This document shows positions 1 through 64,000 of a DNA stretch of 64,000 nt, piece by piece (within the stretch, counting starts at the first letter, position 1; each line of letters starts with the position of its first letter). The stretch is taken from the NCBI GenBank assembly GCA_036505865.1, contig DASXSP010000002.1:6745-70744 (forward strand). The letters run 5' to 3'. A program made the position numbers and the translations under genes. The stretch comes from Casimicrobiaceae bacterium. Its GTDB lineage: Bacteria > Pseudomonadota > Gammaproteobacteria > Burkholderiales > Casimicrobiaceae. The notes beneath the pieces were generated by a model that searched no databases, was not told the DNA's origin, and saw nothing but the letters and a program-made list of their open reading frames with translations.

Positions 1-753
1 GCGTACAACCCATCAACCGGTAGCTACGCGCATGGCAGCGCGTCGTGGGGAACGAATAGCGGCACTGCGAACGCCAATTGGTACAACGCACGTACAGGAA
101 TAACCGGTTCGACGAATCAGAACTACAACCAATACGGGAGCTGGGGCTCAAGCACCTTCAGCGGGGCGAACAAAACGGTCAATACGCAGCATCAGAGCAA
201 CGCGCAAGGCACAGCGGGCAGCTTCCAATCCAGCACGGGCGCAGCGGGCGCAGGCGTCAAGGGCGCCGGCGGCAACAGCGCCGGTATCGCGAAGACCGCG
301 AGCGGCGACGTTTATGCGGGCGCAGACGGCAACGTCTACAAGAAAACGTCGGACGGCTGGTCCAAGTACAGCGACGGATCGTGGAATCCGGTGCAGCCGC
401 CGACGAATTCGAAAAGCAACACCCAACAGAATTTGTCGGGGCAAACGCGTCAGTCATCGCAACAGAATTTGTCCGGCGAGACGCGCCAAACCTCGCAACA
501 AAATCTTTCCGGCGAGACGCGTCAATCGGGCGGCATGCAGGGAAACCTTTCGGGCGCAACCGAACGTGACGCGCAATTCCGCCAAGGCTCGATGGGCCAA
601 TCGGCCGGCGGATTCCGCCAGAGCGGATTTGGCGGCGGCGAATTCCAGCAGCTCGAGAATGATCGGTCCGCGCGAACGATGGGCGCCCAGCGCCAGGCGC
701 AATTCAGCCGCGGAGGTGCGGGGGGGTTCGCAGGCGGCGGCCGTCGACGCTGA
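1..753 (+). CDS. 3' part of a hypothetical, probably secreted protein (5'-truncated), Gly/Ser/Gln-rich C-terminal tail
   Basis: Frame 1 is open from base 1 to TGA at 751-753 (AYNPSTGSYAHG...GDVYAGADGNVYKKTSDGWSKY...GGFAGGGRRR). The YNPxTGxY and DVYAGxDGNVY motifs recall proteins often labelled carbohydrate-binding family V/XII, but this label is unverified. Confidence 0.7.
   Translation, partial: AYNPSTGSYAHGSASWGTNSGTANANWYNARTGITGSTNQNYNQYGSWGSSTFSGANKTVNTQHQSNAQGTAGSFQSSTGAAGAGVKGAGGNSAGIAKTASGDVYAGADGNVYKKTSDGWSKYSDGSWNPVQPPTNSKSNTQQNLSGQTRQSSQQNLSGETRQTSQQNLSGETRQSGGMQGNLSGATERDAQFRQGSMGQSAGGFRQSGFGGGEFQQLENDRSARTMGAQRQAQFSRGGAGGFAGGGRRR
424..561 (+). repeat. In-frame 36-nt tandem repeat (QQNLSG[Q/E]TRQ[S/T]S x3 plus one degenerate copy)
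   Basis: caacagaatttgtc.. units start at 424, 460 and 496; degenerate unit near 532-561. Confidence 0.85.
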
Positions 754-759
754 TCGACA

Positions 760-1749
760 TCAGGGCATCGCTTGCGGATAGAGACCGCGGACGCGCGCGT
801 GTAGTCGCGCAAGCCCCAGCAACGTATCGAGATGGGGCGTCGCGACGCCGGCCCGCGCGCCGATTTCGCGAGGGGCAGTAAGCAATGCGTCGATCTCGAC
901 GGGCTTGCCCGCCTCGACATCCTGCAGCATCGAGGTCTTGAACGCGCCAAGCTTGCGGGTGACCGTCATCCGATCGGCGCCGCTTTGCGCAATCGGACAA
1001 CCGATCGCGGCGCCGATCGCCGCGGCTTCGGCCATCACATCGAGACAGAATTGGCTGACGAGCGGATCGTCGAGAATACGGTCGGCCGTCGCGCCGGTGA
1101 ACGCAGAAATCGGGTTCATCGTCATGTTGCCCCACAACTTGTACCAGATGTCCTGCTGGATGCGCGGCGACACTTCCACCTCGAACGCTGCCTCGCGCAG
1201 CAGATCGGCAAGCGCAAGCAATCGCGCGGATGACCCACCCTTCGGTTCTCCGACAATCAAACGGTTGCCCACGCCATGGCGCACGACACCGGGCTCGGGC
1301 GTTGAGCAGGTCAAATGAACGACCGTCCCGACGACACGGTCGACGGGAATCGCCGCGGAAATGACGCCGTCCGGATCGATCGTCGCAAGCGGCAATCCTT
1401 CGAACGCGCCGGGAAGACCGTGAAAGAACCACCACGGCACGCCGTTCATCGCGCTGACAATCGTCGTTTCAGAATGTGCCAACGTACGCACAATCGGCGT
1501 CACGCTGATCATTGCCGGGGCTTTGACGGCGATGACAACATAATCTTGCGGCGCTAATTCCGACGCGTCACTCACTGCGCGAACAGGCGCTGTGATCGTC
1601 TGGCCACCGATTTGGAGTCGCCAGCCACGCTCGCGCAACGCCGCAGCCGTCGTGGTTCGCGTAACGGCGGACACATCGACGCCCGCATGCGCGAGTCTCG
1701 CTCCGATCAACCCACCGACTGCGCCGGCACCGACGATGCAGACTTTCAT
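760..1749 (-). CDS. panE: 2-dehydropantoate 2-reductase (ketopantoate reductase, ApbA/PanE family)
   Basis: N-terminal GAGAVGG Rossmann motif, IAVKA, NG, KLWGN, SMLQD..GKPVEID; 329 aa. Confidence 0.88.
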   Translation of the reverse strand: MKVCIVGAGAVGGLIGARLAHAGVDVSAVTRTTTAAALRERGWRLQIGGQTITAPVRAVSDASELAPQDYVVIAVKAPAMISVTPIVRTLAHSETTIVSAMNGVPWWFFHGLPGAFEGLPLATIDPDGVISAAIPVDRVVGTVVHLTCSTPEPGVVRHGVGNRLIVGEPKGGSSARLLALADLLREAAFEVEVSPRIQQDIWYKLWGNMTMNPISAFTGATADRILDDPLVSQFCLDVMAEAAAIGAAIGCPIAQSGADRMTVTRKLGAFKTSMLQDVEAGKPVEIDALLTAPREIGARAGVATPHLDTLLGLARLHARVRGLYPQAMP

Positions 1750-1755
1750 CGCGTG

Positions 1756-1856
1756 AGGGCCCCCACGCTTGCGGCCTCAGTGGCCAATGAGGCCGCTGCG
1801 CTGCCCCCAGAGGAAGACCGCAATGCGCGCTCCTGGGACGGCCCTGCGGCGCTCAT
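1756..1856 (-). repeat. REP/MITE-like element, family 1, copy A
   Basis: cccccacgcttgcggc...gctgcgctgccccc...gggacggccctgcggcgctcat matches copies at 5189-5274, 10600-10632, 13497-13581; internal 9-bp hairpin GCGGCCTCA/TGAGGCCGC. Confidence 0.88.
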
Positions 1857-1864
1857 GAGCTGTG

Positions 1865-3172
1865 TCACGCCTTTGGACGCTTGTCGATGATGCGCTTCGC
1901 TTTGCCAAGCGAGCGCTCGATACCGCCGCTCGCCACGACGTTCACCGCAGCAGTGACGCCGATCAGGCTCTTGATTAAATGCGCGAGCGCCGCGCCGGCG
2001 GCCTCGCCGTCTGCGTGTCCGACGCCGATGCCGCGTTCCACGAGCACCGTCAATTCGTCGAGATTGCGCGGTCGCGTGACCTCGAGCTGATAGTGTGGCG
2101 CAAGCGCAGTCTGCTTGAGAATCAGCTCCTCGATCTGCGTCGGAAACACGTTGACGCCGCGAATGATCAACATATCGTCTGAGCGGCCGGTGATTTTTTC
2201 GATCCGCCGCATCGCGCGCGCGGTCGGCGGCAACAACCGTGTCAAATCGCGCGTCCGATAGCGGATGATCGGCAGCGCTTCCTTCGTGAGCGACGTGATA
2301 ACGAGCTCACCCTTTTCGCCATCAGGCAGCACTGCGCCGGTTTCCGGATCGATGATTTCGGGGTAGAAATGATCTTCCCAGATCGTAAGGCCGTCTTTCG
2401 TCTCGATACATTCCTGCGCGACACCGGGACCCATCACTTCGGAGAGCCCATAGATATCGATGGCATCCATGTCGAGCTTCACTTCGATCGCCTGGCGCAT
2501 CGTCGGCGTCCATGGCTCCGCGCCGAAAATGCCGATCGACAACGATGACTTCCGCGGATCGATGCCTTGCCGTTCCATTTCTTCGGCAATCGCCAGCATG
2601 TACGACGGCGTCACCATGATGATGTCGGGCTTGAAGTCGGCGATGAGCTGCACCTGTTTTTCGGTTTGCCCACCGGACATCGGGATGACGGTGGCGCCCA
2701 GCCGTTCGGCGCCGTAATGTGCGCCGAGTCCGCCGGTGAAGAGTCCGTATCCATAGGCGACATGAACGATGTCGCCCGCGCGACCGCCGGCGGCACGAAT
2801 CGAGCGCGCCATCACCGTCGCCCATGTGTCGATGTCGTTTTTTGTGTAACCGACAACCGTGGGCTTGCCTGTTGTGCCGGATGATGCGTGGATGCGGACG
2901 ACTTGCTCGCGCGGCACGGCGAACATGCCGAACGGATAGTTGTCGCGCAGGTCGGTCTTGACGGTGAACGGAAATCGCGCGATGTCGGAGAGCGCTTTGC
3001 ATCCGTCTGGATCAACGCCCGCGCGATCGAACGCGTTGCGATAGTGCGGCACATTGTCGTAGGCGTGCTTCAGCGACCACTGCAGCCGCGAAAGTTGCAA
3101 CGAGGCAAGCTCGTCGCGGCTTGCCGTCTCGATCGGTTCGAGATCGCCGGGCTGCGGCATCTTGGCCGGCAT
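1865..3172 (-). CDS. paaK: Phenylacetate--CoA ligase
   Basis: IHASSGTTGKPT, YGYGLFTGGLG, DIYGLSEVMGPGVA, IRYRTRDLT motifs; paa context. Confidence 0.96.
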   Translation of the reverse strand: MPAKMPQPGDLEPIETASRDELASLQLSRLQWSLKHAYDNVPHYRNAFDRAGVDPDGCKALSDIARFPFTVKTDLRDNYPFGMFAVPREQVVRIHASSGTTGKPTVVGYTKNDIDTWATVMARSIRAAGGRAGDIVHVAYGYGLFTGGLGAHYGAERLGATVIPMSGGQTEKQVQLIADFKPDIIMVTPSYMLAIAEEMERQGIDPRKSSLSIGIFGAEPWTPTMRQAIEVKLDMDAIDIYGLSEVMGPGVAQECIETKDGLTIWEDHFYPEIIDPETGAVLPDGEKGELVITSLTKEALPIIRYRTRDLTRLLPPTARAMRRIEKITGRSDDMLIIRGVNVFPTQIEELILKQTALAPHYQLEVTRPRNLDELTVLVERGIGVGHADGEAAGAALAHLIKSLIGVTAAVNVVASGGIERSLGKAKRIIDKRPKA

Positions 3173-3185
3173 GTTGCTTATCCTC

Positions 3186-3644
3186 CTAAACGCCCTCGAC
3201 GATATGTCCCTTGATCCGATAGCTCTTGCCGCGGAACAGCGCGATCGTTTCGCCGCGCTGATTCGTCACCTCGATATCGTAGACGCCCGTGCGGCCTGAA
3301 AGACTCCGTTCCTGCGCAACGGCCGTCAATACGTCGTTCTCGCGCGCCGGCGCCAGATATTCGATCGAGCAGCCTTGCGCGACGGTGTTGAAATTGTAGC
3401 TGTTGCAGGCGAAAGCGAACGCACTGTCGGCGAGCGCGAAGATGAAGCCGCCATGACAAATTGCATGGCCGTTGACCATGTCGGACCGGACGGACATCGT
3501 CACCTTCGCGGCACCGGGACGAACCTCCGCGATCGCCATACCGAGCGACTGCGATGCGCGGTCGCTTGCGAACATCCGCTCGGCGACGTGCTCCGAAAGC
3601 GATTGCGCCTCATCCACTGGGCGCGATGGATGATGCTCGCCCAT
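3186..3644 (-). CDS. paaI: Hydroxyphenylacetyl-CoA thioesterase (hotdog fold)
   Basis: NGHAICHGGFIFALADSAFAFACNS motif. Confidence 0.95.
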   Translation of the reverse strand: MGEHHPSRPVDEAQSLSEHVAERMFASDRASQSLGMAIAEVRPGAAKVTMSVRSDMVNGHAICHGGFIFALADSAFAFACNSYNFNTVAQGCSIEYLAPARENDVLTAVAQERSLSGRTGVYDIEVTNQRGETIALFRGKSYRIKGHIVEGV

Positions 3645-3648
3645 TGCA

Positions 3649-5190
3649 TCAGGCTGCCAGCGCGTCGCCGGTCGCGCAGCGACGCGCGATCAGCGGCGAA
3701 ACGCGATAGCGATCTTCGCTGTAGTGCGAGGCAAGATGGACGAGAACCTCACGCACGCGTGCGACGCCGGTTCGATCGGCCCATGCGAGCGGACCGAGCG
3801 GATAGTTGACGCCTTTTTGCATTGCGAGATCGACGTCGTTCGCCGTAGCAATGCCCTGCATCACTGCATCAGCCGCTTCATTCGCGAGCATGGCGACGGT
3901 TCGCATCACCGCGAGGCCGGCGACGTCGTCGAACGCCGATACGGCGATACCCGTCGCTTGCAGTGCGCCTACTGCGGCATTCCATATGGAATCGCTGCAA
4001 CAATCGGCGCGCGCGACGGCGAGCCGACTGCAGCTCGCATAATCAAGGGCAAGGTCGAAAACAACGAGATCGCGTTCGCCGATTGTCATCGCGCGCTGCG
4101 TGGCGGTTCGACCATCGGTCAGCGCCAGCCACCCACCATTGATTGACATGGCGCCATCCGGAAGCGCATCGTTCCTGTCACCGCGTTCGACAACGATATT
4201 CGACGCTGCCCATCGATTTGCAAGCGTAGCGGCGGGTCCGAGCTCGCCACAAATACGAATCGTCTTGGGACGCGGTTGTTGCTGCAGCGTGGAAGGTTCG
4301 GGCTTGGCCGCGTCGGATCCATAGTCGAAGAATCCGCGTCCGCTTTTCCGTCCCAGAAAGCCGGCCGCGACAAGCTCCTGCTGCAATACCGACGGCGTGT
4401 AACGCGCATCGTGGAAATACGCGTCCCACACGCTTCGCGTCACCGCGAAGTTGACATCGAGGCCGATCAAATCCATCAGCTCGAAGGGCCCCATCCGAAA
4501 GCCGCCCGCGTCGCGCATCACGGCGTCGATCGTTGCCGGATCGGCGGCGCGCTCGCTCAAAAGCCGAAGCGCTTCTCCGTAGAAGGGGCGCGCACAACGA
4601 TTGACAATAAAACCCGGTGTCGACAATGCGTGAACCGGCTGCTTGCCCCATGCCGCCGCGGTGGCGTAAACCGCCTCCGCTACCTTACGATCTGTTGCAA
4701 GTCCGCTCACCACTTCAACCAGCGGGAGTATCGGCGCAGGATTGAAAAAATGCATGCCGACGACCCGTTTCGGACGCTGCAAGCCGGCCGACAATGCAGT
4801 AATCGACAGCGATGACGTATTGGAGGCGAGAATCGCCTCTGGCGCCACGGTGCCTTCGAGCTCGCGCAGTAATGCGCGCTTGGCGTCGAGGTCCTCGGCG
4901 ATTGCTTCGATCACGAGCCCCGCGCTGATGCAATCGGCCAGAACGTTGGCGACCGAGAGCCGACCGCTTGCGTCACGCGCCTTATCGGCCGAGATCTTTC
5001 CCTTCTTCGCGAGCGCATCGAGCGTCGCGATGATGTTGCGGCATGCTTGTTCGGCTGCGCCGACGCGCGTGTCAAAAAGGCGCACCGGATGTCCGGCCTG
5101 CGCGGCGACTTGCGCGATGCCCGAGCCCATTGCGCCCGCACCGATCACCGCCACGATCGCGTCCGTCGGCAATGCGTCGCTAGCGCGCAT
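3649..5190 (-). CDS. paaH: 3-hydroxyacyl-CoA (3-hydroxyadipyl-CoA) dehydrogenase
   Basis: GAGAMGSGIA, ASNTSS, GMHFFNPAP, PGFIVNR, GFRMGPF, duplicated C-terminal domain; 513 aa. Confidence 0.94.
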   Translation of the reverse strand: MRASDALPTDAIVAVIGAGAMGSGIAQVAAQAGHPVRLFDTRVGAAEQACRNIIATLDALAKKGKISADKARDASGRLSVANVLADCISAGLVIEAIAEDLDAKRALLRELEGTVAPEAILASNTSSLSITALSAGLQRPKRVVGMHFFNPAPILPLVEVVSGLATDRKVAEAVYATAAAWGKQPVHALSTPGFIVNRCARPFYGEALRLLSERAADPATIDAVMRDAGGFRMGPFELMDLIGLDVNFAVTRSVWDAYFHDARYTPSVLQQELVAAGFLGRKSGRGFFDYGSDAAKPEPSTLQQQPRPKTIRICGELGPAATLANRWAASNIVVERGDRNDALPDGAMSINGGWLALTDGRTATQRAMTIGERDLVVFDLALDYASCSRLAVARADCCSDSIWNAAVGALQATGIAVSAFDDVAGLAVMRTVAMLANEAADAVMQGIATANDVDLAMQKGVNYPLGPLAWADRTGVARVREVLVHLASHYSEDRYRVSPLIARRCATGDALAA

Positions 5191-5274
5191 GAGCGCCGAA
5201 GGGCCGCCCCGAGGCGCGAATTACTCCCCCTATGGGGGCAGCGCAGCGGCGAGAGCCGCAAGCGTGGGGGTCCA
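5189..5274 (+). repeat. REP/MITE-like element, family 1, copy B (inverted relative to the operon)
   Basis: Reverse complement reads tggacccccacgcttgcggctctcgccgctgcgctgcccccatagggggagtaattcgcgcctcggggcggcccttcggcgctcat, closely matching copy D. Confidence 0.9.
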
Positions 5275-5281
5275 AGAGCTG

Positions 5282-6073
5282 CTATTTTCCGGAGAACCGC
5301 GGGGCGCGCTTTTCGAGGAATGCCGCCACGCCCTCACGGTAATCGGCGCTGTAGCCAAGCTCGCGCTGGATGTCGCGTTCGAGGTCGAGCTGCGCCTCCA
5401 GCGTGTTGCCGGCCGACGCGTACAACGCGCGCTTGATCTCGGCGAGGCCACGCGTGGGCGCCTGTGCAAGCTGAGTCAACAGAGCCTCAACGGCGTCGGC
5501 GAATTCGGCGTCATCGACGCATCTCCAAATCAGACCCCACGCCGCCGCTTCTTCGGCGTGCAGCTTGTCGCCCAACAATGCGAGCCCCATCGCGCGCGCC
5601 GTTCCCACAAGGCGCGGCAGAAAATACGTGCCGCCCGAATCCGGAATCAATCCGATCTTGCAGAACGCTTGGACGAAGGCTGCCGATTTGGTCGCGATAA
5701 CGATATCGCAGGCAAGCGCAAGATTCGCTCCGGCGCCCGCGGCGACGCCGTTCATTGCGCACACGACCGGCAACGGCAGCGAGCGCAGCGCCAGAACCAA
5801 CGGCCGATAATTGTTTTCGATCGACGCGCCGAGATCGACCGCGGTTTCACCGGGCGCAACTGCGCGATCGGAAAGATCCTGGCCGGCGCAAAAACCTCTA
5901 CCCGCACCGGTCAGCAGCAGGACCCGCACCGTTTCGTCGTCCTTTACCGCGGCGAGTGCGTGGCGGACTTCTTCGTGCATCGCCGAAGTGAAGCTATTGA
6001 GCCGTTCAGGACGATTCAGCGTGATCCGCGCGATACCGTTCGATGTTTCAAATTTGACGCTTTCGTATCTCAT
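5282..6073 (-). CDS. paaG: 2-(1,2-epoxy-1,2-dihydrophenyl)acetyl-CoA isomerase (crotonase fold)
   Basis: GFCAGQDL, NGVAAGAGANLALACD, IGLIPDSGGT motifs. Confidence 0.95.
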   Translation of the reverse strand: MRYESVKFETSNGIARITLNRPERLNSFTSAMHEEVRHALAAVKDDETVRVLLLTGAGRGFCAGQDLSDRAVAPGETAVDLGASIENNYRPLVLALRSLPLPVVCAMNGVAAGAGANLALACDIVIATKSAAFVQAFCKIGLIPDSGGTYFLPRLVGTARAMGLALLGDKLHAEEAAAWGLIWRCVDDAEFADAVEALLTQLAQAPTRGLAEIKRALYASAGNTLEAQLDLERDIQRELGYSADYREGVAAFLEKRAPRFSGK

Positions 6074-6123
6074 TCCATCGCTCTTCCGCTCGAGCCCCAG
6101 GATCCCTGATTCTTAGTCGTTGT

Positions 6124-7788
6124 CTACACGTGCATCCGATGCTGAACGACACGGAACCGGTTGGCCACGTACGCCGCGTCGGTGAGCGTTGCATTTGCCG
6201 CTGGATTGGCGCCCGTCCCATGGAAATCCGAAAATGCCGCCGATTGATTAACGAACACGCCACCGGTGAGATTGATCGAGAGCGCAACACCGGCATCCTC
6301 AGCAACGTCGATCGCCTGGGCGATGACGTCGTCTCGCGTCGAATATACGGACAGCGTGAGCGCACCGTGACTCGTAATCGCGTCGCGCGCGATTTCGAGA
6401 CTCTGATCAGTCGAATCGGTGGCGATCACGAATGCGATCGGGCCGAACCATTCGTTTAAGTACGTCGCGCGATCGGTACCGCTCAACTTGACAATCAGTG
6501 GCGTTCGTATCGTCGCCTTCGGAAACGTCGGATGCGCAATCGCATGCGTGTCGAGCACCAGCGTACCGAGCGAGCGTGCCGCTTCGAGCCGGCGCAGCAC
6601 GCCGTCATTCTGCACAGCGCCAAGCACCTCGACCGCCCGCGATGGATCGCCGAGCAGCTTGTTGACGTCGTCCGCAAGACCCGCCGCCACTTGATCGAAC
6701 GTCAAGCGCCCGTCCGGCGTTTCGATACCGCCTTTTGGCACATAGATGTTCTGCGGCGCCGTGCACATTTGGCCGGTGTAGAGCGACAGCGAAAACGCGA
6801 TGTTACGGACGAGTCCCTTGAAATCGGCTGAGCTGTCGATCACGATTTGATTGACACCGGCTTTTTCCGTGTAGACCTGCGCCTGACGCGCGTGCTCTTC
6901 GAGCCATCGTCCGTTGGCCGTGCTGCCGGTGTAATCGACGATTTTCACTTCGGGGCGCAACGCGAGCGTTTGCGCGGTGTTGTCGCCAGCTTCGTGCGCG
7001 ACAAGCGCCACGACGTTTGGATCGAAGCCGGATTCGGTCAGCACGTCGCGTACGATCTTGACGGTGATCGCCAAAGGAAGAATCGCACCTGGATGCGGTT
7101 TCACGACAACTGCGTTGCCCGTTGCAAGGCTCGCAAAAAAACCGGGGTAACCATTCCACGTCGGAAACGTGCAACAGCCGATGACGAGCGCGACGCCGCG
7201 CGGCACGATGCGAAACCGCTTCTCCATCTTAAGCGGCTCATTTTTTCCCTGCGGCTTTTCCCATTGCGCGCTTGCCGGTACGCGACGCATCTCATCCCAA
7301 GCATATGCGACGGCCTCGAGACCACGGTCCTGCGCATGCGGGCCGCCCGCCTGGAACGCCATAAGAAACGCCTGACCTGTCGTGTGCATGACGGCGTTGG
7401 CGATCAAAAAGCTTTCTTTGTTGATCCGCGCGAGCGATTCGAGACACACGCCCACCCACGCTTGCGGCTCCGCTCTACGCCAATCTTCGCGGGCTTTGCT
7501 GATTGCGGCAAACAGGGCATCGATGTCGCTCTTCGGGTAGGTGATTCCGAGCGTTAGGCCGTACGGTGACTTCTCCGCGCCGACTTGGCCGGCGCTTGCC
7601 GGTTGCGCCAACGGAAAAGCGCCGTTCAGCAATGCATCGAATGCAGCCTTGCCCGCGTCGGCCGTTCCTTCGCCATAGACCTTGGGGCTTGCCGACTCCG
7701 GATAAGGCGACCAATAGCCCCGGTCCGCGATTGCGGTCAACGCCCGTTCGAGCGTTGCGCGGTGCTTTTCGAACAACGGATGCGACAC
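6124..7788 (-). CDS. paaN: Phenylacetate degradation aldehyde dehydrogenase PaaN (no MaoC domain)
   Basis: RGYWSPYPE, QAGGPHAQDRGLEA, CCTFPTWN, EKAGVN, GQMCTAPQ, FSDFHGTGANPA; 554 aa. Confidence 0.93.
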   Translation of the reverse strand: MSHPLFEKHRATLERALTAIADRGYWSPYPESASPKVYGEGTADAGKAAFDALLNGAFPLAQPASAGQVGAEKSPYGLTLGITYPKSDIDALFAAISKAREDWRRAEPQAWVGVCLESLARINKESFLIANAVMHTTGQAFLMAFQAGGPHAQDRGLEAVAYAWDEMRRVPASAQWEKPQGKNEPLKMEKRFRIVPRGVALVIGCCTFPTWNGYPGFFASLATGNAVVVKPHPGAILPLAITVKIVRDVLTESGFDPNVVALVAHEAGDNTAQTLALRPEVKIVDYTGSTANGRWLEEHARQAQVYTEKAGVNQIVIDSSADFKGLVRNIAFSLSLYTGQMCTAPQNIYVPKGGIETPDGRLTFDQVAAGLADDVNKLLGDPSRAVEVLGAVQNDGVLRRLEAARSLGTLVLDTHAIAHPTFPKATIRTPLIVKLSGTDRATYLNEWFGPIAFVIATDSTDQSLEIARDAITSHGALTLSVYSTRDDVIAQAIDVAEDAGVALSINLTGGVFVNQSAAFSDFHGTGANPAANATLTDAAYVANRFRVVQHRMHV

Positions 7789-7881
7789 GGAAACCTCTCG
7801 CGTTCTTCCATTACGAACTCTAGCACGACGCGATCATCGTAGCGTGATGCAAAAGAATTGCAACGCACGGCAGTTTTACCG

Positions 7882-8964
7882 CTAACCCGTCCCGGTTTGG
7901 TCGTAGTCAACCACCACGCGATCGGTAGTGGGATAACTCTGGCACGACAAGATGAACCCGCGTGCAACCTCGTAATCTTCGAGCGCAAAGTTCACGTCCA
8001 TATCGACTTCGCCCTCCACCAACCGGCAGCGGCACGTCGAGCAGACGCCGCCACGACAGGAGTACGGCAACTCGATGCCATTCTTCAATCCGGCCTCGAT
8101 GATGTTCTCTTTCTCCTTTTCGAGCAAAAACGATTTTCGCGTGCCATCGATGATCACCGTGACTTCACATTCCGACTGCGCCGCCTGCGGCAACGGACGC
8201 GCCACGTGCTGATGCTTGGGGATGCTCGCCGCGAAGCGCTCGATCTTGATCTTCGCTTCCGGAAACCCGCGCGCCTTCAGCGCATCGGTCACCGACTCCA
8301 TCATTCCTTCAGGGCCGCAAACAAACGCTGCGTCGATGTCTTCCAGGCGAATCCAGTGGTCGAGCAACGCTCCGGCCCTGTCGCGGTCGATCCGGCCATG
8401 CAACAGATCGATATCCTGCGCTTCCCGCGACAGCACGTGGACAAGATTGAAGCGAGTCAAATACACGTCTTTCAATGCTGCGAGCTCTTCCCGGAACATC
8501 ACGGTGCTCGACGCACGATTGCCGTAGAACAGCGTGAAACGCGATTGCGGCTCGGCGACGAGAGTGGTCTTGATAATCGACATGAGCGGTGTGATGCCGC
8601 TACCGGCCGCGAACCCCAGATAGTGCCGCTTCGCGTTGGGATCGAGCGCCACGTTGAAATGCCCCATTGGCGGCATGACCTCGATCGTCGCGCCGACCTT
8701 GAGCGCTTCATTCGCCCACGTCGAAAAGGCGCCGCCTGGCGATCGCTTGACGGCAATCCGCAACGTATCGTCATGGACGGCTGAACAAATCGAATACGAG
8801 CGACGCAAATCCTCGCCGCCGATTTGGGCTCGCAATGTGAGATGCTGCCCTTGCGTGAAGGAGAATTGGTCACGCAGCGCTTGCGGCACAGCGAACGTCA
8901 CCGCGACGGCGTCGCGCGTTTCGCGTTCGACGTGAGCGATCGAAAGCCGATGGAACTTACTCAC
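7882..8964 (-). CDS. paaE: Phenylacetyl-CoA epoxidase reductase subunit (FAD/NAD plus 2Fe-2S)
   Basis: RRSYSICS, GSGITP, VCGP, CRGGVCSTC...LSCQ; probable GTG start at 8964 (provided ORF extends into paaD). Confidence 0.95.
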   Translation of the reverse strand: MSKFHRLSIAHVERETRDAVAVTFAVPQALRDQFSFTQGQHLTLRAQIGGEDLRRSYSICSAVHDDTLRIAVKRSPGGAFSTWANEALKVGATIEVMPPMGHFNVALDPNAKRHYLGFAAGSGITPLMSIIKTTLVAEPQSRFTLFYGNRASSTVMFREELAALKDVYLTRFNLVHVLSREAQDIDLLHGRIDRDRAGALLDHWIRLEDIDAAFVCGPEGMMESVTDALKARGFPEAKIKIERFAASIPKHQHVARPLPQAAQSECEVTVIIDGTRKSFLLEKEKENIIEAGLKNGIELPYSCRGGVCSTCRCRLVEGEVDMDVNFALEDYEVARGFILSCQSYPTTDRVVVDYDQTGTG

Positions 8965-8981
8965 GCGTGTCGCCTCTGGCG

Positions 8982-9536
8982 TCAGAGAGCCTTGAAATAG
9001 TCGAACGGCTCGAGGCAATCGTCGCAGCGATAATGCGCCTTGCACGCCGTAGACCCGAACTGCGACACGAGCCGCGTGCGCACCGACGCACAACGCGGGC
9101 ACGCGACCGCAATGATTCGGCGGAGCGGGCTGATTCCGGTCACATCGATTCGCGGTGCCGCGAGGTGCGGCGGCGCTATCCCGAATTCGCGCAGCCGGCG
9201 CTTCGCCTCGGGCGCAATGCGATCGGTGCTCCACGCCGGCGCAAGTCTTGTCTCGATGCGCGCGTCCACGATCCCTCGCCCCACGAGCGCATCGTGGATG
9301 TCAGTCATGATCGTCTCCGTCGCCGGACAGCCTGAATACGTAGGCGTCACATCGATGACAAGGGTTGCGTCTTTCACACGAACGGCCCAAACGATGCCGA
9401 GCTCGACGATCGATACGACGGGAATTTCCGGATCCGGCACGCCGGCCAGCGCTTCCCACGCTCGGCCAATGATCGCGTCGTCAACTCGGGGCGCCGACCG
9501 GCCGCTGCGCTCTTGGTGGACCGCCGCAACTACCAT
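8982..9536 (-). CDS. paaD: Phenylacetyl-CoA epoxidase subunit D (Fe-S maturation)
   Basis: VPDPEIPVVSIVELG, TPTYSGCPA, CPRC...STACKAHYRCDDCLEPFDYFK; ATG at 9536 overlaps the paaC stop. Confidence 0.94.
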   Translation of the reverse strand: MVVAAVHQERSGRSAPRVDDAIIGRAWEALAGVPDPEIPVVSIVELGIVWAVRVKDATLVIDVTPTYSGCPATETIMTDIHDALVGRGIVDARIETRLAPAWSTDRIAPEAKRRLREFGIAPPHLAAPRIDVTGISPLRRIIAVACPRCASVRTRLVSQFGSTACKAHYRCDDCLEPFDYFKAL

Positions 9537-10312
9537 TGCAAGCCCGGATACGCGCGCTGCATGGATTGCATCTCGGCCAACATGTGGCCAAGGTGCTCGG
9601 TATGGACACCTTGTTTGCCGCCGCGCCCGTTGGCGCCTTGCATCCACGCGGCCGTTGGCATCACAAGCGTCGCCTGATCGAATACGCGCGCAATGTTGGA
9701 GAGCCACGGCGCATGCAGTGCGCGAACATCGGCGGCGATGCCCGTCTCGATCAACGTGAGATCGACGCTGTCCGGCTCGAACATTTCGCCGGTGTACATC
9801 CACAAATCGTCGAGCGCCTTCTGCATCTTCCGGTGCGATTCCTCGGTGCCGTCGCCCAATCGAATCACCCAATCCGCCGAACGCTCGATGTGATACGCGA
9901 CCTCCTTGGCACCCTTTGCGGCGATTTCCGCGACGCGCAGGTCGGTTGATGACGAAAGAGCCTGCAGCACCAGGAAATGCCACTGATCGAAGTAAAACTG
10001 GCGCGCTATCGTGTCCGCGTACGTGCCGTTCGGCTGCTCGGTCAACAGCAAATTCCGAAAGGCAGAGCCATCGCGCAGAAACGCGAGCTCATCCTCGCTG
10101 CGGCCGCAACCTCGCCATTTCGTCTCCACTTCGCCGGCATACGCGAACCAAAGCCGAGCTTGCCCGAGTAAATCAAGTCCGACATTGGTAAGCGCGATAT
10201 CTTCCTCGAGTATCGGTGCTTTGCCCGCCCACTCGCCCAAGCGCTGCGCGAGCACGAGATCGCTGTCCGCAAATCGCAGCACGTACTCAAACAGTGTTGA
10301 GGATTCGTTCAT
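9530..10312 (-). CDS. paaC: Phenylacetyl-CoA epoxidase subunit C
   Basis: LAQRLGEW, LEEDIALTN, KEVAYH, GVHTEHLGHMLAEMQ. Confidence 0.95.
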   Translation of the reverse strand: MNESSTLFEYVLRFADSDLVLAQRLGEWAGKAPILEEDIALTNVGLDLLGQARLWFAYAGEVETKWRGCGRSEDELAFLRDGSAFRNLLLTEQPNGTYADTIARQFYFDQWHFLVLQALSSSTDLRVAEIAAKGAKEVAYHIERSADWVIRLGDGTEESHRKMQKALDDLWMYTGEMFEPDSVDLTLIETGIAADVRALHAPWLSNIARVFDQATLVMPTAAWMQGANGRGGKQGVHTEHLGHMLAEMQSMQRAYPGLQW

Positions 10313-10314
10313 CG

Positions 10315-10599
10315 TTACAGATGCTTTACTTCTTCGGGCATCGGAAAAAATGTCGGATGCCGGTAGACCTTGTCGTTCGCGGGCTCGAAAAGCGGTCCAC
10401 GCTCGCTTGGCGCAGACGCATGTATGTCGGCGGAGCGCACGACCCAGATCGACACACCTTCGTTACGTCGCGTATAGACGTCGCGAGCATTCTTGATCGC
10501 CATCTCGGCATCCGCTGCATGAAGACTGCCGACGTGCTTGTGCGCGAGTCCATGCTGGGAGCGGATGAACACTTCCCATAACGGCCATTCAGTAGTCAT
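10315..10599 (-). CDS. paaB: Phenylacetyl-CoA epoxidase subunit B
   Basis: [47 protein letters not shown]. Confidence 0.96.
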
Positions 10600-11603
10600 T
10601 GGACCCCCATGCTTGCGGCATTCGCCGCTACGGCGCAATGCTTTTCAGCATGCGCAACCGCCGCGTCGCGTACCCACGCACCGTCTTCCCAGGCTTTCAC
10701 GCGCGTGCGCATGCGCTCGCGATTGCACGGTCCATTTCCTTTCAGCACGTTGTAGAACTCCTCCCAATCGATCGGGCCGAAATCGTAGTGTCCCTTCGCG
10801 TCGTTCCACTTGAGCTGCGGATCGGGCATCGAGATGCCGAGGTAATCGGCTTGCGGCACCGTTTGATCGACGAACCGCTGCCGCAGCTCATCATTCGACA
10901 ACAACTTGATCTTCCAGCGCGCGGATTGCGCGCTATGCACGCTCTCCGCGTCCGGCGGGCCGAACATCATCAACGACGGCCACCACCATCGATTCAACGC
11001 GTCCTGTGCCATCGCCTTCTGCTCGGTACTTCCGCGGCACAGCGTCAGCATGATGTCGTAGCCCTGGCGCTGGTGAAATGATTCTTCCTTGCAGATCCGA
11101 ATCATCGCGCGCCCATAAGGCCCGTACGAGCATCGGCACAGCGGAATCTGATTCATGATCGCCGCGCCGTCGACGAGCCAGCCGATCGCGCCGATGTCGG
11201 CCCACGTCAACGTCGGATAGTTGAAGATCGACGAATACTTCACTTTGCCCGCGTGCAAGTCGGCGACCAATTGATCGCGCGACACGCCCAATGTTTCGGC
11301 GGCGGAATACAGATATAGCCCATGGCCCGCCTCATCCTGAACCTTCGCCATCAGAATCGCCTTGCGCTTCAACGTTGGCGCACGGGTGATCCAGTTGCCT
11401 TCGGGCAGCATGCCGACGATCTCGGAATGCGCATGCTGCTGAATTTGCCGAATCAGCGTGCGGCGATAAGCGTCGGGCATCGCGTCTTTCGGCTCGATCT
11501 TGATGTCGGCGTCGACGCGCGCCTGGAACGCTTGCTCATCGGGCGACATTTCGGCGGCGTCGCGAACTTTCGTGACGCCGGTTTCGACCATTTGTGCGTA
11601 CAT
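10596..11603 (-). CDS. paaA: Phenylacetyl-CoA epoxidase catalytic di-iron subunit A
   Basis: [30 protein letters not shown]; ATG at 11603. Confidence 0.96.
10600..10632 (-). repeat. Partial family-1 REP-like copy C, forming the last codons of paaA
   Basis: tggacccccatgcttgcggcattcgccgctacg versus copy D tggacccccacgcttgcggc-ttcgccgctgcg. Confidence 0.78.
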
Positions 11604-11659
11604 CGGGATCCTCCGGCCGCGCTCATGGCTTCGAGCACTGGCAATCCAGCGGACTATAC

Positions 11660-11696
11660 GATACACTTTCGCCGTGCGTCAAGACAAAAATGTATC
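11660..11696. promoter_or_regulatory. Candidate PaaX operator GATACA-N25-TGTATC
   Basis: Perfect hexamer inverted repeat between paaA and paaX; resembles the GATACA-N26-TGTATC PaaX site reported for Pseudomonas sp. Y2 (recalled; spacer here is 25). Confidence 0.7.
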
Positions 11697-11739
11697 ACTA
11701 CGCTCGAACCGAGGGTCGAACGGACCGCCTTCCAACAGC

Positions 11740-12672
11740 GTGCCCGATCCCTTCGTGACGCGCTGGGTCCAACGCACGCTCGCGGCGGAACCGCCCCGCG
11801 CACGTTCGCTCATCGTGACCGTATGGGGCGATGCGCTCGCCCCGCATCGTGGCATCGTGTGGCTCGCCGGATTGATTCGATTGATGGCGCCATTCGGGAT
11901 CAATGAGCGTCTCGTCCGGACAAGCGTCTTTCGTCTGGTACGCGACGGTTGGCTGACCGCGCAGTCGCACGGTCGGCGGAGCCGCTATCGGCTGACTCGC
12001 GAGGGCGCGCGCCGTTTCGAGCAGGCGCATCATCGAATCTACGCAATGCCGAATCCCGATTGGGACGGCGAATGGGAAGTCGTGCTCGCGCCGCCTGACG
12101 CTTCGTACGCCGCCGTCCGGCTCAAGCTGCGCGACGAGCTTGCATGGGAGGGCTTCGGCACGCTCGGTCCGGGTACGTACGCAAGGCCGTTGCACGGCGA
12201 TTCGGCACTGCCGCGAATCGTGGCCGCGCTTCGACTCGGGTCGCGCGTAACGATCCTGCGGGCGAAGGACCATCCCTCGCTGACCGGCGCTTCCCTCGCG
12301 GCGCGTGTTGGGACGGCATGGGACCTTGCGGCGCTTACCTCGGACTACCAACGATTTCTTCGCCGCTTTGGCAGCGTCATCGACGCATTTCGCACAGCGG
12401 GCGCGGAGAACGGCGATCCGGCGCAAAGCTTCATCGTGCGCACGCTATTAATTCATGCTTTTCGTCGCGTGCTGTTGCGCGACCCACAACTGCCGCCCGC
12501 GCTCCTCCCACTGGACTGGCCCGGAGCAGCCGCGTTCGCGCTCTGTCGCGATTTCTATCGGCTCACGCACAAACGCGCCGAGATGCACCTTGACGCCACG
12601 CTTTCGCCCGATGGCGATCGACTGCCGGCCGCTAATGCGGAATTCTATCGACGCTTTGGCGGCATCGACTGA
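11740..12672 (+). CDS. paaX: Phenylacetate degradation operon repressor
   Basis: ARSLIVTVWGDA wHTH, ERLVRTSVFRL, RTLLIHAFRRVLLRDPQLP..LLPLDWPG; probable GTG start at 11740. Confidence 0.94.
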   Translation: MPDPFVTRWVQRTLAAEPPRARSLIVTVWGDALAPHRGIVWLAGLIRLMAPFGINERLVRTSVFRLVRDGWLTAQSHGRRSRYRLTREGARRFEQAHHRIYAMPNPDWDGEWEVVLAPPDASYAAVRLKLRDELAWEGFGTLGPGTYARPLHGDSALPRIVAALRLGSRVTILRAKDHPSLTGASLAARVGTAWDLAALTSDYQRFLRRFGSVIDAFRTAGAENGDPAQSFIVRTLLIHAFRRVLLRDPQLPPALLPLDWPGAAAFALCRDFYRLTHKRAEMHLDATLSPDGDRLPAANAEFYRRFGGID

Positions 12673-12678
12673 TCGGCG

Positions 12679-13581
12679 TTAACGCCCCACCATCGCCAAT
12701 ACGTCCGCTTTGAGGAAGCGCTCAACCACGAGCATGAACGCGATCGACGGCACAAGCAGCAAGAGCGCCGTAATCGACGCAATCTGATAGTTGCCGCCCA
12801 TGCTCGCGTTGAACATCAGTAGCGGCAGCGTCGTGACGTCCGGTACGCCGACGAAATACGTGCCGGTGAATTCATCGAGCGATTCGAGAAACACGAAAAT
12901 CGCGCTCGCGATCAGTCCGGGTGCCGCTAACGGCAGCGTAACGGTGCGAAAGCACGTCCACGGCGATGCGCCGATGTTGCGTGCGGCTTCCTCGAGCGAC
13001 ACGTCGACCGAAGCGAACGCCGCCGACGCGATCCACACAGCCAGGACCAGCCCATGGGCCGCATGGACGAGCACGACGCCGAGGATCGTGCCGTTGAGGC
13101 CGATTTCGTAGAACACGCGCGCGATGTTGACGTAAACCGGCAGATTCGGTATCGCCTGAGGCAACAGGAACGCGAGCAAGATCAGCGCACGCCAACGCAA
13201 CTTGAGACGCGCGAGCGCGTAGCCGGCGGGAATCGCAACGATCAGGCTCACGATCACCGTCAACAATGCGATCCAGATGCTCGTACCAAGCGATGCAAGC
13301 GCGTTGCCGCGCGGCGCGAACACCCGTGCCCAGAACGTGAAGCCGAATTCCTGCGGCAATTTGCTGGGGAAGTACCACTTTTCGGCGAATGCCCACAGAA
13401 ACAGATTGGCGAGTGGCCCGAAGATGACGAACGCAAAGAGCGCCAGTAGAAGCGCGATTCCGAACATTCGCGACCAGCGTCCGGCGTCTGTCATTGTGGA
13501 CCCCCACGCTTGCGGCTTCGCCGCTGCGCTGGCCCCAAAGGGGGAGCGATTCGCGCCTTGGGACGGCCCTGCGGCGCTCAT
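12679..13581 (-). CDS. ABC transporter permease (PotC-like); alternative start at 13494 without the 29-aa REP-derived leader
   Basis: EEAARNIGASPWTCFRTVTLPLAAPG (EAA loop); multiple TM segments. Confidence 0.9.
   Translation of the reverse strand: MSAAGPSQGANRSPFGASAAAKPQAWGSTMTDAGRWSRMFGIALLLALFAFVIFGPLANLFLWAFAEKWYFPSKLPQEFGFTFWARVFAPRGNALASLGTSIWIALLTVIVSLIVAIPAGYALARLKLRWRALILLAFLLPQAIPNLPVYVNIARVFYEIGLNGTILGVVLVHAAHGLVLAVWIASAAFASVDVSLEEAARNIGASPWTCFRTVTLPLAAPGLIASAIFVFLESLDEFTGTYFVGVPDVTTLPLLMFNASMGGNYQIASITALLLLVPSIAFMLVVERFLKADVLAMVGR
13497..13581 (-). repeat. REP/MITE-like element, family 1, copy D
   Basis: Same sequence family; its ATG overlaps the upstream stop (ATGA) and it reads in frame into the permease. 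Confidence 0.9.
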
Positions 13582-14432
13582 TGCGAGAACGTTCGCGCCG
13601 AGTGACGCAAATAGAACCACGCGCCGAAGCCGGCCACAATAAGTGACATCAGGCACAACGCGTTCGCTACCGCGTAGTCGCCATGCGTGTTGATCCGATA
13701 GGCGACGTCGACGGTCATCATCGTTGGCGAATTGGGGTTGATCATCAACGGCACCGAGAGCACCGACAGCATCGTAACGAACGACAACACGAGGCCGACG
13801 AGCAACGTGCCGCGTACCTGCGGAAGGATGACGTCGAACAGCACGCGCCACCGCGGCGCGCCAAGATTCCGCGCGGCCTCGATGTGCTGCGTTTCGAGCG
13901 ACGCCATTGCCCCGGCAAGCAACAACGTGACAAACGGCGCCTGCTTCCATACGAACGCCACGACAATGCCGCGCCAGTCGAGGACGCTCTGCGCGGCGAG
14001 CGGCTCAACTAAGCCCGACCCGATCAGCACATGATTCAGCATGCCGTTCTTTGCGAGAAACGTGCGCATCACCTGCCCGGTGACGATGAACGGAATGAAG
14101 AGCGGCCAGCGATACAGCCAACGCAGCACCGCAACGGCGCGCGGATTCTCGCCGAGTGTCAGATAGCCGGCGATCGCGATGGCTACAACACCGATCAGCA
14201 CCGTCGACAAGAGCACGATGCCGATCGTGAACATCAAGTCGGTGCGGTACAGATCCCAGGACTTCTCGAAGTGCTCTAGCGTGAATTCGCCGGCCTTGCC
14301 GCGAAAGGCGAGCACCGCCGACATCGCGAGCGGCAATACAAAGAACACCGCGATGACGGCGAGCGCGGGGCCGACGAGCGCGTATGCACGCCAACTGCTA
14401 TTTTTGGTCATTGCGGAGGTGCGATGTGTCAT
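13578..14432 (-). CDS. ABC transporter permease (PotB-like)
   Basis: IEAARNLGAPRWRVLFDVILPQ EAA loop; start at 14432 or 14411. Confidence 0.9.
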   Translation of the reverse strand: MTHRTSAMTKNSSWRAYALVGPALAVIAVFFVLPLAMSAVLAFRGKAGEFTLEHFEKSWDLYRTDLMFTIGIVLLSTVLIGVVAIAIAGYLTLGENPRAVAVLRWLYRWPLFIPFIVTGQVMRTFLAKNGMLNHVLIGSGLVEPLAAQSVLDWRGIVVAFVWKQAPFVTLLLAGAMASLETQHIEAARNLGAPRWRVLFDVILPQVRGTLLVGLVLSFVTMLSVLSVPLMINPNSPTMMTVDVAYRINTHGDYAVANALCLMSLIVAGFGAWFYLRHSARTFSQ

Positions 14433-14467
14433 CGCGACGCTGTTCTCGGAATGACAATTGGTGACGC

Positions 14468-14552
14468 TGTCATCCCGAGCGCGAGCGATGGAACTGCTTT
14501 TCACGAAAACAGCACGTCCCTCGGACGGAAAAGCACCGTCCTCGGGATGACA
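14468..14552. repeat. REP-like element, family 2 (TGTCATCCCGAG...CTCGGGATGACA)
   Basis: Perfect 12-bp terminal inverted repeat; remnant arm ctcggaatgaca at 14445-14456; related copies at 37729-37945. Confidence 0.85.
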
Positions 14553-14562
14553 TGTGGAACCA

Positions 14563-15711
14563 TTACTTGAGAACGACCCGCTCGTAACCCTCGACGATGT
14601 CGGTGAAGTATTCCGAAAGCGGGAACGGCCGGCCGTTCTTCGACAAATCGGCGGGCGAGATGTCGGCGAAGAGCTTGTTCCACGCTGCCGGATCCATCTT
14701 GCTCTGCACGTGTTGCGGATCGATGCCGGGATACCAGTTGAACTGCTTGACGATGCCCTCCGCCTGGATTTCCGGACTCTCCGCAAAATCGACAAACTTC
14801 TTCGCGATCGCAGCGTTGGCGGCCTTTGCCGGTATCACGTAATACATCGGCTGTCCCGGCAGTCCCGGTGACGGAAGCGCGAGCTTGATCTTCGGGCTCA
14901 TCTTGCCGTCGGCTTGCCACGTGTAGAACATGTCGACCCACACGGGACCCATCGCGATCTCACCACGATTCAACATGTCGAGCGTTCCGGCATTGCCCGG
15001 CGTCATCACAACGTACTGATTGAAGTCTTTGAGACCGGCGAGCGATTTGTCGATCGCTGCCTTCTGCGCCGGATCGTAAGGCCCCTTTTCAAGCTTGTCG
15101 CCCATCCCGCTATTTGCGGCGACCCAACCCATGACGAAGCCGACGCCCGACATGCCGCCCTTAACGCCGTTGTAGCCAAACTGCTTCGGATTCTTCTTCA
15201 CCCACTCGTTCAATTCGGTAAACGTTTTTGGCGGCGCCTTGACGAGATCGGGGTTGTACGCAAAAGCGATTTGGCTATGGAACATGGGCAACACGTAGCC
15301 ATCGACGTTCGCGCCGAGCGCATTTTTTGCCGTGTCGCGCGTAACGAGCTTGCCTGCGGCGACGTCATTGCGGTAGGGAAGCAACAGATTTTCCTTGACC
15401 ATTGTCGCTGCACCGCGTTGATGAACGACTGCGACGTCGACGTCCCAGGCAGCCGACCCGGCTTTCTGTTGCGCCGAGAGCTTTTCGTAAATTTTCTGCG
15501 ATCCCGAATCGCCGGGGCCCGTGCCGACCGCGCGCACCTTGACGCCCGGATTCAACTTCTCGAATTTGGGGCCGAGATAATTGTTGACGTAGTCGACCAT
15601 ATTCTGGTCGCCCGCCGTAATGACGTTCAGCGTCTGCGCTAGTGCAGGCGGCGCGCCGCTCACGGCGATTAGCATCGCGGCGGCCAGCAGCGTACGGACG
15701 TGGAATTTCAT
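14563..15711 (-). CDS. ABC transporter extracellular solute-binding protein
   Basis: Sec signal (PPALAQ), IAFAYNPDLVKAPPKTFTEL, NRGEIAMGPVWVDM; operon position. Confidence 0.9.
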   Translation of the reverse strand: MKFHVRTLLAAAMLIAVSGAPPALAQTLNVITAGDQNMVDYVNNYLGPKFEKLNPGVKVRAVGTGPGDSGSQKIYEKLSAQQKAGSAAWDVDVAVVHQRGAATMVKENLLLPYRNDVAAGKLVTRDTAKNALGANVDGYVLPMFHSQIAFAYNPDLVKAPPKTFTELNEWVKKNPKQFGYNGVKGGMSGVGFVMGWVAANSGMGDKLEKGPYDPAQKAAIDKSLAGLKDFNQYVVMTPGNAGTLDMLNRGEIAMGPVWVDMFYTWQADGKMSPKIKLALPSPGLPGQPMYYVIPAKAANAAIAKKFVDFAESPEIQAEGIVKQFNWYPGIDPQHVQSKMDPAAWNKLFADISPADLSKNGRPFPLSEYFTDIVEGYERVVLK

Positions 15712-15720
15712 ACGATCCTC

Positions 15721-16758
15721 CTAGTGACGGGTAGATGTTGCGGCTGAAAAGATAAGCAGTGCGGTGCGCGGAACAATGACGGAAACGGCCGCACCTTCAG
15801 GCATACGCTCTTCGGCGTTCGCCCACACGTCCGCGCCGTTGGTGCGAACGCGATAACGATAACCTTGACCAACGTAAATTGCCTGTGTGACCGTGCCCGC
15901 GAGGCGCAAATCGTTGCTGTTGGATACTGAGCGCTCGGTGGCGATCCACGCGACATCGCTCCGGAAATGCGCGCGCAGCTTTTCGCCGTTCACCTGATCG
16001 GCGGTCAGTGAACCGTTGGGCAAGCGCGTGACGTCGACTGCGTTATCTGCGCCCATGAAGCCGGCGACGAATGCCGATGCCGGACGGTGGAAAATTTCCT
16101 CGGGTGGACCGTACTGCACGACGCGGCCGGCATCGATGACCGCAATCCGATCGGCCAACGTCAACGCTTCCTCACGATCGTGCGTGACATAGACGGCGGT
16201 GATGCCGATTCTGCGCTGGAGCGCGCGTAGCTCATGGCGCAATTCGATGCGCACCTTGTAATCCAAATTGGACATCGGTTCGTCTAGCAGCAACAGCCGA
16301 GGATCGACCGCCAATGCTCGACCGAGCGCGACACGCTGACGTTGCCCGCCGGAAAGTTGGGTGACGGACCGCGGACCGAAGCCTTCGAGTTGTAGCAACG
16401 TGAGCATTTCGCCGACGCGTTTCGCGATGGCGTCCTTCTTCCATGCGCGCATCTTGAGTCCGTAGCCAATGTTGTCTTGGACCGACATATGCGGCCACAG
16501 CGCGTACGACTGGAACATCATCGCCGTTCCGCGCCTTTCGGGCGGCAGTCGGGCAATGTCGCGACCGTCGACTTTGATCGAGCCCGATTCCGGCGTTACG
16601 AAGCCAGCGATCGAGCGTAACAGCGTTGTCTTGCCGCAGCCGGAGCTACCGAGCAACGCGATGAGCTCTCCGCGCGCGACGTCCAGCGTGACTTCGTTCA
16701 ATACGCGGCTGTTTCCGTAACCGACATTGAGCGATTCGATCGAGAGGTAAGGCGTCAT
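15721..16758 (-). CDS. ABC transporter ATP-binding protein (PotA/FbpC-like)
   Basis: GSSGCGKTT, LSGGQRQR, LLLDEP, YVTHD. Confidence 0.95.
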   Translation of the reverse strand: MTPYLSIESLNVGYGNSRVLNEVTLDVARGELIALLGSSGCGKTTLLRSIAGFVTPESGSIKVDGRDIARLPPERRGTAMMFQSYALWPHMSVQDNIGYGLKMRAWKKDAIAKRVGEMLTLLQLEGFGPRSVTQLSGGQRQRVALGRALAVDPRLLLLDEPMSNLDYKVRIELRHELRALQRRIGITAVYVTHDREEALTLADRIAVIDAGRVVQYGPPEEIFHRPASAFVAGFMGADNAVDVTRLPNGSLTADQVNGEKLRAHFRSDVAWIATERSVSNSNDLRLAGTVTQAIYVGQGYRYRVRTNGADVWANAEERMPEGAAVSVIVPRTALLIFSAATSTRH

Positions 16759-16874
16759 CCGGGAGCATTTTGCGACGGGAAACAATATCCGAGTATGCCG
16801 CGAATGCGTGTCGCGGTTAAGAAATTTGCGTCACGTCGATGATGCAGTGCAATAGGAACGCGCAACCAACCGAC

Positions 16875-17003
16875 TCAGCAATGACTTATTCGAAGCGGCT
16901 CTTCTTCGTCGTCTTCGTCCTCTTCGTCGGCATCATCGTCTTCCCACTCCGGATCTTCCGGATCACCGATGGGCGTCTGATCGACGAGATATTCGGAAAT
17001 CAT
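16875..17003 (-). CDS. Putative 42-aa highly acidic protein
   Basis: Own translation: MISEYLVDQTPIGDPEDPEWEDDDADEEDEDDEEEPLRISHC*; ATG 9 nt after the kbp stop with GAAGG upstream; absent from the ORF track. Confidence 0.55.
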   Translation of the reverse strand: MISEYLVDQTPIGDPEDPEWEDDDADEEDEDDEEEPLRISHC

Positions 17004-17012
17004 CGCGAGCCT

Positions 17013-17516
17013 TCAAAGCGGCGGTACGCGCAGCACCTGCCCCGGGTAAATCTTGTTAGGGTCCGAGAGCATCGGCTTGTTTGCGTCGAATATCTTCATG
17101 TACTTGTTCGGATCGCCGTAATTCGCCTTCGAGATTTTCGACAGCGTATCGCCGGCAACAACGGTGTAGTAGACAGCTTCGGGAGCGCTTTGGTCCACCG
17201 ACATCATATTGTTGACCTTCGCGACACCGGCGACATTGCCGCAACAGAGCGCGATCTTTTCCTTCGTCGCCTGGTCAGGCGCTACCCCGAATACTGAAAC
17301 CGTCGACGTCGCGCCGTCGAACGTGACAGTCAGACCCGTCGCCGAGAGGTTTTGCGACTTGATGTAATCGAGGATCGCGTCACCCGCAGCGGCGTTGGCC
17401 GCCTGCACTTTTGCCTCGTTGTTCGGATCGGCTTTCACTTCGGCCATCGCCGCCTGTGCCTGGCCACGTCCGAAGAGCTTTTCCCCGGCGTCTTTCACGA
17501 AGTCTATGAGTCCCAT
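17013..17516 (-). CDS. kbp: BON-LysM potassium-binding protein (Kbp/YgaU)
   Basis: MGLIDFVKDAGEKLFG, KIALCCGNVAGV, YTVVAGDTLSKIS...NKIYPGQVLRVP. Confidence 0.93.
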   Translation of the reverse strand: MGLIDFVKDAGEKLFGRGQAQAAMAEVKADPNNEAKVQAANAAAGDAILDYIKSQNLSATGLTVTFDGATSTVSVFGVAPDQATKEKIALCCGNVAGVAKVNNMMSVDQSAPEAVYYTVVAGDTLSKISKANYGDPNKYMKIFDANKPMLSDPNKIYPGQVLRVPPL

Positions 17517-17820
17517 GATGGCCCCCCGGTCGGTTGATTGCGCGGTACTCGCGATTTGACGGTTTGCGGATTGCCGTTTGATGACTGCTGCGCGAAATGA
17601 GGATACACCCCGCTCGCTGGATGCGAAAAGTCGATGGTAATGCGACGTCGCATCCCCGTCGCACGCCGCGCCGAGGCTGGCGCTTCGGGCTGTGTCACAC
17701 AATTCGTATCTTCCAAGACGACGTAAGTATTCTTCTGACATTAATCAATCCTAAGCCGTCAACATCTGACGCATCTTTGAAGAAACCTTGAAAAAAAATG
17801 ATCAAAATGGCGATTCCCTC

Positions 17821-17851
17821 TTGCACGACACCAACGGTAGTGTCCTATAAT
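17821..17851 (+). promoter_or_regulatory. Candidate sigma70 promoter for the riboswitch transcript
   Basis: Perfect TATAAT at 17846-17851; TTGCAC at 17821-17826 (19-nt spacer, longer than optimal). Confidence 0.5.
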
Positions 17852-17864
17852 GCCGACGTCATAA

Positions 17865-17956
17865 GTCTGCTTTAAGGGCAAACCCAGGCGAAAGCCGGGG
17901 ACGCAAAATCACCGGTCTAAGGGACTTCGGTCCTAAGGCAGCGGGATTGCCGGACT
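17865..17956 (+). ncRNA. Cyclic di-GMP-I (GEMM) riboswitch
   Basis: AGGGCAAACC-caggc-GAAA-gccg-GGGACGCAAA...CCGGTCTAA...gggac-TTCG-gtcc...CAGCGGGATTGCC matches the GEMM consensus; G at the G20-equivalent position. Confidence 0.9.
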
Positions 17957-18165
17957 CGCTGCATAGCGAACGTTTGATGACGTTCGCATGTCGGCTTTGC
18001 GCGGACAGCGTCCGGCGCTGGATGGTATCGCGGCGTTTTAGGGCGGGTCTCGACGCAGCCGGTGTCGCTTCGTAGACCCGTGTGTTCATACGTAGGTCAG
18101 GGGGCGACCGAATGAAGATTTCCACTGCTTCAGGCGATCTCGGCGGAACGCGGGGCGAGCGCACT

Positions 18166-20394
18166 ATGGCACATACGCTCGCGGCTCGAAACCGTCGTTC
18201 GTTCTTTAGCGCCGTTGTTTGCACAGCTGCCATTTTTGCAGCGATTGCCAATATCGGTGCGTATGGCGCTGGGCTTTCATCGCCGCCAACCACGACTCCT
18301 CCGGTCTCGTCGAATGCGACCGCTTTGGGAGTGCACAAACCATCCGTATCCCCGAATGTGACTAGTGCAGGCTCCTCGAGCGCGGGTGCTCCGAGCTCCT
18401 CGGAGACGACTCCACCGGTCGCATCGGCTCCGAATCCACCAACGTTCGCCAAAGGATATGTCCTCGTCCAGGCTCGACCGGGCCTTTCAGACGTGGAGTT
18501 CGACAAGGCACTCTCACCTCATGGGGGCAAAGCGGTCGGGCGCATTGGCAACCTAAATGTTTACGTGGTCACCTTGCCGACAAATGCGTCGGAACAGGCA
18601 GTGGCTCACGCTCTCGCCCAGCATCCTCACATCAAATCCGCGGAAGTCGATCGGTTCGTGCCGCCCGGTCTGATCCCCAACGATACGTACTACGGTAGCG
18701 CATGGCACCTGCAAATGGTGAACGCGCCAGCCGCTTGGGACTATTCGACTGGATCTGGCATCACGGTGGCCATTCTGGACAGTGGTGTCGACGGCACGCA
18801 CCCCGATCTACAAGGACAATTGGTTCCAGGATGGAACTTTTACGACAACAACAGCAATACAGCCGATGTCTACGGCCATGGCACGATGGTGGCTGGAGTA
18901 GTCGGCGCTACCGCGAACAATGCGATCGGAGTCACAGGCATTGCATGGAACGCCAAAATCATGCCCATTCGCATAACCGGCACCGATGGGATGGCCACAT
19001 TGAGCGGATTCACTAATGGATTGACCTACGCGGCTGATCATGGCGCGCGGGTGGCCAACCTTAGTTTCGCGGCGCAATCCAGCTCAACAGTTCAAACCGC
19101 TGCGCAGTATTTCAAGAACAAGGGCGGTGTGGTCGTCAATTCGGCAGGAAACTATGCAACGCTCGACTCGACGCCGCCGAGCGACACACTGGTTTCAGTT
19201 TCCGCGACCGACAGCGGCGATGCGCTTGCCACCTGGTCTAGCTATGGCCCTTACGTGGACGTGTCTGCGCCTGGCGTCGGCATATGGACAACAACAGCTG
19301 GTGGCGGATATGGCGCGGTATCCGGAACATCGTTTTCGAGTCCGCTTACGGCAGGCGTCGTTGCACTGATCATGGCGGCGAACCCCAGACTGTCACCAAC
19401 CCAAGTCGTGAGCCTGCTGGAGTCCACGGCCGCTGACCGGGGCACCACCGGGTATGACTATTACTATGGCTACGGACGCATCAATGCGGGGGCCGCAGTA
19501 ATCGCCGCAGCGGGGGCAAATACCGCTGATACCCAACCGCCGACGGCAGCCATTTCATCGCCTACTGGCGGGACCATCAGCGGCATCGTACCCGTCAACG
19601 TCAGCGCCAGCGATAACGTGGGTGTCACGCGAGTCGAGCTTTTGGTGAACGGCACGCTGCTCGCCACCGACACGACGACGCCTTACGGGTTCAGCTGGGA
19701 CAGCGCAGCGTTTGCTGGCAGCACCGTCGCGCTGGTGGCGCGCGCTTACGACGCGGCCGGTAATTCGGCAGATTCGGCGGCCGTCACTGTGACCGTCGCG
19801 AGCATCGCGCTCCCACCGGGACCCGACACGACCCCGCCAACCGTCAGCATTTCGGCGCCCCCCAGCGGAACCGTAAGCGGAGTCGTCACCGTCACCGTCA
19901 GCGCTACAGACAACGTAGGCGTGACGCGAGTCGATCTTTTGGTCAACGGAGCGGTACTCGCGAGCGACACCACGGCGCCGTACACCTTTAACTGGGACAC
20001 AACAGCTCTCGCCGGTACCACCAACACGCTGGTAGCACGCGCCTACGACGCGGCCGGCAATTCGGGAGATTCCCAAACTGTCACGGTGACGGTCGCCAGC
20101 GCCTCGGGTGGCTCCAGCCAGGACACGACGCCGCCTACGGTCGCCATTTCCAAACCGAGTGACGGAAGCACTGTAACGGGGACGGTTACCATCAACGCAT
20201 CGGCCAGCGACAACGTAGCAGTCACCAGCCTCAGTGTGTATGTAGATGGCGTGCTTGTGACCAGTGGAAATCGCTCGTCGATGACCTACAAGTGGAATAC
20301 CCGCAAGGCCGCTAGCGGCGCGCATACGATCAGCGCCGTAGCGAAAGATGCGGCAGGTAATCAGGCGACGACGACTGTAAACGTCACCAAGTAA
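18166..20394 (+). CDS. S8 subtilase (fervidolysin-like prodomain) with three C-terminal bacterial Ig-like domains
   Basis: AILDSG (D), GHGTMVAG (H), SGTSFSSP (S); three DTxPPTxxISxP repeats; NRRSFF plus hydrophobic N-terminus; alternative starts 18082/18112. Confidence 0.92.
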   Translation: MAHTLAARNRRSFFSAVVCTAAIFAAIANIGAYGAGLSSPPTTTPPVSSNATALGVHKPSVSPNVTSAGSSSAGAPSSSETTPPVASAPNPPTFAKGYVLVQARPGLSDVEFDKALSPHGGKAVGRIGNLNVYVVTLPTNASEQAVAHALAQHPHIKSAEVDRFVPPGLIPNDTYYGSAWHLQMVNAPAAWDYSTGSGITVAILDSGVDGTHPDLQGQLVPGWNFYDNNSNTADVYGHGTMVAGVVGATANNAIGVTGIAWNAKIMPIRITGTDGMATLSGFTNGLTYAADHGARVANLSFAAQSSSTVQTAAQYFKNKGGVVVNSAGNYATLDSTPPSDTLVSVSATDSGDALATWSSYGPYVDVSAPGVGIWTTTAGGGYGAVSGTSFSSPLTAGVVALIMAANPRLSPTQVVSLLESTAADRGTTGYDYYYGYGRINAGAAVIAAAGANTADTQPPTAAISSPTGGTISGIVPVNVSASDNVGVTRVELLVNGTLLATDTTTPYGFSWDSAAFAGSTVALVARAYDAAGNSADSAAVTVTVASIALPPGPDTTPPTVSISAPPSGTVSGVVTVTVSATDNVGVTRVDLLVNGAVLASDTTAPYTFNWDTTALAGTTNTLVARAYDAAGNSGDSQTVTVTVASASGGSSQDTTPPTVAISKPSDGSTVTGTVTINASASDNVAVTSLSVYVDGVLVTSGNRSSMTYKWNTRKAASGAHTISAVAKDAAGNQATTTVNVTK

Positions 20395-20405
20395 ATCGAG
20401 CATGC

Positions 20406-20439
20406 AAAAAAACGCCGGCCAAGGCCGGCGTTTTTCTTT
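20406..20439. terminator. Bidirectional intrinsic terminator
   Basis: A7-CGCCGGCC-aa-GGCCGGCG-T5 between convergent genes. Confidence 0.9.
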
Positions 20440-20454
20440 GAAGGATGCTCGCGC

Positions 20455-21141
20455 TTATCGGTTGTTCCGACGACGCCGAATGGCCGGGACGCTCATCCCC
20501 AGGAGCGCAATACCCAGAAGCGCCAATGTCGCGGGCTCAGGCGTTTGCTGCGGCGTGCACACCGGCGGCGTGCAGACCGTGCCCACGCTCGCGTCGACAA
20601 AGCCGGTGAGGCCGGTAGTGCCGCTGATAATGTCCATTCCAAAAAATTGACCGTCTGCATTCGCCGTGAGATCCGTCAGGTCCAACCCCGCAGCAGCTAC
20701 TGTGAAAGTGAGGCTACTACCAGCGGGGCTGCCTCCTCCGCCACCACAAGCTACCGGTATGCACGTGACCCCGTAATCGAAGAAGCCGGTGCCGTCCATG
20801 TGCAAATCACCATTAGCTACGGGATTAGCACCACCCACAGCAGCCCAACCAGCGGTCAGGCCGCTGTAGCTAATCGAAGGAATGCTGCCCAAGTTAAAGG
20901 CGAAGGTCGCATCTTGGCCGGTTTGTATAAATTGGTTGCCGTTAAGTAGGCTGACCGTGAAAGTGAGGCTGCCGCCACCGTTGTCGTGCACTACGATTGT
21001 TCCGCCCGACGTTTGACCGGTGAGGCATCCGCCCGTGCAATGGTCCGACGTTATTTGAAAGAGTAAATCTGCGCTACTGGCGGTCGAGAATGCCGCGAGC
21101 GCGCAAGTTCCAATAACCGCTAAAATATTCCGTAGTCTCAT
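20455..21141 (-). CDS. PEP-CTERM exosortase-target protein
   Basis: Signal peptide ending ASSA; C-terminal TPEPATLALLGIALLG...RRRR. Confidence 0.92.
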   Translation of the reverse strand: MRLRNILAVIGTCALAAFSTASSADLLFQITSDHCTGGCLTGQTSGGTIVVHDNGGGSLTFTVSLLNGNQFIQTGQDATFAFNLGSIPSISYSGLTAGWAAVGGANPVANGDLHMDGTGFFDYGVTCIPVACGGGGGSPAGSSLTFTVAAAGLDLTDLTANADGQFFGMDIISGTTGLTGFVDASVGTVCTPPVCTPQQTPEPATLALLGIALLGMSVPAIRRRRNNR

Positions 21142-21198
21142 GGTCCCCACTCCCTACTTTACAATTGGCCGCGAAATGCGCCCAGTTGTTGAGCTCTC

Positions 21199-21214
21199 TG
21201 CAATTTGTAAGCCA
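21199..21214 (-). promoter_or_regulatory. sigma54 promoter for PEP-CTERM gene 1
   Basis: Minus strand TGGCTTACAAATTGCA, GG-N10-GC. Confidence 0.8.
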
Positions 21215-21276
21215 CGATGATAATTCATTGAATTTATTGGGCACATTTATGCAATGATGTCGTCATAGAGGCTTTT

Positions 21277-21293
21277 TGTAAAAGCTATCGACA
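21277..21293. promoter_or_regulatory. Candidate enhancer (PrsR-like) TGTAAAAGCTATCGACA
   Basis: TGT-N11-ACA; near-identical motif at 22255-22271 at the same distance from its sigma54 site. Confidence 0.65.
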
Positions 21294-21348
21294 TCCGACA
21301 GGCGCACCGAGACGACCCGGGCCGCCGTGTGGCCAATTGTCTATATAT

Positions 21349-21370
21349 AAAAAAGGCGACCGAAGTCGCC
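21349..21370 (-). terminator. Intrinsic terminator after PEP-CTERM gene 2
   Basis: Minus strand GGCGAC-TTCG-GTCGCC-TTTTTT. Confidence 0.88.
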
Positions 21371-21401
21371 CTTGTTCTTTCGACGCTCGCCAGGGACCAG
21401 A

Positions 21402-22118
21402 TCAGGCCCGTCGTTGTCTGCGGAGAAGGGCCAAACTGAAGAGACCTAATCCAACCAGTGCCAACGTCTGCGGCTCGGGCGTCTGGTTTGGCGGGAAATT
21501 ACCAGTTATGGCGATCAGGCCGGTATTACCGGCACCGGGGCCGCTCGTGTTGCTGTTGAACACGTCGACGACGAAGTAGGCTAGGCCATCGCCCCCGGCC
21601 GGATTCGCGAGATTGAGCAATTGATTCACATCAATCAAGCCGGCTCGAAATACTGTGAAGGAAACGGAACCCACGGCCGAGGCGCTGCCCGCACTCGGGC
21701 CGGTTGTTGCGGCCGCATTGTTGAAGAAGCCGAAGCCATCGAAGTGCAGGTCACTCGCCGCATGACTAAGGGCGCCGGAGTAGGCGGCGGAGCTGAAATT
21801 GCCGATCGTGAGGCCTCCGCCCAAGCTGTCACTAAATCCAAAGGAACCGGGGAAGCCGGTGTTGACGATTCTGAACCCCGACGCTAGCGAGACGGATACT
21901 GTGACGGTGTTCCCGCTGAGCGATAGACCCAGCGTACCGAAGTTGCCTGTGCCGAACGCTGAGCCGCTGTTGCCTTGAGTGAAGGTGAGGCTGCAATTGG
22001 TGGTCGACGCGCATAGAGCGGCGGACGCAGGCGCGCTTGCCAGCAGCGTCCCACCTGCGACGATCAAGCCGGCGTAAAAGGCTGATGCTACGACATTGCG
22101 GAGTGACTTGCTCATCAT
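21402..22118 (-). CDS. PEP-CTERM exosortase-target protein
   Basis: Signal ending APASA; C-terminal TPEPQTLALVGLGLFSLALLRRQRRA. Confidence 0.92.
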   Translation of the reverse strand: MMSKSLRNVVASAFYAGLIVAGGTLLASAPASAALCASTTNCSLTFTQGNSGSAFGTGNFGTLGLSLSGNTVTVSVSLASGFRIVNTGFPGSFGFSDSLGGGLTIGNFSSAAYSGALSHAASDLHFDGFGFFNNAAATTGPSAGSASAVGSVSFTVFRAGLIDVNQLLNLANPAGGDGLAYFVVDVFNSNTSGPGAGNTGLIAITGNFPPNQTPEPQTLALVGLGLFSLALLRRQRRA

Positions 22119-22175
22119 GAAATTGTCCCTGGGTTGTAAGACGGCCAAGCAACGGGCCCTCCATGGCCCACTCTC

Positions 22176-22191
22176 AGCAATTCGCAAGCCA
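22176..22191 (-). promoter_or_regulatory. sigma54 promoter for PEP-CTERM gene 2
   Basis: Minus strand TGGCTTGCGAATTGCT, GG-N10-GC. Confidence 0.8.
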
Positions 22192-22254
22192 GTGCGACAA
22201 CGCTTTGATTTTGCGTAGTATTATCGGTGCGTCCGGTCAGTCATGACGGTCCGC

Positions 22255-22271
22255 TGGAAAATATATCGACA
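22255..22271. promoter_or_regulatory. Candidate enhancer TGGAAAATATATCGACA
   Basis: 14/17 identical to 21277-21293. Confidence 0.62.
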
Positions 22272-22427
22272 CTGAAAACTTAGAGAAATGTGACTAGTTA
22301 GCCTCTATTCGTCATTTTTGGCTAATTTGTTATAGTCTAATTGCAGTAGACACGGTGCATTGTCGGCACCTCATTGCACTAAACAGCTTGAGTTGCTCAA
22401 GTCGGCGTTAGCCGCTCACGCTATGGA

Positions 22428-23156
22428 TTAGCGTCGTGGCCGCCCAGATAGCCTAATCGCACAGCCGCTCATGATCATCGCGTCATCCGACGCGAGAAAC
22501 AGAATGACATCGGCAATTGAGGAAGGCGGTGTCCATCCTGAGGTGTCGGCATCGGGCATCGCGGTCCGGTTTTGTGGCGTGTCGATGATGGTCGGCATCA
22601 CGCAGCACACACAGATCCCGTGTGGGCGCAGTTCTGCGGCCATGCTTTCGGTAAGCCGCACGACGGCATTCTTGGCGACGCCATAGGCTGCCATGTTGGG
22701 CTGGCCGCGTATGCTCGCGGCGGCGGCGACGTTGATGATGTTGCCCGCTTTGCGTTCGATCATGCCGGGTACGGCGGCCTTGACAGTGTTGACGACGCTC
22801 ATGGCGTTCAAATCGAACATCCGCTGCCATATCGACGCAGGCGTCTCGTGCACTGGCGGTCCCGACGCAAATCCGCCCGCGATATTGCAGAGAATGTCGA
22901 TTCGTCCAAACTTCTCGCGCGCGGTTTGGACTGCGGAGGCGATCGACGCTTCGTCGATCAAATCAGCGGCAAGAAGGAGTCGTCGCTCCGCGGAAGGGCC
23001 GTAGGCGTCGTTCAATGCGCCTGCATCAATGTCCACCAGCACGACATTGGCGCCTGACGCGTGGAACGCAGCGCCAACTGCCCGGCCCAGATTTCCGGCA
23101 GCGCCGGTGACCAGCGCCACTTTGCCATCGAAGGTCATCGCGTTAGTGAGGGCCAT
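22428..23156 (-). CDS. SDR family NAD(P)-dependent oxidoreductase
   Basis: TGAAGNLG, NIAGG, YGVAK. Confidence 0.92.
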   Translation of the reverse strand: MALTNAMTFDGKVALVTGAAGNLGRAVGAAFHASGANVVLVDIDAGALNDAYGPSAERRLLLAADLIDEASIASAVQTAREKFGRIDILCNIAGGFASGPPVHETPASIWQRMFDLNAMSVVNTVKAAVPGMIERKAGNIINVAAAASIRGQPNMAAYGVAKNAVVRLTESMAAELRPHGICVCCVMPTIIDTPQNRTAMPDADTSGWTPPSSIADVILFLASDDAMIMSGCAIRLSGRPRR

Positions 23157-24039
23157 TTAGAAGGTTCGATGGCGAGAATTGGTCGGTCAGCACCCGCGTA
23201 GCGGGCGGCCACCCGCGCTCGATCTCGATCTGCGGCAACAGCCACGTTTTATCGACGCCAAGGGCTGCAAGCTTCGTCTCCAACAGATCGGCGTTACGAA
23301 CAATATCGGATTTCGGCGGCAGGCCACCCGACTGCCACAAGATGACGCGGTTATTCTTCTTCAAGCCGAAGAAATCGCCGAAGACGCTGTAATAGGTTGC
23401 CGACTCGTAATCGTAAAGCTTGCTCACCGAGAACGTGTTGGCTGCAAGCACGCCACGATCAGCCAGCAGCGATTTGACTTCGAGCAGGAATTCGCGCGTC
23501 AGCATGTGCTCGGGAATGTACTCATGGTCGAACGCGTCGAGGACGATCAAGTTGTACATCACGCCTTGTCGCTGCATCCGTTTGACGAAGACGCGTCCGT
23601 CCTCCTCGTAGACGCGCGTATCCCGTCCGGGCTCGAAAGCGAAGAACCGCCGTGCGACCCGAACGACGGCCGGATCGATTTCCACTGCGTCGATCGATGC
23701 TGACGGGAACAGCCGTTGCAATGCACTGGGCAGCGTTCCGCCACCGACGCCAAGAATGAGAATGCGCTGGGGCGCAGGATTGAGATAAAGCGCCGCCATC
23801 ATCATCCGCGCATAGTTGAATACAAGCTTCGTCGGCTCTGCAAGAATCACGCACGATTGCCGGGCCATCGTGGTGCGGGTGAACGCCATGCATCGCAAGC
23901 CGTCTTCCTCGTAGACGAAGATATTGCGATAGAGCGACCGCTCCCGGTGCAGCACTTCGATGCCCGGATCCGTCGCGGATGCCAGCGGAGCCGCAACCGC
24001 CAGTGCATAGACCAGTCGCTTAAATCGCGACGCGCGCAT
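23143..24039 (-). CDS. Spermidine-synthase-like SAM-dependent domain protein
   Basis: ILILGVGGGT, AVEIDP, EDGR, IVLDAF, VLTDQFSP; hydrophobic N-terminus. Confidence 0.85.
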   Translation of the reverse strand: MRASRFKRLVYALAVAAPLASATDPGIEVLHRERSLYRNIFVYEEDGLRCMAFTRTTMARQSCVILAEPTKLVFNYARMMMAALYLNPAPQRILILGVGGGTLPSALQRLFPSASIDAVEIDPAVVRVARRFFAFEPGRDTRVYEEDGRVFVKRMQRQGVMYNLIVLDAFDHEYIPEHMLTREFLLEVKSLLADRGVLAANTFSVSKLYDYESATYYSVFGDFFGLKKNNRVILWQSGGLPPKSDIVRNADLLETKLAALGVDKTWLLPQIEIERGWPPATRVLTDQFSPSNLLNGPH

Positions 24040-24628
24040 TGCGAAATCCTAGAGCTGCGACCCCGATGACGGCGGATACGGCGATCATGCCGATGAAGAT
24101 CTGATTGATCTCGAACCACAGCACCATATAGAAGGACGTGACGATCGTTCCCGCGGCGCTACCGAACGTCGACACGAAGAAAAGCAGGCCGGCTGAACGG
24201 CCCGTTGCGCGGAGTTCCGTGGCCAGCAGGCGAACTGCATAGGGTGAAACCATTCCCGAAACCGCGGTAGGGATGAAAAACAGCGTCGACGATGCGAGCA
24301 ACGACGCGTAACGCGGATCGTGGACGCGATTGAAGATCCACTCGAGCACCGGATCGCCGACGATCACGATTGGCAGCGTTGCTGCGGCAGCGGCGAGGAG
24401 CAGACCAGCGAGCTTTGACTGCGTCGGGGCGACTACCGATAACTGCCCGCCGGCCAAATAGCCGACCGACAAGGCTACCATGAATACGGTGATGATGCCG
24501 CCCCACACATAAATGCTGTTTCCGAAATTAGGTGCGAGGATTCTGCCGCTCAATAGCTCGATCGCCATCACGTAATAGCCGCTCCAACCTGCAATCAGAT
24601 AAATGAGAAGCCGGTGCGACGAAGGCAT
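24020..24628 (-). CDS. Membrane protein equivalent to the MFS-like half of fused MFS/spermidine synthases
   Basis: MAIELLSGRILAPNFGNSIYVWGGII, LSVGYLAGG, STFGSAAGT. Confidence 0.85.
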   Translation of the reverse strand: MPSSHRLLIYLIAGWSGYYVMAIELLSGRILAPNFGNSIYVWGGIITVFMVALSVGYLAGGQLSVVAPTQSKLAGLLLAAAAATLPIVIVGDPVLEWIFNRVHDPRYASLLASSTLFFIPTAVSGMVSPYAVRLLATELRATGRSAGLLFFVSTFGSAAGTIVTSFYMVLWFEINQIFIGMIAVSAVIGVAALGFRNARVAI

Positions 24629-24854
24629 CAAGACGAGGATAACGGACTGGTGGCGCCGTCGGGCATTGAAGCATGCGCCGGCGGCCGTTGTCATGCGTGA
24701 CGCAAAAATAGGCGAAAACGGCTGTCGCGGGCGTTCGGAATTTTCCTACAGGACGCATTCATGCCGGACGACAAACACGTTGGCGAGCGTCCTATTGCAG
24801 CGTTTACCGACCAGCGTATCGTCGGTACCGATTTACTGCCCGCACGGAGGCTAT

Positions 24855-25046
24855 GTGAAATCGCTCCTGGACCCGACGTTTAAATATGTACCGAGCGTGG
24901 AAACCGATATCCGCAAGACCTTCGCGCGCATCCGGCGCGAAGCGAGGCGTCAGCCGCCGGTGCCGCCAGCAAATAACGACAGGTCAAGCAAGATCGCTGT
25001 TCTCTTCGGCGACAAGGCTTTCGCCGACAAAAAGCGGGCGTTGTAA
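24855..25046 (+). CDS. Small basic conserved hypothetical protein (63 aa)
   Basis: GGAGG RBS then GTG; MKSLLDPTFKYVPSVETDIRKTFARIRRE resembles a small betaproteobacterial family (recalled, unverified). Confidence 0.7.
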   Translation: MKSLLDPTFKYVPSVETDIRKTFARIRREARRQPPVPPANNDRSSKIAVLFGDKAFADKKRAL

Positions 25047-25071
25047 CGCGGGGGTGGCGGTCGCCTGCGGG

Positions 25072-25572
25072 TCAGCCGCGACTTTCGAGATCTTCGACCG
25101 CGTCTGCGAGACGTTCTTTCTCCGCTACGATTGAAGCGTAGAGGCGCGCATTGAGGCCGGGCTGATCGCGCTCGACTAGCGCAAGCAACGACACCTCTTC
25201 CTGGCCAATGTGATCGCGCGCAAGTCGCTCGAGTCGGTCGACGCTCGCCGACATCTCCGCCGCGCTATTACGACTGTCGCGCATGACGGCAATGCACGAG
25301 GTCATTTCGTCGTGCTCGGTCAGAAACGCGCGAATGAGCGGCCCGTAATAAGGCGCCAGCGACGGATACAAAATCGTGCGCTCGACGCGATCGTGCATTT
25401 CGATCATCATGCCAATGTGCTGGACGATCGCGTCGCGCGGATCATGCGGGTTCCGCCAGGCGTCGCGATATTCGCGAAACGCTCCAAGAATCGCTTCATG
25501 CTCTCGCCGCAACAGCGCAGTTGCGCGATGGTCGACGCTCGTCAAGTCGTCAAGAGCACTTTGTAGGTCCAT
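25072..25572 (-). CDS. Hemerythrin/HHE cation-binding domain protein
   Basis: EH...HDRVERTILYP...EHDEM...HIGQEE pattern. Confidence 0.82.
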   Translation of the reverse strand: MDLQSALDDLTSVDHRATALLRREHEAILGAFREYRDAWRNPHDPRDAIVQHIGMMIEMHDRVERTILYPSLAPYYGPLIRAFLTEHDEMTSCIAVMRDSRNSAAEMSASVDRLERLARDHIGQEEVSLLALVERDQPGLNARLYASIVAEKERLADAVEDLESRG

Positions 25573-25618
25573 GGCGGAGCCCTCTTTTCGACTTATGCCT
25601 TTGCATGACGGATGCCTT

Positions 25619-25634
25619 TGCATGACGCATGCCA
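25619..25634 (-). promoter_or_regulatory. sigma54 promoter for the hemerythrin gene
   Basis: Minus strand TGGCATGCGTCATGCA, GG-N10-GC. Confidence 0.7.
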
Positions 25635-25764
25635 GCGCGATACTCCACGACAAACTCGCTCATTCGCCAAAGCCCGTGCGTAAACGCTGCACCACGCGTC
25701 GGCAAAGACTACCGGCGCGATCAATGGATTTTCGCCCGACGGCGCTCTGTGGCCCATTTGCGCG

Positions 25765-25780
25765 TGGCACAGCGCTTGCG
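25765..25780 (+). promoter_or_regulatory. sigma54 promoter for the PRC-barrel gene
   Basis: TGGCACAGCGCTTGCG, near-consensus. Confidence 0.8.
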
Positions 25781-25982
25781 ATTGGATGAACACATCGATT
25801 GGACGCATCGTGGTCCATACACCGCGATCGTGAGTCGATGACAAGATCGATCAACACGAACGCTCGCGCGAGCGAGAAAGGACATTCCCATGCCAAACCA
25901 ACGCACAACGGTAGGCCGCGGCAAGGCAACGACCGGCGCCGGCGACGTGATGCGCGATTCGATGCTGCGCGAAGACGACACG

Positions 25983-26414
25983 ATGACGGGTAATGAAGCA
26001 GTAACCGCGCGTGAGCGCGGATACGACAAGAACGCCGACAACGATTACTGGACGAGCGAAGGGCCCGGCCCAAAAGTGATGGCGGCGGACACGCTGCAAG
26101 GCGATAGCGTCTACAACGAAGCGGACGAGAAGTTGGGTGAGCTTACGGACATCATGATCGACGTGCCGACAGGTCGCGTCGCATACGCCGTCATGTCGGT
26201 CGGCGGTCTTTTCGGAATCGGCGACAAGCTCTTCGCGATTCCATGGCAAGCGCTGACGCTCGACACCGAAAACAAATGCTTCCGGATGAACGTATCGAAA
26301 GAGCGGCTCAAAGACGCGCCCGGATTCGACAAAGATCACTGGCCGACGATGGCCGATCAAACGTGGGCGCAGGAGATCCACGAGTTCTACGACGCGCGGC
26401 CTTATTGGTATTGA
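25983..26414 (+). CDS. PRC-barrel domain protein
   Basis: GPGPKVMAADTLQGDSV...DIMIDVPTGRVAYAVMSVGGLFGIGDKLFAIPWQAL...APGFDKDHWP. Confidence 0.92.
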   Translation: MTGNEAVTARERGYDKNADNDYWTSEGPGPKVMAADTLQGDSVYNEADEKLGELTDIMIDVPTGRVAYAVMSVGGLFGIGDKLFAIPWQALTLDTENKCFRMNVSKERLKDAPGFDKDHWPTMADQTWAQEIHEFYDARPYWY

Positions 26415-26496
26415 ACGAACGAGCGACGGCGCGCGCGATTACCCACCCGCCGCGGCGCAGATCGAAGGTGCATTGCGCGTCGGATTTTCCGGACGC

Positions 26497-26507
26497 GTAA
26501 GACTTAC
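26497..26507. promoter_or_regulatory. GTAA-N3-TTAC palindrome (candidate activator site 1)
   Basis: GTAAGACTTACCACG; same core at 28162 and 34420. Confidence 0.45.
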
Positions 26508-26510
26508 CAC

Positions 26511-26551
26511 GGAAATGTGGAAGCAGTAACAATGGCCTCTTCCACATTTCC
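26511..26551. promoter_or_regulatory. Perfect 13-bp inverted repeat upstream of the NtrC-type regulator
   Basis: GGAAATGTGGAAG-N15-CTTCCACATTTCC. Confidence 0.6.
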
Positions 26552-26727
26552 TACAACACTCCACAGCGCAACTTTTGCGCGGTAATCAAAAAACAATCTA
26601 AAAATCAATCCGCTTCGAGCGCATGCGCATGCGTTGCGCAGATACGGCGCAATGCGGTATGGCTCTTGCGGTTGATGTTGCCCGATCAACAGGCCCTTCC
26701 GCCGCACACTGACGCGGAGATTTCCCG

Positions 26728-28131
26728 ATGCCACATGCGTTAATCATCGACGACGACGAGATAAACAGCGCTTCGCTGGCCGAAATGATTGCCGACGAAG
26801 GGTTCACGACCGCAACGGCGCCCACATTGGCTGCGGCGCGCGAGCACTTGAAGGAAGCGCCCGATATCGTATTGCTTGACCTGGTTCTGCCCGATGGGAA
26901 CGGCATCGATTTGTTGCGCGACTTGACGCCCGATGCGGCGACTGAAGTGATTGTCGTCACCGGCCACGCTTCCATTGAAACGTCGATTGAGGCAATCCGC
27001 CACGGCGCAAGCGACTATCTGGTGAAACCGGTCAATCCGATTCATCTTCGTAATGCGCTTTCACGGGTCGCGCGTCCGGTGGAGCTCCGTGCCGAGGTTA
27101 CGGGCCTTCGCAACACGCTCCGCTCGCTTGGACGATTCGGTTCTCTGGTGGGCAGCTCGCAGCCGATGCAAAGGCTTTACGACGCAATCGAGCGCGTGGC
27201 ACCCACGAATGCGACGGTGTTCATCATCGGGGACAGCGGCACGGGAAAGGAAGTGGTCGCGCAAACGATCCACGATGTGAGTCGGCGCCGTCTACAACCC
27301 TTTCTCGCCGTGAATACCGGTGCAATCTCGCCGCAGTTGATCGAAAGCGAGCTGTTCGGTCACGAGAAGGGCAGTTTCACGGGCGCCAATCGACAGCATC
27401 GTGGCTTTTTCGAGCGCGCGAACGGCGGCACGTTGTTCTTGGACGAAGTGGTCGAGATGCCGATCGATCTTCAGGTCAAGCTTTTGCGCGTGCTCGAGAC
27501 GCGCACGCTAAGCCGCGTCGGCTCCGATGAGCCCATCGAAGTCGACGTCCGTGTGCTGGCGGCAAGCAATGCGACGCCGCAAGAAGCGGTCAATGCAGGA
27601 AAGCTGCGGCGCGATCTCCTCTATCGTCTTCAGGTGTTTCCGGTATACGTGCCGCCGCTGCGCGAACGCGACGGCGATATCGAGCTTTTGGCGAACCACT
27701 TCTTGAGCGAGCTCAACAAGGGTGCGGCAACACCGAAGTCGTTTACCCCTGCCGCGGTGGAGCGGTTGAAGCGCTATGGCTGGCCGGGTAATGTGCGTGA
27801 GCTGTGGAATGTCGTGCAACGCGCCTACATCATGAGCGACGGCCCATGGATCACGCAGCTTGGCTTGTCGAGCGAGCCGACGCTCAACGCAGAACCGTAC
27901 AGCCGATCGTTTCAAATTGCGGTCGGCGATCGCATCGACGCTGTCGAAAAACGCTTGATTCTTGCGACCGTTCAGCATACGAAAACGCGCGAGGCGGCCG
28001 CCGCGGTGCTTGGCATCAGCGTGAAGACGCTCTACAATCGCTTGCGTGCATACGAATCCGCCGCACAAGCGCCGGCTGCGCCGATTCCGGAAATTACCGT
28101 CGAGCACAACGAACGCAGCGTGCCAAGCTGA
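26728..28131 (+). CDS. sigma54-dependent response regulator (NtrC/AtoC family)
   Basis: Receiver (IIDDD, LLDL), GDSGTGKE, ESELFGHEKGSFTGA, FLDE, WPGNVREL, Fis HTH LGISVKTLYNRL. Confidence 0.96.
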   Translation: MPHALIIDDDEINSASLAEMIADEGFTTATAPTLAAAREHLKEAPDIVLLDLVLPDGNGIDLLRDLTPDAATEVIVVTGHASIETSIEAIRHGASDYLVKPVNPIHLRNALSRVARPVELRAEVTGLRNTLRSLGRFGSLVGSSQPMQRLYDAIERVAPTNATVFIIGDSGTGKEVVAQTIHDVSRRRLQPFLAVNTGAISPQLIESELFGHEKGSFTGANRQHRGFFERANGGTLFLDEVVEMPIDLQVKLLRVLETRTLSRVGSDEPIEVDVRVLAASNATPQEAVNAGKLRRDLLYRLQVFPVYVPPLRERDGDIELLANHFLSELNKGAATPKSFTPAAVERLKRYGWPGNVRELWNVVQRAYIMSDGPWITQLGLSSEPTLNAEPYSRSFQIAVGDRIDAVEKRLILATVQHTKTREAAAAVLGISVKTLYNRLRAYESAAQAPAAPIPEITVEHNERSVPS

Positions 28132-28161
28132 ACGCTGTCGCACGTGTTGCGGCGTCATCGT

Positions 28162-28172
28162 GTAACTGTTAC
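28162..28172. promoter_or_regulatory. GTAA-N3-TTAC palindrome (candidate activator site 2)
   Basis: GTAACTGTTAC about 65 nt upstream of the sigma54 promoter at 28236. Confidence 0.45.
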
Positions 28173-28235
28173 GCAGGCTTTGCAACATTTACCCTGCCAT
28201 CATGCTTTCGTGCGCCGCTCGACGGGCGCGAGCGG

Positions 28236-28251
28236 TGGCATGCGCGTTGCA
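28236..28251 (+). promoter_or_regulatory. sigma54 promoter for the CBS-DUF3175-PRTase-hydrolase-Ere operon
   Basis: TGGCATGCGCGTTGCA, near-consensus, about 50 nt before the AGGAG RBS region. Confidence 0.85.
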
Positions 28252-28303
28252 TAAAAATTCATCGCCAGCTTGCAAACGGTAATCTCACGCAAGGAGCAAT
28301 GCG

Positions 28304-28732
28304 ATGAAAGTTAGCGAAGCGATGACGCGCGACGTGCGCGTTGCGAGTCCCAATGAGACCATCCGCGACGCCGCGCGGATGATGGCCGAGATCAACGCCG
28401 GTTCGCTGCCGGTGGGCGAAAACGATCGTCTGGTCGGCGTAATCACAGACCGCGATATTGCGGTGCGCGCAGTCGCCGAAGGCAAGGCGCCGACGACGAA
28501 AATCCGTGACGTCATGAGCCCCGAAGTGCTGTACTGCTACGACGATCAGGAGTTGGACGACGTGGCAAAGAACATGGGCGACGTCAAAGTGCGGCGGATG
28601 CCCGTAGTCAACCGCGACAAACGGCTCGTTGGCATCATCTCGCTGGGCGATCTCGCGACCCACGAGGATCTCGAAACCGCCGGCGACACCGTTGCCCAGG
28701 TATCTCAACCGGGAGGTCCGCACTCTCACTAA
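28304..28732 (+). CDS. Tandem CBS-domain protein
   Basis: MKVSEAMTRDV, LVGVITDRDIAVR, VRRMPVV...LVGIISLGDLA. Confidence 0.95.
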   Translation: MKVSEAMTRDVRVASPNETIRDAARMMAEINAGSLPVGENDRLVGVITDRDIAVRAVAEGKAPTTKIRDVMSPEVLYCYDDQELDDVAKNMGDVKVRRMPVVNRDKRLVGIISLGDLATHEDLETAGDTVAQVSQPGGPHSH

Positions 28733-28742
28733 AGGGGCGCGG

Positions 28743-29090
28743 ATGGCGACGAAACATCGGCGTAGTGCAGCGGCCGCCAAGAAGCGAGGCTCCACTAAGC
28801 CGCGACGGTGGTCGCAGCAGGTGACGGAGACAAGCGACGCGCTGGATCTCGAGCGCGGCGTGTTCGCGCAGCCGAATCCCAGCTCCATTGCGCGCTCGCT
28901 AAAGCGGTCCGCCGAGCGGAGTCGGCGACGGAAGGCGGATCCCTTCCGATCCGCGATGTCGATGCTCGTGTTCTACATCAACCGTGCCGGAAAGAACCTT
29001 GGCAAGCGGCGACTTGCAGTCCTCGAGCGCGCCAAGGATGAGCTGCGGCGTCAGTTTCACCGACCGCCGCGGACGGCGAAGCACGCCTGA
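28743..29090 (+). CDS. DUF3175-like basic protein
   Basis: RWSQQVTETSDALDLE, SLKRSAERS, FRSAMSMLVFYINRAGKNL. Confidence 0.85.
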   Translation: MATKHRRSAAAAKKRGSTKPRRWSQQVTETSDALDLERGVFAQPNPSSIARSLKRSAERSRRRKADPFRSAMSMLVFYINRAGKNLGKRRLAVLERAKDELRRQFHRPPRTAKHA

Positions 29091-29095
29091 GCAAC

Positions 29096-29767
29096 GTGGC
29101 GCTGCCACTTCCAGATCGAACGGGGGCGGGTGAAATGCTCGCCGAGCGACTCGGTGGTTATGCGAATCGGTCCGATGCGATTGTCCTTGCGCTCCCGCGC
29201 GGCGGCGTTCCCGTCGGATTTGCGATCGCGGAACGTTTGCACATCGACCTCGATGTGATCGTCGTGCGCAAGCTCGGCGTTCCCTCACACGAGGAGCTTG
29301 CCATGGGCGCCGTAGCGAGCGGAGGGCTGCGGGTTCTCAATCGCGAGATCGTTGCGCTCGCTCGCATCGACGACACGACGATCGACAGAGTCGTTCGCGC
29401 CGAGCTGCAGGAAATCGGCCGCCGCGAAGCGCGTTATCGGCATGGCGCTCCTGCACCGTCGCTACGCGAGCGTACGGCGATACTCGTCGATGATGGTCTT
29501 GCCACCGGTTCGACGATGACCGTCGCCGTGCAAGCGGCGCGCCGCGAACATCCGCAGCGAATCGTCGTTGCCGTGCCCGTTGCGGCCGCGGAAAGCTGCG
29601 ACGAATTGGCGGAAATTGTCGACGAGATGATCTGCCTCTACACGCCGGAGCCGTTTCGCGCGGTCAGCGTCTGGTACGAGCAATTCGGTCAAACGAGCGA
29701 CGACGAAGTCATTGATCTCTTGAGCCGTGCGCAGTCGCACCGTCACGCCGCGCTCGATCGCCAATGA
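29096..29767 (+). CDS. Phosphoribosyltransferase family protein
   Basis: LALPRGGVPV, VRKLGVPSHEELAMGA, ILVDDGLATGSTM, VSVWYEQFGQTSDDEV. Confidence 0.92.
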   Translation: MALPLPDRTGAGEMLAERLGGYANRSDAIVLALPRGGVPVGFAIAERLHIDLDVIVVRKLGVPSHEELAMGAVASGGLRVLNREIVALARIDDTTIDRVVRAELQEIGRREARYRHGAPAPSLRERTAILVDDGLATGSTMTVAVQAARREHPQRIVVAVPVAAAESCDELAEIVDEMICLYTPEPFRAVSVWYEQFGQTSDDEVIDLLSRAQSHRHAALDRQ

Positions 29768-30453
29768 AGAGGATAGCGATGAACGCAACCTTGAGCCAAA
29801 TGGTCCAGATTCCAGCCGATGCGGGCGTCCTCGAAGGAATGCTCGAGCTGCCCGCGAACGCGCGAGGCGTCGTGCTGTTTGCGCACGGGAGCGGCAGCAG
29901 TCGCATGAGCCCGCGCAATAACTTCGTCGCCGAAAACCTCCGCGAAGGGGGCGTCGGTACGCTCCTCGTCGATCTGTTGCTGGCTGCCGAGGAAGCGGTC
30001 TATGAAACGCGATTCGATATTCCATTGCTGACGCGGCGGCTTGCCACCGTCGCGGCGTGGATTGCCGAATCGCGCGCTGCAAGCGATCTGCCGCTGGGCT
30101 TGTTTGGCGCGAGTACCGGCGCGGCGGCAGCGATCCGCCTAGCCGCTTCGGAGCGCCCGAATATCGCTGCGGTGGTTTCACGCGGTGGACGGCCGGACCT
30201 CGCTGGATCGAGCGCGCTTCAAGGGTTGCGGGCGCCGACGCTCTTCATTGTCGGCGCCGACGACCACGGCGTCATCGAGCTGAATCGGGCGGCGTATCAG
30301 GAGCTCCGTTGTCAAAAAGAGCTCGAGCTCATCCCGGGCGCGACGCACTTGTTCGAAGAACCTGGAACGCTAGCGCGCGCAGCGCAGCTGGCCCGACGCT
30401 GGTTCGAGCGCCATCTTCACGCGGACGTTCGCACGTTCGCGTTCGCGCGGTAG
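29764..30453 (+). CDS. Alpha/beta hydrolase (dienelactone hydrolase-like)
   Basis: FAHGSGSSRMSPRN, FGASTGAAAA, VSRGGRPDLA, PGATHLFEEPG; start 29764 or 29779. Confidence 0.92.
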   Translation: MKRIAMNATLSQMVQIPADAGVLEGMLELPANARGVVLFAHGSGSSRMSPRNNFVAENLREGGVGTLLVDLLLAAEEAVYETRFDIPLLTRRLATVAAWIAESRAASDLPLGLFGASTGAAAAIRLAASERPNIAAVVSRGGRPDLAGSSALQGLRAPTLFIVGADDHGVIELNRAAYQELRCQKELELIPGATHLFEEPGTLARAAQLARRWFERHLHADVRTFAFAR

Positions 30454-30459
30454 CACCCG

Positions 30460-31809
30460 ATGGCGCGCAGCGTCGATACGATCGTCGATGAAGCGATCGC
30501 GGAGTCTGCGCATCCCTTGGAAGGCGCAAGCGACGACTACGAGCCGTTCTTCAGCCTGATCGGCAACGCGCGCTTTATCCTGCTCGGCGAAGCAACGCAC
30601 GGCACGCACGAGTTCTATGCGGAACGCGCGCGGATCACGCGAGGACTAATCGAGCGTTTTGGCTTCAGTGCCGTCGCGGTCGAAGCGGATTGGCCCGACG
30701 CCTACCGCGTGAACCGTTACGTCCGCGGACAGAACCGGGATCGTAACGGCCAAGACGCGCTCGGCGGCTTTTTGCGCTTTCCGACTTGGATGTGGCGCAA
30801 TACGGACGTGCTCGCCTTCGTCGAATGGCTGCGAAACCACAACGACAGCCAACGCTGCCACGGGAAAGTGGGCTTCTACGGCCTCGATCTCTACAGCCTT
30901 TACACTTCAATCGATGCGGTGCTGCATTATCTCGATCACGCGGATCCGGAAGCCGCGCGACGCGCACGGGCGCGTTACGCGTGCTTCGATCACTTCGGGG
31001 CGGATAGCGAGCGCTACGCGTACGCAACCGCATTCGGCACGTCGCAGTCCTGCGAAGACGAAGTCATCGCACAACTGGCCGAGATGCAGCGTCGCGGCAT
31101 TCCTCCCGGCGAGGGTCTCGCCGGCGATGCGAGCGACGAGCATTTCTACGCAATGCAAAATGCTCGACTCGTGCAGAACGCCGAGGAGTATTACCGGACG
31201 ATGTTCCGTGGACGCGTGTCGTCATGGAATCTGCGAGATCGCCACATGGCGGAGACGCTCGAAGCGCTCGACGCGCACCTGTCTCGAGGCAGAGCCGCGA
31301 AGATCGTCGTGTGGGAGCACAATTCCCACGTCGGCGACGCGCGAGCGACGCAAATGGGCGCGATCGGCGAATGGACGGTCGGACAGCTTGTGCGCGAACG
31401 CTACAACGCCGAAAGCATGCTGGTCGGTTTCACAACGCATCGCGGAACGGTGATCGCGGCATCGGATTGGGGCGGCCCGGCCGAGCGCAAGCACGTACGG
31501 CCCGCGCTCGCCGACAGTTACGAAGACCTCTTTCATCGCGCCAGCGTCGGACGATTTCTTCTCCCGCTGCGCGGCGATAACCCTGCGATACGCGGCTTGC
31601 TTGCAACGCGACTGGAGCGCGCAATCGGCGTCGTCTACCTGCCCGAATCGGAACGGACGAGCCATTACTTCGACGCCAGGCTGCCGCGCCAATTCGACGC
31701 GGTCATTCACTGCGACGAAACGAGTGCATTGGAGCCGCTCGAACCGGTCGGGACGACAGCGCAAGAGCCAACGCGCGAAGCACCCGAAGCCTATCCAACT
31801 AGCCTCTAG
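30460..31809 (+). CDS. Erythromycin esterase family protein
   Basis: LLGEATHGTHEFY, AVEADWPDA, FPTWMWRN, WNLRDRHM, WEHNSHVGDARAT, LERAIGVVY. Confidence 0.92.
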   Translation: MARSVDTIVDEAIAESAHPLEGASDDYEPFFSLIGNARFILLGEATHGTHEFYAERARITRGLIERFGFSAVAVEADWPDAYRVNRYVRGQNRDRNGQDALGGFLRFPTWMWRNTDVLAFVEWLRNHNDSQRCHGKVGFYGLDLYSLYTSIDAVLHYLDHADPEAARRARARYACFDHFGADSERYAYATAFGTSQSCEDEVIAQLAEMQRRGIPPGEGLAGDASDEHFYAMQNARLVQNAEEYYRTMFRGRVSSWNLRDRHMAETLEALDAHLSRGRAAKIVVWEHNSHVGDARATQMGAIGEWTVGQLVRERYNAESMLVGFTTHRGTVIAASDWGGPAERKHVRPALADSYEDLFHRASVGRFLLPLRGDNPAIRGLLATRLERAIGVVYLPESERTSHYFDARLPRQFDAVIHCDETSALEPLEPVGTTAQEPTREAPEAYPTSL

Positions 31810-31824
31810 CTCGTAACAACGCCT

Positions 31825-32643
31825 CTAGCCCGTTACTTCCGTCGATGGACGATTGGTCGTCACGGGATATTCATGCTGCGCGGTATCAAGCGCCGCTGCC
31901 CACTGTTCCTTGGTGACCGGCACGCGCTCGGCAAGCGCTTCGCTGATCAACGTGCGCCAGTGTGCGACGACGTCAGCATGGCGCACGTCTTGCGGATGCA
32001 GTGACAAACGGAGGAGCGAACGATGCCCGGCGCGCGCGAGCTCGGCACGGATCAATGCGCGCGATAACGCACGCCGCCAACGCGTGTCGGGGCTGTAGCA
32101 GAGATTGGCCGTGCGTGAGAAACGCCAATGCGGCAGACGAAAAATCCCGCGGCGCGACGACACATAGCGGAACGGATATCCGCACTGATCGATAGCCGTC
32201 CGACTTCCTTGACCAAGTAGCCACGCGGGTGGCACAAAGCCGTACAACGGCCAACGGAGCGCCCGGAACACCTCAATGCCGTGCGCCAATCGCCATGCAG
32301 CGGCCGCTTCGTTCAGTGCGGCAAATTCGCCTTCCGCGCGAGTCAATATCCGTCGCTCGACAAACCCCCGCAGCGTACGCGGCGGCGGTTCGTCGTCGCG
32401 ATGGTGGAAGCCATGAAGCGCCAGCTCATCACCTCGCGCCAGCCGCCGGTCCAGCGCGGCGATAAAAGGGGCGTTCTTCGTGATGAGATTCTGATAATGG
32501 TAATGCGGAACGACCAATATCGTGACGGGTCGAGCGCCAAGCTCGTCGAGCATCTGCAACAGTTGTGCGCATTCCGGCCACGTCTTCGGCGCGGCGTCGT
32601 GAACGACAAACGCAACGGCGGGCGCCGCGTCATCACGCGGCAT
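31825..32643 (-). CDS. Polysaccharide deacetylase-like protein (DUF2334 type)
   Basis: VVHDAAP, LALHGFHH, AEGEFAAL, GFVPPAW, LRLSLHPQD. Confidence 0.82.
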   Translation of the reverse strand: MPRDDAAPAVAFVVHDAAPKTWPECAQLLQMLDELGARPVTILVVPHYHYQNLITKNAPFIAALDRRLARGDELALHGFHHRDDEPPPRTLRGFVERRILTRAEGEFAALNEAAAAWRLAHGIEVFRALRWPLYGFVPPAWLLGQGSRTAIDQCGYPFRYVSSRRGIFRLPHWRFSRTANLCYSPDTRWRRALSRALIRAELARAGHRSLLRLSLHPQDVRHADVVAHWRTLISEALAERVPVTKEQWAAALDTAQHEYPVTTNRPSTEVTG

Positions 32644-33751
32644 ACCGCGCCGTTCCTCTCAATTGCCAGCTTTGCACGGCGCGGTACAGCTCGAGAAGGC
32701 CATGGATCACCGCGTCCCAGCTGTAGCTTCGCTCGACGTGAGCTCGTGCGCGACGTCCCATCGCGTCGAGGTCACGCTGATAAAACGCGTGAATCGTCGA
32801 GGCGAGCGAGCCGGCGTCGCGCGCCGGCGCGAGCATGCCCGTTTCCAGCGTCACGAGCTCCGGCGCAGCGCCCGCCGCAGCCGCAATAACGCCACGTCCG
32901 CAGGCCATTGCCTCGAGCAAGACGAGTCCGAACGTTTCCTGGTCGCCGGCGTGCACGAGTCCGTCGGCGCTCGCGATGATTCGCGCAAGCTCACGCGACG
33001 AGCGCTCATAGGGACGCACGATGACGTTCGGCTGCCGCGCGATGCGATCGCCCGTGCCGAGCATTAACAAGTAATAGGGGCGCCCGAGCTTGCGGAACGC
33101 CGACAACAGCACAGACAGATTCTTCTCGCGCGCGAACCGTCCGGCATAGACCAGAATTCTCGCACCTTCGCCCAAGCCGAGCTCCCGCCGCAGCGTCCTC
33201 GTTCTTGCCGAAGGGTTGAATGTCTTGAGGTCGACGCCGAGCGGACGGACGACGACGTTTTCGATGCCCCAGCCGACCAGGCGGCGGCGCATGAATTCGC
33301 TCGGCGTGAGCACCACATCACACCGCTGGTAGAACGAACGGAGATACGCGCGCATCACCATCGCAGGAAGAGAACCGAGTCGCCGCGCAACGGCACCAAC
33401 TACGTCGCTGTGGCAGAAGGCAACCAGCGGGATGCCGAGCTCGCGCGCCGCGTGCCACGCAACCCACCCGACGAGCCCGGGATCTTCCGCCTCGATGATG
33501 TCGGGTTCGTAGCGAAGCATCGCCTCAAACCATGGCGATACGCGCCACGGCCAGCGGCGAGACGCATCGTTTGGCGCCCACGTGGCGATGAAGTGCTCGC
33601 CCTCCTCGCCGATGCCGTCGAACGGTCCCGGAACGAGCAGCGAATGGCGACACGCCGAGTTACGTGCGAGCCAGCCTCGCTTTTCCTTCAAGTAGCGCGC
33701 AACGCCACCGCCCATCGGGCCGTACAGCATCGTCGTGTCGAGAACGTGCAT
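32633..33751 (-). CDS. Glycosyltransferase family 4
   Basis: GGGVARY, YAGRFAREKNL, DGLVHAGDQETFGLVLLEAMACG; start 33751 (alternative 33862). Confidence 0.92.
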   Translation of the reverse strand: MHVLDTTMLYGPMGGGVARYLKEKRGWLARNSACRHSLLVPGPFDGIGEEGEHFIATWAPNDASRRWPWRVSPWFEAMLRYEPDIIEAEDPGLVGWVAWHAARELGIPLVAFCHSDVVGAVARRLGSLPAMVMRAYLRSFYQRCDVVLTPSEFMRRRLVGWGIENVVVRPLGVDLKTFNPSARTRTLRRELGLGEGARILVYAGRFAREKNLSVLLSAFRKLGRPYYLLMLGTGDRIARQPNVIVRPYERSSRELARIIASADGLVHAGDQETFGLVLLEAMACGRGVIAAAAGAAPELVTLETGMLAPARDAGSLASTIHAFYQRDLDAMGRRARAHVERSYSWDAVIHGLLELYRAVQSWQLRGTARYAA

Positions 33752-33940
33752 GTCGATGGGCGCGCCGTTGGGCGCGCGCCGCTCAAGAGCGCTGGCCGGC
33801 GACACCTTCCCCATCGCGGGCCAGGACCGCATCTTCGACATCGCGTTCGTCGCCACGTTCACCGCCGCACAGCCGGCTAGCAGAGCGCTAGCCTCTGCGA
33901 TCGGCCGGCAAGCAGCTGACTGCCCTCCTGCTGGTTCTTG

Positions 33941-34240
33941 CTACTTTTTATCCTTCTTTTCCTCGGTTCCCGGAGTCGCGGACGGTGTCGGCGTCGGCGA
34001 TGAGGGAGTCGCTGAGCTCGACGATGGCGGCGTCGGTGGGCTTGCGCTCGACGGTGACGATGGCGTCGACGGCGCAGGCGACGAGGATGACGATGACGAC
34101 GGAGGTGTCGTCGGAGCCGTAGATTGAGCGGTCGACGATGACGGCGGAGGGGTCGTCGACGTCGTCGTTTCGCGCTGGCATCCAGCCGCTCCGAGCACGA
34201 GTGCAACACCGATTACGAGAGACAGTTTGCGGTTCGACAT
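33941..34240 (-). CDS. Small Pro/Ser/Thr-rich lipoprotein
   Basis: MSNRKLSLVIGVALVLGAAGC lipobox followed by a low-complexity tail. Confidence 0.8.
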   Translation of the reverse strand: MSNRKLSLVIGVALVLGAAGCQRETTTSTTPPPSSSTAQSTAPTTPPSSSSSSSPAPSTPSSPSSASPPTPPSSSSATPSSPTPTPSATPGTEEKKDKK

Positions 34241-34296
34241 TGGTGGACCTCCAGCTTGGTTACCGAAATGGCGGCAACGAACTACCTTCGATGCCA

Positions 34297-34312
34297 AGCA
34301 GGATCAGTGCCA
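34297..34312 (-). promoter_or_regulatory. sigma54 promoter for the lipoprotein (and possibly GT4-deacetylase) unit
   Basis: Minus strand TGGCACTGATCCTGCT, GG-N10-GC. Confidence 0.72.
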
Positions 34313-34419
34313 TTGGGAGACGCGCGCAGAGTGTGATGGCTAGGCTCGGATTGCGCACGAATGGAACATCGCGGCGGTCGGCGCCGCGCGCGCTTCCGCG
34401 AAATTCGCCCCTGCGTAAG

Positions 34420-34430
34420 GTAATAGTTAC
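34420..34430. promoter_or_regulatory. GTAA-N3-TTAC palindrome (candidate activator site 3)
   Basis: GTAATAGTTACCACG about 110 nt upstream of the 34297 promoter; shares the CACG flank with site 1. Confidence 0.45.
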
Positions 34431-34511
34431 CACGCCGCTTTGAAACACGTAGCAACCGCCGCTACGCTAATTCCTACAGAGCCCTTGCCGCTGTGGCACA
34501 CCGCATTGCCG

Positions 34512-36512
34512 TTACAAGCCGAATATCACGATCGTCGTGCTACCTGTCAACGGGATCGAGCCGCCGCTGTGTCCCGACGCGACGGCGACGTATTGCTTGC
34601 CTTTCGCCTCGTACGTGATGACGCCGCCTGCGATCGGACCGCCGGTATCGAAGGAGTAGAGCCGCTTGCCGTTGCGCGCGTCGAGCGCGAGAAAATTGCC
34701 GCTCAAATCGCCGGTGAACAATACATTACTGGCGGTGGGTGTAAGCGCGGCGTACATCGGCGTCGGCATCTTGACGCGCCACGCCATCTTTCCGGTTTTC
34801 GGATTGACTGCGTTGATCCAGCCCGCCCACTTGCTAATGGAATCGTTCGTGCCCCAGCCGTTGGACAATCCGGTGTATGGCACCGTAGCCACCCATTTCG
34901 GATCCGGCCCCTGCTTGAACACCGTACACCAATCGATCGCGTTGACGTACAACAGGCCGGTGAGCGGACTGTGCGCCGCGCCGTTCCATTGCACGCCGGC
35001 CACGGGACAAACTCGCACGCCTTCCGGTGTCAATGGCACATCGTGATTGAGCAGCGTGGTCATCGGCAGCTTGAACACGAGCTTGCCCTCGTCGCGCGTG
35101 ACGACGTGGAGAATGCCCTCCTTGCCGGCAGTCGCTACGAGCTTCTTGCCGCCGGCATCGAACAACGAGACCACGGTCGCATCCCAATCGTGGTCGTCAT
35201 TCGGCCGCAACTGATACCACCATTTCAGTTTGCCGATGCGCGCATCGAGCGCGACGGTCGAAATGGAGAACAGATTTGCCCCGGGTCGCATCCTGTTGTT
35301 GTAATCGGGCCCTGGATTTCCCACCGGCACGAACAACGTGCCGGTCTCGCGATCGAGTGCATACGTCACCCATGCAGCACCGCCGCCGTGATTCATCGAA
35401 TCGGGCGTATCCCATGTGTTGGCGCCCGGATCGCCGGGCTTTGGAATCAGGTCGAAGGTCCACGCGAGCGTACCGTCCTCGACCTTGAAAGCCATCATCC
35501 GACCCTTGATGCCCCAATCGCCGCCTGCCTTGGCGACATAGACAATGTCATTCCACACGATCGGCGCCGCGCCGATGCCTTCACCGACGCTCCAATCGGC
35601 AACTTGACGCTCCCACAACCGCTCACCGGTCTTGGCGTCGAGTGCGTACAGGACCCCGTCTTGCGTCCCGCGTATCACGCGTCCCCCGGCGATCGCGACG
35701 CCCTTGTTCGTCGCGTTCATCTCGGGACCCTGCGGGACGTGCTGATGCGTCCATAGCTTCCGACACGTCGTCGCGTCGATCGCGTACGTGCCGAGATGCG
35801 TCGTCGCGTACAGGATGCCTTCGTACATCACCGGTCCGGTCGAGAACGTTCCGAGCTCGCCCAACTGGAACATGCATATGGGTCGCAGCTTGCCGGCGTT
35901 TTGCGTGTTGATCTGTTTCAACAACGAATAGCGCTCGCCGCGATAACCCTTGTTGTACATCAGCCAGTTGGTGGTCGCAGTGTCGGCGGCATCGAGCTCC
36001 GCTTGCGTCGGTTTCGAAGTTGTCGGCTGAGCGAGCGCTCCGTAGAGCTCGCCGATCTTGACCTGGCCGGGGGCCGCGGTTCCCGCCGCGGTGGCAGACG
36101 CAGATATCCCGGGCAACTCGAGCACGCGATCTGTCGGCGTCTTCGGCGTGAACATCTCGTTACCTGCAGGCAGGCCATTTTGGGCGAGGATGAACGACAC
36201 GATGTCCGCATATTCCTGGCTTGGAAGCGACGCACCGACACCGAGCGGCATGTTCTTGTGGACGTAGTCGTACAACTCCGAAAGCTTTTTGCCGTTCCAT
36301 TGCGCGACGAATTGCGTGCCCTTCAAAGGAGGCGCGCCCGTGCCCTGCAATTGCGCCCCGTGGCATACGGAGCACTTTTGTGCGTACTCGAAACGGCCCT
36401 TCGCGGTCTGCGCCGGCGTAAACCAACCGGTCCCGTCGGCGAAGGCAGCGGGAACGACAGAAGCTGCGACTAGAAATAAAAATACGCTGCAACGTGTCGG
36501 CGCGCACTCCAT
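34512..36512 (-). CDS. PQQ-dependent dehydrogenase with N-terminal c-type cytochrome
   Basis: Signal ending AAFA; CSVCH heme motif; W-rich beta-propeller repeats; GGAAW, GNPGPD, RPNDDHDWD, YEAKGKQYVAVASG. Confidence 0.88.
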   Translation of the reverse strand: MECAPTRCSVFLFLVAASVVPAAFADGTGWFTPAQTAKGRFEYAQKCSVCHGAQLQGTGAPPLKGTQFVAQWNGKKLSELYDYVHKNMPLGVGASLPSQEYADIVSFILAQNGLPAGNEMFTPKTPTDRVLELPGISASATAAGTAAPGQVKIGELYGALAQPTTSKPTQAELDAADTATTNWLMYNKGYRGERYSLLKQINTQNAGKLRPICMFQLGELGTFSTGPVMYEGILYATTHLGTYAIDATTCRKLWTHQHVPQGPEMNATNKGVAIAGGRVIRGTQDGVLYALDAKTGERLWERQVADWSVGEGIGAAPIVWNDIVYVAKAGGDWGIKGRMMAFKVEDGTLAWTFDLIPKPGDPGANTWDTPDSMNHGGGAAWVTYALDRETGTLFVPVGNPGPDYNNRMRPGANLFSISTVALDARIGKLKWWYQLRPNDDHDWDATVVSLFDAGGKKLVATAGKEGILHVVTRDEGKLVFKLPMTTLLNHDVPLTPEGVRVCPVAGVQWNGAAHSPLTGLLYVNAIDWCTVFKQGPDPKWVATVPYTGLSNGWGTNDSISKWAGWINAVNPKTGKMAWRVKMPTPMYAALTPTASNVLFTGDLSGNFLALDARNGKRLYSFDTGGPIAGGVITYEAKGKQYVAVASGHSGGSIPLTGSTTIVIFGL

Positions 36513-36772
36513 GTCGATCTCCCGTGTCGAAGCGCCGAATACTACGCGTTTGTAGTTATTTCGCCCACAGCGCAAAGCCGGTCGACTCGATGAACCAAGG
36601 ATGCGCCGACATGATAAAGCGCTGCGCGTGTCGCGCTCCGTTCGACGCTCGCAAAAAGGTAAAACACACCGCGATTCCGCGAAAGGCACGAAGAGCGGAA
36701 CTGCGAAAGAGACGACGAAACGATTGCTCTTTTGCCCAACAGCAAACCCGTTGCAAGAAGGAGACACCCACG

Positions 36773-37770
36773 ATGAAGATTGCGCAAATCACGCGCGGCG
36801 TCGCGGCCGCGCTGTTTTTTTGCCTCACATCGCCGATTTTCGCGGCGATTCAATTGACGCCGGTCGTAAGCGGACTTCGAGCCCGGTATTCGTGACCCAC
36901 GCGGGTGACGGTTCGAACCGGCTCTTCATTGTCGAGCGAGGTGGGTCATCCGCGTTTTCCAACCCGACACTTCTGCGTTGATGCCCTTTCTCGACACTCA
37001 TGCCAAAGTCGTTGCCGGCGGCGAACAAGGACTGCTCGGTCTCGCATTCCACCCTCAGTATTCGACGAACGGCCGCTCCGGACCAGTATCTTTACATCGG
37101 CGTCGGCGACGGCGGTTCCGCGAACGATCCACCGAACAACGCGCAGAACGTCAACGTGCTGCTGGGAAAGATACTCCGTTTCGACGTTAGCGCGCCTGGG
37201 ACGTATTCGTCGCCACCGACCAATCCGTTCTTTGGCGCGACGCCCGGCGCGGACGAAATTTCGCATACGGCTTCCGCAATCCGTGGCGCTTCAGCTTCGA
37301 TCGGGCCACCGTGGTCCAGTGGGTTGCGGACGTCGGACAAGCCGCGCGCGAGGAAGTGGATACGCCGATCGTCAATGGCGGCAATTACGGCTGGCGCGTG
37401 TTTGAGGGATCCGCATGCACCAACACGGACCCTGCGCTTTGCAGCAGCCCGCAGAACTACATCTTTCCTCTCGTCGTTCGGTGAAGACGAGCAAGGCGAG
37501 CTCTATGTCGTCAATCTCGGTGGAAGCGTTGCGGTCACCGCGGCGCCTCGATGCGCGTGGACTGCGGGCAGCAACGCTTCGTGGATCACGATCAGCGGCG
37601 GGGCGACCGGAACCGGCAACGGGACGGTGACGTACGCCGTGGCGCCTTACACGGGTCATCCGAAGTACCGCAACGGAACCGCAACGATCGCGGGACAGAC
37701 GTTCTCGGTCAAGCAATCGAAGTGTGATTGTCATTCCATGCGTTGTCATCCTTGGCAACGCGAAGGATAA
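36773..37770 (+). pseudogene. Decayed PQQ-dependent sugar dehydrogenase (GSDH family) with C-terminal BACON-like domain
   Basis: Motifs spread over all three frames: signal, [85 protein letters not shown]; frameshifts near 36876, 36945, 37260 and apparent internal deletions near 37076 and 37468. Confidence 0.85.
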
Positions 37771-37945
37771 CAACATCGCTTCGTCATTCCGACGATAACG
37801 CTTTATCATCGGAGGAACCTGCTGTTGCATCGAAGGCAACAACAGGTCCCTCGCTTTGCTCGGGATGACAAAATGAATTATCGGGATGACAAAATGAATT
37901 GTCATTCCGAGGACAACGCCTTTCGTCCGAGGAACCTGCTTTTGC
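37729..37945. repeat. Cluster of family-2 REP-like elements and fragments
   Basis: gtcattccga...ctcgggatgaca unit 37783-37870, direct duplication tcgggatgacaaaatgaatt (37860-37879, 37881-37900), half element 37900-37945. Confidence 0.82.
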
Positions 37946-37952
37946 GGTCGGA

Positions 37953-39791
37953 TTACACGTGCACGTAGCACTGGATCTTTTCGAGCAGCCATCCACCCTG
38001 CCCGTTTCCGAGCTGGTTCCAGTTCGTCGTGTAATAGTGATCGCGCCCTTGCGTATTCCAGTAGCGATAGAGCGGCACGGCGCCGGCAACGGGCTGGTCG
38101 TGCACATAGCATCCGATACCCTCCAGGATCCACCCGTATCTGCCTGCACCGATCTCGGAGTACTCGGTCGTGAAGAAGTGATCGCCGAGTTGCGAATTCC
38201 AATAGCGGTAGAGCGGAACGGTGCCTGGAATCGCTGCGAGGTGCACGCGACAGGCAATCCCTTCGTACAGCCAATCCGCAGTGCCGGCGCCGAGCTCGTT
38301 CCAGTTCGTCGTATAGAAGTGATCCGGAATCTGTGCGTTCCAATAGCGGTAGAGCGGTTGCGGAACGTCCGTCTCCGTACCGAGTGCGCCCAGCAACTGA
38401 CGTAAATCGGGACGATTGCCGATACGTTTTGTCACGGGAGATTGCGGCAGATTGTCCTGTTGCGGCGATCCGGTCGCGCGCAGCAACGCGCGCGCCTGCG
38501 ATGGCGTGAGCGGCGTACCGACAGTTCTCGCAACGCCCTGCACGCAGCCCATCACCCCGGCGAGCATCGCCGATGCGCTCGACGTGCCGGCGAAGCCGTC
38601 GGTGTACCACGCGTTCGCGTTTGCGCCGCCTTGCAGATCGCCGTAACCCGTTGTCGTCACTTCGCGGCCCCAACCTTGCACGTCCACGGCCGAACCATAG
38701 TTGGAGAAGTCCTGACGCGATCGATCTGGACCCCACGTATTGCCGTGCGTGAAGAGCGGCGGAGCGCCGGCGCCGACGAGTATCGCGCCGCAATCGCGCG
38801 CGCGACGAAGTGGATTGCTCCATGTGGCCGGAAACCCCGCTGCGGGCGTATCGTAGAAAACGTCGTCGAGATTCTCATAGCCGTTGCCCGCGGCTTCGAC
38901 GACGATCACGCCCTTGGCCGTTGCATACAAAATCGCGTCGAAGTCGTCGGGCCACCATTCAAGCGGAAGATAGCCGAGCCCGGCCGGAGGCGGTCCGAAT
39001 CGCGGACCGGCGCGCTGTAATTCGATCAGAATAATGTCGCCCGCGCTCAAGCGATCGGCTGCGCTGTGAATTGCCGCAGCCGTGGATAAGCTTCCAGTCG
39101 GCGCAATACCGCTCACGTTGGCATCGCGGCAAATTCCCTTGATGCCGGTGCCGTCGCCGCTGAACACTCCGACTGCCGCAGTACCGTGATTGACGGAATC
39201 GGCGTCGGCAGACGGAATCCCTGCGACGACGCCGCCTTGATTGACGAGCAAATCTTCGTGCGCAAAATTCCACGCGACCTCGATGTCGATGATGCGCACG
39301 CCGGCGCCGCTGCCACCGGGAACTGCCCAGGCAAACTGCGCGTCCACGCCGCCGGGCGCAGGATCGAGATAAAGCTGACGTGAACTGAAATCGGGCGTCG
39401 TCGCGGGCGCCGGCGTCGTTTTAGGCGTCATGTCATTCAGCCCAGCGAGCGTCGCGGCCGGCTTGACGTATGCAGCGATCACGAGCGGAGAAGCGGATAG
39501 CGTTGCAGCGAGGGCGTCCAGCCTGCCGTCATCCGCATGCACGCGGTAGTAGTGCGCAAGTGTTGGTACGCGCACACCCGCCGCCGACAGCGTCGCATGT
39601 GCCTTCTCGAGACGATCCTCGGTGGTATCGAAAAGCGGCCGTAACGCTGCGCCGGCGGCGTTGATCGTCTGCGACAAGTGCGACACGTCGACACCGGCGA
39701 GCGATTCGATTCCCGTCGTCTTGGCGCGCAATCCGACGTCGGGCTTCATCATGACAACAAGTTCGCGTGCAAGCGTGCGCTGGTTCGGCAT
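37953..39791 (-). CDS. S8 serine peptidase with three C-terminal PLYRYWN...DHFYTT repeats (DUF5648-like)
   Basis: IIDIE (D), NHGTAAVG (H), AGTSSAS (S); no signal peptide visible. Confidence 0.88.
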   Translation of the reverse strand: MPNQRTLARELVVMMKPDVGLRAKTTGIESLAGVDVSHLSQTINAAGAALRPLFDTTEDRLEKAHATLSAAGVRVPTLAHYYRVHADDGRLDALAATLSASPLVIAAYVKPAATLAGLNDMTPKTTPAPATTPDFSSRQLYLDPAPGGVDAQFAWAVPGGSGAGVRIIDIEVAWNFAHEDLLVNQGGVVAGIPSADADSVNHGTAAVGVFSGDGTGIKGICRDANVSGIAPTGSLSTAAAIHSAADRLSAGDIILIELQRAGPRFGPPPAGLGYLPLEWWPDDFDAILYATAKGVIVVEAAGNGYENLDDVFYDTPAAGFPATWSNPLRRARDCGAILVGAGAPPLFTHGNTWGPDRSRQDFSNYGSAVDVQGWGREVTTTGYGDLQGGANANAWYTDGFAGTSSASAMLAGVMGCVQGVARTVGTPLTPSQARALLRATGSPQQDNLPQSPVTKRIGNRPDLRQLLGALGTETDVPQPLYRYWNAQIPDHFYTTNWNELGAGTADWLYEGIACRVHLAAIPGTVPLYRYWNSQLGDHFFTTEYSEIGAGRYGWILEGIGCYVHDQPVAGAVPLYRYWNTQGRDHYYTTNWNQLGNGQGGWLLEKIQCYVHV

Positions 39792-39898
39792 GCCGGTCTC
39801 CGATCACGAGATATGCGCGTACAGCAACGATCGTTGCATCAACGGAATGCCTACGCGCGAGAGGCCACTAGAATATCGAGAACGCCGGAGAATCGCCA

Positions 39899-40186
39899 AT
39901 GGATAGTTGCTCGCACTTCGATCAGATTCGTCCCGTGACGCCGCGCGCCAACGGTTGCGAGGAATGCCTGCGCACGGGTGACAGCTGGGTTCATCTGCGG
40001 TTATGCCTTTCCTGTGGGCACGTCGGTTGCTGTGACGATTCGAAGAACAAGCACGCGAGCGCGCATTTTCGCGAAACGCATCACCCGATCGTCCGGTCGT
40101 TCGAGCCGGGCGAGACCTGGGGCTGGTGCTTCGTCGACGAGGCCTTCTACGACGAGATGCCAACCGGCTCGACGGGATTCTTGTGA
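39899..40186 (+). CDS. UBP-type zinc finger protein
   Basis: CEEC...HLRLCLSCGHVGCCDDSKNKHASAH...WGWCFVD. Confidence 0.93.
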   Translation: MDSCSHFDQIRPVTPRANGCEECLRTGDSWVHLRLCLSCGHVGCCDDSKNKHASAHFRETHHPIVRSFEPGETWGWCFVDEAFYDEMPTGSTGFL

Positions 40187-40226
40187 CCAAGCCTGCGCGA
40201 TCCGTCGGCGCGCGCGGTTGCAGCCT

Positions 40227-41957
40227 ATGATTACCGCTGAACATCTGAAAACTGTCCCGCTCTTGGCCGACGTACCGGAGCGGGAGCTCGCCGTCATCGC
40301 GTCGCGTGCGGCGGACGTCTATCTGCGCCCGAACGATTGGTTGATTCAGGAAGGCGAGATTCCGGCGTTTTTCATCGTGCTCTCCGGACGGATCACGGTG
40401 TCGAAGCAGTTCGGCGGCATCGAGCGCGTCATCAACACCTATCGGACTGGCGACTACGCCGGCGAAGTGCCGCTGCTGCTCGGCTCGCCGGCGATTGCGA
40501 GCTTGCGTGCGGCAGAGCCTACGCGGGTGTGCCGCCTCGAACCGGCCGATTTTCGCGAGCTCATCTCCGCGTGCGCGCACCTCAATGCGCAGATCATGCG
40601 GACGATGGCCACGCGTATTGGGCATCTGCAACAGGTGTCGGCCGAGACACCGATTGCGACGGTGAAGCTCATCGGACATCGTTTCGATCTTGCGTGTCAC
40701 GACCTGCGCGATTTTCTTGCGCGCAATCGCGTGTCGTTCCGCTGGCACGATATTCACGATCCCGAGGGTCGCGTGGGACTCGGTCCGACGCCGCAGCCGA
40801 CCGAAGCCTATCCGGTCGTCGTATTGCCCGACGGCGAACGACTCGCGACGCCGAGCTTTCGAACGGTCGCCGAGCGACTCGGGCTGCAAACGATGCCGTC
40901 CGCGGGTCGCTACGACGTCGCGATCATCGGCGCTGGACCGGCCGGTTTGGCGGCGGCCGTTTACGGTGCCTCCGAAGGGCTACGCACAATTCTGATCGAG
41001 CGGAATGCGCCAGGCGGACAGGCGGGTACATCGTCACGCATCGAGAACTACCTCGGCTTTCCGACGGGCGTTGCCGGCGACGACCTCGGAAATCGCGCGC
41101 TGCAACAGGCGAAGCGCTTCGGCGCAGAAATTATCGTCGCGCGTGAAGTCATCGGCATCGCCGCAGATCCGCTGCGATCGAAACGGACGATCCGGCTCGA
41201 CGGTGGCAACGACGTCGAAGCGCAAACGATTATCGTCGCCAACGGCGTGACATGGCGCAAGCTTGAAGTCATCGGCGCTGAAGCGCTCGTCGGTCGGGGA
41301 ATTTACTACGGCGCATCGCGAACGGAAGCTGCGGGTACGCGCGGCCTCGATATTTTTCTCATCGGCGGCGGCAATTCGGCGGGCCAGGCGGCGATGTTTT
41401 TCGCCGACTATGCGCGCACCGTCACGATACTGATCCGCGGCGCGTCGCTCTCGGCCAGCATGTCGCATTACTTGATCGAGCAGCTCGCGAGGAAATCCAA
41501 CGTCAAGATCGAAGCGGCGAGCCAGGTGGTCGCGCTCGAAGGCGCCGACCATCTCGAAGCGATCGTCATCGAGGATCGTCGGAGCGGTGCGCGGCGCCGC
41601 GCCGCGACACAAGCGCTGTTCGTGTTCATCGGCGCCGACGCGGACACTGCGTGGCTTCCGCCTAGCGTCATCTGCGACGAGCGCGGCTACGTCTGCACGG
41701 GACGAGACGTTGTCGACCTCGTCGAGAAACAGTACGGATCATGGCCACTTCCGCGCGATCCGTTCCTGTTGGAGACCAGCGTCCCCGGCATCTTCGCGGC
41801 CGGCGACGTGCGCCACGGCTCGATCAAGCGCGTGGCATCCGGTGTGGGCGAAGGCAGCATGGCGATCGCATTCGTTCACCAATATCTCGCCGAGCTTGAC
41901 GCGACCGACGATCACCTCGCACGCGACGCGATAGCCGACGTCGCAGCGCCACGATAG
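40227..41957 (+). CDS. cNMP-binding domain plus thioredoxin-reductase-like FAD oxidoreductase
   Basis: Cyclic-nucleotide fold (LIQEGE, AGEVPLL), GAGPAG, GGQAGTSSRIENYLGFP, GGGNSAGQAA, GIFAAGDVR. Confidence 0.92.
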   Translation: MITAEHLKTVPLLADVPERELAVIASRAADVYLRPNDWLIQEGEIPAFFIVLSGRITVSKQFGGIERVINTYRTGDYAGEVPLLLGSPAIASLRAAEPTRVCRLEPADFRELISACAHLNAQIMRTMATRIGHLQQVSAETPIATVKLIGHRFDLACHDLRDFLARNRVSFRWHDIHDPEGRVGLGPTPQPTEAYPVVVLPDGERLATPSFRTVAERLGLQTMPSAGRYDVAIIGAGPAGLAAAVYGASEGLRTILIERNAPGGQAGTSSRIENYLGFPTGVAGDDLGNRALQQAKRFGAEIIVAREVIGIAADPLRSKRTIRLDGGNDVEAQTIIVANGVTWRKLEVIGAEALVGRGIYYGASRTEAAGTRGLDIFLIGGGNSAGQAAMFFADYARTVTILIRGASLSASMSHYLIEQLARKSNVKIEAASQVVALEGADHLEAIVIEDRRSGARRRAATQALFVFIGADADTAWLPPSVICDERGYVCTGRDVVDLVEKQYGSWPLPRDPFLLETSVPGIFAAGDVRHGSIKRVASGVGEGSMAIAFVHQYLAELDATDDHLARDAIADVAAPR

Positions 41958-41972
41958 CGCACACCGCCGCCG

Positions 41973-43472
41973 TTAGCTGCGGAGCAGTGCGAGCCGCGCG
42001 AATTGTTCCAGCGCATAGTCGACGAATGCGCGTGCTTTATCGAGATCGTGACCGAAAGCGGGACCGTTCATTGCGCTCGCCAGCGCCACGCGATCGCGTG
42101 TTCCATCGAGGAGCGTCAGCAACTGCCGGGCGTGAATATCGGGCAAGCGGGCGCGCATGTGCAATAACGTCGTAACTTCATCGTTGCCCCGTGCCTGAAG
42201 CCTTGCAAGCGGGCTTGCGACGGGACGCTGTGTCACAGTGGGCGACACTGAAGGCGGGTGCACGTGCAACGTCACCACCGCCGACACGAACGCATCGGTC
42301 AGAATCGCTTCGAGCGGACGCGGCAGCCCGCCAACCCTCTGCCGGAGGTTTTCCACCCGTGTCGCGCCCGGCGAACCCTGCACCAGCGCGTCGAGCAGCA
42401 TGCGAACCGGGCCGTTTTCGCCGTTGGCCGGATCGAGCGCCCGCGCCAGGTCGCCGACCTTCCCCGCCTCTGCCGCGCGCAGCAGTGAAGGGTCCGCCGA
42501 TACATGCATCTCGCCGATGCGCTTCGGGTGTAACGTGATCGCGCTCTGCGACTCTCCCTTCTGCAACAGCGATTGACGAAAGCGTCGCAGACGAACGAAG
42601 TCGAGATATTGCTCGCGCGATAACGGGTCCAACGTGGCGAGGAACGCGCGGGCGTCCGCTGAAACGCCGGCAGCGCTCATCGAATGTACGTCGGCTTCCG
42701 CCAGATACTTAAGCCCGAAGCGACCCGCATGGGTGACAAAGTCGCGAAAATAAAACGGGTCGTTCGGGACGGCGAGGTCGTCGTGACACAACGCGCTGTC
42801 GGTCCGCTCCGCGATCGCGCGAAACTCCGCGCGTACCGCTTCGTCCGCGTCGTACCAAGCCTTACCGCCATCGGCGAGGATTCGCGCGAGCTTGCGCGCT
42901 TCGCTAAGGCGCATGCGCGGATCGTCGATCCGATCGACGTGCGCATGAAGCACCTCCCACGCCGCCTGCCGCACACGGCAGCCCGGGAGCGCGTTGAAGC
43001 TCACGAACATGACGCCGTTCGAAGAAAGCCGCGCGTTCACGAGCGCAAAAAGCGCGTCGCGAATCTGTGCGGGCACCCATGAATAAACACCGTGCGCGAC
43101 GATGTAATCGAATGTTCCGTGCGACGGCGAAAGCACCGCAAGGTCTTCTTCGACAAGCGTGATGTTCGATAGCCCCAATTCCGCGATCGTCCGACGGCCG
43201 GCAGCAAGCGCGCGCGCCGACAGATCGCAACCGACGAATTCTGCCGACGGCAAGCTCATCGCCATCGGAATCAGATTTGCGCCGTCGTTGCAGCCGACCT
43301 CGAGCACGCAGCATTGCGCGACATCGGGCGGATGCATGCCGAGAAACGTCGCGACCGTCGCCAGGCGATCCGGATGCGTCACCGCGTGCGGAAGCGCGGC
43401 GTACGGAATTTCGTCGTAGCGCGCAGCGAGTGCGACGTTGCTCGTGTCGCGGCTGTCGTTCGTCGCCGTCAC
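41973..43472 (-). CDS. Class I SAM methyltransferase with methyltransferase regulatory domain
   Basis: VLEVGCNDGAN, FDYIVAHGVYSWVP, VSFNALPG, HDDLAVPNDPFYF, EQYLDFVRLRRFRQSLL. Confidence 0.88.
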   Translation of the reverse strand: MTATNDSRDTSNVALAARYDEIPYAALPHAVTHPDRLATVATFLGMHPPDVAQCCVLEVGCNDGANLIPMAMSLPSAEFVGCDLSARALAAGRRTIAELGLSNITLVEEDLAVLSPSHGTFDYIVAHGVYSWVPAQIRDALFALVNARLSSNGVMFVSFNALPGCRVRQAAWEVLHAHVDRIDDPRMRLSEARKLARILADGGKAWYDADEAVRAEFRAIAERTDSALCHDDLAVPNDPFYFRDFVTHAGRFGLKYLAEADVHSMSAAGVSADARAFLATLDPLSREQYLDFVRLRRFRQSLLQKGESQSAITLHPKRIGEMHVSADPSLLRAAEAGKVGDLARALDPANGENGPVRMLLDALVQGSPGATRVENLRQRVGGLPRPLEAILTDAFVSAVVTLHVHPPSVSPTVTQRPVASPLARLQARGNDEVTTLLHMRARLPDIHARQLLTLLDGTRDRVALASAMNGPAFGHDLDKARAFVDYALEQFARLALLRS

Positions 43473-45112
43473 GGCTGGAATTGGTACGGTGGCAACGTGG
43501 AGAGTCGCGGGTCGTCGATAGGTCCGCCGGTCGTGAAGTGATACAAGCTTTGCCAGCGACGATCGGCGATGCCCAGGAGCTCGTGCATTTCATCGTCGAA
43601 AAAGCAGCCGATTCCGGTGGAGCGCACACCGGCCGCCTCGGCTTCGAGATAGAGCACGTGCCCCAACATGCCGCATTCCCAAAACATACGCCGATAGCGC
43701 CACGGCGCATCGGCGGCTCGCTCGACCGGCGCCAACATTCCCAATGCAAAACACGAATCGGCTGCAATGTCCTGATGACAGCAAATCAACTTCGCGATTT
43801 CTCGGAGCTCATAAGGCAACAACAAGTACAGCGGCAGATGCGCGGGCCCCCGTTTCTCCCATAGCCATTCCAGTCGCAGCGTCCGCTGAACCTCGGCCAG
43901 CGCCGAGGAATCACGTAAAAGCATGTACAGACCGGCGTCAAGTCCGCGCACACGATGGACGAGTATCGCCGCGTGAACTTCTGGCGAAGAGTCGAACGCA
44001 TGCCACGGCGGTGTGTTTGCGCGCGGCAGGAGCGCATCGAGCATCGCGCAAAAGTGCGCGCCGCTGATGTGCGTTTCGCCATCGAAGTCGACTGCGCTTC
44101 GACGCTGGCGCGCGAGCGTGGCGAACGGCAGATCCAACGGCGGATCCGCGGGTGCGGGCAGCGGCATCGCGAGCGCTGAAGCAGAGTCATTCGTTATTGG
44201 CTTCTGCGACGCGCGATGGATCGAATCGATATCCGGCCACTCCACGTGCTCGGCGCTCAATCGATTGGCGCGGCCCGACCACGTTGCGTTTTGGAGCAAC
44301 TCGCGCATGCGCTCGACGTCGGGATGCGAAGATCCAGCGCCGATCCAAAGCAACGTATCTGCCGCTTCTTTCTCCGCAGCGTCGAAATCCGCGTCGCGGT
44401 CGATACCGAGCACCGCCGCAACCGATTCGTCGTCCGGCGACGAAAGTAAGCGCGCCTCCCAGCCGAGCGCGGCAGCGGCGTAGCTCAACGCCGCGATCGC
44501 GTGTCCACAGTCGTGTTGGCAATAGCGCCACGCCCGCATGCCGTATTTCCAGGCTTCGCGCCAGTAGATGGACGTGATGCCGACGACGACGCCGTCGTTG
44601 CCAAACGCCGGCGGCCAGCGCGGATCATCGATCGCCGCGCGCCGCTCGAGCACGTGGTCTCGGCTTAGGTAGTGATAGACGCCCGCGGATAAATCCGGCA
44701 ATGACGGACAAACAAGATAAGCTTCGGTGGGATGCAGATTGCCGCTCGATGGATTGCAACGGAGGGACCAGCGACTGCCGCCGAACGCTTTCCACGCCGA
44801 CAGCCCCAGCGACATCTCGAACAGCATCGCGATGCCGACGAGATCGAACGCGTGGGCTAATCCGACTTCGCCGCGACGAATAGCGTTGTAGCGGCTCGCG
44901 AGTTTATCCGCCGCGAACGGCAACTTGACGGACTCCGCGCCGGCGAATCGTCGAAACGGGTCGGGCTGATTCGCCCAATCCAACCGGCCCGGACCGGATG
45001 CGTAACGATTGAGGCGGTGCTTGCTCGCCTCGTGATAGTCGAATAATGCCGACGTTCGACTTGATTCGCCGGCATCGCCGATCAAGCCATTCGCTCCAGC
45101 TCGGGACTCCAT
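43469..45112 (-). CDS. SagB/ThcOx-like two-domain nitroreductase
   Basis: YHEASKH...LDWANQPDPFR, RCNPSSGNLHPTEAY, WKYGMRAWRYCQHDCGH, RRSAVDF, TGIGCFFDD; true start may be TTG at 45085 overlapping the fba stop. Confidence 0.88.
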   Translation of the reverse strand: MESRAGANGLIGDAGESSRTSALFDYHEASKHRLNRYASGPGRLDWANQPDPFRRFAGAESVKLPFAADKLASRYNAIRRGEVGLAHAFDLVGIAMLFEMSLGLSAWKAFGGSRWSLRCNPSSGNLHPTEAYLVCPSLPDLSAGVYHYLSRDHVLERRAAIDDPRWPPAFGNDGVVVGITSIYWREAWKYGMRAWRYCQHDCGHAIAALSYAAAALGWEARLLSSPDDESVAAVLGIDRDADFDAAEKEAADTLLWIGAGSSHPDVERMRELLQNATWSGRANRLSAEHVEWPDIDSIHRASQKPITNDSASALAMPLPAPADPPLDLPFATLARQRRSAVDFDGETHISGAHFCAMLDALLPRANTPPWHAFDSSPEVHAAILVHRVRGLDAGLYMLLRDSSALAEVQRTLRLEWLWEKRGPAHLPLYLLLPYELREIAKLICCHQDIAADSCFALGMLAPVERAADAPWRYRRMFWECGMLGHVLYLEAEAAGVRSTGIGCFFDDEMHELLGIADRRWQSLYHFTTGGPIDDPRLSTLPPYQFQP

Positions 45113-46107
45113 TTACCCGCGCGCGCCAATGAATTCATTTTGACGCGCTGATAAAAAGCCTTTTGCGCGGCGGCTACATTTTCCGGTCGTCCGCCCCACG
45201 CACGCATTGCGGGATCCTGCAGCGCACGCGCATACGAAAACGACAACACCCATGGCACACGCGGATAGAGCTTGTTCATAGCGTTCAAGTTCGCCGTTGC
45301 TTCCTCCGGGGTTTGGCCGCCCGATAGAAAGTTGATCGTCGGCACGGCGGCGGGAACGTTGCGAAGCAGCACTTCGACGGTTGCGGTGGCAATCTGATCG
45401 GCGGTCGCCTTGGACGAATGCTCCTTGCCTGGCAGAACCATGCTGGGCTTCAGCACGATGCTTTCGAGCATCACCTTGTGGCGATGCAATGCGGTGAAAA
45501 CGGCGTGCAGCACGGCGTCGCTTACTTCGCGACACCGCGCCATGCTGTGATCACCGTCGATCAGCACCTCCGGCTCGACGATCGGTACGATCCCCTCTTG
45601 TTGGCAGATCGCGGCATAGCGCGCAAGCACCTCGGCGTTCGCGTCGATGCCGAGTTGCGTGGGGTTTTGATCGGTGATGCCGTAGACCTCGCGCCATTTG
45701 GCAAAGCGAACGCCATACTTCTTGTACGCGCTGAGCCGCTCGGCGAGGCCGTCCAAGCCTTGCGTAATCAAATCGCCGGGCGCGTTGGGCAGCGGTGTCG
45801 TTCCCTTGTCGACCTTGATGCCGGGCAGGATGCCGGCGCGAGTCAACACCTCGGGCAACGGAGTGCCGTCATCTGCGTTCTGCGACAACGTCTCCTCGAA
45901 CAGGATCACGCCGCTCAAGTATTCGTCGGCGCCGCGGGTCGTGAACAACAACGAACGATATCGGCGGCGCGTTTCCTCGGTTGATTCGATGCCGAGCGCC
46001 TTGAAGCGCTTGGTGATCGTCGGCTGGCTTTCGTCGGCAGCCAGGATTCCGCGGCCGGGCCGCGTGAGCTCGAGAATCGTCGCGTGAAGTGGGTTGTCCG
46101 TGGCCAT
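45082..46107 (-). CDS. fba: Class I fructose-bisphosphate aldolase (eukaryote-like family)
   Basis: GILAADES, GIKVDKG, FAKWR, VPIVEPEV, LKPSMV, FLSGGQ, FSYARALQ. Confidence 0.95.
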   Translation of the reverse strand: MATDNPLHATILELTRPGRGILAADESQPTITKRFKALGIESTEETRRRYRSLLFTTRGADEYLSGVILFEETLSQNADDGTPLPEVLTRAGILPGIKVDKGTTPLPNAPGDLITQGLDGLAERLSAYKKYGVRFAKWREVYGITDQNPTQLGIDANAEVLARYAAICQQEGIVPIVEPEVLIDGDHSMARCREVSDAVLHAVFTALHRHKVMLESIVLKPSMVLPGKEHSSKATADQIATATVEVLLRNVPAAVPTINFLSGGQTPEEATANLNAMNKLYPRVPWVLSFSYARALQDPAMRAWGGRPENVAAAQKAFYQRVKMNSLARAGKWSPELERMA

Positions 46108-46195
46108 GGCGTGATCCTTTGAATGCGGCAGCGCGCTTGAAAAATCCAATTATCGCGCATCGGCCGACCCGTTTCCCGCCACGACTTCCGATTGC

Positions 46196-46963
46196 TTAAT
46201 CCTCGCGCACGAGCCTTCCGATGAAGCCCGATAATTCGGCGGCGTTCAGATCCGATACTGCGAGCCAGTCCATTGCGGAGCCGGCTGCATGTACAACGTT
46301 GAAGCCGCGGACTGTTCGCAATGCCGCAGGCTGCGCGGTCGCCGTCGGCGGCCGGATGAAGACATCGATTATGTGATCACGGCGTCGATAGACCAGCGTC
46401 GCGACGGGTTGCCGGTCGAGATAATCGATCCGTGCGCCGACAAGCGTGAAGCCCTCGCTCGCCAAATCGCGCACTGGCGGAGAGTAATCGAGCCGCGCTG
46501 AAAGCCACGGCTTGACCGTATGCCGATCGGACGATGCAACCTCGACCCGATGATTGCCGAGCGAAGCGCGAACGTGCATCGTCACCGCTTCAACTGCTCG
46601 ATCTTCGTTCGTACGCCAATCGACGATCGCGGTGCCGATGATCCACGCTACGACGGTCGCTACAGAACCTGCGAGCGCCCCGCCGGTCATCCAGCGCCAG
46701 CGCTGGGCCGGAGACGTACGATCTGCGCGTGCAGAAGCCACGCCTGAAAGCTTCGCGAGGACACGTTCGCGCAGTGCGGACGGCGCCTTGAAATAAGGAA
46801 CCTCCGCGCGGATCTGCGCACGCAACGCCAGCAGCTCCTGATGGCTCGCCGCACAGGCCGCGCATGTGCGCAAATGATCGCGGATCGTGTGACCGCGTCG
46901 TACATCGACCTCGCCGTCAACGTACGCCGCGATCATCGCTGCCGCTTCGTTGCAATTCATCAT
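46196..46963 (-). CDS. Membrane anti-sigma factor (zf-HC2)
   Basis: HLRTCAAC zinc motif, one TM helix, SSDRHTVKPWLSARLDYSPPV. Confidence 0.92.
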   Translation of the reverse strand: MMNCNEAAAMIAAYVDGEVDVRRGHTIRDHLRTCAACAASHQELLALRAQIRAEVPYFKAPSALRERVLAKLSGVASARADRTSPAQRWRWMTGGALAGSVATVVAWIIGTAIVDWRTNEDRAVEAVTMHVRASLGNHRVEVASSDRHTVKPWLSARLDYSPPVRDLASEGFTLVGARIDYLDRQPVATLVYRRRDHIIDVFIRPPTATAQPAALRTVRGFNVVHAAGSAMDWLAVSDLNAAELSGFIGRLVRED

Positions 46964-47568
46964 TCGTTCCCAGAGGCTTTGCCCGTGACCGCACGCAGCA
47001 ATGGCGAGCGCTGCAGCAGAGCGCGGGCGCGCGCCAGTCGAGACATCACCGTGCCAATCGGAACGTCGGCGACGCTCGCGATCTCCTTGTACGAAAGCTC
47101 TTCGAGCTCGCGCAAGACCAGCACCTCGCGATATTGCAGCGGCAACGAGGCGACTGCGTCGACCAACGCCCGCGCCTGGTCATTGCGCACTGCCGAAAGC
47201 TCGGGGTCGACCGCTGCATGATCGATCGCGGCGTCGATCGCGGTGCCGTCGTCTTGCACGATTTCGCCGGGACGGTTGCGCCCGATCCAATCGTAGAAGG
47301 CGTGCCGCACGATCGTCAGAAACCACGCACGCGCATTGTCTCCATGCAGCGATCCGACGTATTTGAGCGCGCGTACGCAAGCATCCTGAACGATGTCGTC
47401 GGCATCGTTTGCGTCGCGCGCGAGCCAGCGCGCCAAGTTGTACGCCGCGTCCAGATGCGGCAAGACCAGCTCCTCGAAGCGACGATCATCGAACAAGCGA
47501 AATCCCGTGGTTCGTAATGACCTTACCGTGCGGACGGCGAGCTTATTCCCGGGAAATAAAAAGGACAA
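46960..47568 (-). CDS. ECF sigma factor
   Basis: PHLDAAYNLARWL, DADDIVQDACVRA, LRELEELSYKEIA...GTVMSRLARAR; true start probably TTG at 47496, downstream of the promoter motif. Confidence 0.94.
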   Translation of the reverse strand: MSFLFPGNKLAVRTVRSLRTTGFRLFDDRRFEELVLPHLDAAYNLARWLARDANDADDIVQDACVRALKYVGSLHGDNARAWFLTIVRHAFYDWIGRNRPGEIVQDDGTAIDAAIDHAAVDPELSAVRNDQARALVDAVASLPLQYREVLVLRELEELSYKEIASVADVPIGTVMSRLARARALLQRSPLLRAVTGKASGNE

Positions 47569-47580
47569 ATCTTGGGTAAC
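47523..47580. promoter_or_regulatory. Back-to-back ECF-type promoters GG[G/A]AATAA-N15-GGTAA
   Basis: Plus: GGAAATAA (47552-47559) N15 GGTAAC (47575-47580). Minus: GGGAATAA (47550-47543) N15 GGTAAG. Confidence 0.7.
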
Positions 47581-47651
47581 ACGGCTTGAGTCCCGGATTC
47601 GGTGATTGCTTCACTCCGGGAACTGCTCCCCAATTACACCAGGAGATCCAG

Positions 47652-48878
47652 ATGCGCATCCTCCGATCGCAACTTGTGCTCGTCGGCTGTTTGTCCGCCT
47701 TCGCCTTAACTGCGGCGGCCGCGGGTCCTAAGGCATACGTCGGCAACTTCAAGGACAACTCCGTCAGCGTCATCGATACAGGTACAGGTTCCGTTGTCGC
47801 GACCGTGCCGGTTTCGGCAGGGCCGCACGGCATGAGCGTCTCGCCGGATGGCCGCATCGTGTACGTGAGCGGCGATGGATCCTCGGAGGTCATCGTTATC
47901 GACGCGACGACCGATCGGGTGATAAAGAAAATCGAAGTCGGCAAGACGCCGCATGGTCTGGCGATGACGCCTGACGGCAAGGTGTTGCTGGTCGGTGTCT
48001 ACGGCGAGGACCGCGTCGCGATCGTCGACACGGCGACGCAGGCGGTCATCGCAACTGTACCCGTGCCCAAGCCGCACACGATCGCGGTTCGCCCGGACGC
48101 AAAGGAAGCCTACGTCGCATCGCAGGAGCCGGGCAAATTCGCGCTGGCGGTCGTCGATCTCGCCACTCGCTCCGTCGCGCGCACACTGCCGCTGGAGAAG
48201 ACGCCGCGCGACCTCGAATTCGGCCATGACAGCCGGGCGCTTTACTTTACGATGGCGGGCGTGAATGCGATCGCCGTGCTCGATCCGACGTCGGACAAGA
48301 TCGTCGCGCAGATCCCGACCGGCGCATCGCCGCACCTGGCCAATTTTTTCCGCGGCGCGGGCGCCGGCGCAGCGGTCGTCCAGGGACCCGGCGAATTGCA
48401 GCTCTTCGATCCGGCGACCAACGCGCCACTGAAGGCCATCGCCGTTGGCAAGCAGCCGCATTGGATGGCCGCAACCAGCGACGGCAAGTGGATCTACGTG
48501 ACCAACGAAGGATCGAACGACGTCACGGTCGTCGATCTCGCCTCCGGCACGACGTCGACGATTGCCGTCGGCAATGCGCCGCGCAAAGTGGTGGTCCAGC
48601 CATTGCCGGCAAGGGCGCAATCGTCGGGCGCGCAAATTTCGATCGCCAACTTCGTATTCGCGCCTGCAGAAATCACCGTAGCGCCCGGTACGAAAGTCAC
48701 TTGGAGCAACGACGACGGCGCGCCGCACGGGCTTGCCTACAACGACGGCGCAAAAGGAACCGATGTGCTGTTGCCGGGCGCGACCTTCAGTCGCACGTAC
48801 GACCAACCAGGGACATTCGCATACGCGTGCGCCGTGCACGCCTACATGACCGGAAAAGTGATCGTACGCGCGCCTTGA
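47652..48878 (+). CDS. Secreted YVTN/YncE beta-propeller fused to a C-terminal cupredoxin
   Basis: Signal peptide; repeated SVIDT...VATVPV..GPHG blades; cupredoxin ligands PHG...CAVHAYM. Confidence 0.9.
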   Translation: MRILRSQLVLVGCLSAFALTAAAAGPKAYVGNFKDNSVSVIDTGTGSVVATVPVSAGPHGMSVSPDGRIVYVSGDGSSEVIVIDATTDRVIKKIEVGKTPHGLAMTPDGKVLLVGVYGEDRVAIVDTATQAVIATVPVPKPHTIAVRPDAKEAYVASQEPGKFALAVVDLATRSVARTLPLEKTPRDLEFGHDSRALYFTMAGVNAIAVLDPTSDKIVAQIPTGASPHLANFFRGAGAGAAVVQGPGELQLFDPATNAPLKAIAVGKQPHWMAATSDGKWIYVTNEGSNDVTVVDLASGTTSTIAVGNAPRKVVVQPLPARAQSSGAQISIANFVFAPAEITVAPGTKVTWSNDDGAPHGLAYNDGAKGTDVLLPGATFSRTYDQPGTFAYACAVHAYMTGKVIVRAP

Positions 48879-49080
48879 GCCACTGCGGCGCGAGGCGCTG
48901 ATACGCCGACCGAAGCGCACCCACCGCCGAGACGATAGCCGGAATGTCGGCGCCGCCGTCGGGCAGCTGCTTGCGTTGGTAAAGGTAGAGCAACACCGCC
49001 AGCAGCGTGCCGCCGGGCATCACGATTTCCAATAACAAATAGGGGCCTACCTTCTGAAGAACGCCGCCCCACGCCCGCAT
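48787..49080 (-). CDS. Small membrane hypothetical protein
   Basis: VGPYLLLEIVMPGGTLLAVLLYLY resembles a small conserved family (recalled); the ORF tail overlaps the cupredoxin 3' end. Confidence 0.55.
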   Translation of the reverse strand: MRAWGGVLQKVGPYLLLEIVMPGGTLLAVLLYLYQRKQLPDGGADIPAIVSAVGALRSAYQRLAPQWLKARVRSLFRSCRRARRTRMRMSLVGRTCD

Positions 49081-49352
49081 CCTTTGAACGACCGCCGTTT
49101 CCACGCTGCGCTCCCTGGTTTGAACCACCCGGCCTCTGTCTGCTGCCGGGCCGGCGATGACGTGCAGTGTGTGGTCGAGGAACTGACCAATCGCTTACAG
49201 ATGGGCGCCTCGATACGCTGGAGTGTCGAATCGTGGCGGTGTCAGCTTCCTGAAATCCGCGGCTTTCCTTGACCGCGTCCGAAAGTTGTCGCACATTTTT
49301 GTCGGTTTCCGGCGAGAGGCGTGCCAACGCCATAACACCACAGCGGATCCGC

Positions 49353-49748
49353 ATGTCAGGGCTTCTTTTCCATATGGTCACCGGCGCGCCGGACCCGGTC
49401 GCACCGTTCAGCCACGCGGTCGAAGCGGACGGCTGGGTCTTCGTCACCGGCCAAATGCCGTTCACAGGTACCGGCAACGAGTCGCCGTACCCGGAGTCCA
49501 TCGAGGCGCAGACGCACCAGGTGATGAAAAATCTCGTCACCGTGCTGGCAGGTTGCCATCTCGGCCTGGAGAATGTGGCTGCGGTGCGCGTATATCTGCG
49601 GCACTTCGACGACGATTACGCGCGGATGAATGCTGTCTATGCGAGCTACTTCCCGGCAGATCGTCTGCCCGCGCGGACATGCATCGGCGTCAGCGGGCTC
49701 GCTCGCGGCGCACGGATCGAAATCGATATGATCGCGCGGCGCGGCTGA
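49353..49748 (+). CDS. RidA/YjgF family protein
   Basis: PFSHAV, VFVTGQMP, MNAVYASYF...PARTCIGV, IEIDMIA. Confidence 0.92.
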   Translation: MSGLLFHMVTGAPDPVAPFSHAVEADGWVFVTGQMPFTGTGNESPYPESIEAQTHQVMKNLVTVLAGCHLGLENVAAVRVYLRHFDDDYARMNAVYASYFPADRLPARTCIGVSGLARGARIEIDMIARRG

Positions 49749-49760
49749 GGTCGGAACGTA

Positions 49761-51161
<1,401 letters not shown>

Positions 51162-51257
51162 AGGGAACTCCGTGAGAATCTTGCGGTTCAGATTAACAAC
51201 TATCGCATAGGGACAGGTGCGCCAAGAAAATCCATTGAAAACCGGAGCAACACTACG

Positions 51258-52388
51258 ATGCCGCAGCGATCGATAACGCCGTCGCGGGAGGTCACGTTGT
51301 TTTTGTGCGGCGATGTCATGACCGGCCGGGGGATCGATCAAATTCTTGCGCACCCCTGCAACCCGCGTTTGCTGGAGAGCTACTGCCGCTCGGCGCAGGA
51401 CTATGTCGCGTTAGCGGAGCGCGTCGCGGGGCCGATCGTCCGTCCGGTCGATTTCGCGTACATCTGGGGTGATGCGTTGGCGGAACTCGATCGGATGCGC
51501 CCCGCGGCACGGATCATCAATCTCGAGACAGCAGTAACAGTCAGCGAAGACGTGTGGCCGAACAAGACTGTCCACTACCGAATGAATCCAGCGAACGTCG
51601 GCTGCCTGACCATCGCGAAACTGGATTGTTGCGTTCTCGCTAACAACCATGTGATGGACTGGGGATTGTCCGGACTCGCCGAAACGCTCGCTACGCTGCG
51701 GCAGGCGGCGCTGCGCTGTGCGGGCGCCGGTAACGATGAACGCGAGGCGCGAGCGCCCGCCATTATCGAAGTGCCGAACACAGGGCGAATCCTCGTGTTT
51801 GCTTGCGGAACCGCAAGCAGCGGCGTGCCGGTGGGATGGGCCGCGAGTGGCGAACGGCCAGGCGTCAATCTGCTGCGCGATTGTTCACCGCGATCAGTTG
51901 AGTCGATCGCACGTCAAGTGGCTTCCTATAAGCGTGACGATGACGTGGTCCTACTATCGATCCACTGGGGAAGCAACTGGGGCTATGACATCCCCGCTGC
52001 GCAGCGTACGTTCGCGCGGGACATGATCGATTCGGCCGGCGTTGACGTCGTGCATGGCCACTCGTCGCACCACGTCAAAGGCATCGAGGTTTATCGCGAC
52101 AAGCTGATTCTCTACGGATGCGGCGATTTCATCGATGATTACGAAGGCATTCAGGGCTACGAAATTTTCCGCGCCGACCTAGGGCTCATGTACTTTCCGA
52201 CGATCGACGTCGCAACGGGACGATTGCGAAGCGTGCGAATGATGCCCACGCGCACGTCGTGCTTGCGCGTCAATCGCGCCGACGAAAGAGCGGCGGAGAT
52301 CCTGACGACAACGCTCAATCGCGAAGGCAAGCCATTCGGAACCGCCGTCGAACGACAGTCCGACAACGCGCTTGCGCTTCAATGGTGA
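51258..52388 (+). CDS. CapA-family metallophosphatase-fold protein
   Basis: [47 protein letters not shown]. Confidence 0.9.
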
Positions 52389-52510
52389 TGTCGCGTCAAT
52401 GCGACGTGTTGCGCCGGTCCGACGACTGTCGACCGGCTGTCGCCAATTAACGCTTCGCTGCGCTCGCGCGTGATACGCTGCCGGCGCCCTCAGAGGCGTA
52501 GGGAGACGCT

Positions 52511-54460
52511 GTGCATAATTCAATGCGGTTCGTGCTCGCGCGGTCCACGTTCGCGCGACGGTGCGTGTTCATTGCTCTAGCGCTGTCGTGCACATGCGCT
52601 CTATCGGCGCCAAACCGCGCGGCCTGCGAAGCAGCCGACAGAACGATACGCGCAGCCACGCCCTTGTCGCAATGTCGCACGCCGAGCGGCGACGTTGTGA
52701 TCGGCAGCGGCAATTGCGTGAACGTGTTCGTCGATCAATCGTATACGGGGAAAGACTCGGCGCTCGGTGCGGTGACGATCAACGCGGGCGGTTCGCTGTT
52801 CGTGCCCGACGCATCGGTCGAAATCGAGGCGAAGTCGATCATCGTCGTCGGTGTGCCTGGCAACGGGCCCGCTGCGCAGGCGCTCTTGCAAATCGGCACC
52901 GCAGCGTGTCCGATCGGTACGCTTTCTCCGGAAAATCACGTGACGCTGCGTCTTTTGGGCGAGCGCCCCGCCGCGACGAAGATCCATCAACACGATCACA
53001 AATCGGGCGACGACTGCACGACGATCGACAAAGGCATCGGCGTCGGCGTGAATGGACAGCTTCGCCTTTTCGGCGCACGCGGCGTCCCGCCCGAAGGCTA
53101 TAGCTGGGCCGCATTGTCGCGCCCAGCGGGGCCGATCGCGTATCAAGTCCGCGACAACCGCAATCCGGACGCTCATCCGGAAAAGATCGGTGCGCCGGTT
53201 CCCCACGGCGGCGAACTCACGCTCAATGTCGAGCACGACGTGACGAAAGGTGGCAATCCCTGGAAGCCGGGCGATTGGATCGTCGTGGGCACCACGAGCT
53301 TTTCCCCGTTCGAATCCGAGTTCGTCCAGATCCAGAATGTCGTCAAGGAAGAGCACGGCAGCCGCATCGTGCTGAGCGCGGCCACGCCGTTGCGCCACTA
53401 CCATTTCGGCGGTCCGGATCCCGGTCCGGCGCATGACATCGGCTCGACGCCTGGAGCGGCTTCGCGCAGCTTTAACCTTTCCCAATCGCACAACTTCGGC
53501 GTCGATGAACGCGCCGAAGTCGGACTGATCAGCCGCAACATCCAGCTGACCGCGGCAACACCGAAGATCGCGACGCCCGGCGATTCCTCTCTGCATTGGG
53601 GCGGTGAGATGCGCTTTTGCAAGGGCTACGACGAAGTCAGCGTGCAAGGTGTCGAGCTCGAGAAATTCGGCAAGGAGAATCTCGGGAGCTATCCGATCCA
53701 CTTTCATCTGGCCAACGCCTCGAAGTGGACGCCCGGCACGCTGCCTGCGCCGCCGACGGGCCGGCACCTGATCGACGCGAACTCAATCCATCACACGTAC
53801 AACAAATGCGCGACGATTCATTCGACGTCGGACATCACGCTGTCGAACAATGTTTGCGCACGGATCACCGGTCACATGTTCTATCAGGAGATCGGTGACG
53901 AATTCAGCTCCTCGTTCAAGAACAATTTGGGCCTCGGGATCATGCTGAACGGCTTCGGCCTCGCAGCGAATGTGCGCCGCACGCCCGACAATCTGGTGAT
54001 GAACTACTGGGAAGGTGACTACCTGGGCCGCGCGATCGATTTCGACGGGCTCAAAGTCGCGAACACCGACAACGGCACGAACCCGGTAATAGGACAGTGT
54101 TACTCGAAAAATCCAAATGCGGGTGGTCTCGAAGGTGCGGTCGCCACCTCCGGCGCTTCGTGTCCAGCCGGCAAGATCCTCTTCGAGCCACCCACGGGAT
54201 TCTGGATCGTCAATCCGACGGCGATGCTCGAGGGCAACTCGGTGGGCGGATGCCAAGGTCTCGGTAAGGGATACTGGTACGTCGCGCCGACGAAGACACC
54301 CGGCGATGCGCGTTTCGCGCTCAAGTTCCAGCCGGTCGGGCGCTTCGTCAACAATCGCGTGCACAGCTGTTACGACGGAATTTTCGGCGAAACCGATGGG
54401 GGGTGGTCACCGAGCAACTCCAGCCGAAAGTCGACGGCGATAACATCGCATTCAACTTGA
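52511..54460 (+). CDS. G8-domain CEMIP/TMEM2-like protein, N-terminal half (frameshifted gene)
   Basis: Signal-like N-terminus; G8 domain; WKPGDWIVV, RAEVGLISRNI, GSYPIHFH, SIHHTYNKCATIH, TGFWIVNP, FVNNRVHS are collinear with CEMIP/TMEM2 as recalled. Confidence 0.82.
   Translation: MHNSMRFVLARSTFARRCVFIALALSCTCALSAPNRAACEAADRTIRAATPLSQCRTPSGDVVIGSGNCVNVFVDQSYTGKDSALGAVTINAGGSLFVPDASVEIEAKSIIVVGVPGNGPAAQALLQIGTAACPIGTLSPENHVTLRLLGERPAATKIHQHDHKSGDDCTTIDKGIGVGVNGQLRLFGARGVPPEGYSWAALSRPAGPIAYQVRDNRNPDAHPEKIGAPVPHGGELTLNVEHDVTKGGNPWKPGDWIVVGTTSFSPFESEFVQIQNVVKEEHGSRIVLSAATPLRHYHFGGPDPGPAHDIGSTPGAASRSFNLSQSHNFGVDERAEVGLISRNIQLTAATPKIATPGDSSLHWGGEMRFCKGYDEVSVQGVELEKFGKENLGSYPIHFHLANASKWTPGTLPAPPTGRHLIDANSIHHTYNKCATIHSTSDITLSNNVCARITGHMFYQEIGDEFSSSFKNNLGLGIMLNGFGLAANVRRTPDNLVMNYWEGDYLGRAIDFDGLKVANTDNGTNPVIGQCYSKNPNAGGLEGAVATSGASCPAGKILFEPPTGFWIVNPTAMLEGNSVGGCQGLGKGYWYVAPTKTPGDARFALKFQPVGRFVNNRVHSCYDGIFGETDGGWSPSNSSRKSTAITSHST
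54398..54403 (+). other. G6 homopolymer at the frameshift junction
   Basis: gat GGGGGG tggtc; G7 or G4 would fuse the two ORFs into one frame. Confidence 0.85.
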
Positions 54461-56568
54461 TCGCGCGCTTCGACGGCTTCACCGCCACGCGGATTCGCAA
54501 TCGCGGCGTGTGGATGCGCGGACCGTGGTTCGTATTCGACAATGCACGAGCCGCTACGAGTCGCGAGGCGATTACGATGGTGACCGCCGGAGGCCTTGAT
54601 GGCAGCTCGCCCGCGTTTTGGGGCTTGCTCAAAAATTCAGTCGTCGTCGGGCTCTCGAAGAACAACGTCGACCGCTGGGGACCGTGTCCGGAGCCCACGG
54701 CGCAGGAAGGGCCGGGTTGTGTCGATCGGAATACGGAAGCTGCCGATCTATTCGAGAAAAGCTATCCAAGTCCGGCGTGGAACTTCGCCGGCTTTTATAT
54801 CTATGACGGCCCCGTGCGAATCCACGACACGCGATTCGTCAACTTCCGCCACGACATTACGCCCTTGCTCACCGTGACCGACGCGGCGTTCCTCCAAAGC
54901 TTCAAGTCCTACTACTCGGCGAGCGTCTACGAAGGCGACGCCGCACTGGGATGGTTCCAAAACAACCAGAGCGCGTATCCGACGACGACCGAGGTCCGTG
55001 GGCTCACCTTCGAGGGCACGAACCTCCGTCACCAGGTCTTTACCGACAAAGTCAATTTCGGAAACTTCGATGATGGCGACAAGAACACCGCTGTCATCGA
55101 TCGAGACGGTTCGCTCACCGGGTATCGCGTCGTCGATGCCAGCGGCTTGCAAGCCAAGCACCGTCATGCAGTCTCGCTCAATAACTTGCCGTTCAATGCG
55201 GTCGCCAACGCCGCCGACGAATGCGCATCGACGGGCGCACAGGATGCGGCGGCCGAGGATCGGCCTACATCGTTGATCTCGCCGGGCGATCTGGCGACGC
55301 TCGAGTTCGGCGCGCTCCTACCACCTGACGGCGTCGTTACGGCTGCAACGGGGTCCGACCCGAACATGACGCAGCTGATGACGTTCACGCAGGACGTCAA
55401 GAATCGGTTCGACAAGCACGCGTCGATGACGCTGCACAGCCGCAACAATCAAGGGATTTGGGAGCCCAAGATCCATGGCGGTCGCGGCTACACGGTGTCG
55501 GTCGCATCGGCAGCCGCCAGCAATCCTGGACAAGCGGGACCGGTGGGCATGCCTCGCTACACCAACATCGGGTTGACCGACGTCGTCAAGCCGGACATCG
55601 CAAGCAAGCCGTTCTCCGCGCGAATCGGCGTGTGCTACACGAATGTCGGCGGGACGCATCCCCCGGCGGAATTCGCGATCTTGCGCGGCTTCAAGTCATG
55701 GGGCGGCAACGCGGTCAACTACAACGATCCCACATTGCGGAAATCGTTCAACCGGCTCGTCAATCTCTACAACGGGCAAACGTGCCATAACCTGGACTCG
55801 CAGTCGAATCGCGTGCGAACACCCGGTCAGGACAACACCGATCCGATGAAAGGCTGTCCGGCCGACGGCGTCCTGCCGTTGGAAAGCGCCGCAAGTTGTA
55901 CGGCGGCGGGTGGCAAGCCGGCGCGATCGCGAGCCGACCTTCCGCAGGACGACGCCTGCATCTTCGAAACGCGCGCGCTCAAGAAAGCAGAAAATCTGGC
56001 GGAGTTGACCGATCCGGTCAGTGGCGCGCCCGTCGACCTGTACAAGTATTACTACGATGCGAAAAGCGGGATGCTTTCCTTCTATGTCGTGCAGGACATT
56101 CCCAATGCGCAGGCCGCGTCGCCGCACGGAAGCTGCCGCGGCCGGCCCGACGACGATCCGGCCTGTCCGAATCCGGCCGATCCGATCTATCCCGAAAGCT
56201 ACTACGGATGTCCGGCGCAGGGCTGCATCACCTACACGGTGCGTATTGTTGGAGGCGATTACACGCCAGGGGCATCGGCGTGCGGTGACGACGGCGATCC
56301 GTCGAGGATGACAGATGCGACCGCGATCTACCGCTATAAGCGCGATGAACAGGGCCGCGGCATTTATGAACTCGATCCGCCGAAAGACGAGTTCCAGCTC
56401 GCGTATGTTCCGTCTCCGTCGAGTCCACACGAAGCGGTTCGACGTGGCGACCGCGTCGACCCGATGCCGACGGTCAGCTCGAAGGGCTTCGACCACGTGA
56501 AGGCCAAATACGCACCGTATTGCGCGGGTCAGCCGCCCACGCCCGGCGGCGGGCGCACCGGCGAATAG
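54403..56568 (+). CDS. CEMIP/TMEM2-like protein, C-terminal half
   Basis: RNRGVWMRG, LKNSVVVG, GFYIYDGPV, DGDKN...DGSLTGY continue the CEMIP/TMEM2 alignment; no credible independent RBS or signal peptide. Confidence 0.82.
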   Translation: MVTEQLQPKVDGDNIAFNLIARFDGFTATRIRNRGVWMRGPWFVFDNARAATSREAITMVTAGGLDGSSPAFWGLLKNSVVVGLSKNNVDRWGPCPEPTAQEGPGCVDRNTEAADLFEKSYPSPAWNFAGFYIYDGPVRIHDTRFVNFRHDITPLLTVTDAAFLQSFKSYYSASVYEGDAALGWFQNNQSAYPTTTEVRGLTFEGTNLRHQVFTDKVNFGNFDDGDKNTAVIDRDGSLTGYRVVDASGLQAKHRHAVSLNNLPFNAVANAADECASTGAQDAAAEDRPTSLISPGDLATLEFGALLPPDGVVTAATGSDPNMTQLMTFTQDVKNRFDKHASMTLHSRNNQGIWEPKIHGGRGYTVSVASAAASNPGQAGPVGMPRYTNIGLTDVVKPDIASKPFSARIGVCYTNVGGTHPPAEFAILRGFKSWGGNAVNYNDPTLRKSFNRLVNLYNGQTCHNLDSQSNRVRTPGQDNTDPMKGCPADGVLPLESAASCTAAGGKPARSRADLPQDDACIFETRALKKAENLAELTDPVSGAPVDLYKYYYDAKSGMLSFYVVQDIPNAQAASPHGSCRGRPDDDPACPNPADPIYPESYYGCPAQGCITYTVRIVGGDYTPGASACGDDGDPSRMTDATAIYRYKRDEQGRGIYELDPPKDEFQLAYVPSPSSPHEAVRRGDRVDPMPTVSSKGFDHVKAKYAPYCAGQPPTPGGGRTGE

Positions 56569-56574
56569 CGCCCA

Positions 56575-58005
56575 TCAGCCTTTGATACAAACGAGCGGCT
56601 CCAGCCGCGCAACTTTATGCGCGAGGTGCGCGCGGTGCGCGGCCTCGACAACCGCCGAAACATCCTTGTAAGCGCCGGGGGCTTCTTCGGCGACGCCGCG
56701 CATCGACGCGCTTCGAATCAGAATGCCCCGACTTGCAAGCTCGTCGACGACTTCGCGGCCGTGCCAATGGCGCTTGGCCTCGTTCCGACTCATCTCGCGA
56801 CCTGCCCCGTGACACGCCGAGGCGAACGCTTCGCTCATGCCGCGTTCTGTTCCGACGAGTACGTACGACGCCGTCCCCATGCTGCCGCCGATCAGGACCG
56901 GTTGGCCGATTTCGAAAAACTCCGCCGGAAGATCCGGATGGCGCGGGCCGAACGCGCGCGTCGCGCCCTTGCGATGCACGTACAGTTCCGCTTCGCGGCC
57001 GTCGATCCGATGTTTCTCGACCTTGCACGTATTGTGCGAAACGTCGTAGAGCAATGTAAGCGTTGCGCCGGGCAGGACAGCGTGAAACGCCTCGCGCGTC
57101 ATCTGCGTGAGAATTTCGCGGTTGGCCAACGCGCAGTTGATTGCCGCACGCATCGCGCCAAGATAGCGCTGCCCCAATGGCGAACGCACAGGCGCGCAGG
57201 CGAGCTCGCGATCGGTGACCGTTACGCCCGCAGCGTTCGCCGCGATCGTCATCTCGCGCAAAAACTCTGTGCCGATCTGATGACCGAGCCCGCGCGAGCC
57301 GCAGTGCACGCTGACGACAACGTCGCCGTTACGTAGCCCGAACGCGTTCGCGGCTGCGTCATCGTACGTTTCGACGACGTGCTGCACTTCGAGATAGTGA
57401 TTGCCCGAACCAAGCGTCCCCATCGCGTCGCGCTGCCGAAGTTTTGCGGCTTCGGACACCGCTGCCGGATCCGCGCCGGCCGCCATTCCGCCCTCCTCGA
57501 TTCGCGCCAGATCTTCGCGCTGCCCGTAGCCGTAATCGACCGCCCAGCGCGCGCCGCCGCGAAGCATCGCGTCCATCTCGTTCGGGGAGAGTTGCAACGC
57601 GCCTGTGCTGCCCACGCCCGCCGGAATGCGTTTGAACAGCGTATCGGCGAGCTGATGCTTCGCGGGCTCGATGTCGGCGCGTTTAAGACCGGTCAGCAAC
57701 GTCCGCACACCGCATGAGATATCGAACCCCACGCCACCGGCGGATACCACGCCGCCGTCATCGGGATCAAAGGCGGCGACACCGCCGATGGGAAATCCGT
57801 ATCCCCAATGTGCGTCGGGCATGGCGAACGAGCCTTTGACAATGCCGGGAAGCGCGGCCACATTGGTGATCTGCCCCAACACTTTGTCGTCCATCGCCTG
57901 GAGCAATTCTTCGTCGGCGAAAATGACGCCAGGCACTCGCATCGCGCCCGTTTGCGCGAGCTGCCATTGGTAATCGCTGATACGTTGCAATCGACTTGGA
58001 TCCAT
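56575..58005 (-). CDS. rtcB: RtcB RNA ligase (archaeal/eukaryote-like long subtype)
   Basis: MPDAHWGYGFPIGG, VGFDISCG, GTLGSGNHY, HCGSRGLGH, YDVSHN, HRKGATR, SACHGAGR, EEAPGAYKD. Confidence 0.96.
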   Translation of the reverse strand: MDPSRLQRISDYQWQLAQTGAMRVPGVIFADEELLQAMDDKVLGQITNVAALPGIVKGSFAMPDAHWGYGFPIGGVAAFDPDDGGVVSAGGVGFDISCGVRTLLTGLKRADIEPAKHQLADTLFKRIPAGVGSTGALQLSPNEMDAMLRGGARWAVDYGYGQREDLARIEEGGMAAGADPAAVSEAAKLRQRDAMGTLGSGNHYLEVQHVVETYDDAAANAFGLRNGDVVVSVHCGSRGLGHQIGTEFLREMTIAANAAGVTVTDRELACAPVRSPLGQRYLGAMRAAINCALANREILTQMTREAFHAVLPGATLTLLYDVSHNTCKVEKHRIDGREAELYVHRKGATRAFGPRHPDLPAEFFEIGQPVLIGGSMGTASYVLVGTERGMSEAFASACHGAGREMSRNEAKRHWHGREVVDELASRGILIRSASMRGVAEEAPGAYKDVSAVVEAAHRAHLAHKVARLEPLVCIKG

Positions 58006-58037
58006 TCTTCAGCTTTAACCGAGTGGCAAACGATGCC

Positions 58038-58451
58038 TCACACGTCGACAACGCATTGCGCGAGCCACATGCCATCGTCGCGCCGAGTCATCGATAACTG
58101 GGAGTACGTCGCGGCTTTGACTTCGACTAACGGCTCATGGCGTTCGCGATCGACGGCTTCGCCCCATGCTTTCGCTTCCAGCGCATGGTCGTGAAGCGCG
58201 ACGGTGAAACGGCCGAACAACAGATTGCGCGTCGCCATTTCGTAGATCAGTGCATTCAACCAGTCGATGAGCAGCAGTTCGTCATCCGGCGCGTCACGGC
58301 GAATCTCCACGAGCGTATCGGCGCGAACATGTAGCGGATCGGTGACGACCGCTGTCAACGCAAGCGCGACTTGCTCAAAGGCATCCTCGCGCGAAGCGCC
58401 GAGTCCGCGAACCCCGATATCGGCACCATGCCTAAAGTGTTCCCAGGGCAT
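58038..58451 (-). CDS. Archease
   Basis: [37 protein letters not shown]. Confidence 0.95.
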
Positions 58452-58457
58452 TATTAC

Positions 58458-58472
58458 TTTGACAGCGTCAAA
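58458..58472. promoter_or_regulatory. Perfect palindrome TTTGAC-N3-GTCAAA in the archease/SMUG1 divergent region
   Basis: tttgacagcgtcaaa, 6 nt from the archease ATG. Confidence 0.5.
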
Positions 58473-58501
58473 CCATGGATATTTGCGGGGCATTCGACGC
58501 C

Positions 58502-59227
58502 ATGGCGACAGAACCGGCATTGGTTGGCATCGCGGGCCGTTTGCGGGACGATCTTTCGGAGCTCCGGTTCGGAGGATTGGTCGATCACGTTTACAACCCG
58601 CTTGTGTACGCATGGGCACCGCACCGTGAGTACCTGGAGCGCTACGGCCGCGACCCGCGTAGCGTGCTGCTCGTCGGCATGAACGCCGGCTACTACGGGA
58701 TGGTGCAAAGCGGCGTTCCTTTCGGCGACGTCGAGATGGTCCGCGATTGGCTCGCGATTGACGGACCCGTCGAGCGGCCGAAAGACGAACACCCGAAGCG
58801 GCCGGTAGAAGGCTTTGCGTGCCGGCGTCGTGAGATCAGCGGACAGCGCCTATGGGGATGGGCACGCGATACGTTTCGCACGCCGAAGCGATTCTTCGCA
58901 CGCTTTTTCGTCATCAATTATTGTCCGCTCTGCTTCCTCGCCAAAAGCGGCGCAAACGTTGCGCTCGATAAGCTTCCGGCCGCGTCACGCAAACATTTGC
59001 TCGCCGCGTGCGACCGAGCGATCAACGACGCCGCCGATGCACTGTCGATTCGCTACGCGATCGGCCTTGGCCGCTTCGCCGCGCAAAGGGTCGCGACGAT
59101 ACTACGCGACAAGGTGGTCTGCGGCGCCGCACCGCATCCGAGTCCGGCGAATGCGAGTGTGGGACTCAACTGGCCCCACGAGATGAACCGGGCGCTCGCC
59201 ATCCTGGGCATTCGCGTTCGCGACTAG
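58502..59227 (+). CDS. SMUG1-family uracil-DNA glycosylase
   Basis: [61 protein letters not shown]. Confidence 0.92.
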
Positions 59228-59253
59228 GCATGGCGCGCGCTTCGGGCGCGAGC

Positions 59254-60261
59254 CTAGAGCTTATTAGGGTCGAATCCCGTTTCGTCGTAGATCGACTTCA
59301 GCAGATCCTTGCCGACTCTATCTCCCATTTCCACGTGGACCTTCATCAGTACTTTTTTCCATGTCTTTCGTTCATCCGCCGACAGCGTCACGATCTCTGT
59401 TTTGCCGGCGCGGCGTATCCCTTCCAACGCGTCGTCGTTCTCTTGCTTCGCGATTCGGTTGAAATAATCGGTCGTTTCCTTCATTGCCCCTTCGAGCGTC
59501 GCCTGAACATTCGGAGGCAGACCATCCCAGAATTTCTTGTTTGTGATCACCGCGTAGCCGTGATACCCGTGGTCTGACATCGTCAGATATTTCTGCACCT
59601 CGAAGAGCTTTGACTGGAACACATTCGACGTGGGATTTTCCTGACCGTCGACGACGCCCGTCTGCAACGCCTGGTACACCTCGCCGAATCCCATCACCTG
59701 CGGAATTGCGCCGAGCGCGCGCATTTGCGCATCGATTACCTTTGACGACTGAATACGGATTTTTTGGCCCTTGAAGTCCTCGGGCTTTCGGATGGGCTTG
59801 TTGGAGGTCATCTCCTTGAAGCCGTTGTCCCAGAACGCCAGATCGACAATTCCCTTGCTCTCCAGCATCTTGAGCATCCGCTTGCCGATTGCGCCCTGCG
59901 TCACTCGATGCTCGTCGTCGATCGTGTCAAAGAGAAACGGAAAATCCAGCACTTCAAACTCGCGCACGCCCATCGGACCGAATTTACCCGGCGTCGGCGC
60001 GAGCATCTGGACGGAGCCAAGTTGCAGCGCCTCGACTTCTTCGCCATCCTTGAACAACACGCTGTTGTGGTAGACCTCGACTTTGACCGCACCCTTGGTG
60101 CGCTCTTCGACCAATCGCTTGAAATATTCGGCCGCTTTGCCCTTCGGCGCGTCGCTCGCGACGACGTGGCTGAACTTGATGACAATCGGCTGTTGGGCAA
60201 TGGCCAAGGTACTTGCGATCGAAACTCCAAGCGCAAACAAGGCAACGTAGATCGCTTTCAT
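59254..60261 (-). CDS. dctP: TRAP transporter substrate-binding protein
   Basis: IKFSHVVASDAPKGK, WDNGFK, KIRIQSS, LQTGVVDGQEN. Confidence 0.93.
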   Translation of the reverse strand: MKAIYVALFALGVSIASTLAIAQQPIVIKFSHVVASDAPKGKAAEYFKRLVEERTKGAVKVEVYHNSVLFKDGEEVEALQLGSVQMLAPTPGKFGPMGVREFEVLDFPFLFDTIDDEHRVTQGAIGKRMLKMLESKGIVDLAFWDNGFKEMTSNKPIRKPEDFKGQKIRIQSSKVIDAQMRALGAIPQVMGFGEVYQALQTGVVDGQENPTSNVFQSKLFEVQKYLTMSDHGYHGYAVITNKKFWDGLPPNVQATLEGAMKETTDYFNRIAKQENDDALEGIRRAGKTEIVTLSADERKTWKKVLMKVHVEMGDRVGKDLLKSIYDETGFDPNKL

Positions 60262-60474
60262 TCGTCCTCCGTCATGCTCGCTTATGGCTCATGATGATCC
60301 ATCATAAGTCAACAGCCTGAAGCCGACGCCACGTAAGCCCGGCGCCTACAGCGATTTCAGTCGACCTGGGATTCCCGCTCGTCCTAGGCGATCGCATACT
60401 GATTAGCGAGATCTCGCCCCGGGCGAACGCGCTGGGTGGGCGCAATCCAGGCAATCGACCTATGGAGATTGACG

Positions 60475-60681
60475 ATGAATAGAGCGACGAAATGCCTCCT
60501 TTGCACATTGCTTGCTGCAAGCCTAGCGGCGTGCGGCGGCATGACGACCCGCGAGAGAGACACCGTCGTGGGCGCGGGCGTTGGCGCCGCGGCCGGCGCT
60601 GCGATCACGAATGACGTCGGTGGTGCCGTCGGAGGGGGTATCGTGGGCGGCGTAATCGGCAACCAAATCGGCCGCCACTGA
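60475..60681 (+). CDS. Glycine-zipper lipoprotein (OsmB-like)
   Basis: Lipobox LAAC; GAGVGAAAGA...GGAVGGGIVGGVIG. Confidence 0.88.
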   Translation: MNRATKCLLCTLLAASLAACGGMTTRERDTVVGAGVGAAAGAAITNDVGGAVGGGIVGGVIGNQIGRH

Positions 60682-60710
60682 CGAAGGTAACTGCTGTAAC
60701 TATTGCGAAA

Positions 60711-60739
60711 GCCACGGCCGGAGCTTGTCCGGCCGTGGC
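60711..60739. terminator. 12-bp hairpin between convergent small genes
   Basis: GCCACGGCCGGA-gcttg-TCCGGCCGTGGC; short U-tract on the minus strand. Confidence 0.75.
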
Positions 60740-60755
60740 AGTGTGCGCTCCCGCG

Positions 60756-60893
60756 TTACGGAAAAAACAATTGTGCGAGCAGCAGCAGCACGGGTAGCCA
60801 AACCAGCGACATGACCCCGATGTACGCGGGCCACGGCAACGATCGGCCCGCCACGCGAGCCGCAGCGTAGCGCTGTGCAATTCCGTTTGCCAT
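60756..60893 (-). CDS. Putative 45-aa single-pass membrane protein
   Basis: MANGIAQ...WPAYIGVMSLVWLPVLLLLAQLFFP; GGAGAAG upstream and the hairpin just downstream. Confidence 0.5.
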   Translation of the reverse strand: MANGIAQRYAAARVAGRSLPWPAYIGVMSLVWLPVLLLLAQLFFP

Positions 60894-61050
60894 GCGTCTT
60901 CTCCCGCGAATAGCGTGCGGAAAGATTGCCGCATCTGACGCGTTGTCGACTATCAGGAACGCGACCGTAACGCTGTAGGACAAACTGGGAAATTCCGCCC
61001 GGCGGCGCGAGCGTGCTCTAATCCGTTCTCCGTCGCGCACATGCGCGAGC

Positions 61051-62610
61051 ATGATGAACGCCATGAGCCATCTTCAGGCAAGACTCCGCGCGCTGTCGCC
61101 CCGCATTCTCGTCGGTCTTCGACGCGGGATCGAAAAAGAAAGTTTGCGCGTTCGGCCGGAAGGAACGCTTGCCACGACGCCGCACCAGCCGGCGCTTGGA
61201 TCGGCGCTAACCCATCCGCACATCACTACCGATTTCAGCGAAGTACAGCTCGAGCTCATCACGGGCGTCCATGCAACCGCGGACACGTGTCTTGGCGAGC
61301 TGAAACACCTCCATCAATTTGTCTACCGACACATCGGCGACGAGATGCTTTGGTGCGCAAGCATGCCGTGCAAGCTGCCCGAGGACGAGAGCGCAATTCC
61401 CATCGCGCATTTCGGCCCATCGAACGTAGGCCGAGCAAAGACCGTGTATCGCATTGGCCTCTCGCATCGCTACGGTCGGCGCATGCAGATGATTTCCGGC
61501 GTTCATTACAATTTTTCGCTGCTCGAAGACGCTTGGCCGCTTGTCGATCTGGCCAATGCCAACGATGCCTATTTCGCGCTCATCCGCAATTTCCGGCGTC
61601 ACGCATGGCTGCTCCTATATCTCTTTGGCGCGTCGCCTGCGGTGTGCGCAACCTTTATCGACGGCCGCTCCCATGAGCTCCGCGAATTCGCGCCGGGTAC
61701 CTTTTATCTTCCTCACGCGACGTCGCTCCGGATGGGGCGTCTCGGCTATCTAAGCGAGGCACAGGATTCGCTCGCGGTGAGCTACAACGACCTGGAGAGC
61801 TACGCCGCCTCGCTCGACGATGCGCTCACGAAAGCGTATCCGGCGTACGAGGCGATCGGCATCCGCGACGGCGACGACTATCGCCAACTTGCCCCGAGCC
61901 TGCTGCAGATCGAGAACGAGTTCTACAGCACCATCCGGCCCAAGCGCGTGGTCCGCCCGGGAGAGCGGCCATTGCACGCGCTGCGCGAGCGCGGCGTTGA
62001 GTACGTCGAGATCCGCGCGATGGATCTTGATCCGTTCTCCGCCATTGGCATCGCTGCAGAAACAGCTCGGTTCCTGGACGTCTTTCTCCTGCATTGCCTG
62101 CTCCGCGACAGCCCGCCGGATTCGCTGGAGGAAATCAGAGCCATCGGACGCAACAAACAGCGCGTCGCCGCGCACGGAAGGGAGCCCGCGCTCCGCCTGG
62201 AGCGAGGTCGCGAGGAGATCGAGTTGCCGCAATGGGCCGGTCAAGTGCTCAGCGAATGCGCACCGATCGCCACGGCACTCGACGCGGCGCATGGTGGCAC
62301 CGCGCACCACGAAGCGCTTTCCGCTGCCGTACGTGCGGTAAGAAATCCCTCGTTGCTTCCGTCTGCGCGCATCCTGAACGAAATGCAGCAGCGCTACGAC
62401 GGATCTTACTTCCGCTTCGCGCTCGACTACTCGCTTCGACATAGAATTGATTTGCAACGCGAGCCGTTGCCGCGTGAAGTCGAGGCTGACTTGGCCCGCA
62501 TGGCGCGCGAATCGCTCGACAAGCAGCGAGCGATCGAAGCCGAGGACAAGATACCCTTCGAAAAATACCGCCAACAGTATCTTTCGCCGGAGTCGCTTCG
62601 AGCGGGATGA
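61051..62610 (+). CDS. gshA: Glutamate--cysteine ligase
   Basis: GIEKESLRV, ITTDFSEVQLE, WCASMP, GVHYNFS, TSLRMGRLGY, LQIENEFYSTIRPK, YVEIRAMD. Confidence 0.96.
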   Translation: MMNAMSHLQARLRALSPRILVGLRRGIEKESLRVRPEGTLATTPHQPALGSALTHPHITTDFSEVQLELITGVHATADTCLGELKHLHQFVYRHIGDEMLWCASMPCKLPEDESAIPIAHFGPSNVGRAKTVYRIGLSHRYGRRMQMISGVHYNFSLLEDAWPLVDLANANDAYFALIRNFRRHAWLLLYLFGASPAVCATFIDGRSHELREFAPGTFYLPHATSLRMGRLGYLSEAQDSLAVSYNDLESYAASLDDALTKAYPAYEAIGIRDGDDYRQLAPSLLQIENEFYSTIRPKRVVRPGERPLHALRERGVEYVEIRAMDLDPFSAIGIAAETARFLDVFLLHCLLRDSPPDSLEEIRAIGRNKQRVAAHGREPALRLERGREEIELPQWAGQVLSECAPIATALDAAHGGTAHHEALSAAVRAVRNPSLLPSARILNEMQQRYDGSYFRFALDYSLRHRIDLQREPLPREVEADLARMARESLDKQRAIEAEDKIPFEKYRQQYLSPESLRAG

Positions 62611-62682
62611 CGGCTCACGCAACTGTTGCCGTCGCGCGCGGTCGAAGGACCTGCGCCAGCGACCATCAACAGGAGTCACGGG

Positions 62683-63579
62683 ATGCCCGAGACCGGATCC
62701 GAACCTACATTCTCTTCATTGATCGTCGACGACGATGGCGGTTCCGGCCGCGTTCGATTGGCGCGACCGCCTGCGACCGCTCCCAAGCGATGGTGGATGG
62801 CGTTGGCCGCCTTGACACTTGCCGGCGCTGCCATCGTCTATTGGTGGCGGCACGAACAAGCGCCCTCCCCGCCGGCAACGACGGCGCCGGCCGAAACGGC
62901 GCCGCAGAAGGTCGATGCTCCGCCTGCGAAAGCAGAGCCCGCGATTCGGCACCCGATCGACGATGCGCGCTCTCGCGAGAGTCTGCCCGCGCTGGCGGGC
63001 AGCGACACGATTGTCCGCGACGCGCTTTCCGGCGTGCCGGGTGCAACCGGTTTCGAGCGATTCTTTTATCCGCAGGACATCGTGCTCCGCTTCGTCGCGA
63101 CCGTCGACAACCTTCCGCGCAAGTCGGTGTCCCCGCAAATTATGGCGATCCGGCCGGTGCCCGGCGCGTTTCTAGCTGCGGGCGCTGACGACAAACCCAC
63201 AATCGACCGAGACAACGCGGCGCGCTACACGCCCTACGTGCGGCTCGTTCAGGCAGTCGACACGAAACGGCTCGTCGCGCTCTACGTGCGCTTTTACCCG
63301 TGGTTCCAGCAGGCGTATCAAGACCTGGGCTATCCGTCTGGCTACTTCAACGACCGATTGATCGACGTGATCGACAACTTGCTCGCGGCGCCTGAAATAT
63401 CAGCGCCGGTCGCGCTCGTGCAGCCACACGTGCTCTACCTGTTCGCAGATCCCGAGCTCGAGAGATTGTCGGCGGGGCAGAAGATGATGTTGCGGATGGG
63501 GGGCGAAAACGCCGCCCATATCAAGATCAAGCTGCGCGAGCTGCGCGGCATGCTGACGGGCACGATGTCTCCGCGCTAA
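62683..63579 (+). CDS. DUF3014 family membrane-anchored protein
   Basis: One TM helix; FVATVDNLPR, NAARYTPYV, YPWFQQAYQDLGYP, LSAGQKMMLRMG; AGGAG RBS. Confidence 0.88.
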   Translation: MPETGSEPTFSSLIVDDDGGSGRVRLARPPATAPKRWWMALAALTLAGAAIVYWWRHEQAPSPPATTAPAETAPQKVDAPPAKAEPAIRHPIDDARSRESLPALAGSDTIVRDALSGVPGATGFERFFYPQDIVLRFVATVDNLPRKSVSPQIMAIRPVPGAFLAAGADDKPTIDRDNAARYTPYVRLVQAVDTKRLVALYVRFYPWFQQAYQDLGYPSGYFNDRLIDVIDNLLAAPEISAPVALVQPHVLYLFADPELERLSAGQKMMLRMGGENAAHIKIKLRELRGMLTGTMSPR

Positions 63580-63650
63580 AGCGTTTCCGGCTCACGCAAT
63601 CATCCCGCGCGGAGACGACCCCGAATTCTGGAAGCGAACGACACGACCAT

Positions 63651-64000
63651 TCAGTTGGCGGTGGGCACGGGCGCCTCCGCCGCGATGAGCTGCTCCTGCT
63701 TGAGCTCGTCCCAGAACGCGCTCGGAATCGGGGCGCGACAATGCGTGATGTTTGCGTCCGCTTCCAAAGCACTTCGCATGCCCGTCACCACGCTTGCAAC
63801 GGCGGGGTGCGCCAGCGGGAACTGCAACGCCGCGGCGGCGAGCGCCACACCGTGCCGCGCGCAAACCGCTTCGATCCGGCGTGTGCGCGCGATGATCTCC
63901 GGCTCAGCCTCGACATAAAAAAAAGTTGCACCGGGGTGTGCACCGGTGGCAAGGATGCCGGAATTGAACGGCGCCGCCATCAGCACGGAGATGCCTCGGC
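63651..64000 (-). CDS. Aldo/keto reductase, C-terminal part (runs off window)
   Basis: AAPFNSGILATG, ALQFPLAHPAVASVVTG, IPSAFWDELK. Confidence 0.88.
   Translation of the reverse strand, partial: RGISVLMAAPFNSGILATGAHPGATFFYVEAEPEIIARTRRIEAVCARHGVALAAAALQFPLAHPAVASVVTGMRSALEADANITHCRAPIPSAFWDELKQEQLIAAEAPVPTAN

Follow-up and report, generated by a model that had tools for sequence, protein, structure and literature searches.

A BRE-family hairpin repeat at operon junctions of a Casimicrobiaceae bacterium, probably a MIRU-like translation pass-through cassette

Introduction

High-copy extragenic hairpin repeats, such as REP/BIME and the REPINs with their RAYT, are found within operons. REPs and REPINs consist of single short palindromes of about 20 to 40 nt that are arranged as inverted pairs, and we know of no REP with a built-in start/stop geometry.

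Other repeats come into closer contact with coding sequence. As cited in PMC3184786, the palindromic elements of Rickettsia (RPE; Ogata et al. 2000) are palindromic repeats tolerated in frame within protein-coding genes. The mycobacterial interspersed repetitive units (MIRU; Supply et al. 1997) are described in PMC12548453 and PMC3184786 as GC-rich, dispersed units of 40 to 100 bp, often in tandem, that occupy operon spacers and are co-oriented with the flanking genes. MIRU insert at start codons and carry a small −4-coupled ORF, which at −4 spacing shares bases with the stop codon before it and with the start codon after it; no transposase of MIRU is known (PMC12548453, PMC3184786).

The Beta-proteobacterial repeat element (BRE; Hot et al. 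2011, PMC3110155) is 75 to 91 bp long, has a high GC content, and occurs in Betaproteobacteria, with tandem units separated by no or few bases. It is mostly intergenic, with some copies overlapping the ends of ORFs by a few bases and some lying wholly inside coding sequence. One BRE of Bordetella pertussis lies within a region transcribed as the small RNAs BprJ1/J2. The function of BRE was left open, and neither stop codons nor coupling is mentioned in the full text of PMC3110155.

Results and Discussion

Four copies of the repeat in the window

The window, which is the whole stretch of 64,000 nucleotides of Casimicrobiaceae DNA that was analyzed, contains four copies of a repeat (Table 1). 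The neighboring genes were assigned by Pfam to PanE/ApbA, an AMP-binding PaaK-type ligase, 3-hydroxyacyl-CoA dehydrogenase, enoyl-CoA hydratase, PaaA, PaaB, and two BPD_transp_1 permeases.

Table 1. Positions of the four repeat copies and of the start and stop codons at their edges (numbering of the window)
Feature	Position	Strand	Description
Copy A	1750..1856	-	Full, long-hairpin variant; 107 nt from own ATGA to panE ATGA; sense, at junction of paaK-type ligase gene and panE
ATGA overlap, copy A/panE	1746..1749	-	Mini-ORF stop TGA (1748-1746) over panE ATG (1749-1747)
Copy B	5189..5274	+	Full, 86 nt; antisense to operon; between enoyl-CoA hydratase stop (5284-5282) and paaH start
Candidate paaH start ATG	5188..5190	-	Made by CATG (5188-5191) at 5' edge of copy B
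Copy C	10600..10636	-	5'-truncated, 3' 37 nt kept; usual element frame gives last 13 residues of PaaA
ATGA overlap, PaaA stop/paaB start	10596..10599	-	PaaA TGA at 10598-10596
Copy D	13495..13581	-	85 nt (13581-13497) plus 2-nt linker 'ca', 87 nt in all; sense, between two ABC permease genes
Upstream permease stop	13578..13580	-	TGA of copy D's ATGA
Downstream permease native start ATG	13492..13494	-	7-8 nt past GGGGGT box of copy D; empty-site relatives start here via ATGA/GTGA overlaps

The ATG of copy A, at 1856, opens a mini-ORF of 36 codons (MSAAGPSQERALRSSSGGSAAASLATEAASVGALTR, then the stop), and the predicted overlap of its TGA with the panE ATG was found. The panE start is taken as native because relatives without the element carry ATGAAGGTC or GTGAAGATC at this place. 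The paaK stop (1867-1865), 8 nt upstream of copy A, is native and therefore not supplied by the element. The proposal that the inverted copy B ends in a CATG that serves as the paaH start also held, in that this CATG gives the sole ATG candidate: there is no other ATG ahead of the Rossmann fold, the 3HCDH_N domain begins at residue 13, and the alternative start is a TTG at 5172. Copy C was found, as predicted, to encode the PaaA tail, which ends in ...AASMGVQ, with its TGA over the paaB ATG; in the relative G021 the element is absent and the PaaA/paaB junction is a plain GCAGCATGAGCACTGAATGG.

For copy D, the original prediction was right about the ATGA that overlaps the upstream permease stop and about the 29 extra codons, since the element's ATG and the permease ATG at 13494 share one reading frame. 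However, only this one copy, which lacks a base, gives the extension; at the same junction in two relatives, the element and the permease are in different frames.

Size, spread, and family of the repeat

A search of the whole 4.17-Mb genome of this soil bacterium with nhmmer returned 173 matches at 160 loci for this hairpin repeat of about 86 nt, with E-values down to 5e-23, which puts the repeat far above chance. The reading of the four window copies as members of a dispersed REP/MITE-like repeat was thus borne out, with all four at the predicted positions and the family concentrated at operon junctions. The unit is 85 to 86 nt long, with variants of 95 to 98 nt and of about 200 nt. The typical unit opens with ATGA; its sharp 5' end is ATGAGCGCC and its 3' end is GCGTGGGGGTCCA, followed by a linker of 0 or 3 bases. 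In eight tandem arrays, units abut head to tail or stand 3 nt apart, giving a period of 86 or 89 nt. An ATTC-type subfamily, in which ATG and TGA are both absent, is mostly antisense or convergent. The element is present throughout the genus, a Casimicrobiaceae-like lineage of Burkholderiales, and covariance-model matches were detected in 13 of 96 Burkholderiales genera, with a patchy distribution over the order. No Rfam match was obtained in the 16 kb scanned at E ≤ 1.

Judged by alignment, the element is homologous to the catalogued BRE. Local alignments with Bordetella BRE (List S1, PMC3110155) covered about 75 of 86 nt and scored 41 to 57, compared to shuffled maxima of 25 to 33 (best, 57 versus 27). 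The core common to both is ...CCGC(A/G)GGGCCG(T/C)CCCAAGGC...CCCCCT..GGGGGCAGC...hairpin...AGCGTGGGGG(T/C)C. Length, GC content, tandem spacing, mostly intergenic placement, overlaps with ORF ends, and gene-internal copies all match. The two differ in that Bordetella copies, in the supplement as printed (a machine-read PDF that may be imperfect), end T-rich rather than in ATGAGCG...TCCA, and in that the present genus has 5 to 20 times as many copies as any genome in PMC3110155.

Placement and stop/start geometry

In a genome that is 90% coding, only 8 of the 160 loci fell within genes, as delimited by a crude custom caller. At co-directional gene junctions, 85 loci were in sense and 32 in antisense orientation (2.7 to 1; p = 1e-6), and among ATGA-type copies the ratio was 64 to 12; such counts are not fully independent because the copies share descent. 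About a quarter of the loci are antisense, divergent, or convergent, placements in which a relay of ribosomes is impossible.

The original prediction held that overlaps and reading frame would depart from random insertion, and the geometry is indeed strongly nonrandom in the way that coupling would need. The TGA of the element is the stop of the upstream gene in 39 of 108 copies and at 36 of the 85 sense loci. In 32 of the 38 sense copies with a 3' NTGA, the distance from ATGA to NTGA is 2 modulo 3 (p = 1.4e-10), and the in-phase lengths comprise eight variants (83, 86, 89, 92, 95, 98, 101, and 107 nt). Phase was retained in 15 of 21 copies when the modal length of 89 nt was omitted (p = 6e-4). 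Linkers of 0, 3, or 6 nt are far commoner than those of 1, 2, or 4 nt, and 13 loci show an overlap at either end of the element, with the stop upstream and with the start downstream. Of the sense ATGA copies, 64 in all, 15 are fused in frame instead of forming coupled mini-ORFs, and in 20 the frame stops inside the element or past it with no overlapping NTGA. Among 40 copies sampled from other species of the genus, 36 start with NTGA and 23 have an upstream reading frame that stays open over 40 codons or more; phase is kept in 14 of 15.

Protein termini, which the element had been proposed to donate, are altered in places, as in the PaaA tail, shortened C termini, and in-frame internal inserts, but the N-terminal extension of the permease is limited to one copy. 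The inserts were found in an aminotransferase, a MalK-like ATPase, and a protein encoded on contig C77, and in this respect the element resembles RPE; however, internal copies (about 5 of the 160 loci) are exceptional here and stop/start junctions are the rule. Copies inside genes are also read from the opposite strand and in frames other than the usual one.

This behavior is not new: the same design has been described for MIRU (PMC12548453, PMC3184786), and the sequence family is that of BRE (PMC3110155). Like MIRU, the element is dispersed, often tandem, and co-oriented in operon spacers, has an ORF that overlaps its neighbors at both ends, and shows filled and empty sites with the same tetranucleotide on both sides. 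MIRU were compared by description, and kinship in sequence is not expected. The hosts of MIRU are Actinobacteria, whereas the host of the present element, which has about four times the MIRU copy number, belongs to the Betaproteobacteria. Also unlike MIRU, the present element has a sizeable antisense class, the subfamily without ATG and TGA, and a measurable preference for targets resembling its 5' end.

Empty sites and target choice

Relatives have empty NTGA junctions that correspond to loci of this genome on contigs C147, C144, C5, C61, and C86 and to the copy D junction of the window. The empty sites read GCTATGAGCATC, GTGAGCGA, ATGAGCGAC, and ATGAGCGTA, and at the copy D junction ATGA or GTGA. 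These are pre-existing NTGA stop/start overlaps; therefore, the stop is donated by the element, and the start is normally the gene's own. The claim that the element supplies start and stop codons is consequently sustained for stops, at the sense loci counted above, but normally not for starts, as the NTG is already there in empty-site relatives.

GCG follows NTGA at 44% of occupied junctions, compared to 8% of 596 free ones (p = 4e-6), and the preferred target, NTGAGCG, resembles the element's own 5' end. NTGA flanks the element on both sides, with further identity being variable, and rare variants at the 5' end of a copy reappear in its own 3' flank (p = 0.00025). No target site duplication was seen 5' of the ATGA, the sole exception being a 10-nt repeat in the copy of one relative. 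The possibility that an ATGAGCG in the 3' flank is the remnant of a second copy that donated the start was ruled out at the loci on C61, C86, and C147, where element-free relatives already have ATGAGC(G). Such a remnant does account for the 3' flank at a few loci, with 12 to 18 nt of a second copy following.

Downstream box, peptide, and folding

A Shine-Dalgarno-like GGGGGT box lies about 7 nt ahead of the downstream start. Its predicted duplex with a canonical anti-Shine-Dalgarno sequence, assumed here as the 16S 3' end is absent from the assembly, averages −9.3 kcal/mol, compared to −3.4 for all called starts.

Variation among copies showed no 3-periodicity and no third-position excess of substitutions; thus, nothing but phase and openness marks the frame as coding, and the high GC content of the element by itself leaves five of the six frames open. 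Comparison of the copies gave no sign of selection on the mini-ORF peptide.

The consensus forms three hairpins, in which 6 of 19 pairs have compensatory changes. Variation is concentrated in loops, alike in sense and other copies, and the hairpin core is retained in other families despite different ends and reversed orientation. Folding of single copies, on either strand, did not surpass that of shuffled sequence (z = −0.6 to +0.1).

Search for a mobilizing enzyme

A partner of the RAYT/IS200 type had been suggested for the repeat. However, no match to Y1_Tnp (PF01797) was found in this 99%-complete genome with its roughly 170 copies, and over the genus, where 18 of 41 genomes have Y1_Tnp genes, there was no association with the element: the copy-rich genomes G013, G001, G009, and G011 have none, while two are present in each of the element-free genomes G010 and G020. 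IS110 was also rejected as a partner, with one IS110 copy in the genome and no association over the genus. No copy with a transposase between element ends was found. Three pairs of ends 1.9 to 3.2 kb apart were considered as an autonomous long form, but by eye they hold ordinary genes (a 339-amino-acid ORF, a UvrD-type helicase, and an acyl-CoA dehydrogenase). The element does not qualify as a classical MITE, as the consensus ends, ATGAGCGCCGCAGGG and ...AAGCGTGGGGGTCCA, are not mutual reverse complements and there are no terminal inverted repeats. Nor is it a REPIN, as units of 86 nt with three hairpins stand in head-to-tail arrays and inverted pairs are absent. The element shares with REP and REPIN the high copy number and extragenic hairpins within operons but is much longer and has no RAYT.

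Translation pass-through and its alternatives

The copies probably represent a BRE-family hairpin repeat, mobile now or in the past, that acts as a MIRU-like translation pass-through cassette, the relay being deduced from the geometry. The element occupies sites that are plain NTGA stop/start overlaps in relatives, preferably NTGAGCG, and lies preferentially in sense orientation at co-directional junctions. With the element in place, the upstream gene ends at the element's TGA and the element's ATG replaces the old start, opening a frame of about 29 to 35 codons that closes in a TGA over the native downstream NTG. Ribosomes ending the upstream gene, or loaded via its old ribosome-binding site, may translate this throw-away mini-ORF, whose peptide would have no function of its own, and may be handed over to the downstream start by termination-reinitiation, possibly aided by the Shine-Dalgarno-like box. 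Operon expression would survive the insertion, and such copies would therefore persist. Copies that lose phase, are truncated, or lie inside genes could give rise to protein termini or inserts, such as the PaaA tail, the aminotransferase insert, and perhaps the permease N terminus and the paaH start.

A purely selfish repeat that homes to NTGA(GCG), perhaps duplicating its target, is an unlikely though credible alternative. The mini-ORF would then be accidental and the downstream gene would start from the GGGGGT box, which alone could drive independent initiation, so that coupling would be unnecessary; homing by itself would place ATGA at both ends. The target bias and the empty sites do point to site-specific insertion, and the rare variants shared between the 5' end and 3' flank, the strength of the box, the lack of codon periodicity, and the existence of antisense and convergent copies are all consistent with a selfish repeat. 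However, a pure insertion rule predicts neither the phase of nonmodal lengths nor the favored linkers, and the sense bias and the depletion of the ATG/TGA-less subfamily from sense junctions also argue against it. It appears rather improbable that the repeat serves chiefly as a structured signal in RNA or DNA (an mRNA stabilizer, RNase site, small RNA, or protein-binding site) with a merely tolerable geometry, a role that would be compatible with pass-through. The compensatory changes in the consensus hairpins, the concentration of variation in loops regardless of orientation, the BRE within the BprJ1/J2 region, and the hairpin core kept in other families with differing ends and reversed orientation favor such a signal, but single copies fold like shuffled sequence, Rfam gave no match, hairpins are equally expected for recognition by a mobilizing enzyme, and sequence by itself names no function.

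Hairpins near both ends, apparently sequence-specific insertion without a clear long target duplication, head-to-tail arrays, and the Y1_Tnp genes found elsewhere in the genus would suit a REP/REPIN moved by RAYT or a hairpin-ended IS200/IS605 derivative moved by a Y1 transposase. This origin is nevertheless very improbable, as the genome is free of Y1_Tnp, the presence of the gene does not track the element, and neither inverted REPIN pairs nor a long transposase-bearing copy exists among the copies found. Scarcely believable is a genuine small-protein family (MSAAGPSQGAN...): the frame is open with an ATG start in most sense copies, but third codon positions have no excess of substitutions, inside genes this DNA is read in different frames and also from the opposite strand, same-junction copies in relatives differ in frame relative to the downstream gene, and the ATTC subfamily has no start codon.

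How a pass-through cassette of this kind might move is a matter for tentative speculation. BRE-type repeats could be mobile DNA that homes to NTGA, best NTGAGCG, with its own 5' bases as guide or recombination core, via a unit-length circle or tandem junction and an enzyme that is neither Y1 (IS200/RAYT) nor IS110 and is possibly a host function. The rare variants common to the 5' end and 3' flank would be the footprint of this process, and Burkholderiales lineages would have retooled the hairpin core, on either strand, with fresh start, stop, and Shine-Dalgarno ends.

Implications

The result connects the MIRU design with BRE, which was catalogued in 2011 without a function. In annotation, the repeat explains wrong starts, false N-terminal extensions such as that of the permease, altered tails such as that of PaaA, and spurious small ORFs, and awareness of it corrects them. 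For engineering purposes, nature supplies in this unit a compact bicistronic-design cassette. With about 170 copies in one betaproteobacterial genome and many relatives that have empty or filled sites, the data set is far richer than that of the roughly 40 MIRU loci and may serve to study the movement of start-codon-homing repeats and the question of whether the throw-away ORF really hands ribosomes on.

Anatomy and distribution of the repeat

The four sites in the window were copies of one element, a dispersed hairpin repeat with sharp ends (5' (C)ATGAGCGCC, 3' GCGTGGGGGTCCA), and the peptides and codon overlaps that the original prediction gave for them were exact when the sequence was read again. 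By Pfam, the neighboring genes encode PanE/ApbA, a PaaK-type AMP-binding ligase, a 3-hydroxyacyl-CoA dehydrogenase, an enoyl-CoA hydratase, PaaA, PaaB, and two BPD_transp_1 permeases; the closest public match to the PaaA locus is a Casimicrobiaceae MAG.

Features and their coordinates (C, contig of the genome under study unless preceded by G, another genome)
Feature	Location	Strand	Remarks
Copy A	window 1856-1750	minus	long-hairpin variant
Copy B	window 5189-5274	plus	standard 86-nt copy, inverted relative to genes
Copy C	window 10636-10600	minus	3' 37 nt only
Copy D	window 13581-13497	minus	85 nt
Tandem units	window 424-531		three 36-nt units
In-frame copy	C68:19339-19421
In-frame copy	C52:19821-19905
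In-frame copy	C77:22734-22816
In-frame copy	C141:12530-12624
Composite copy	C11:3290-3491		~200-nt form
Composite copy	C81:9913-10112		~200-nt form
Composite copy	C97:7937-8136		~200-nt form
Long Y1_Tnp frame	G012:C58:30418-30756		example
Long Y1_Tnp frame	G010:C9:14197-14523		example

That the repeat is dispersed was confirmed with a profile made from the window copies, which gave 173 matches in the assembly (4.17 Mb, 148 contigs, 61.7% GC), in which the window spans C2:6745-70744. These matches represented 160 loci. Eight of the loci are head-to-tail arrays in which two or three units follow one another immediately or after 3 nt. Conservation ends abruptly beyond ATGAGCG and TCCA. Most copies are ~86 nt long; others are ~98 nt, with a longer third hairpin, or ~200 nt (n = 11, none in the window). 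The ~200-nt composites have a normal 5' end (NTGAGCGCCGCAGGGCC), a nested, conserved insert of ~115 nt, and then the usual 3' two-thirds. A second subfamily, with the 5' end ATTCGCGCC, is without the ATG and TGA. The element was present in 20 of 24 genomes of the genus by BLAST; a covariance model detected it in 13 genera among the 96 sampled from the order, with dozens of copies in some.

Separately, an open frame leaving the left end of the window contains three tandem units (CAACAGAATTTGTCGGGGCAAACGCGTCAGTCATCG, 67 to 78% alike), which probably encode a 12-residue protein repeat.

Placement and phase relative to genes

Genes were called with a codon log-odds caller trained on the genome itself (3,902 genes, 90% coding), which reproduced the paa operon. 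The repeat lay well within a called gene at 8 of the 160 loci. It was in the sense orientation between codirectional genes at 85 loci and antisense at 32 (P = 1e-6), with 16 loci between divergent and 13 between convergent genes. The ATGA-type copies were predominantly sense (64 versus 12 antisense), whereas copies beginning with ATTC or NTTC were predominantly antisense (14 versus 4 sense, plus 8 convergent).

Donation of stop codons, as originally proposed, was borne out: of 108 copies with a same-strand gene ending upstream, 39 provided that gene's stop as the TGA of their ATGA, as did the element at 36 of the 85 sense loci, whereas landing in spacers 3' of native stops would be expected to yield no such shared stops. 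Copy A departs from this general pattern: paaK retains its native stop, 8 nt 5' of the element. Antisense copies had their 3' end -3 to +8 nt from the stop of the upstream gene in 38 of 54 cases, and in 4 of those 38 the stop was the TCA of the ...GGGGG(T/A/C)TCA end.

The frame opened by the element's ATG (mini-ORF) was followed in the 64 sense ATGA copies. It ended in a TGA overlapping ATG, GTG, or TTG in 29 (a long ORF followed in 24 and a short ORF in 5), was fused to the downstream gene in 15, and closed within or past the element with no such overlap in 20. When all sense ATGA copies with an NTGA (a TGA stop overlapping an NTG start) near the 3' end were considered, regardless of frame (n = 38), the distance from ATGA to NTGA was 2 mod 3 in 32 (P = 1.4e-10), as coupling would require. 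The in-phase distances were 83, 86, 89, 92, 95, 98, 101, and 107 nt, with six exceptions at 85, 87, 88, 90, and 97 nt, and the bias persisted when the modal 89 nt was removed (15/21, P = 6e-4). Thirteen loci were perfect ATGA...NTGA bridges, with overlaps on both sides, and in arrays the frame of each unit closes in the ATGA of the next. Among 40 copies sampled from some dozen further species in the genus, 36 had an NTGA at the 5' end, the upstream frame closing in the element's TGA was open for at least 40 codons in 23, and 14 of 15 had a downstream NTGA start in phase.

In keeping with five of the six frames being stop-free, real proteins tolerate a few copies as in-frame inserts, in either orientation. 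The hosts are a class I/II aminotransferase, an ABC-type ATPase resembling MalK/UgpC by eye, and two other proteins. The aminotransferase has ~32 residues more than PDB 3h14, directly N-terminal to the SxxNPTG motif.

Empty sites and junction histories

Empty sites were predicted by joining the two flanks at each of the 13 perfect loci and at the window junctions, and were searched for across the genus. Many relatives aligned straight through the joined flanks. At C147:10405 the closest relative reads ...GCGCTATGAGCATC..., identical to the predicted empty site. Relatives already have ATGAGCGAC and ATGAGCGTA at the loci on C61 and C86, respectively, and GTGA overlaps at those on C144 and C5. 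On C1 the element's TGA takes over, codon for codon, from a native TAG, and on C98 the upstream protein has 5 residues fewer than that of the closest relative. Start codons are thus normally the gene's own, already there in element-free relatives, and not donated as had been proposed. In G041, the closest relative, the orthologue of the copy at C5:31294 lies between perfect 10-nt direct repeats (ACAGAAGTGA; L089, contig C20); the C5 copy is a different length variant and has no such repeat.

Junction D is empty in two other genomes, with an ATGA overlap in G018 and a GTGA overlap in G001, and filled in G041 and a public MAG (L002), where the mini-ORF is a separate frame closing on the permease start in a GTGA or an ATGA. 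It follows that copy D, with 87 nt in place of 86 or 89, is out of phase and that the permease originally started at its own ATG at 13494. The N-terminal permease extension, originally taken as an example of donated termini, is a one-off.

The proposed origin of the PaaA tail from copy C held: 13 residues in the element's usual frame (...AASMGVQ*; consensus, ...AASVGVQ) replace the native tail. At junction C, G021 has a plain ...GCAGCATGAGCACTGAATGG without the element and G041 has a spacer; PaaA of both ends ~8 to 10 residues past AEK. Copy C must have lost its 5' half along with the end of paaA.

At junction B an orthologous antisense copy is also found in G041, where, however, paaH begins at a separate ATGAGCGGC, 16 nt on. 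The G041-type spacer is absent from the window, where the element's CATG provides the sole ATG and a TTG at 5172 is the alternative start; it is plausible from the sequence that paaH starts at the CATG. At junction A, relatives in which panE adjoins paaK have the native panE start ATGAAGGTC or GTGAAGATC. One element-free paaK-panE junction (L102, from contig C137 of G048) contains ATGAGCACCGCAAGGGAGCG, 20 nt resembling the element's 5' end, which may be a deletion remnant or a footprint.

Target preference and mobilization

GCG followed NTGA at 44% of occupied junctions compared with 8% of 596 element-free junctions (P = 4e-6), and the preferred target is therefore similar to the first seven bases of the element itself. 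Furthermore, rare bases in the first nine positions of a copy recur, position matched, in the NTGA 9-mer directly 3' of it (9 positions versus 2.6 ± 1.4 on re-pairing, P = 0.00025, in the genome under study); such sharing with the 3' flank was not seen by eye in other species. The shared bases point to a reaction that may copy or exchange the target and the element end.

The RAYT/IS200-type partner that had been suggested was not found: the 99%-complete genome has no Y1, IS200, or RAYT gene. In 41 genomes of the genus, Y1_Tnp was present in 18 and IS110 in 12, and neither follows element presence; no long copies carrying a gene were found. The Y1_Tnp (PF01797) domains of those 18 genomes are in unusually long frames of ~240 to 260 amino acids.

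Relation to known repeats and proposed function

Bordetella BRE (Beta-proteobacterial repeat element) units aligned to the element consensus with a score of 57, compared with a shuffled maximum of 27, and the two are clearly homologous as judged from this alignment. The BRE units were taken from machine-read PDF text of the supplement of Hot et al. 2011 (PMC3110155), and their T-rich ends are accordingly provisional. BREs are ~90-bp units found in tandem arrays, over ORF ends, or within genes, with no function proposed, and neither stop codons nor coupling come up in the text of that paper (PMC3110155). Mycobacterial MIRUs, for which empty and filled sites and tetranucleotide direct repeats have been described (Delihas 2011, PMC3184786), have the same design as the element here. 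The element is thus a new, very copy-rich member of the catalogued BRE family that behaves like the described MIRU kind.

Members of other Burkholderiales families have the homologous hairpin core on the opposite strand, with other ends (cTAGGATGAAAC...CACTGACATG(A)) that again abut gene starts. Two genomes from other families, G074 (L168-L187) and G098 (L188-L207), have cTAGGATGAAAC on the 5' side and CACTGACATG(A) on the 3' side. Of 10 copies in G074 with a downstream NTGA followed by a long ORF, 6 had a distance of 2 mod 3 between the ATGA and the first such NTGA (83 nt in four).

The 3' end, GUGGGGGU, forms an SD-like box ~7 nt 5' of the downstream NTG. It pairs with the canonical anti-SD at a mean of -9.3 kcal/mol, compared with -3.4 for all called starts and -2.2 for random sequence; the canonical anti-SD was assumed, the host's 16S 3' end being absent from the assembly. 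The consensus folds into three hairpins with compensatory changes in 6 of 19 pairs, and single copies folded no better than shuffles. Variation between copies is in the loops and the 3' tip, is alike in sense and other copies, and has no codon periodicity; nothing in these patterns suggests that the mini-ORF peptide matters.

The anatomy, placement, phase, empty sites, and SD-like box are direct observations. From the phase conserved across length variants, and from the depletion of ATG-less copies at sense junctions, we infer that translation of the mini-ORF matters. The main idea of the original prediction, that the element is tolerated inside operons by preserving translational coupling, appears right, without general donation of starts. 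After insertion the upstream gene would still terminate, in the element's TGA, and the element's ATG would stand where the old start was, downstream of any ribosome-binding site from the end of the upstream gene. The throw-away frame would then be translated and terminate on the downstream start, where termination-reinitiation, possibly aided by GGGGGT, would maintain expression of the downstream gene.

Follow-up and report, generated by a model that had tools for sequence, protein, structure and literature searches.

A candidate sigma-54 regulon around an orphan NtrC-family activator in a Casimicrobiaceae bacterium

Which regulator, if any, holds together the mixed set of genes that surrounds an NtrC-family activator in a soil betaproteobacterium of the family Casimicrobiaceae? 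We analysed a stretch of 64,000 nt (the window), of which an initial annotation had described one segment as a sigma-54 driven general-stress island. Based on the sequence, we assign a probability of roughly 0.7 to the reading that one NtrC-family bEBP (26728-28131) has its local regulon in this segment. The genes are as follows.

25072-25575, minus strand: hemerythrin-domain gene (167 aa from the ATG at 25575; PF01814, E 3e-11)
25890-26414, plus strand: PRC-barrel gene (174 aa; PF05239, E 9e-17)
26728-28131, plus strand: NtrC-family sigma-54 activator (467 aa; PF00072, PF00158, PF25601, PF02954)
28304-31809, plus strand: five-gene operon from the CBS pair to the erythromycin-esterase (Ere) family (Pfam; gaps of -4 to 10 nt)
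28304-28732, plus strand: CBS pair, operon gene 1 (Pfam)
28743-29090, plus strand: DUF3175, operon gene 2 (Pfam; start codon chosen among options)
29096-29767, plus strand: PRTase, operon gene 3 (Pfam)
29764-30453, plus strand: alpha/beta hydrolase, operon gene 4 (Pfam)
30460-31809, plus strand: Ere family, operon gene 5 (Pfam)
31825-32643, minus strand: GpgD-like DUF2334 deacetylase (272 aa; NF053788, 271.6 bits, cut-off 280)
32633-33862, minus strand: GpgS-like GT4 glycosyltransferase (409 aa; NF053787, 411.6 bits, cut-off 480)
33941-34243, minus strand: Ser/Thr/Pro-rich lipoprotein (100 aa, lipobox LGAAGC; read from the sequence)

The gene families named in the initial annotation agree with these assignments: Pfam and NCBIfam returned hemerythrin, PRC barrel, activator, CBS, DUF3175 and PRTase, and the alpha/beta hydrolase, Ere family, DUF2334 deacetylase, GT4 and Ser/Thr/Pro-rich lipoprotein were likewise recovered. 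The hemerythrin ATG is preceded by GAGGG, as read from the sequence. The locus of the congener G006 contains a PRC-barrel homolog of 78% identity, and homologous small lipoproteins are encoded at the equivalent position in G006, G008 and G018.

The activator and the sigma-54 promoters

The activator consists of a receiver domain (D51), an AAA+ domain (GDSGTGKE, GSFTGA, DE) and a Fis-type HTH (HTH_8). Its ORF is intact with phosphoacceptor, Walker A and B, F-T loop and HTH all present. It stays below every NCBIfam equivalog cut-off (NtrC 368 vs 559, AtoC 368 vs 714, PrsR 352 vs 503), and the closest solved structure, 4l4u, is annotated merely as NtrC-family regulator. An RpoN gene with RpoN box is found on contig C51. 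RpoS is also encoded in the genome, so the usual stress sigma factor has not given way to sigma-54. The following -24/-12 sites were located.

25634-25619, minus strand: sigma-54 promoter TGGCATGCGTCATGCA of the hemerythrin gene (PWM 15.3 bits; TGGCAY-N6-TGC match)
25617-25602, minus strand: weaker tandem promoter copy AGGCATCCGTCATGCA (PWM 9.2 bits; 17-bp direct repeat)
25765-25780, plus strand: sigma-54 promoter TGGCACAGCGCTTGCG of the PRC-barrel gene (PWM 14.8 bits)
26655-26670, plus strand: weak sigma-54 promoter CGGTATGGCTCTTGCG of the activator gene (PWM 9.0 bits)
28236-28251, plus strand: sigma-54 promoter TGGCATGCGCGTTGCA of the CBS gene (PWM 17.3 bits, the best of the window)
34312-34297, minus strand: sigma-54 promoter TGGCACTGATCCTGCT of the lipoprotein gene (PWM 13.9 bits)

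Pattern and PWM both place four sites where the initial annotation had put them (25619, 25765, 28236, 34297). TGGCAY-N6-TGC matches the 64-kb window four times, solely at these promoters. Since 3 of 100 shuffled windows (mean 1.34 matches) reach at least four, the count alone is weak evidence. Single sites are weak evidence as well, because the PWM is enriched just ~1.7-fold over a Markov background genome-wide. Matches of at least 14 bits number ~83 in 4.17 Mb, corresponding to ~0.2 expected per 9.4 kb. All four promoters are intergenic, lie inside 9 kb and have a start codon 35-100 nt downstream (from the predicted start of transcription to the hemerythrin ATG it is ~35 nt); their clustering, intergenic placement and orientation are not chance-like. 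The 200 nt around each of the five start codons are free of sigma-70-like consensus matches; the region contains two, both inside neighbouring coding sequence and 265-280 nt ahead of the start codons of the CBS and lipoprotein genes. The PRC-type promoter is near-identical in G008 (TGGCACAACGCTTGCG) and in G006, and the CTGCT -12 element is kept in the orthologous lipoprotein promoters of G008, G006, G018 and the metagenome contig L155.

Two sites were absent from the initial annotation: the second hemerythrin site, which arose by a 17-bp tandem duplication, and the weak fifth GG-N10-GC site at 26655-26670 (plus strand). CGGTAY-N6-TTGCG precedes the activator gene at four loci (this genome, G008, G006 and L155), and this conserved weak promoter suggests autoregulation.

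The palindrome and its occurrence among relatives

Upstream of the promoters a palindrome recurs, which is likely the enhancer (UAS) of the adjacent activator, judging from the comparison with relatives.

25702-25712: variant UAS GCAAAGACTAC between the divergent hemerythrin and PRC promoters (matrix score 7.5)
26497-26507: predicted UAS palindrome GTAAGACTTAC, ~155 nt upstream of the activator's own promoter
28162-28172: predicted UAS palindrome GTAACTGTTAC, 69-74 nt upstream of the CBS-operon promoter (rank 2 of 253)
28182-28192: second predicted UAS GCAACATTTAC with one mismatch, 20 bp from the 28162 site
34420-34430: predicted UAS palindrome GTAATAGTTAC, 113-118 nt upstream of the lipoprotein promoter (rank 1 of 253)

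GTAA-N3-TTAC at 26497, 28162 and 34420, as first annotated, is exact in position. The one-mismatch copy at 28182 is an additional observation; tandem sites also precede DUF4142 genes in G008 and G018. The window holds three copies as compared to 0.09 expected, a number that none of 100 shuffles reaches. Genome-wide there are 13, and first-order Markov simulation yields ~10 per 4.17 Mb, so that only the local clustering is unusual. Three palindromes inside 7.9 kb give a Poisson P of ~2.5e-6 in a test picked after the data were seen.

The initial annotation had proposed comparing the motif across orthologous loci, a comparison which it withstands. GTAA-N3-TTAC followed after N40-160 by GGCAY-N5-YTGC matches three times in the genome under study, three times in G006 and four times each in G008 and G018. 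These are exactly the genomes of the genus with a 74-79% activator ortholog, while the 21 other genus genomes, all without ortholog, share two matches in total. A backwards control pattern gave no match across the genus and a wrong-spacing control (N11) just 2 in 41 genomes. The co-occurrence of pattern and ortholog has a binomial P of ~2e-9 for sites that are not phylogenetically independent; the four ortholog-bearing genomes may form one subclade, so that it partly reflects shared ancestry. A UAS matrix trained on G006, G008 and G018 only and applied to the genome under study ranks the window's promoters 1, 2, 5 and 6 among its 253 sigma-54-like sites. The 34420 site has orthologs (GTAATAATTAC or GTAATTATTAC) at the equivalent position in G008, G006, G018 and L155. 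Moreover, the recognition helix ISVKTLYNRLRAYES matches across G000 (the genome under study), G008 (GVS for GIS), G006 and L155. The 57-62% paralogs found in G007 and G035 have a different helix sequence, and the palindrome-plus-promoter pattern has no match in G007.

The divergent hemerythrin and PRC-barrel genes are less certain members. Between them (25576-25889) there is no perfect palindrome, only two-mismatch sites, which are common (5353 in the genome) and here of near-chance density. Roughly 38 bEBP-like matches are found in the genome, and therefore another activator could serve some promoters. Together with the PRC promoter type TGGCAC-N5-TTGCGATT, a distinct conserved class, this would fit two side-by-side regulons, in which the palindrome activator controls only itself, the CBS operon and the lipoprotein-gpgSD genes, and another sigma-54 activator from elsewhere in the genome serves hemerythrin and PRC barrel. 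We regard such a division as rather unlikely. The variant site at 25702, whose distances to the two divergent -24 elements are 63 and 78 nt, places these promoters at ranks 5 and 6 of 253 with a matrix derived from other genomes, and the same variant (there GCAAATCCTACCGGCGCG) is kept at equal distance upstream of the G006 PRC-barrel promoter. L155 has, next to an 82% activator ortholog, a hemerythrin gene preceded by a perfect UAS and a sigma-54 promoter, and in G006, G035 and G030 the PRC gene and the activator are within 4-9 kb of each other. Of the sigma-54/bEBP regulon with candidate site first proposed, the architecture, the orphan activator and the palindrome as its binding site are well supported; hemerythrin and PRC barrel lack a perfect palindrome.

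Signal input, targets and possible role

As initially described, no kinase gene is found nearby: none of the 37 HATPase_c matches of the genome falls on the 71-kb contig holding the window. In G006, G008, G018 and L155 a ChpT-like phosphotransferase gene with a weak HPTransfase match follows the activator ortholog, and a hybrid DUF4118-PAS kinase is encoded near it in G008 and two metagenome contigs. Neither was found in this genome, whose nearest homolog to the syntenic hybrid kinase, a DUF4118-PAS-PAS protein, ends before the HisKA domain. Because relatives encode the phosphotransferase and several also the kinase, the orphan state looks derived. For the cognate kinase that the initial annotation proposed to look for, the loci of relatives offer a candidate relay; it has no equivalent here, and activity would need cross-talk or acetyl phosphate. 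These losses might indicate a decaying relic that is never activated, its promoters silent or used by other factors. This is improbable given the intact ORF with all catalytic and phosphoacceptor residues and the three perfect palindromes and strong promoters that were kept. Furthermore, the CBS-to-Ere operon and an unlinked DUF3309 gene (contig C117) carry UAS and promoter only in this genome, suggesting recent use.

What is observed are sequence features that are conserved and that co-occur with the regulator; from these we infer binding, sigma-54 dependence, signal and physiological role of a local regulon as follows. The activator, phosphorylated on D51 of the receiver domain, would bind a ~17 bp palindrome (C-N-S-GTAA-N-W-N-TTAC-S-N-G) 50-155 nt upstream of -24/-12 promoters, and its AAA+ ATPase (loop GSFTGA) would open sigma-54 holoenzyme complexes. 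Predicted targets are its own gene via the weak CGGTAY-N6-TTGCG promoter (positive autoregulation), the CBS-DUF3175-PRTase-hydrolase-Ere operon, the lipoprotein-GpgS-GpgD-like operon and the DUF3309 gene, and with less certainty the hemerythrin and PRC-barrel genes via their shared variant site. The ancestral layout of the clade was apparently one palindrome between the divergent promoters of the activator gene and a small envelope protein-gpgSD operon. The ChpT-like histidine phosphotransferase gene after the activator gene would, with the hybrid kinase, make up a multistep phosphorelay. Here the locus seems rearranged, with relay genes missing and a dormancy-type operon placed under an enhancer copy.

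The label 'general stress' draws on the reputation of the gene families only. Across relatives the conserved core comprises activator, small envelope protein and GpgS/GpgD-like genes, and the conserved targets concern envelope and lipid glycosylation, not classic stress genes. The lipoprotein-GpgS-GpgD-like operon probably makes a glucosaminyl-phosphatidylglycerol-type lipid, lowering the negative charge of the membrane. Its gpgSD-like genes carry UAS and sigma-54 promoter with the activator adjoining in four genomes and one metagenome contig, but have no sigma-54 site of at least 11 bits within 4-8 kb in four congeners without ortholog (Fisher P 0.008-0.03). The regulon could be an envelope/membrane-remodelling programme (lipid head-group, LPS or EPS glycosylation) instead of one for general stress or dormancy, with the stress-type genes of the window as recent chance passengers under sigma-54 promoters, a plausible reading to which we give somewhat less than even odds. 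It accords with the targets in G006, G008, G018 and L155 (GpgS/GpgD-like, GalU, GT-FAD oxidoreductase fusion, GT4, GT9, carbamoyltransferase) and with literature in which sigma-54 is seen as governing the cell exterior (PMC3162934). The CBS-to-Ere operon, a predicted member here by UAS and promoter, occurs at none of the examined orthologous loci, and its linkage to the regulator was seen in this genome only; DUF3175 is rare in relatives and elsewhere without sigma-54 link. On the other hand, relatives too have small proteins of stress type among the targets (DUF4142, DUF883 protein, hemerythrin), the G008 locus has a holin-X-like membrane protein behind a sigma-54 promoter, and GlcN-PG is reported to increase under acid or stationary-phase stress (PMC12713373). 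Hence the envelope and stress readings overlap and are not mutually exclusive.

Comparison with known systems

NtrC-type sigma-54 activators are a well-known class, to which the activator is a solid but ordinary addition. It shares REC-AAA+-Fis HTH, phosphoacceptor Asp and sigma-54 contact loop with NtrC/NtrC1-type response regulators (structures 4l4u and 1ny5, both annotated merely as NtrC-family regulators), and its GG-N10-GC promoters likewise have a dyad UAS at a distance of 50-155 nt on the upstream side, in some cases in tandem. In contrast, it remains under all equivalog cut-offs (NtrC, AtoC, PrsR) and has GSFTGA in place of GAFTGA. To our knowledge GTAA-N3-TTAC is not an NtrC, NifA or LuxO box. 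It fits the loose GT-N7-AC form known for NorR, a protein with a GAF domain instead of a receiver domain.

As in CckA-ChpT-type phosphorelays, relatives combine a ChpT-like HPTransfase-family protein with a hybrid HK (HisKA-HATPase-REC) and a REC-containing output regulator, all encoded together. The output is a sigma-54 activator instead of CtrA, the HPTransfase match is weak, and the genome under study lacks the relay genes.

Small membrane proteins of the DUF883 and DUF3309 types typically belong to the general stress regulon that EcfG controls in alphaproteobacteria. EcfG also targets PRC-barrel genes, e.g. in Sphingomonas melonis (PMC6599016). Sigma factor and promoter type differ from those here, and RpoS is also encoded in the genome under study.

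DosR of Mycobacterium tuberculosis is a NarL-type regulator whose dormancy regulon includes Rv2626c, a CBS pair, and Rv0571c. The regulator thus differs from the predicted sigma-54 bEBP, whereas the unusual set of CBS pair, PRTase, alpha/beta hydrolase and Ere family as co-regulated non-growth genes is alike, the co-regulation here being predicted. Domains are fused there, as in Rv2030c, a PRTase plus erythromycin-esterase protein (PMC4410610), and are separate genes here.

The lipid operon resembles gpgSDF of Pseudomonas aeruginosa for GlcN-PG synthesis (PMC12713373), since in both a GT4 gene and, directly after it, the gene of a DUF2334 deacetylase share an operon. GpgS and GpgD are the best NCBIfam models, matched over full length with scores just below the cut-offs. 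The operon ends with gpgD, and any gpgF flippase would have to be encoded outside it; a small lipoprotein gene precedes the gpgSD-like pair. In the searched text of PMC12713373 neither RpoN nor a gpgSDF regulator is mentioned; for the operon described here a sigma-54 activator is predicted.

Promoters and palindromes around the activator gene

The stretch 25072-34430 is flanked upstream by SDR and spermidine-synthase-like genes and two genes for PEP-CTERM proteins, and downstream by a PQQ quinohaemoprotein dehydrogenase gene.

Features of the stretch 25072-34430 (window coordinates, with -24/-12 weight matrix scores)
First in the stretch, - strand: hemerythrin gene
25619-25634, - strand: sigma-54 promoter of the hemerythrin gene, 15.3 bits
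25765-25780, + strand: sigma-54 promoter of the PRC gene, 14.8 bits
After the hemerythrin gene, + strand: PRC barrel gene
26497: palindrome GTAA-N3-TTAC
26728-28131, + strand: sigma-54 activator (NtrC-family bEBP), 467 aa, REC-AAA+-HTH_8
28162: palindrome GTAA-N3-TTAC
28236-28251, + strand: sigma-54 promoter of the CBS operon, 17.3 bits
28304-31809, + strand: tight five-gene operon of CBS pair, DUF3175, PRTase, alpha/beta hydrolase and erythromycin-esterase-family protein (CBS-to-Ere operon)
31825-32643, - strand: DUF2334 deacetylase gene (GpgD-like), convergent with the CBS-to-Ere operon
32633-33862, - strand: GT4 glycosyltransferase gene (GpgS-like)
Head of the operon with the two preceding genes, - strand: Ser/Thr/Pro-rich lipoprotein gene
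34297-34312, - strand: sigma-54 promoter of the lipoprotein gene, 13.9 bits
34420: palindrome GTAA-N3-TTAC

Downstream of the hemerythrin gene and on the same strand, two adjacent ORFs of 224 aa and 298 aa (23143-24694, - strand) jointly resemble the fused MFS/spermidine-synthase family (NF037959, PF01564). They represent either a split gene or a two-gene form of this fusion.

The four GG-N10-GC promoters of the initial annotation were recovered, and the 64-kb window has no other match to TGGCAY-N6-TGC. All of them are intergenic, have a TGGCAC-N5-TTGC-like context and face a start codon, which lies 35-100 nt beyond the predicted transcription start. Moreover, orthologous promoters are conserved. 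The number of matches in the window is barely above that in shuffled sequences, and genome-wide the sigma-54 matrix is enriched only ~1.7-fold over a Markov model. Hence the argument for these promoters is based on placement and conservation, not on their count. None of the five start codons has a sigma-70-like consensus within 200 nt. A sigma-70 scan of the region gave two matches, both inside flanking coding sequence, a number equal to that in shuffles.

Two further observations concern single promoters. The -12 region of the hemerythrin promoter is duplicated by a 17-bp direct repeat (25586-25634, two copies of ATGCCTTTGCATGACGS), which creates a second, weaker GG-N10-GC site of 9.2 bits 17 bp downstream. 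At 34496-34512 (+ strand), 76 nt from the 34420 palindrome, TGGCACACCGCATTGCC matches the sigma-54 consensus almost perfectly but has GG-N11-GC spacing; its direction is towards the 3' end of the PQQ dehydrogenase gene. It could be the decayed remnant of an ancestral divergent activator promoter or a chance occurrence.

Exactly three copies of the palindrome GTAA-N3-TTAC lie in the window (26497, 28162 and 34420), compared to 0.09 expected; none of 100 shuffles reached three. In the whole 4.17-Mb genome 13 copies face ~10 expected, so that the exact palindrome is not enriched genome-wide and its significance is confined to clustering and to pairing with promoters. The extended consensus C-N-S-GTAA-N-W-N-TTAC-S-N-G, in the following termed UAS for its predicted enhancer role, is a 17-bp dyad, and 17 bp is a typical dyad size for bEBP sites. 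Tandem UAS with a spacing of 20-24 bp precede the CBS operon in the genome under study and the DUF4142 genes of two congeners (G008 and G018).

The activator and its pairing with the palindrome across genomes

The activator has the domain make-up of a response-regulator-class bEBP. Its receiver domain (PF00072, E 8e-24) has D8-D10, D51, T88 and K110, the AAA+ domain (PF00158, E 3e-66) carries Walker A GDSGTGKE and Walker B DE (LFLDEV), and the C-terminus is a Fis-type HTH (PF02954, E 5.5e-8). The sigma-54 loop reads GSFTGA and not GAFTGA, an A to S exchange that keeps F-T and is common to the aligned homologs. The exception is the 82%-identical ortholog on a metagenome contig (L155, 10001-11392), which reads GSVTGA with Val in place of Phe; either a sequencing variant or an altered sigma-54 contact could explain it. 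The genome under study encodes RpoN itself: a frame of 554 aa on contig C51 contains the RpoN box ARRTIAKYR.

The protein scores under every curated NCBIfam equivalog cut-off considered (NtrC, AtoC, PrsR, ZraR and others), namely 367.8 against 558.6 for NtrC (TIGR01818), 367.5 against 714 for AtoC (NF008469) and 351.9 against 502.6 for PrsR (TIGR02915). We thus treat it as a generic NtrC-family bEBP and leave its specificity unnamed. PrsR, the PEP-CTERM regulator, was considered as its identity in view of the two nearby PEP-CTERM genes with sigma-54 promoters at 20.4-22.2 kb and was rejected on account of the score, the different promoter type (TGGCTT) and the missing palindrome. These two strong sites, 21199-21214 (TGGCTTACAAATTGCA) and 22176-22191 (TGGCTTGCGAATTGCT), both on the - strand and of ~14 bits each, precede the PEP-CTERM genes at 20455-21150 and 21402-22118. 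Since GTAA-N3-TTAC is not found near either, the two sites are probably part of a different regulon of PrsR type.

An ortholog of 74-79% identity is encoded by only three of 24 congeners (G006, G008 and G018), while homologs of 57-62% were found in G007 and in two genomes of other families of the order (G035 and G030). We searched 41 genomes for the palindrome followed after 40-160 nt by GGCAY-N5-YTGC. The genome under study yielded 3 matches, G006 3, G008 4 and G018 4, compared to 2 in total in the other 21 genomes of the genus. This co-occurrence with the ortholog corresponds to a binomial P of ~2e-9, whereby orthologous sites are not independent. The backwards control gave no match in the genus, and replacing the correct promoter spacing by N11 gave 2 in all 41 genomes.

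A 21-nt UAS matrix was trained on nine sites from G006, G008 and G018 only and applied to the sequences upstream of each of the 253 sigma-54-like promoters (at least 12 bits) of the genome under study. The lipoprotein promoter ranked first and the CBS promoter second, followed at ranks 5 and 6 by the PRC and hemerythrin promoters via their shared site GCAAAGACTAC at 25702. The recognition helix matches in the four proteins compared (genome under study, G008, G006 and L155) apart from one Ile-to-Val exchange in G008. The paralogs of G007 and G035 have a different helix. A weak promoter CGGTAY-N6-TTGCG before the activator gene, present at four of four loci examined, suggests positive autoregulation. 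A further search for homolog loci returned only identities of at most 55% (Aromatoleum, Paraburkholderia and others), where no synteny was seen except for one CBS gene.

Taken together, the palindrome and its promoter track the ortholog, and the proposed sigma-54/bEBP regulon with GTAA-N3-TTAC as predicted enhancer is well supported by the cross-genome evidence. Binding, sigma-54 dependence, the inducing signal and the lipid product are what we infer from these sequences.

Predicted regulon and its turnover

The predicted targets conserved in the clade include the activator's own gene. Another target starts with a gene for a small envelope protein (lipoprotein or DUF883), behind which lie GpgS-like and GpgD-like genes. 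GalU and a glycosyltransferase-FAD-oxidoreductase fusion form a further, divergent target, preceded on L155 by a hemerythrin gene. DUF4142 belongs to the conserved targets as well, as does, in G006 and L155, a GT4-led operon including GT9 and carbamoyltransferase genes. As predicted from these genes, the conserved theme is remodelling of envelope and lipids, which agrees with the published view of sigma-54 as controller of the cell exterior (PMC3162934).

The gpgSD genes lie in one operon and overlap by 11 nt. GpgD-like genes occur in eight genomes of the genus. In all four genomes with the ortholog and on L155, the gpgSD operon adjoins the activator and carries the palindrome and a TGGCAY-N5-CTGCT promoter. 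In the other four (G005, G012, G015 and G022), where the ortholog is missing, gpgSD has no sigma-54-like site of at least 11 bits within 4-8 kb. The two proteins of the genome under study are full-length best matches to the respective families yet fall just under the cut-offs (411.6 against 480 for NF053787, GpgS; 271.6 against 280 for NF053788, GpgD), hence we regard them as close relatives of uncertified membership. GpgS and GpgD generate glucosaminyl-phosphatidylglycerol (GlcN-PG) in Pseudomonas aeruginosa, and GlcN-PG is reported to be higher under acid or stationary-phase conditions (PMC12713373). The searched text of that paper mentions neither RpoN nor a regulator of the operon.

The GalU/glycosyltransferase-FAD pair and DUF4142 are absent from the genome under study. 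Instead it has the CBS-to-Ere operon, the hemerythrin/PRC pair and an unlinked DUF3309 gene (contig C117, position 100179) with UAS and promoter. A possible further member is found on contig C23 at 15275 (+ strand), where a palindrome with one mismatch, GCAATAGTTAC, precedes the sigma-54 site TGGTACGGCGCTTGCA (16.9 bits) by 64 nt. CBS-to-Ere genes were not found at any orthologous activator locus examined. Of the other 40 genomes, only three or four have DUF3175; its three strong cases show linkage neither to CBS/PRTase genes nor to a sigma-54 site.

Signal input, overall reading and comparison with stress regulons

The next gene after the activator gene in G008, G006, G018, L155 and a second metagenome contig encodes a 354-431-aa product with weak HisKA or HPTransfase (ChpT-like) similarity. 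In addition, G008 and both metagenome contigs encode a DUF4118-PAS-PAS-HisKA-HATPase(-REC) hybrid kinase within ~10 kb. The proximity of both genes suggests that the activator of these relatives is fed by a multistep phosphorelay. A 531-aa "REC protein" adjoining the G006 ortholog was dismissed as a probable antisense-ORF artefact; the real genes there, a short REC gene and the ChpT-like gene, lie on the opposite strand.

In the genome under study no kinase is found among the flanking genes, as the initial annotation had remarked, and none of the genome's 37 HATPase_c matches falls on the 71-kb contig holding the window. Our search for a cognate kinase in the whole genome ended with none assigned. 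A hybrid-kinase-like gene of 370 aa on contig C100 was rejected, being only 27% similar and having neither UAS nor promoter. The closest relative is a DUF4118-PAS-PAS protein on contig C108 (56616-58139, - strand) with 43% identity to the sensor half of the G008 hybrid kinase, of which it would be either an ortholog or a paralog. Its reading frame terminates directly behind the second PAS domain, with the stop codon overlapping the ATG of the next gene. As a sensor module devoid of a transmitter it was likewise rejected. Since no ChpT-like homolog scores above 25 bits and the kinase relative stops after PAS, the activator is a true orphan in this genome, a state that looks derived. The locus was rearranged as well, an apparently ancestral single palindrome between divergent promoters giving rise to the separate copies now found before the activator (26497) and before the lipoprotein-gpgSD operon (34420).

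The activator is an uncharacterised member of a well-known regulator class with a usable predicted motif and regulon. A dedicated autoregulated quiescence switch might be formed by an undescribed bEBP subfamily, which is known to date mostly from Casimicrobiaceae and related soil Burkholderiales MAGs; in the genome under study the relay would be lost and the cargo rewired. We hold this reading tentatively, at a probability of roughly 0.3. A hybrid PAS kinase and a ChpT-like phosphotransferase would feed the switch, and the programme would couple lowering of membrane charge by a GlcN-PG-type lipid, surface glycosylation and DosR-like dormancy genes. If true, the switch would be the first regulator proposed for gpgSD, judging by the searched text of PMC12713373, and the genome under study would show, as a natural example, how rapidly a regulon can turn over while its enhancer stays fixed.

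Apart from this reading, the analysis yields a specific predicted enhancer sequence together with a list of targets. The sigma-54 activator concerned is uncharacterised and common in soil metagenomes, with more than 100 homolog clusters at 60% identity or above; names in a large protein search put the organism into the Casimicrobiaceae (Burkholderiales), a family known chiefly from soil MAGs. Gain and loss of targets and phosphorelay between congeners make a compact case of regulon turnover. The link to the recently discovered GlcN-PG pathway is modestly interesting as its first proposed regulatory input, within the same searched text. The understanding of sigma-54 systems is unchanged, and we consider this a well-supported finding at the level of annotation.

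The region had been described as a general-stress island, which is supported only in part. Remodelling of lipids and envelope forms the regulon core, linkage of the stress-type operon to the regulator was observed only in the genome under study, and the link of hemerythrin and PRC hangs on a variant site. Moreover, RpoS (TIGR02394) is also encoded, above cut-off at C7:19152-19988 and likewise in G001, G003 and G010. No such match was obtained in G006, G007 and G008 (93-98% complete), two of which carry the activator ortholog; RpoS thus appears patchy within the genus.

The CBS, PRTase, hydrolase and Ere domain set of the CBS-to-Ere operon recalls members of the mycobacterial DosR regulon, Rv2030c among them. 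Rv2030c is the documented DosR-regulon member for this likeness (PMC4410610), and PRC-barrel genes are EcfG targets in Sphingomonas (PMC6599016). As only these DosR and EcfG likenesses of gene families speak for it, the stress or dormancy role is an argument by analogy, albeit a plausible one. Families usually assigned to RpoS, EcfG or DosR regulons here sit behind sigma-54 promoters, in a genome that encodes RpoS as well.

Follow-up and report, generated by a model that had tools for sequence, protein, structure and literature searches.

The DosR (DevR) regulon of mycobacteria includes the gene blocks Rv0569-Rv0574c, Rv2028c-Rv2032 and Rv2623-Rv2631 (PMC5309233); the domain make-up of Rv2030c is taken here from PMC4410610. 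Related sets have been described in other bacteria. The low-oxygen-activated (lxa) locus of Burkholderia cenocepacia is a contiguous 50-gene island needed for anoxic persistence, and shares with the DosR regulon the alpha-crystallin, nitroreductase, sulphate transporter, ribonucleotide reductase, phosphofructokinase, cation ATPase and USP families (Sass et al. 2013, PMC3721108). The words "erythromycin", "CBS" and "RtcB" are absent from the text of that paper, and "phosphoribosyl" appears once, for PRPP metabolism. The hibernation operons of Balon (baeRF/Rv2629-type) are likewise found across phyla, and bring together Rv2629, RaiA/Rv0079, Hsp20 and RtcB, near Hrp1 (Helena-Bueno et al. 2024, PMC10901736); genes for Ere-family hydrolases or phosphoribosyltransferases (PRTases) are not mentioned there. 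Through the lxa locus and the Balon operons, cross-phylum overlap with DosR genes is already partly published, while neither a PRTase/hydrolase/Ere module nor fusions of protein-isoaspartyl methyltransferase (PCMT) with Ere were found in the literature searched.

The DNA analysed here (the window, 64,000 nucleotides) belongs to a Casimicrobiaceae-like soil betaproteobacterium. Inside 30 kb it has relatives, each in a single copy, of several mycobacterial dormancy genes whose roles are poorly understood. The reading we favour, at a probability of roughly 60%, is that they form three separately transcribed pieces of a cross-phylum gene set, with a sigma-54-dependent CBS-to-Ere operon as the only tight functional unit. 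The toolkit is real and partly shared, but it is not one co-regulated island, because the CapA and archease-RtcB pieces lack the promoter elements of the operon and RtcB-archease does not co-occur with Ere. The locus resembles lxa as a betaproteobacterial cluster sharing DosR families, and in the general idea of a Gram-negative low-oxygen toolkit; unlike the single contiguous lxa island, its pieces are dispersed. The features are as follows.

25765..25779, plus strand: sigma-54 -24/-12 promoter-like site TGGCACAGCGCTTGC, matched with zero mismatches, 111 nt before the PRC-barrel gene
25890..26414, plus strand: PRC-barrel protein (Pfam PRC, 9e-17)
26728..28131, plus strand: NtrC-type response regulator with receiver, sigma-54 AAA+ domain with GSFTGA loop, and Fis-type HTH (Pfam)
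28162..28172, plus strand: palindrome GTAAC-N-GTTAC, candidate activator site by conservation, about 70 nt upstream of the -24 element
28236..28251, plus strand: sigma-54 promoter TGGCATGCGCGTTGCA, one mismatch to TGGCAC-N5-TTGC, 53 nt ahead of the CBS start codon
28304..28732, plus strand: stand-alone CBS-pair protein, first gene of the operon (Pfam CBS, 1e-26)
28743..29090, plus strand: DUF3175 protein, between CBS and PRTase (Pfam DUF3175, 4.8e-42)
29096..29767, plus strand: TT1426-type type-I PRTase with intact PRPP loop ILVDDGLATGSTM (Pfam Pribosyltran, 1.2e-12)
29764..30453, plus strand: dienelactone-hydrolase-like alpha/beta hydrolase with GASTG nucleophile and ATHLF His motifs (Pfam Abhydrolase_11)
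30460..31809, plus strand: Ere-family hydrolase (Pfam Erythro_esteras, 2e-134)
51258..52388, plus strand: CapA-like (PGA_cap) protein, most likely start 51258 within the ORF 50883-52388 (Pfam PGA_cap, 2e-78)
56575..58005, minus strand: RtcB RNA ligase, archease-associated type (Pfam RtcB, 6e-167)
58038..58451, minus strand: archease, 32 nt upstream of RtcB (Pfam Archease, 7e-37)

Successive gaps of 10, 5, -4 and 6 nt separate the five genes CBS-DUF3175-PRTase-hydrolase-Ere (28304-31809, plus strand), which therefore read as a single operon. In the 4.17-Mb genome, tblastn returned one match each for PRTase, hydrolase, Ere, CapA, RtcB, archease and DUF3175, all of them in the window, and a few paralogues for the CBS pair. 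The closest solved relatives of the three putative enzymes are structural-genomics orphans: 1wd5 (TT1426) for the PRTase (4e-36), 2o2g (an Anabaena "dienelactone hydrolase") for the hydrolase (5e-55), and 2qgm/2rad/3b55 of Bacillus cereus for Ere (4e-26), the last being much more distant from the window protein than is the mycobacterial fusion described below. The top PDB match of the CBS pair is 9z6r (2.8e-35, 124 bits). To our knowledge, the PRTase, hydrolase and Ere clades hold no member of established biochemical activity, their nearest PDB entries being structural-genomics proteins, and we know of no physiological substrate assigned to any of TT1426 (1wd5), 2o2g or 2qgm/2rad/3b55.

Taken at their annotated names, which the Pfam matches to Erythro_esteras and Pribosyltran favour, Ere would confer macrolide resistance as an erythromycin esterase, and the PRTase would be an ordinary nucleotide-salvage enzyme. 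We consider this highly improbable. Ere reaches only 52.8 bits with the NCBIfam EreB model, 28.7 with EreA and 20.8 with EreD, against cut-offs of 750-800 (EreB 750), and its match to EreC is limited to residues 25-90; the PRTase falls below the cut-off of every named salvage family (best, uracil PRTase, 28 vs 114 bits), and among PDB entries is related only to TT1426, which is uncharacterised. The PRTase-Ere pair is, moreover, conserved across phyla and fused in mycobacteria within stress-type islands. By the NCBIfam Ere thresholds, Ere does not count as a macrolide-resistance esterase.

The mycobacterial comparison set consisted of Mycobacteriaceae genomes (not H37Rv) and the Rv2626c chain in the PDB. 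Ere shares 56% identity over 427 aa with a 680-aa Mycobacteriaceae PRTase-Ere fusion, and the hydrolase 52-57% with the C-terminal half of a 455-aa PRTase-hydrolase fusion. With the N-terminal half of each fusion, the single PRTase of the window shares 47%. The two fusion architectures were confirmed with Pfam, and reverse tblastn with the mycobacterial fusions matched the PRTase, hydrolase and Ere of the window and nothing else. CapA is 44-49% identical to the Mycobacteriaceae copies (three of six genomes), again with a single reverse match. For RtcB, 54% identity and a single reverse match were obtained with one genome (G125, island L038), the other four with an RtcB match having only a 34-36% paralogue. 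The archeases of the window and of mycobacteria both match Pfam PF01951, with no direct tblastn match at 1e-3. The CBS pair aligns full-length with Rv2626c (1xkf/1y5h; 63 bits, E=2.9e-16, PDB rank 4), CBS pairs being too widespread for an orthology call at such a score. In a maximum-likelihood tree, Ere falls in a clade (B, support 95/94) with an Oxalobacteraceae MAG, Acidobacteria, Cyanobacteria and six Mycobacteriaceae fusions.

These results bear on three claims of the earlier note. All the families it had named are present in the window by Pfam, although it had overlooked the DUF3175 gene at 28743-29090. Its description of PRTase, hydrolase and Ere as separate adjacent genes matching both mycobacterial fusions is borne out, one PRTase gene fitting the two. 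The resemblance it saw to mycobacterial genes extends to shared subfamilies for PRTase, hydrolase, Ere, CapA and RtcB (44-57%), the CBS pair showing only moderate similarity to Rv2626c.

By their gene content, members of the set sit in mycobacteria in islands of hypoxia/DosR type. One (L020) contains a CtpF-like ATPase, PPDK, AAA_33, an Acg-type nitroreductase, PRTase-Ere and PfkB; the other (L038), which is of the same kind as the Balon stress operons, contains S30AE, RtcB, archease, PRTase-hydrolase, baeRF2, WS/DGAT and HSP20. The likeness of the locus to the DosR regulon lies in sharing the PRTase, hydrolase, Ere, CapA and RtcB subfamilies with islands that hold Acg-type nitroreductase, PfkB, HSP20, baeRF, WS/DGAT and S30AE genes; it differs in that PRTase, hydrolase and Ere are unfused, and in that a sigma-54 promoter with an NtrC-type activator takes the place of a DosR box at the operon. 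Among the hallmark DosR families, Acg-type nitroreductase, PfkB, baeRF family 2 and USP gave no match in the genome at the sensitivity used, while HSP20, S30AE and DGAT are on other contigs. For baeRF family 2, which sets the genome apart from the Balon operons, neither a genome-wide PF18844 match nor a tblastn match with mycobacterial baeRF2 was obtained.

The earlier note had also proposed wiring to a different regulator, and this holds true of the CBS-to-Ere operon. A -24 GG/-12 GC promoter at working distance, rpoN (on contig C51 of the same genome) and an adjacent gene for a sigma-54 AAA+ activator are found together, as in sigma-54-dependent operons. The promoter is one of 10 strict sigma-54 sites genome-wide and one of four correctly placed before a gene, and is kept in two relatives (L123 and L124), where the NtrC-type regulator (Response_reg 8e-24, Sigma54_activat 3e-66, HTH_8) is 94% identical and unchanged in position. 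The GTAAC-N-GTTAC block is invariant in three relatives and has its sole copy in the 4.17-Mb genome here; the activator is only guessed to bind it, on the strength of conservation across sequences with 84% overall identity. No kinase gene adjoins the response regulator. A kinase encoded elsewhere would phosphorylate the activator, which could then bind the palindrome and open the sigma-54 promoter. The PRC-barrel gene is a possible second target: the site ahead of it is the only zero-mismatch sigma-54 match of the window and is kept as GTGGCAyAsCGCTTGCGAT in L124, where the position of the gene before the regulator is also preserved. A search of the window for the DosR box TTSGGGACTWWAGTCCCSAA, allowing up to 3 mismatches, gave no match. 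A hemerythrin gene adjoins the regulator block.

The remaining two pieces are organised separately. The CapA-like gene is transcribed on its own, divergently from AsnRS, and its product is 60% identical to the copy adjoining Ere in the Oxalobacteraceae MAG. An intergenic palindrome, TTTGAC-N3-GTCAAA, lies directly ahead of the archease start codon; the archease is 57% identical to the Oxalobacteraceae one. Across the phylum, archease and RtcB genes are neighbours in 10 of the 12 loci. Neither a sigma-54 site nor GTAAC-N-GTTAC was found upstream of CapA or archease, so that the three pieces have no common promoter element. Between them lie about 20 unrelated genes on both strands, encoding a PQQ dehydrogenase, an S8 protease, an ECF sigma/anti-sigma pair, AsnRS and a CEMIP-like protein, among others.

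This layout weighs on the proposal that all seven genes, perhaps with neighbours such as a SagB-like nitroreductase, make up one co-regulated dormancy/hypoxia regulon, equivalent to that of DosR under another master regulator. Several observations speak for it: the three single-copy loci fall inside 30,148 nt (naive P=1.6e-4, for families chosen post hoc and with many windows scanned); Ere, hydrolase, CapA and this RtcB type are combined in no other of the 400 genomes sampled; DUF3175 lies beside RtcB in another genome (G533), and PRTase and hydrolase genes flank archease-RtcB in G432 and G125; and there is the hemerythrin gene next to the regulator. The palindrome unique to the operon, the unrelated genes separating the pieces, and the missing DosR box nonetheless make a single regulon improbable. 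The 30-kb proximity is better read as a loose clustering of stress-maintenance genes, in keeping with the three-piece reading.

Co-occurrence was assessed in 400 genomes of the phylum, with p values that ignore phylogeny. On this basis hydrolase and Ere (p=2e-7), Ere and CapA (p=1.3e-4), hydrolase and CapA (p=8e-5), and CapA and RtcB (p=3e-3) occur together, the five genomes with Ere and CapA being spread over four genera. No co-occurrence was seen for Ere and RtcB (p=0.78) or hydrolase and RtcB (p=0.13), and 13 of the 17 genomes with RtcB lack every other family of the set. All eight CapA-positive genomes carry Ere or the same RtcB type (p=3e-8, in a post-hoc test).

Of the 43 metagenome Ere loci that extend at least 1.5 kb upstream, 36 have a same-strand PRTase gene ahead of Ere, at a median distance of 54 nt. 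Among all 80 loci, 35-36 contain the hydrolase, and 12 have a CBS-pair gene near Ere. Within 10 kb of Ere, CapA was found in 0/80 and RtcB/archease in 1/80, many of the contigs being short. Other clusters join the pieces in various ways, as in USP-Ere-hydrolase-PRTase-PPDK-PfkB (L157), PRPP synthase-BLUF-hydrolase-S30AE-archease-RtcB-AAA33-like-PRTase (L139), or DUF3175-RtcB-archease (L133, of G533), where the directly adjoining DUF3175 is 71% identical to the window copy. The Oxalobacteraceae island comprises an RtcB remnant, archease, S30AE, CapA, Ere, USP, HSP20 and LonC. In 20 random 20-kb control regions of the same genomes, panel matches were limited to one locus. PRPP-synthetase genes are recurrent neighbours.

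On these data the operon could be the sole unit, CapA and archease-RtcB being unrelated housekeeping or stress genes picked out through the known DosR list. The scarcity of CapA and RtcB near metagenomic Ere, the lack of Ere-RtcB co-occurrence, and the placement of CapA on a different contig from Ere or RtcB, or far away from them, in the other CapA-positive genomes are what coincidence would give; furthermore, so many windows were scanned that a coincidence of 1e-4 to 1e-2 is expected somewhere. We nevertheless hold it unlikely, given that the independent Oxalobacteraceae island has CapA adjoining Ere, with archease and the RtcB remnant within 10 kb, that every CapA-positive genome carries one of the partners, that PRTase and hydrolase genes enclose RtcB-archease in each of two unrelated lineages (G432 and the mycobacterial G125), and that the controls are nearly empty. 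The cross-phylum toolkit put forward earlier, together with its predicted co-occurrence, thus survives in part: the set recurs well above control regions and four pairs co-occur, but the Ere-RtcB and hydrolase-RtcB pairs and a common promoter element fail.

Within the three-piece reading, the PRTase and the two hydrolases would most likely act jointly, as a complex or in consecutive steps on a 5-phosphoribosyl/PRPP-linked substrate; the fusions, the intact PRPP loop and catalytic motifs, and the PRPP-synthetase neighbours suggest as much. The CBS pair may be a nucleotide-sensing subunit. The likeliest job of the operon would be to maintain or repair aged macromolecules while cells are not growing, rather than antibiotic resistance, since Ere domains of a sister clade are fused to protein-isoaspartyl methyltransferase. 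The CapA-like gene, with its own promoter region, is linked to the operon statistically across genomes, and archease-RtcB is an RNA-repair pair loosely tied to the rest. Part of the set travels together across phyla, and therefore offers non-pathogen routes to the functions of these genes.

A more specific, and tentative, possibility is that the three putative enzymes (PRTase of TT1426 type, DLH-like hydrolase and Ere-clade hydrolase) constitute a so far undescribed system for the repair or de-modification of aged macromolecules in non-growing cells. CBS and DUF3175 would be accessories, and the system would have functional links to ribosome hibernation and to the RNA resealing that RtcB-archease performs. 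Ere might then act on ester or imide-type lesions, as the methyltransferase fusion suggests, and the PRTase might recognise a phosphoribosyl group or supply it. On this view, Rv2030c and Rv0571c would represent the same system in the fused form seen in mycobacteria. The PCMT domain of the sister-clade fusion matches PF01135 at 4.9e-62 in the one extension scanned, and the same motifs were recognised by visual inspection at Ere in 11 of 20 proteobacterial loci.

The earlier note had proposed a dormancy or hypoxia toolkit resembling the mycobacterial DosR regulon, shared across phyla and wired to a different regulator. This is partly supported, since our analysis argues for a real, modular, cross-phylum toolkit, of which the core operon alone appears to be plugged into a sigma-54 circuit here. 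All the families named are present by Pfam and NCBIfam, together with a DUF3175 gene that had been overlooked:

28304-28732, + strand: CBS pair (Pfam CBS, 1e-26)
28743-29090, + strand: DUF3175 protein (Pfam, 4.8e-42)
29096-29767, + strand: type-I phosphoribosyltransferase (PRTase; Pfam Pribosyltran, 1.2e-12)
29764-30453, + strand: alpha/beta hydrolase (Pfam Abhydrolase_11)
30460-31809, + strand: erythromycin-esterase (Ere)-family protein (Pfam, 2e-134)
51258-52388, + strand: CapA-like protein (PGA_cap; Pfam, 2e-78; start read from sequence)
56575-58005, - strand: RtcB (Pfam, 6e-167)
58038-58451, - strand: archease (Pfam, 7e-37; start read from sequence)

The first five genes are spaced by 10, 5, -4 and 6 nt, and are thus predicted to form a single operon; archease and RtcB, 32 nt apart, form a second predicted one. 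The CapA-like gene is solitary and divergent from an aminoacyl-tRNA synthetase gene, asparaginyl-tRNA synthetase (AsnRS) according to its named homologues (the best with 93% identity, Casimicrobiaceae bacterium). The long AsnRS ORF (49761-51353, - strand) overlaps that of CapA, and its likely start at 51161 (466 aa) leaves a 96-nt divergent intergenic region ahead of CapA. About 20 unrelated genes separate the three pieces, which are not one contiguous island, and genes for phenylacetate catabolism and ABC transport occupy its first 17 kb in the window. A SagB-type double nitroreductase of 547 aa is also encoded (43469-45112, - strand), and a copy with 42% identity sits some 4 kb away from RtcB-archease in another genome, G350 (L138:14501-16138); whether by coincidence or not, the gene could be an extra accessory of the stress set.

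PRTase, hydrolase, Ere, CapA, RtcB, archease and DUF3175 each give one tblastn match in the 4.17-Mb assembly, all in the window, and CBS has a few paralogues. The naive probability of finding three single-copy loci inside 30,148 nt is 1.6e-4, a figure for families picked post hoc out of about 50 listed genes, with very many windows scanned; for this reason, the independent evidence of other genomes was weighted more heavily.

Kinship with the mycobacterial proteins was addressed in 151 sampled Mycobacteriaceae genomes, standing in for M. tuberculosis. Ere occurs in 39 of them, about 10 with open frames of 665-750 aa. One island (L020) bears a PRTase-Ere fusion of 680 aa between an Acg-type nitroreductase and PfkB, adjoined by AAA_33, PPDK and a CtpF-like ATPase; the order in another (L038) is S30AE hibernation factor, RtcB, archease, PRTase-hydrolase fusion (455 aa), baeRF family 2, WS/DGAT and HSP20. 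Both architectures agree with DosR blocks 2, 7 and 8 as published (PMC5309233; Rv2030c domains, PMC4410610). In the window, PRTase, hydrolase and Ere are indeed separate genes matching both fusions, as had been claimed, with PRTase 47% identical to each fusion type. Identity to the mycobacterial copies is 56% for Ere, 52-57% for hydrolase, 44-49% for CapA and 54% for RtcB, and in the reverse search each mycobacterial protein matches only the window gene in this genome. Best hits in other subfamilies, which would have refuted the idea, were therefore not seen for these five of the seven families, which belong with the mycobacterial proteins; the kinship of archease is at Pfam level only, and the CBS pair aligns at full length with Rv2626c (63 bits) and has a far better PDB match to another protein. 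In a maximum-likelihood tree, 46 Ere domains fall into two supported clades, one of which (clade B, support 95/94) gathers all six mycobacterial fusions with the window protein and its relatives, and with sequences from an Oxalobacteraceae MAG, Acidobacteria and Cyanobacteria. At the NCBIfam threshold (52.8 bits against 750), the Ere protein does not qualify as a macrolide esterase.

Regarding the co-travel of these genes, 80 metagenome loci with Ere orthologues (57-70% identity) were sampled, with PRTase present in 58, hydrolase in 35-36 and the CBS pair in 12. PRTase lies on the same strand 5' of Ere in 36 of the 43 loci whose upstream sequence spans 1.5 kb or more (median gap, 54 nt), and both are possibly fused in nine loci. 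Near Ere in these 80 loci, many of them on short contigs, CapA and archease were found in none, and RtcB and USP in one each. Single-linkage clustering of the surrounding ORFs was swamped by shadow ORFs of the high-GC DNA; the non-shadow clusters, the only ones annotated, add SRPBCC, PRPP synthetase, HSP20 and DUF2267 (5-6 loci each). Among named assemblies, an acidobacterium clusters Crp, DLH, PRTase, Ere, DUF5335 and CBS, and a cyanobacterium PRTase, Ere and S30AE. A stretch of about 17 kb in the Oxalobacteraceae MAG holds an RtcB remnant, archease, isochorismatase, S30AE, CapA, Ere, USP, HSP20, LonC and HSP20. The two short RtcB fragments there (tblastn; 68% and 51% identity), just after the intact archease gene (L121:10510-10798, GCA_002415335.1), suggest that RtcB has decayed in this island, which also carries CapA-Ere-USP-HSP20-LonC. 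Loci around hits in the 400-genome sample described next combine USP, Ere, hydrolase, PRTase, PPDK and PfkB (L157, an echo of the mycobacterial island), or PRPP synthetase, BLUF, hydrolase, S30AE, archease, RtcB, an AAA33-like gene and PRTase (L139); in L133, a 71%-identical DUF3175 gene directly adjoins RtcB-archease.

In a further sample of 400 genomes from the phylum of the window, Ere is carried by 33, hydrolase by 15, CapA by 8 and window-type RtcB by 17. Co-occurrence, which had been predicted to exceed chance, does so for hydrolase-Ere (p 2e-7; Fisher one-sided, kinship ignored, here and below), hydrolase-CapA (8e-5), Ere-CapA (1.3e-4) and CapA-RtcB (3e-3), and does not for hydrolase-RtcB (0.13) or Ere-RtcB (0.78); no other genome among the 400 unites Ere, hydrolase, CapA and RtcB. 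As controls, 20 random 20-kb regions of the same genomes gave panel matches in one. Taken together, metagenome loci, named assemblies, genome tests and controls make the core PRTase/hydrolase/Ere(/CBS) module solid. By these comparisons the modules are linked to unequal degrees: the PRTase-Ere pair is conserved over at least four phyla, CapA is linked to the core module at genome level, and RtcB-archease is linked in some lineages only. The sole panel matches in the 400 kb of control DNA are a CBS-pair gene adjoining a PRC-barrel gene (L166:14070-14917, genome G190), two families that also flank the regulator in the window.

The other Ere clade offers a clue to function. Eleven of 20 proteobacterial loci (L148-L152, L154-L156, L158, L159 and L162; total frames of 660-790 aa), which make up most of clade A, encode an Ere orthologue (47-53% identity) that is extended at its N-terminus by about 190-360 aa (typically about 240). 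Read by eye, the motifs of these extensions are those of protein-L-isoaspartate O-methyltransferase (PCMT), and the single extension scanned with Pfam, that of L152, matches PF01135 at 4.9e-62. With the mycobacterial fusions, these motifs imply two kinds of fusion partner for the Ere domain, a PRTase or a protein-repair enzyme. Retained in the window proteins are the PRPP loop (PRTase), the Ser/His motifs (hydrolase) and the His/Glu/His columns invariant over 20 orthologues (Ere); the closest relatives of solved structure come from structural genomics and are uncharacterised. From the fusions, the kept motifs and these uncharacterised relatives, we favour a role in maintenance or repair while cells are not growing, the chemistry of which we infer; companion genes such as hibernation factors, HSP20, Lon and RtcB are consistent with it. 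PRPP synthetase (ribose-phosphate pyrophosphokinase) genes adjoin PRTase/Ere/hydrolase in L139 (4959-6479) and five metagenome loci (e.g., L092:151-1137), a recurrence that would fit a PRPP-using reaction. Two stress clusters that are unrelated to each other (L002:3776-6574; L139:12526-15381) also share, beside the hibernation factor, a gene of about 940 aa resembling Aas (PP-binding, AMP-binding, acyltransferase). To our knowledge, the sole tie of Rv0574c so far is to cell-wall poly-glutamine content.

A review of the dormancy regulon of M. tuberculosis (PMC5309233) gives Rv2030c and Rv0571c as "not yet characterized", and cites Selvaraj et al. (2012) on DosR proteins being conserved among environmental bacteria. 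A Gram-negative low-oxygen locus of Burkholderia shares DosR families, but these differ from those of the window, and the text contains neither "erythromycin" nor "CBS" nor "RtcB" (PMC3721108). Cross-phylum stress operons of Rv2629-type factors with RaiA, Hsp20 and RtcB have been described, without mention of Ere or phosphoribosyltransferase (Balon paper, 2024; PMC10901736); the genome of the window lacks a baeRF family 2 gene, a feature of the Balon type. In the literature we found no published account of the PRTase/hydrolase/Ere module or of PCMT-Ere fusions, and nothing relevant on Ere in general-stress regulons. The domains of Rv2030c and Rv0571c occur as separate genes of one predicted operon in harmless environmental bacteria, and a sister Ere clade is joined to a protein-repair methyltransferase; the split genes, the PRTase-Ere pair and the methyltransferase fusion provide systems outside pathogens in which to study the biochemistry, and a hypothesis about it that can be tested.

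As for regulation, a near-consensus sigma-54 promoter-like site, TGGCATGCGCGTTGCA, lies 53 nt 5' of the CBS start, and rpoN is present in the genome. The strict pattern gives 10 sites genome-wide, 4 of them positioned ahead of a gene. Directly 5' of the operon is an NtrC-type activator gene (26728-28131; receiver, sigma-54 AAA+ and HTH_8 domains), with no adjoining kinase gene, and a second sigma-54 site, with zero mismatches, precedes the PRC-barrel gene (25890-26414). Two relatives (Ere identity 82-84%) share this gene arrangement, namely PRC-barrel, activator, CBS, DUF3175, PRTase, hydrolase and Ere, and the promoter and a GTAAC-N-GTTAC palindrome stand in intergenic blocks perfectly identical to those of the window. 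The palindrome has no second copy in the genome, which suggests a candidate site of a dedicated activator. The sigma-54 evidence consists of the strict scan and this conservation; a loose search (TGGCAC-N5-TTGC, up to 2 mismatches) was uninformative (80 matches, 71 expected), and 2-mismatch sites within the archease gene, 5' of RtcB, are at chance level. The window holds no DosR box, and neither the sigma-54 site nor the palindrome is found upstream of CapA or of archease. The claim of a different regulator is therefore limited to the operon, and a single co-regulated dormancy island is not supported, given this absence and the dispersal of the pieces. Neighbouring regulators differ in other lineages (e.g., the Crp-type gene of the acidobacterium), and the modules would be hooked to their own regulator in each, here sigma-54 with the NtrC-type activator.

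Some minor observations were also made. A hemerythrin-domain gene (25072-25653, - strand), divergent from the PRC-barrel/activator block, could encode a protein that senses or buffers O2 or NO. Another palindrome, TTTGAC-N3-GTCAAA (58458-58472), lies between the archease and UDG/SMUG-like starts as its sole intergenic copy in the genome; the second genomic copy is inside a PpiD-like coding region and was thus rejected as a regulatory twin. Lastly, no Ere was found in the Mycolicibacterium bacteremicum assembly, one contig of which (L007; NZ_MVHJ01000083.1, 264 bp, low coverage) matches the M. tuberculosis-type rpoB RRDR exactly over 60 nt and is probably contamination.
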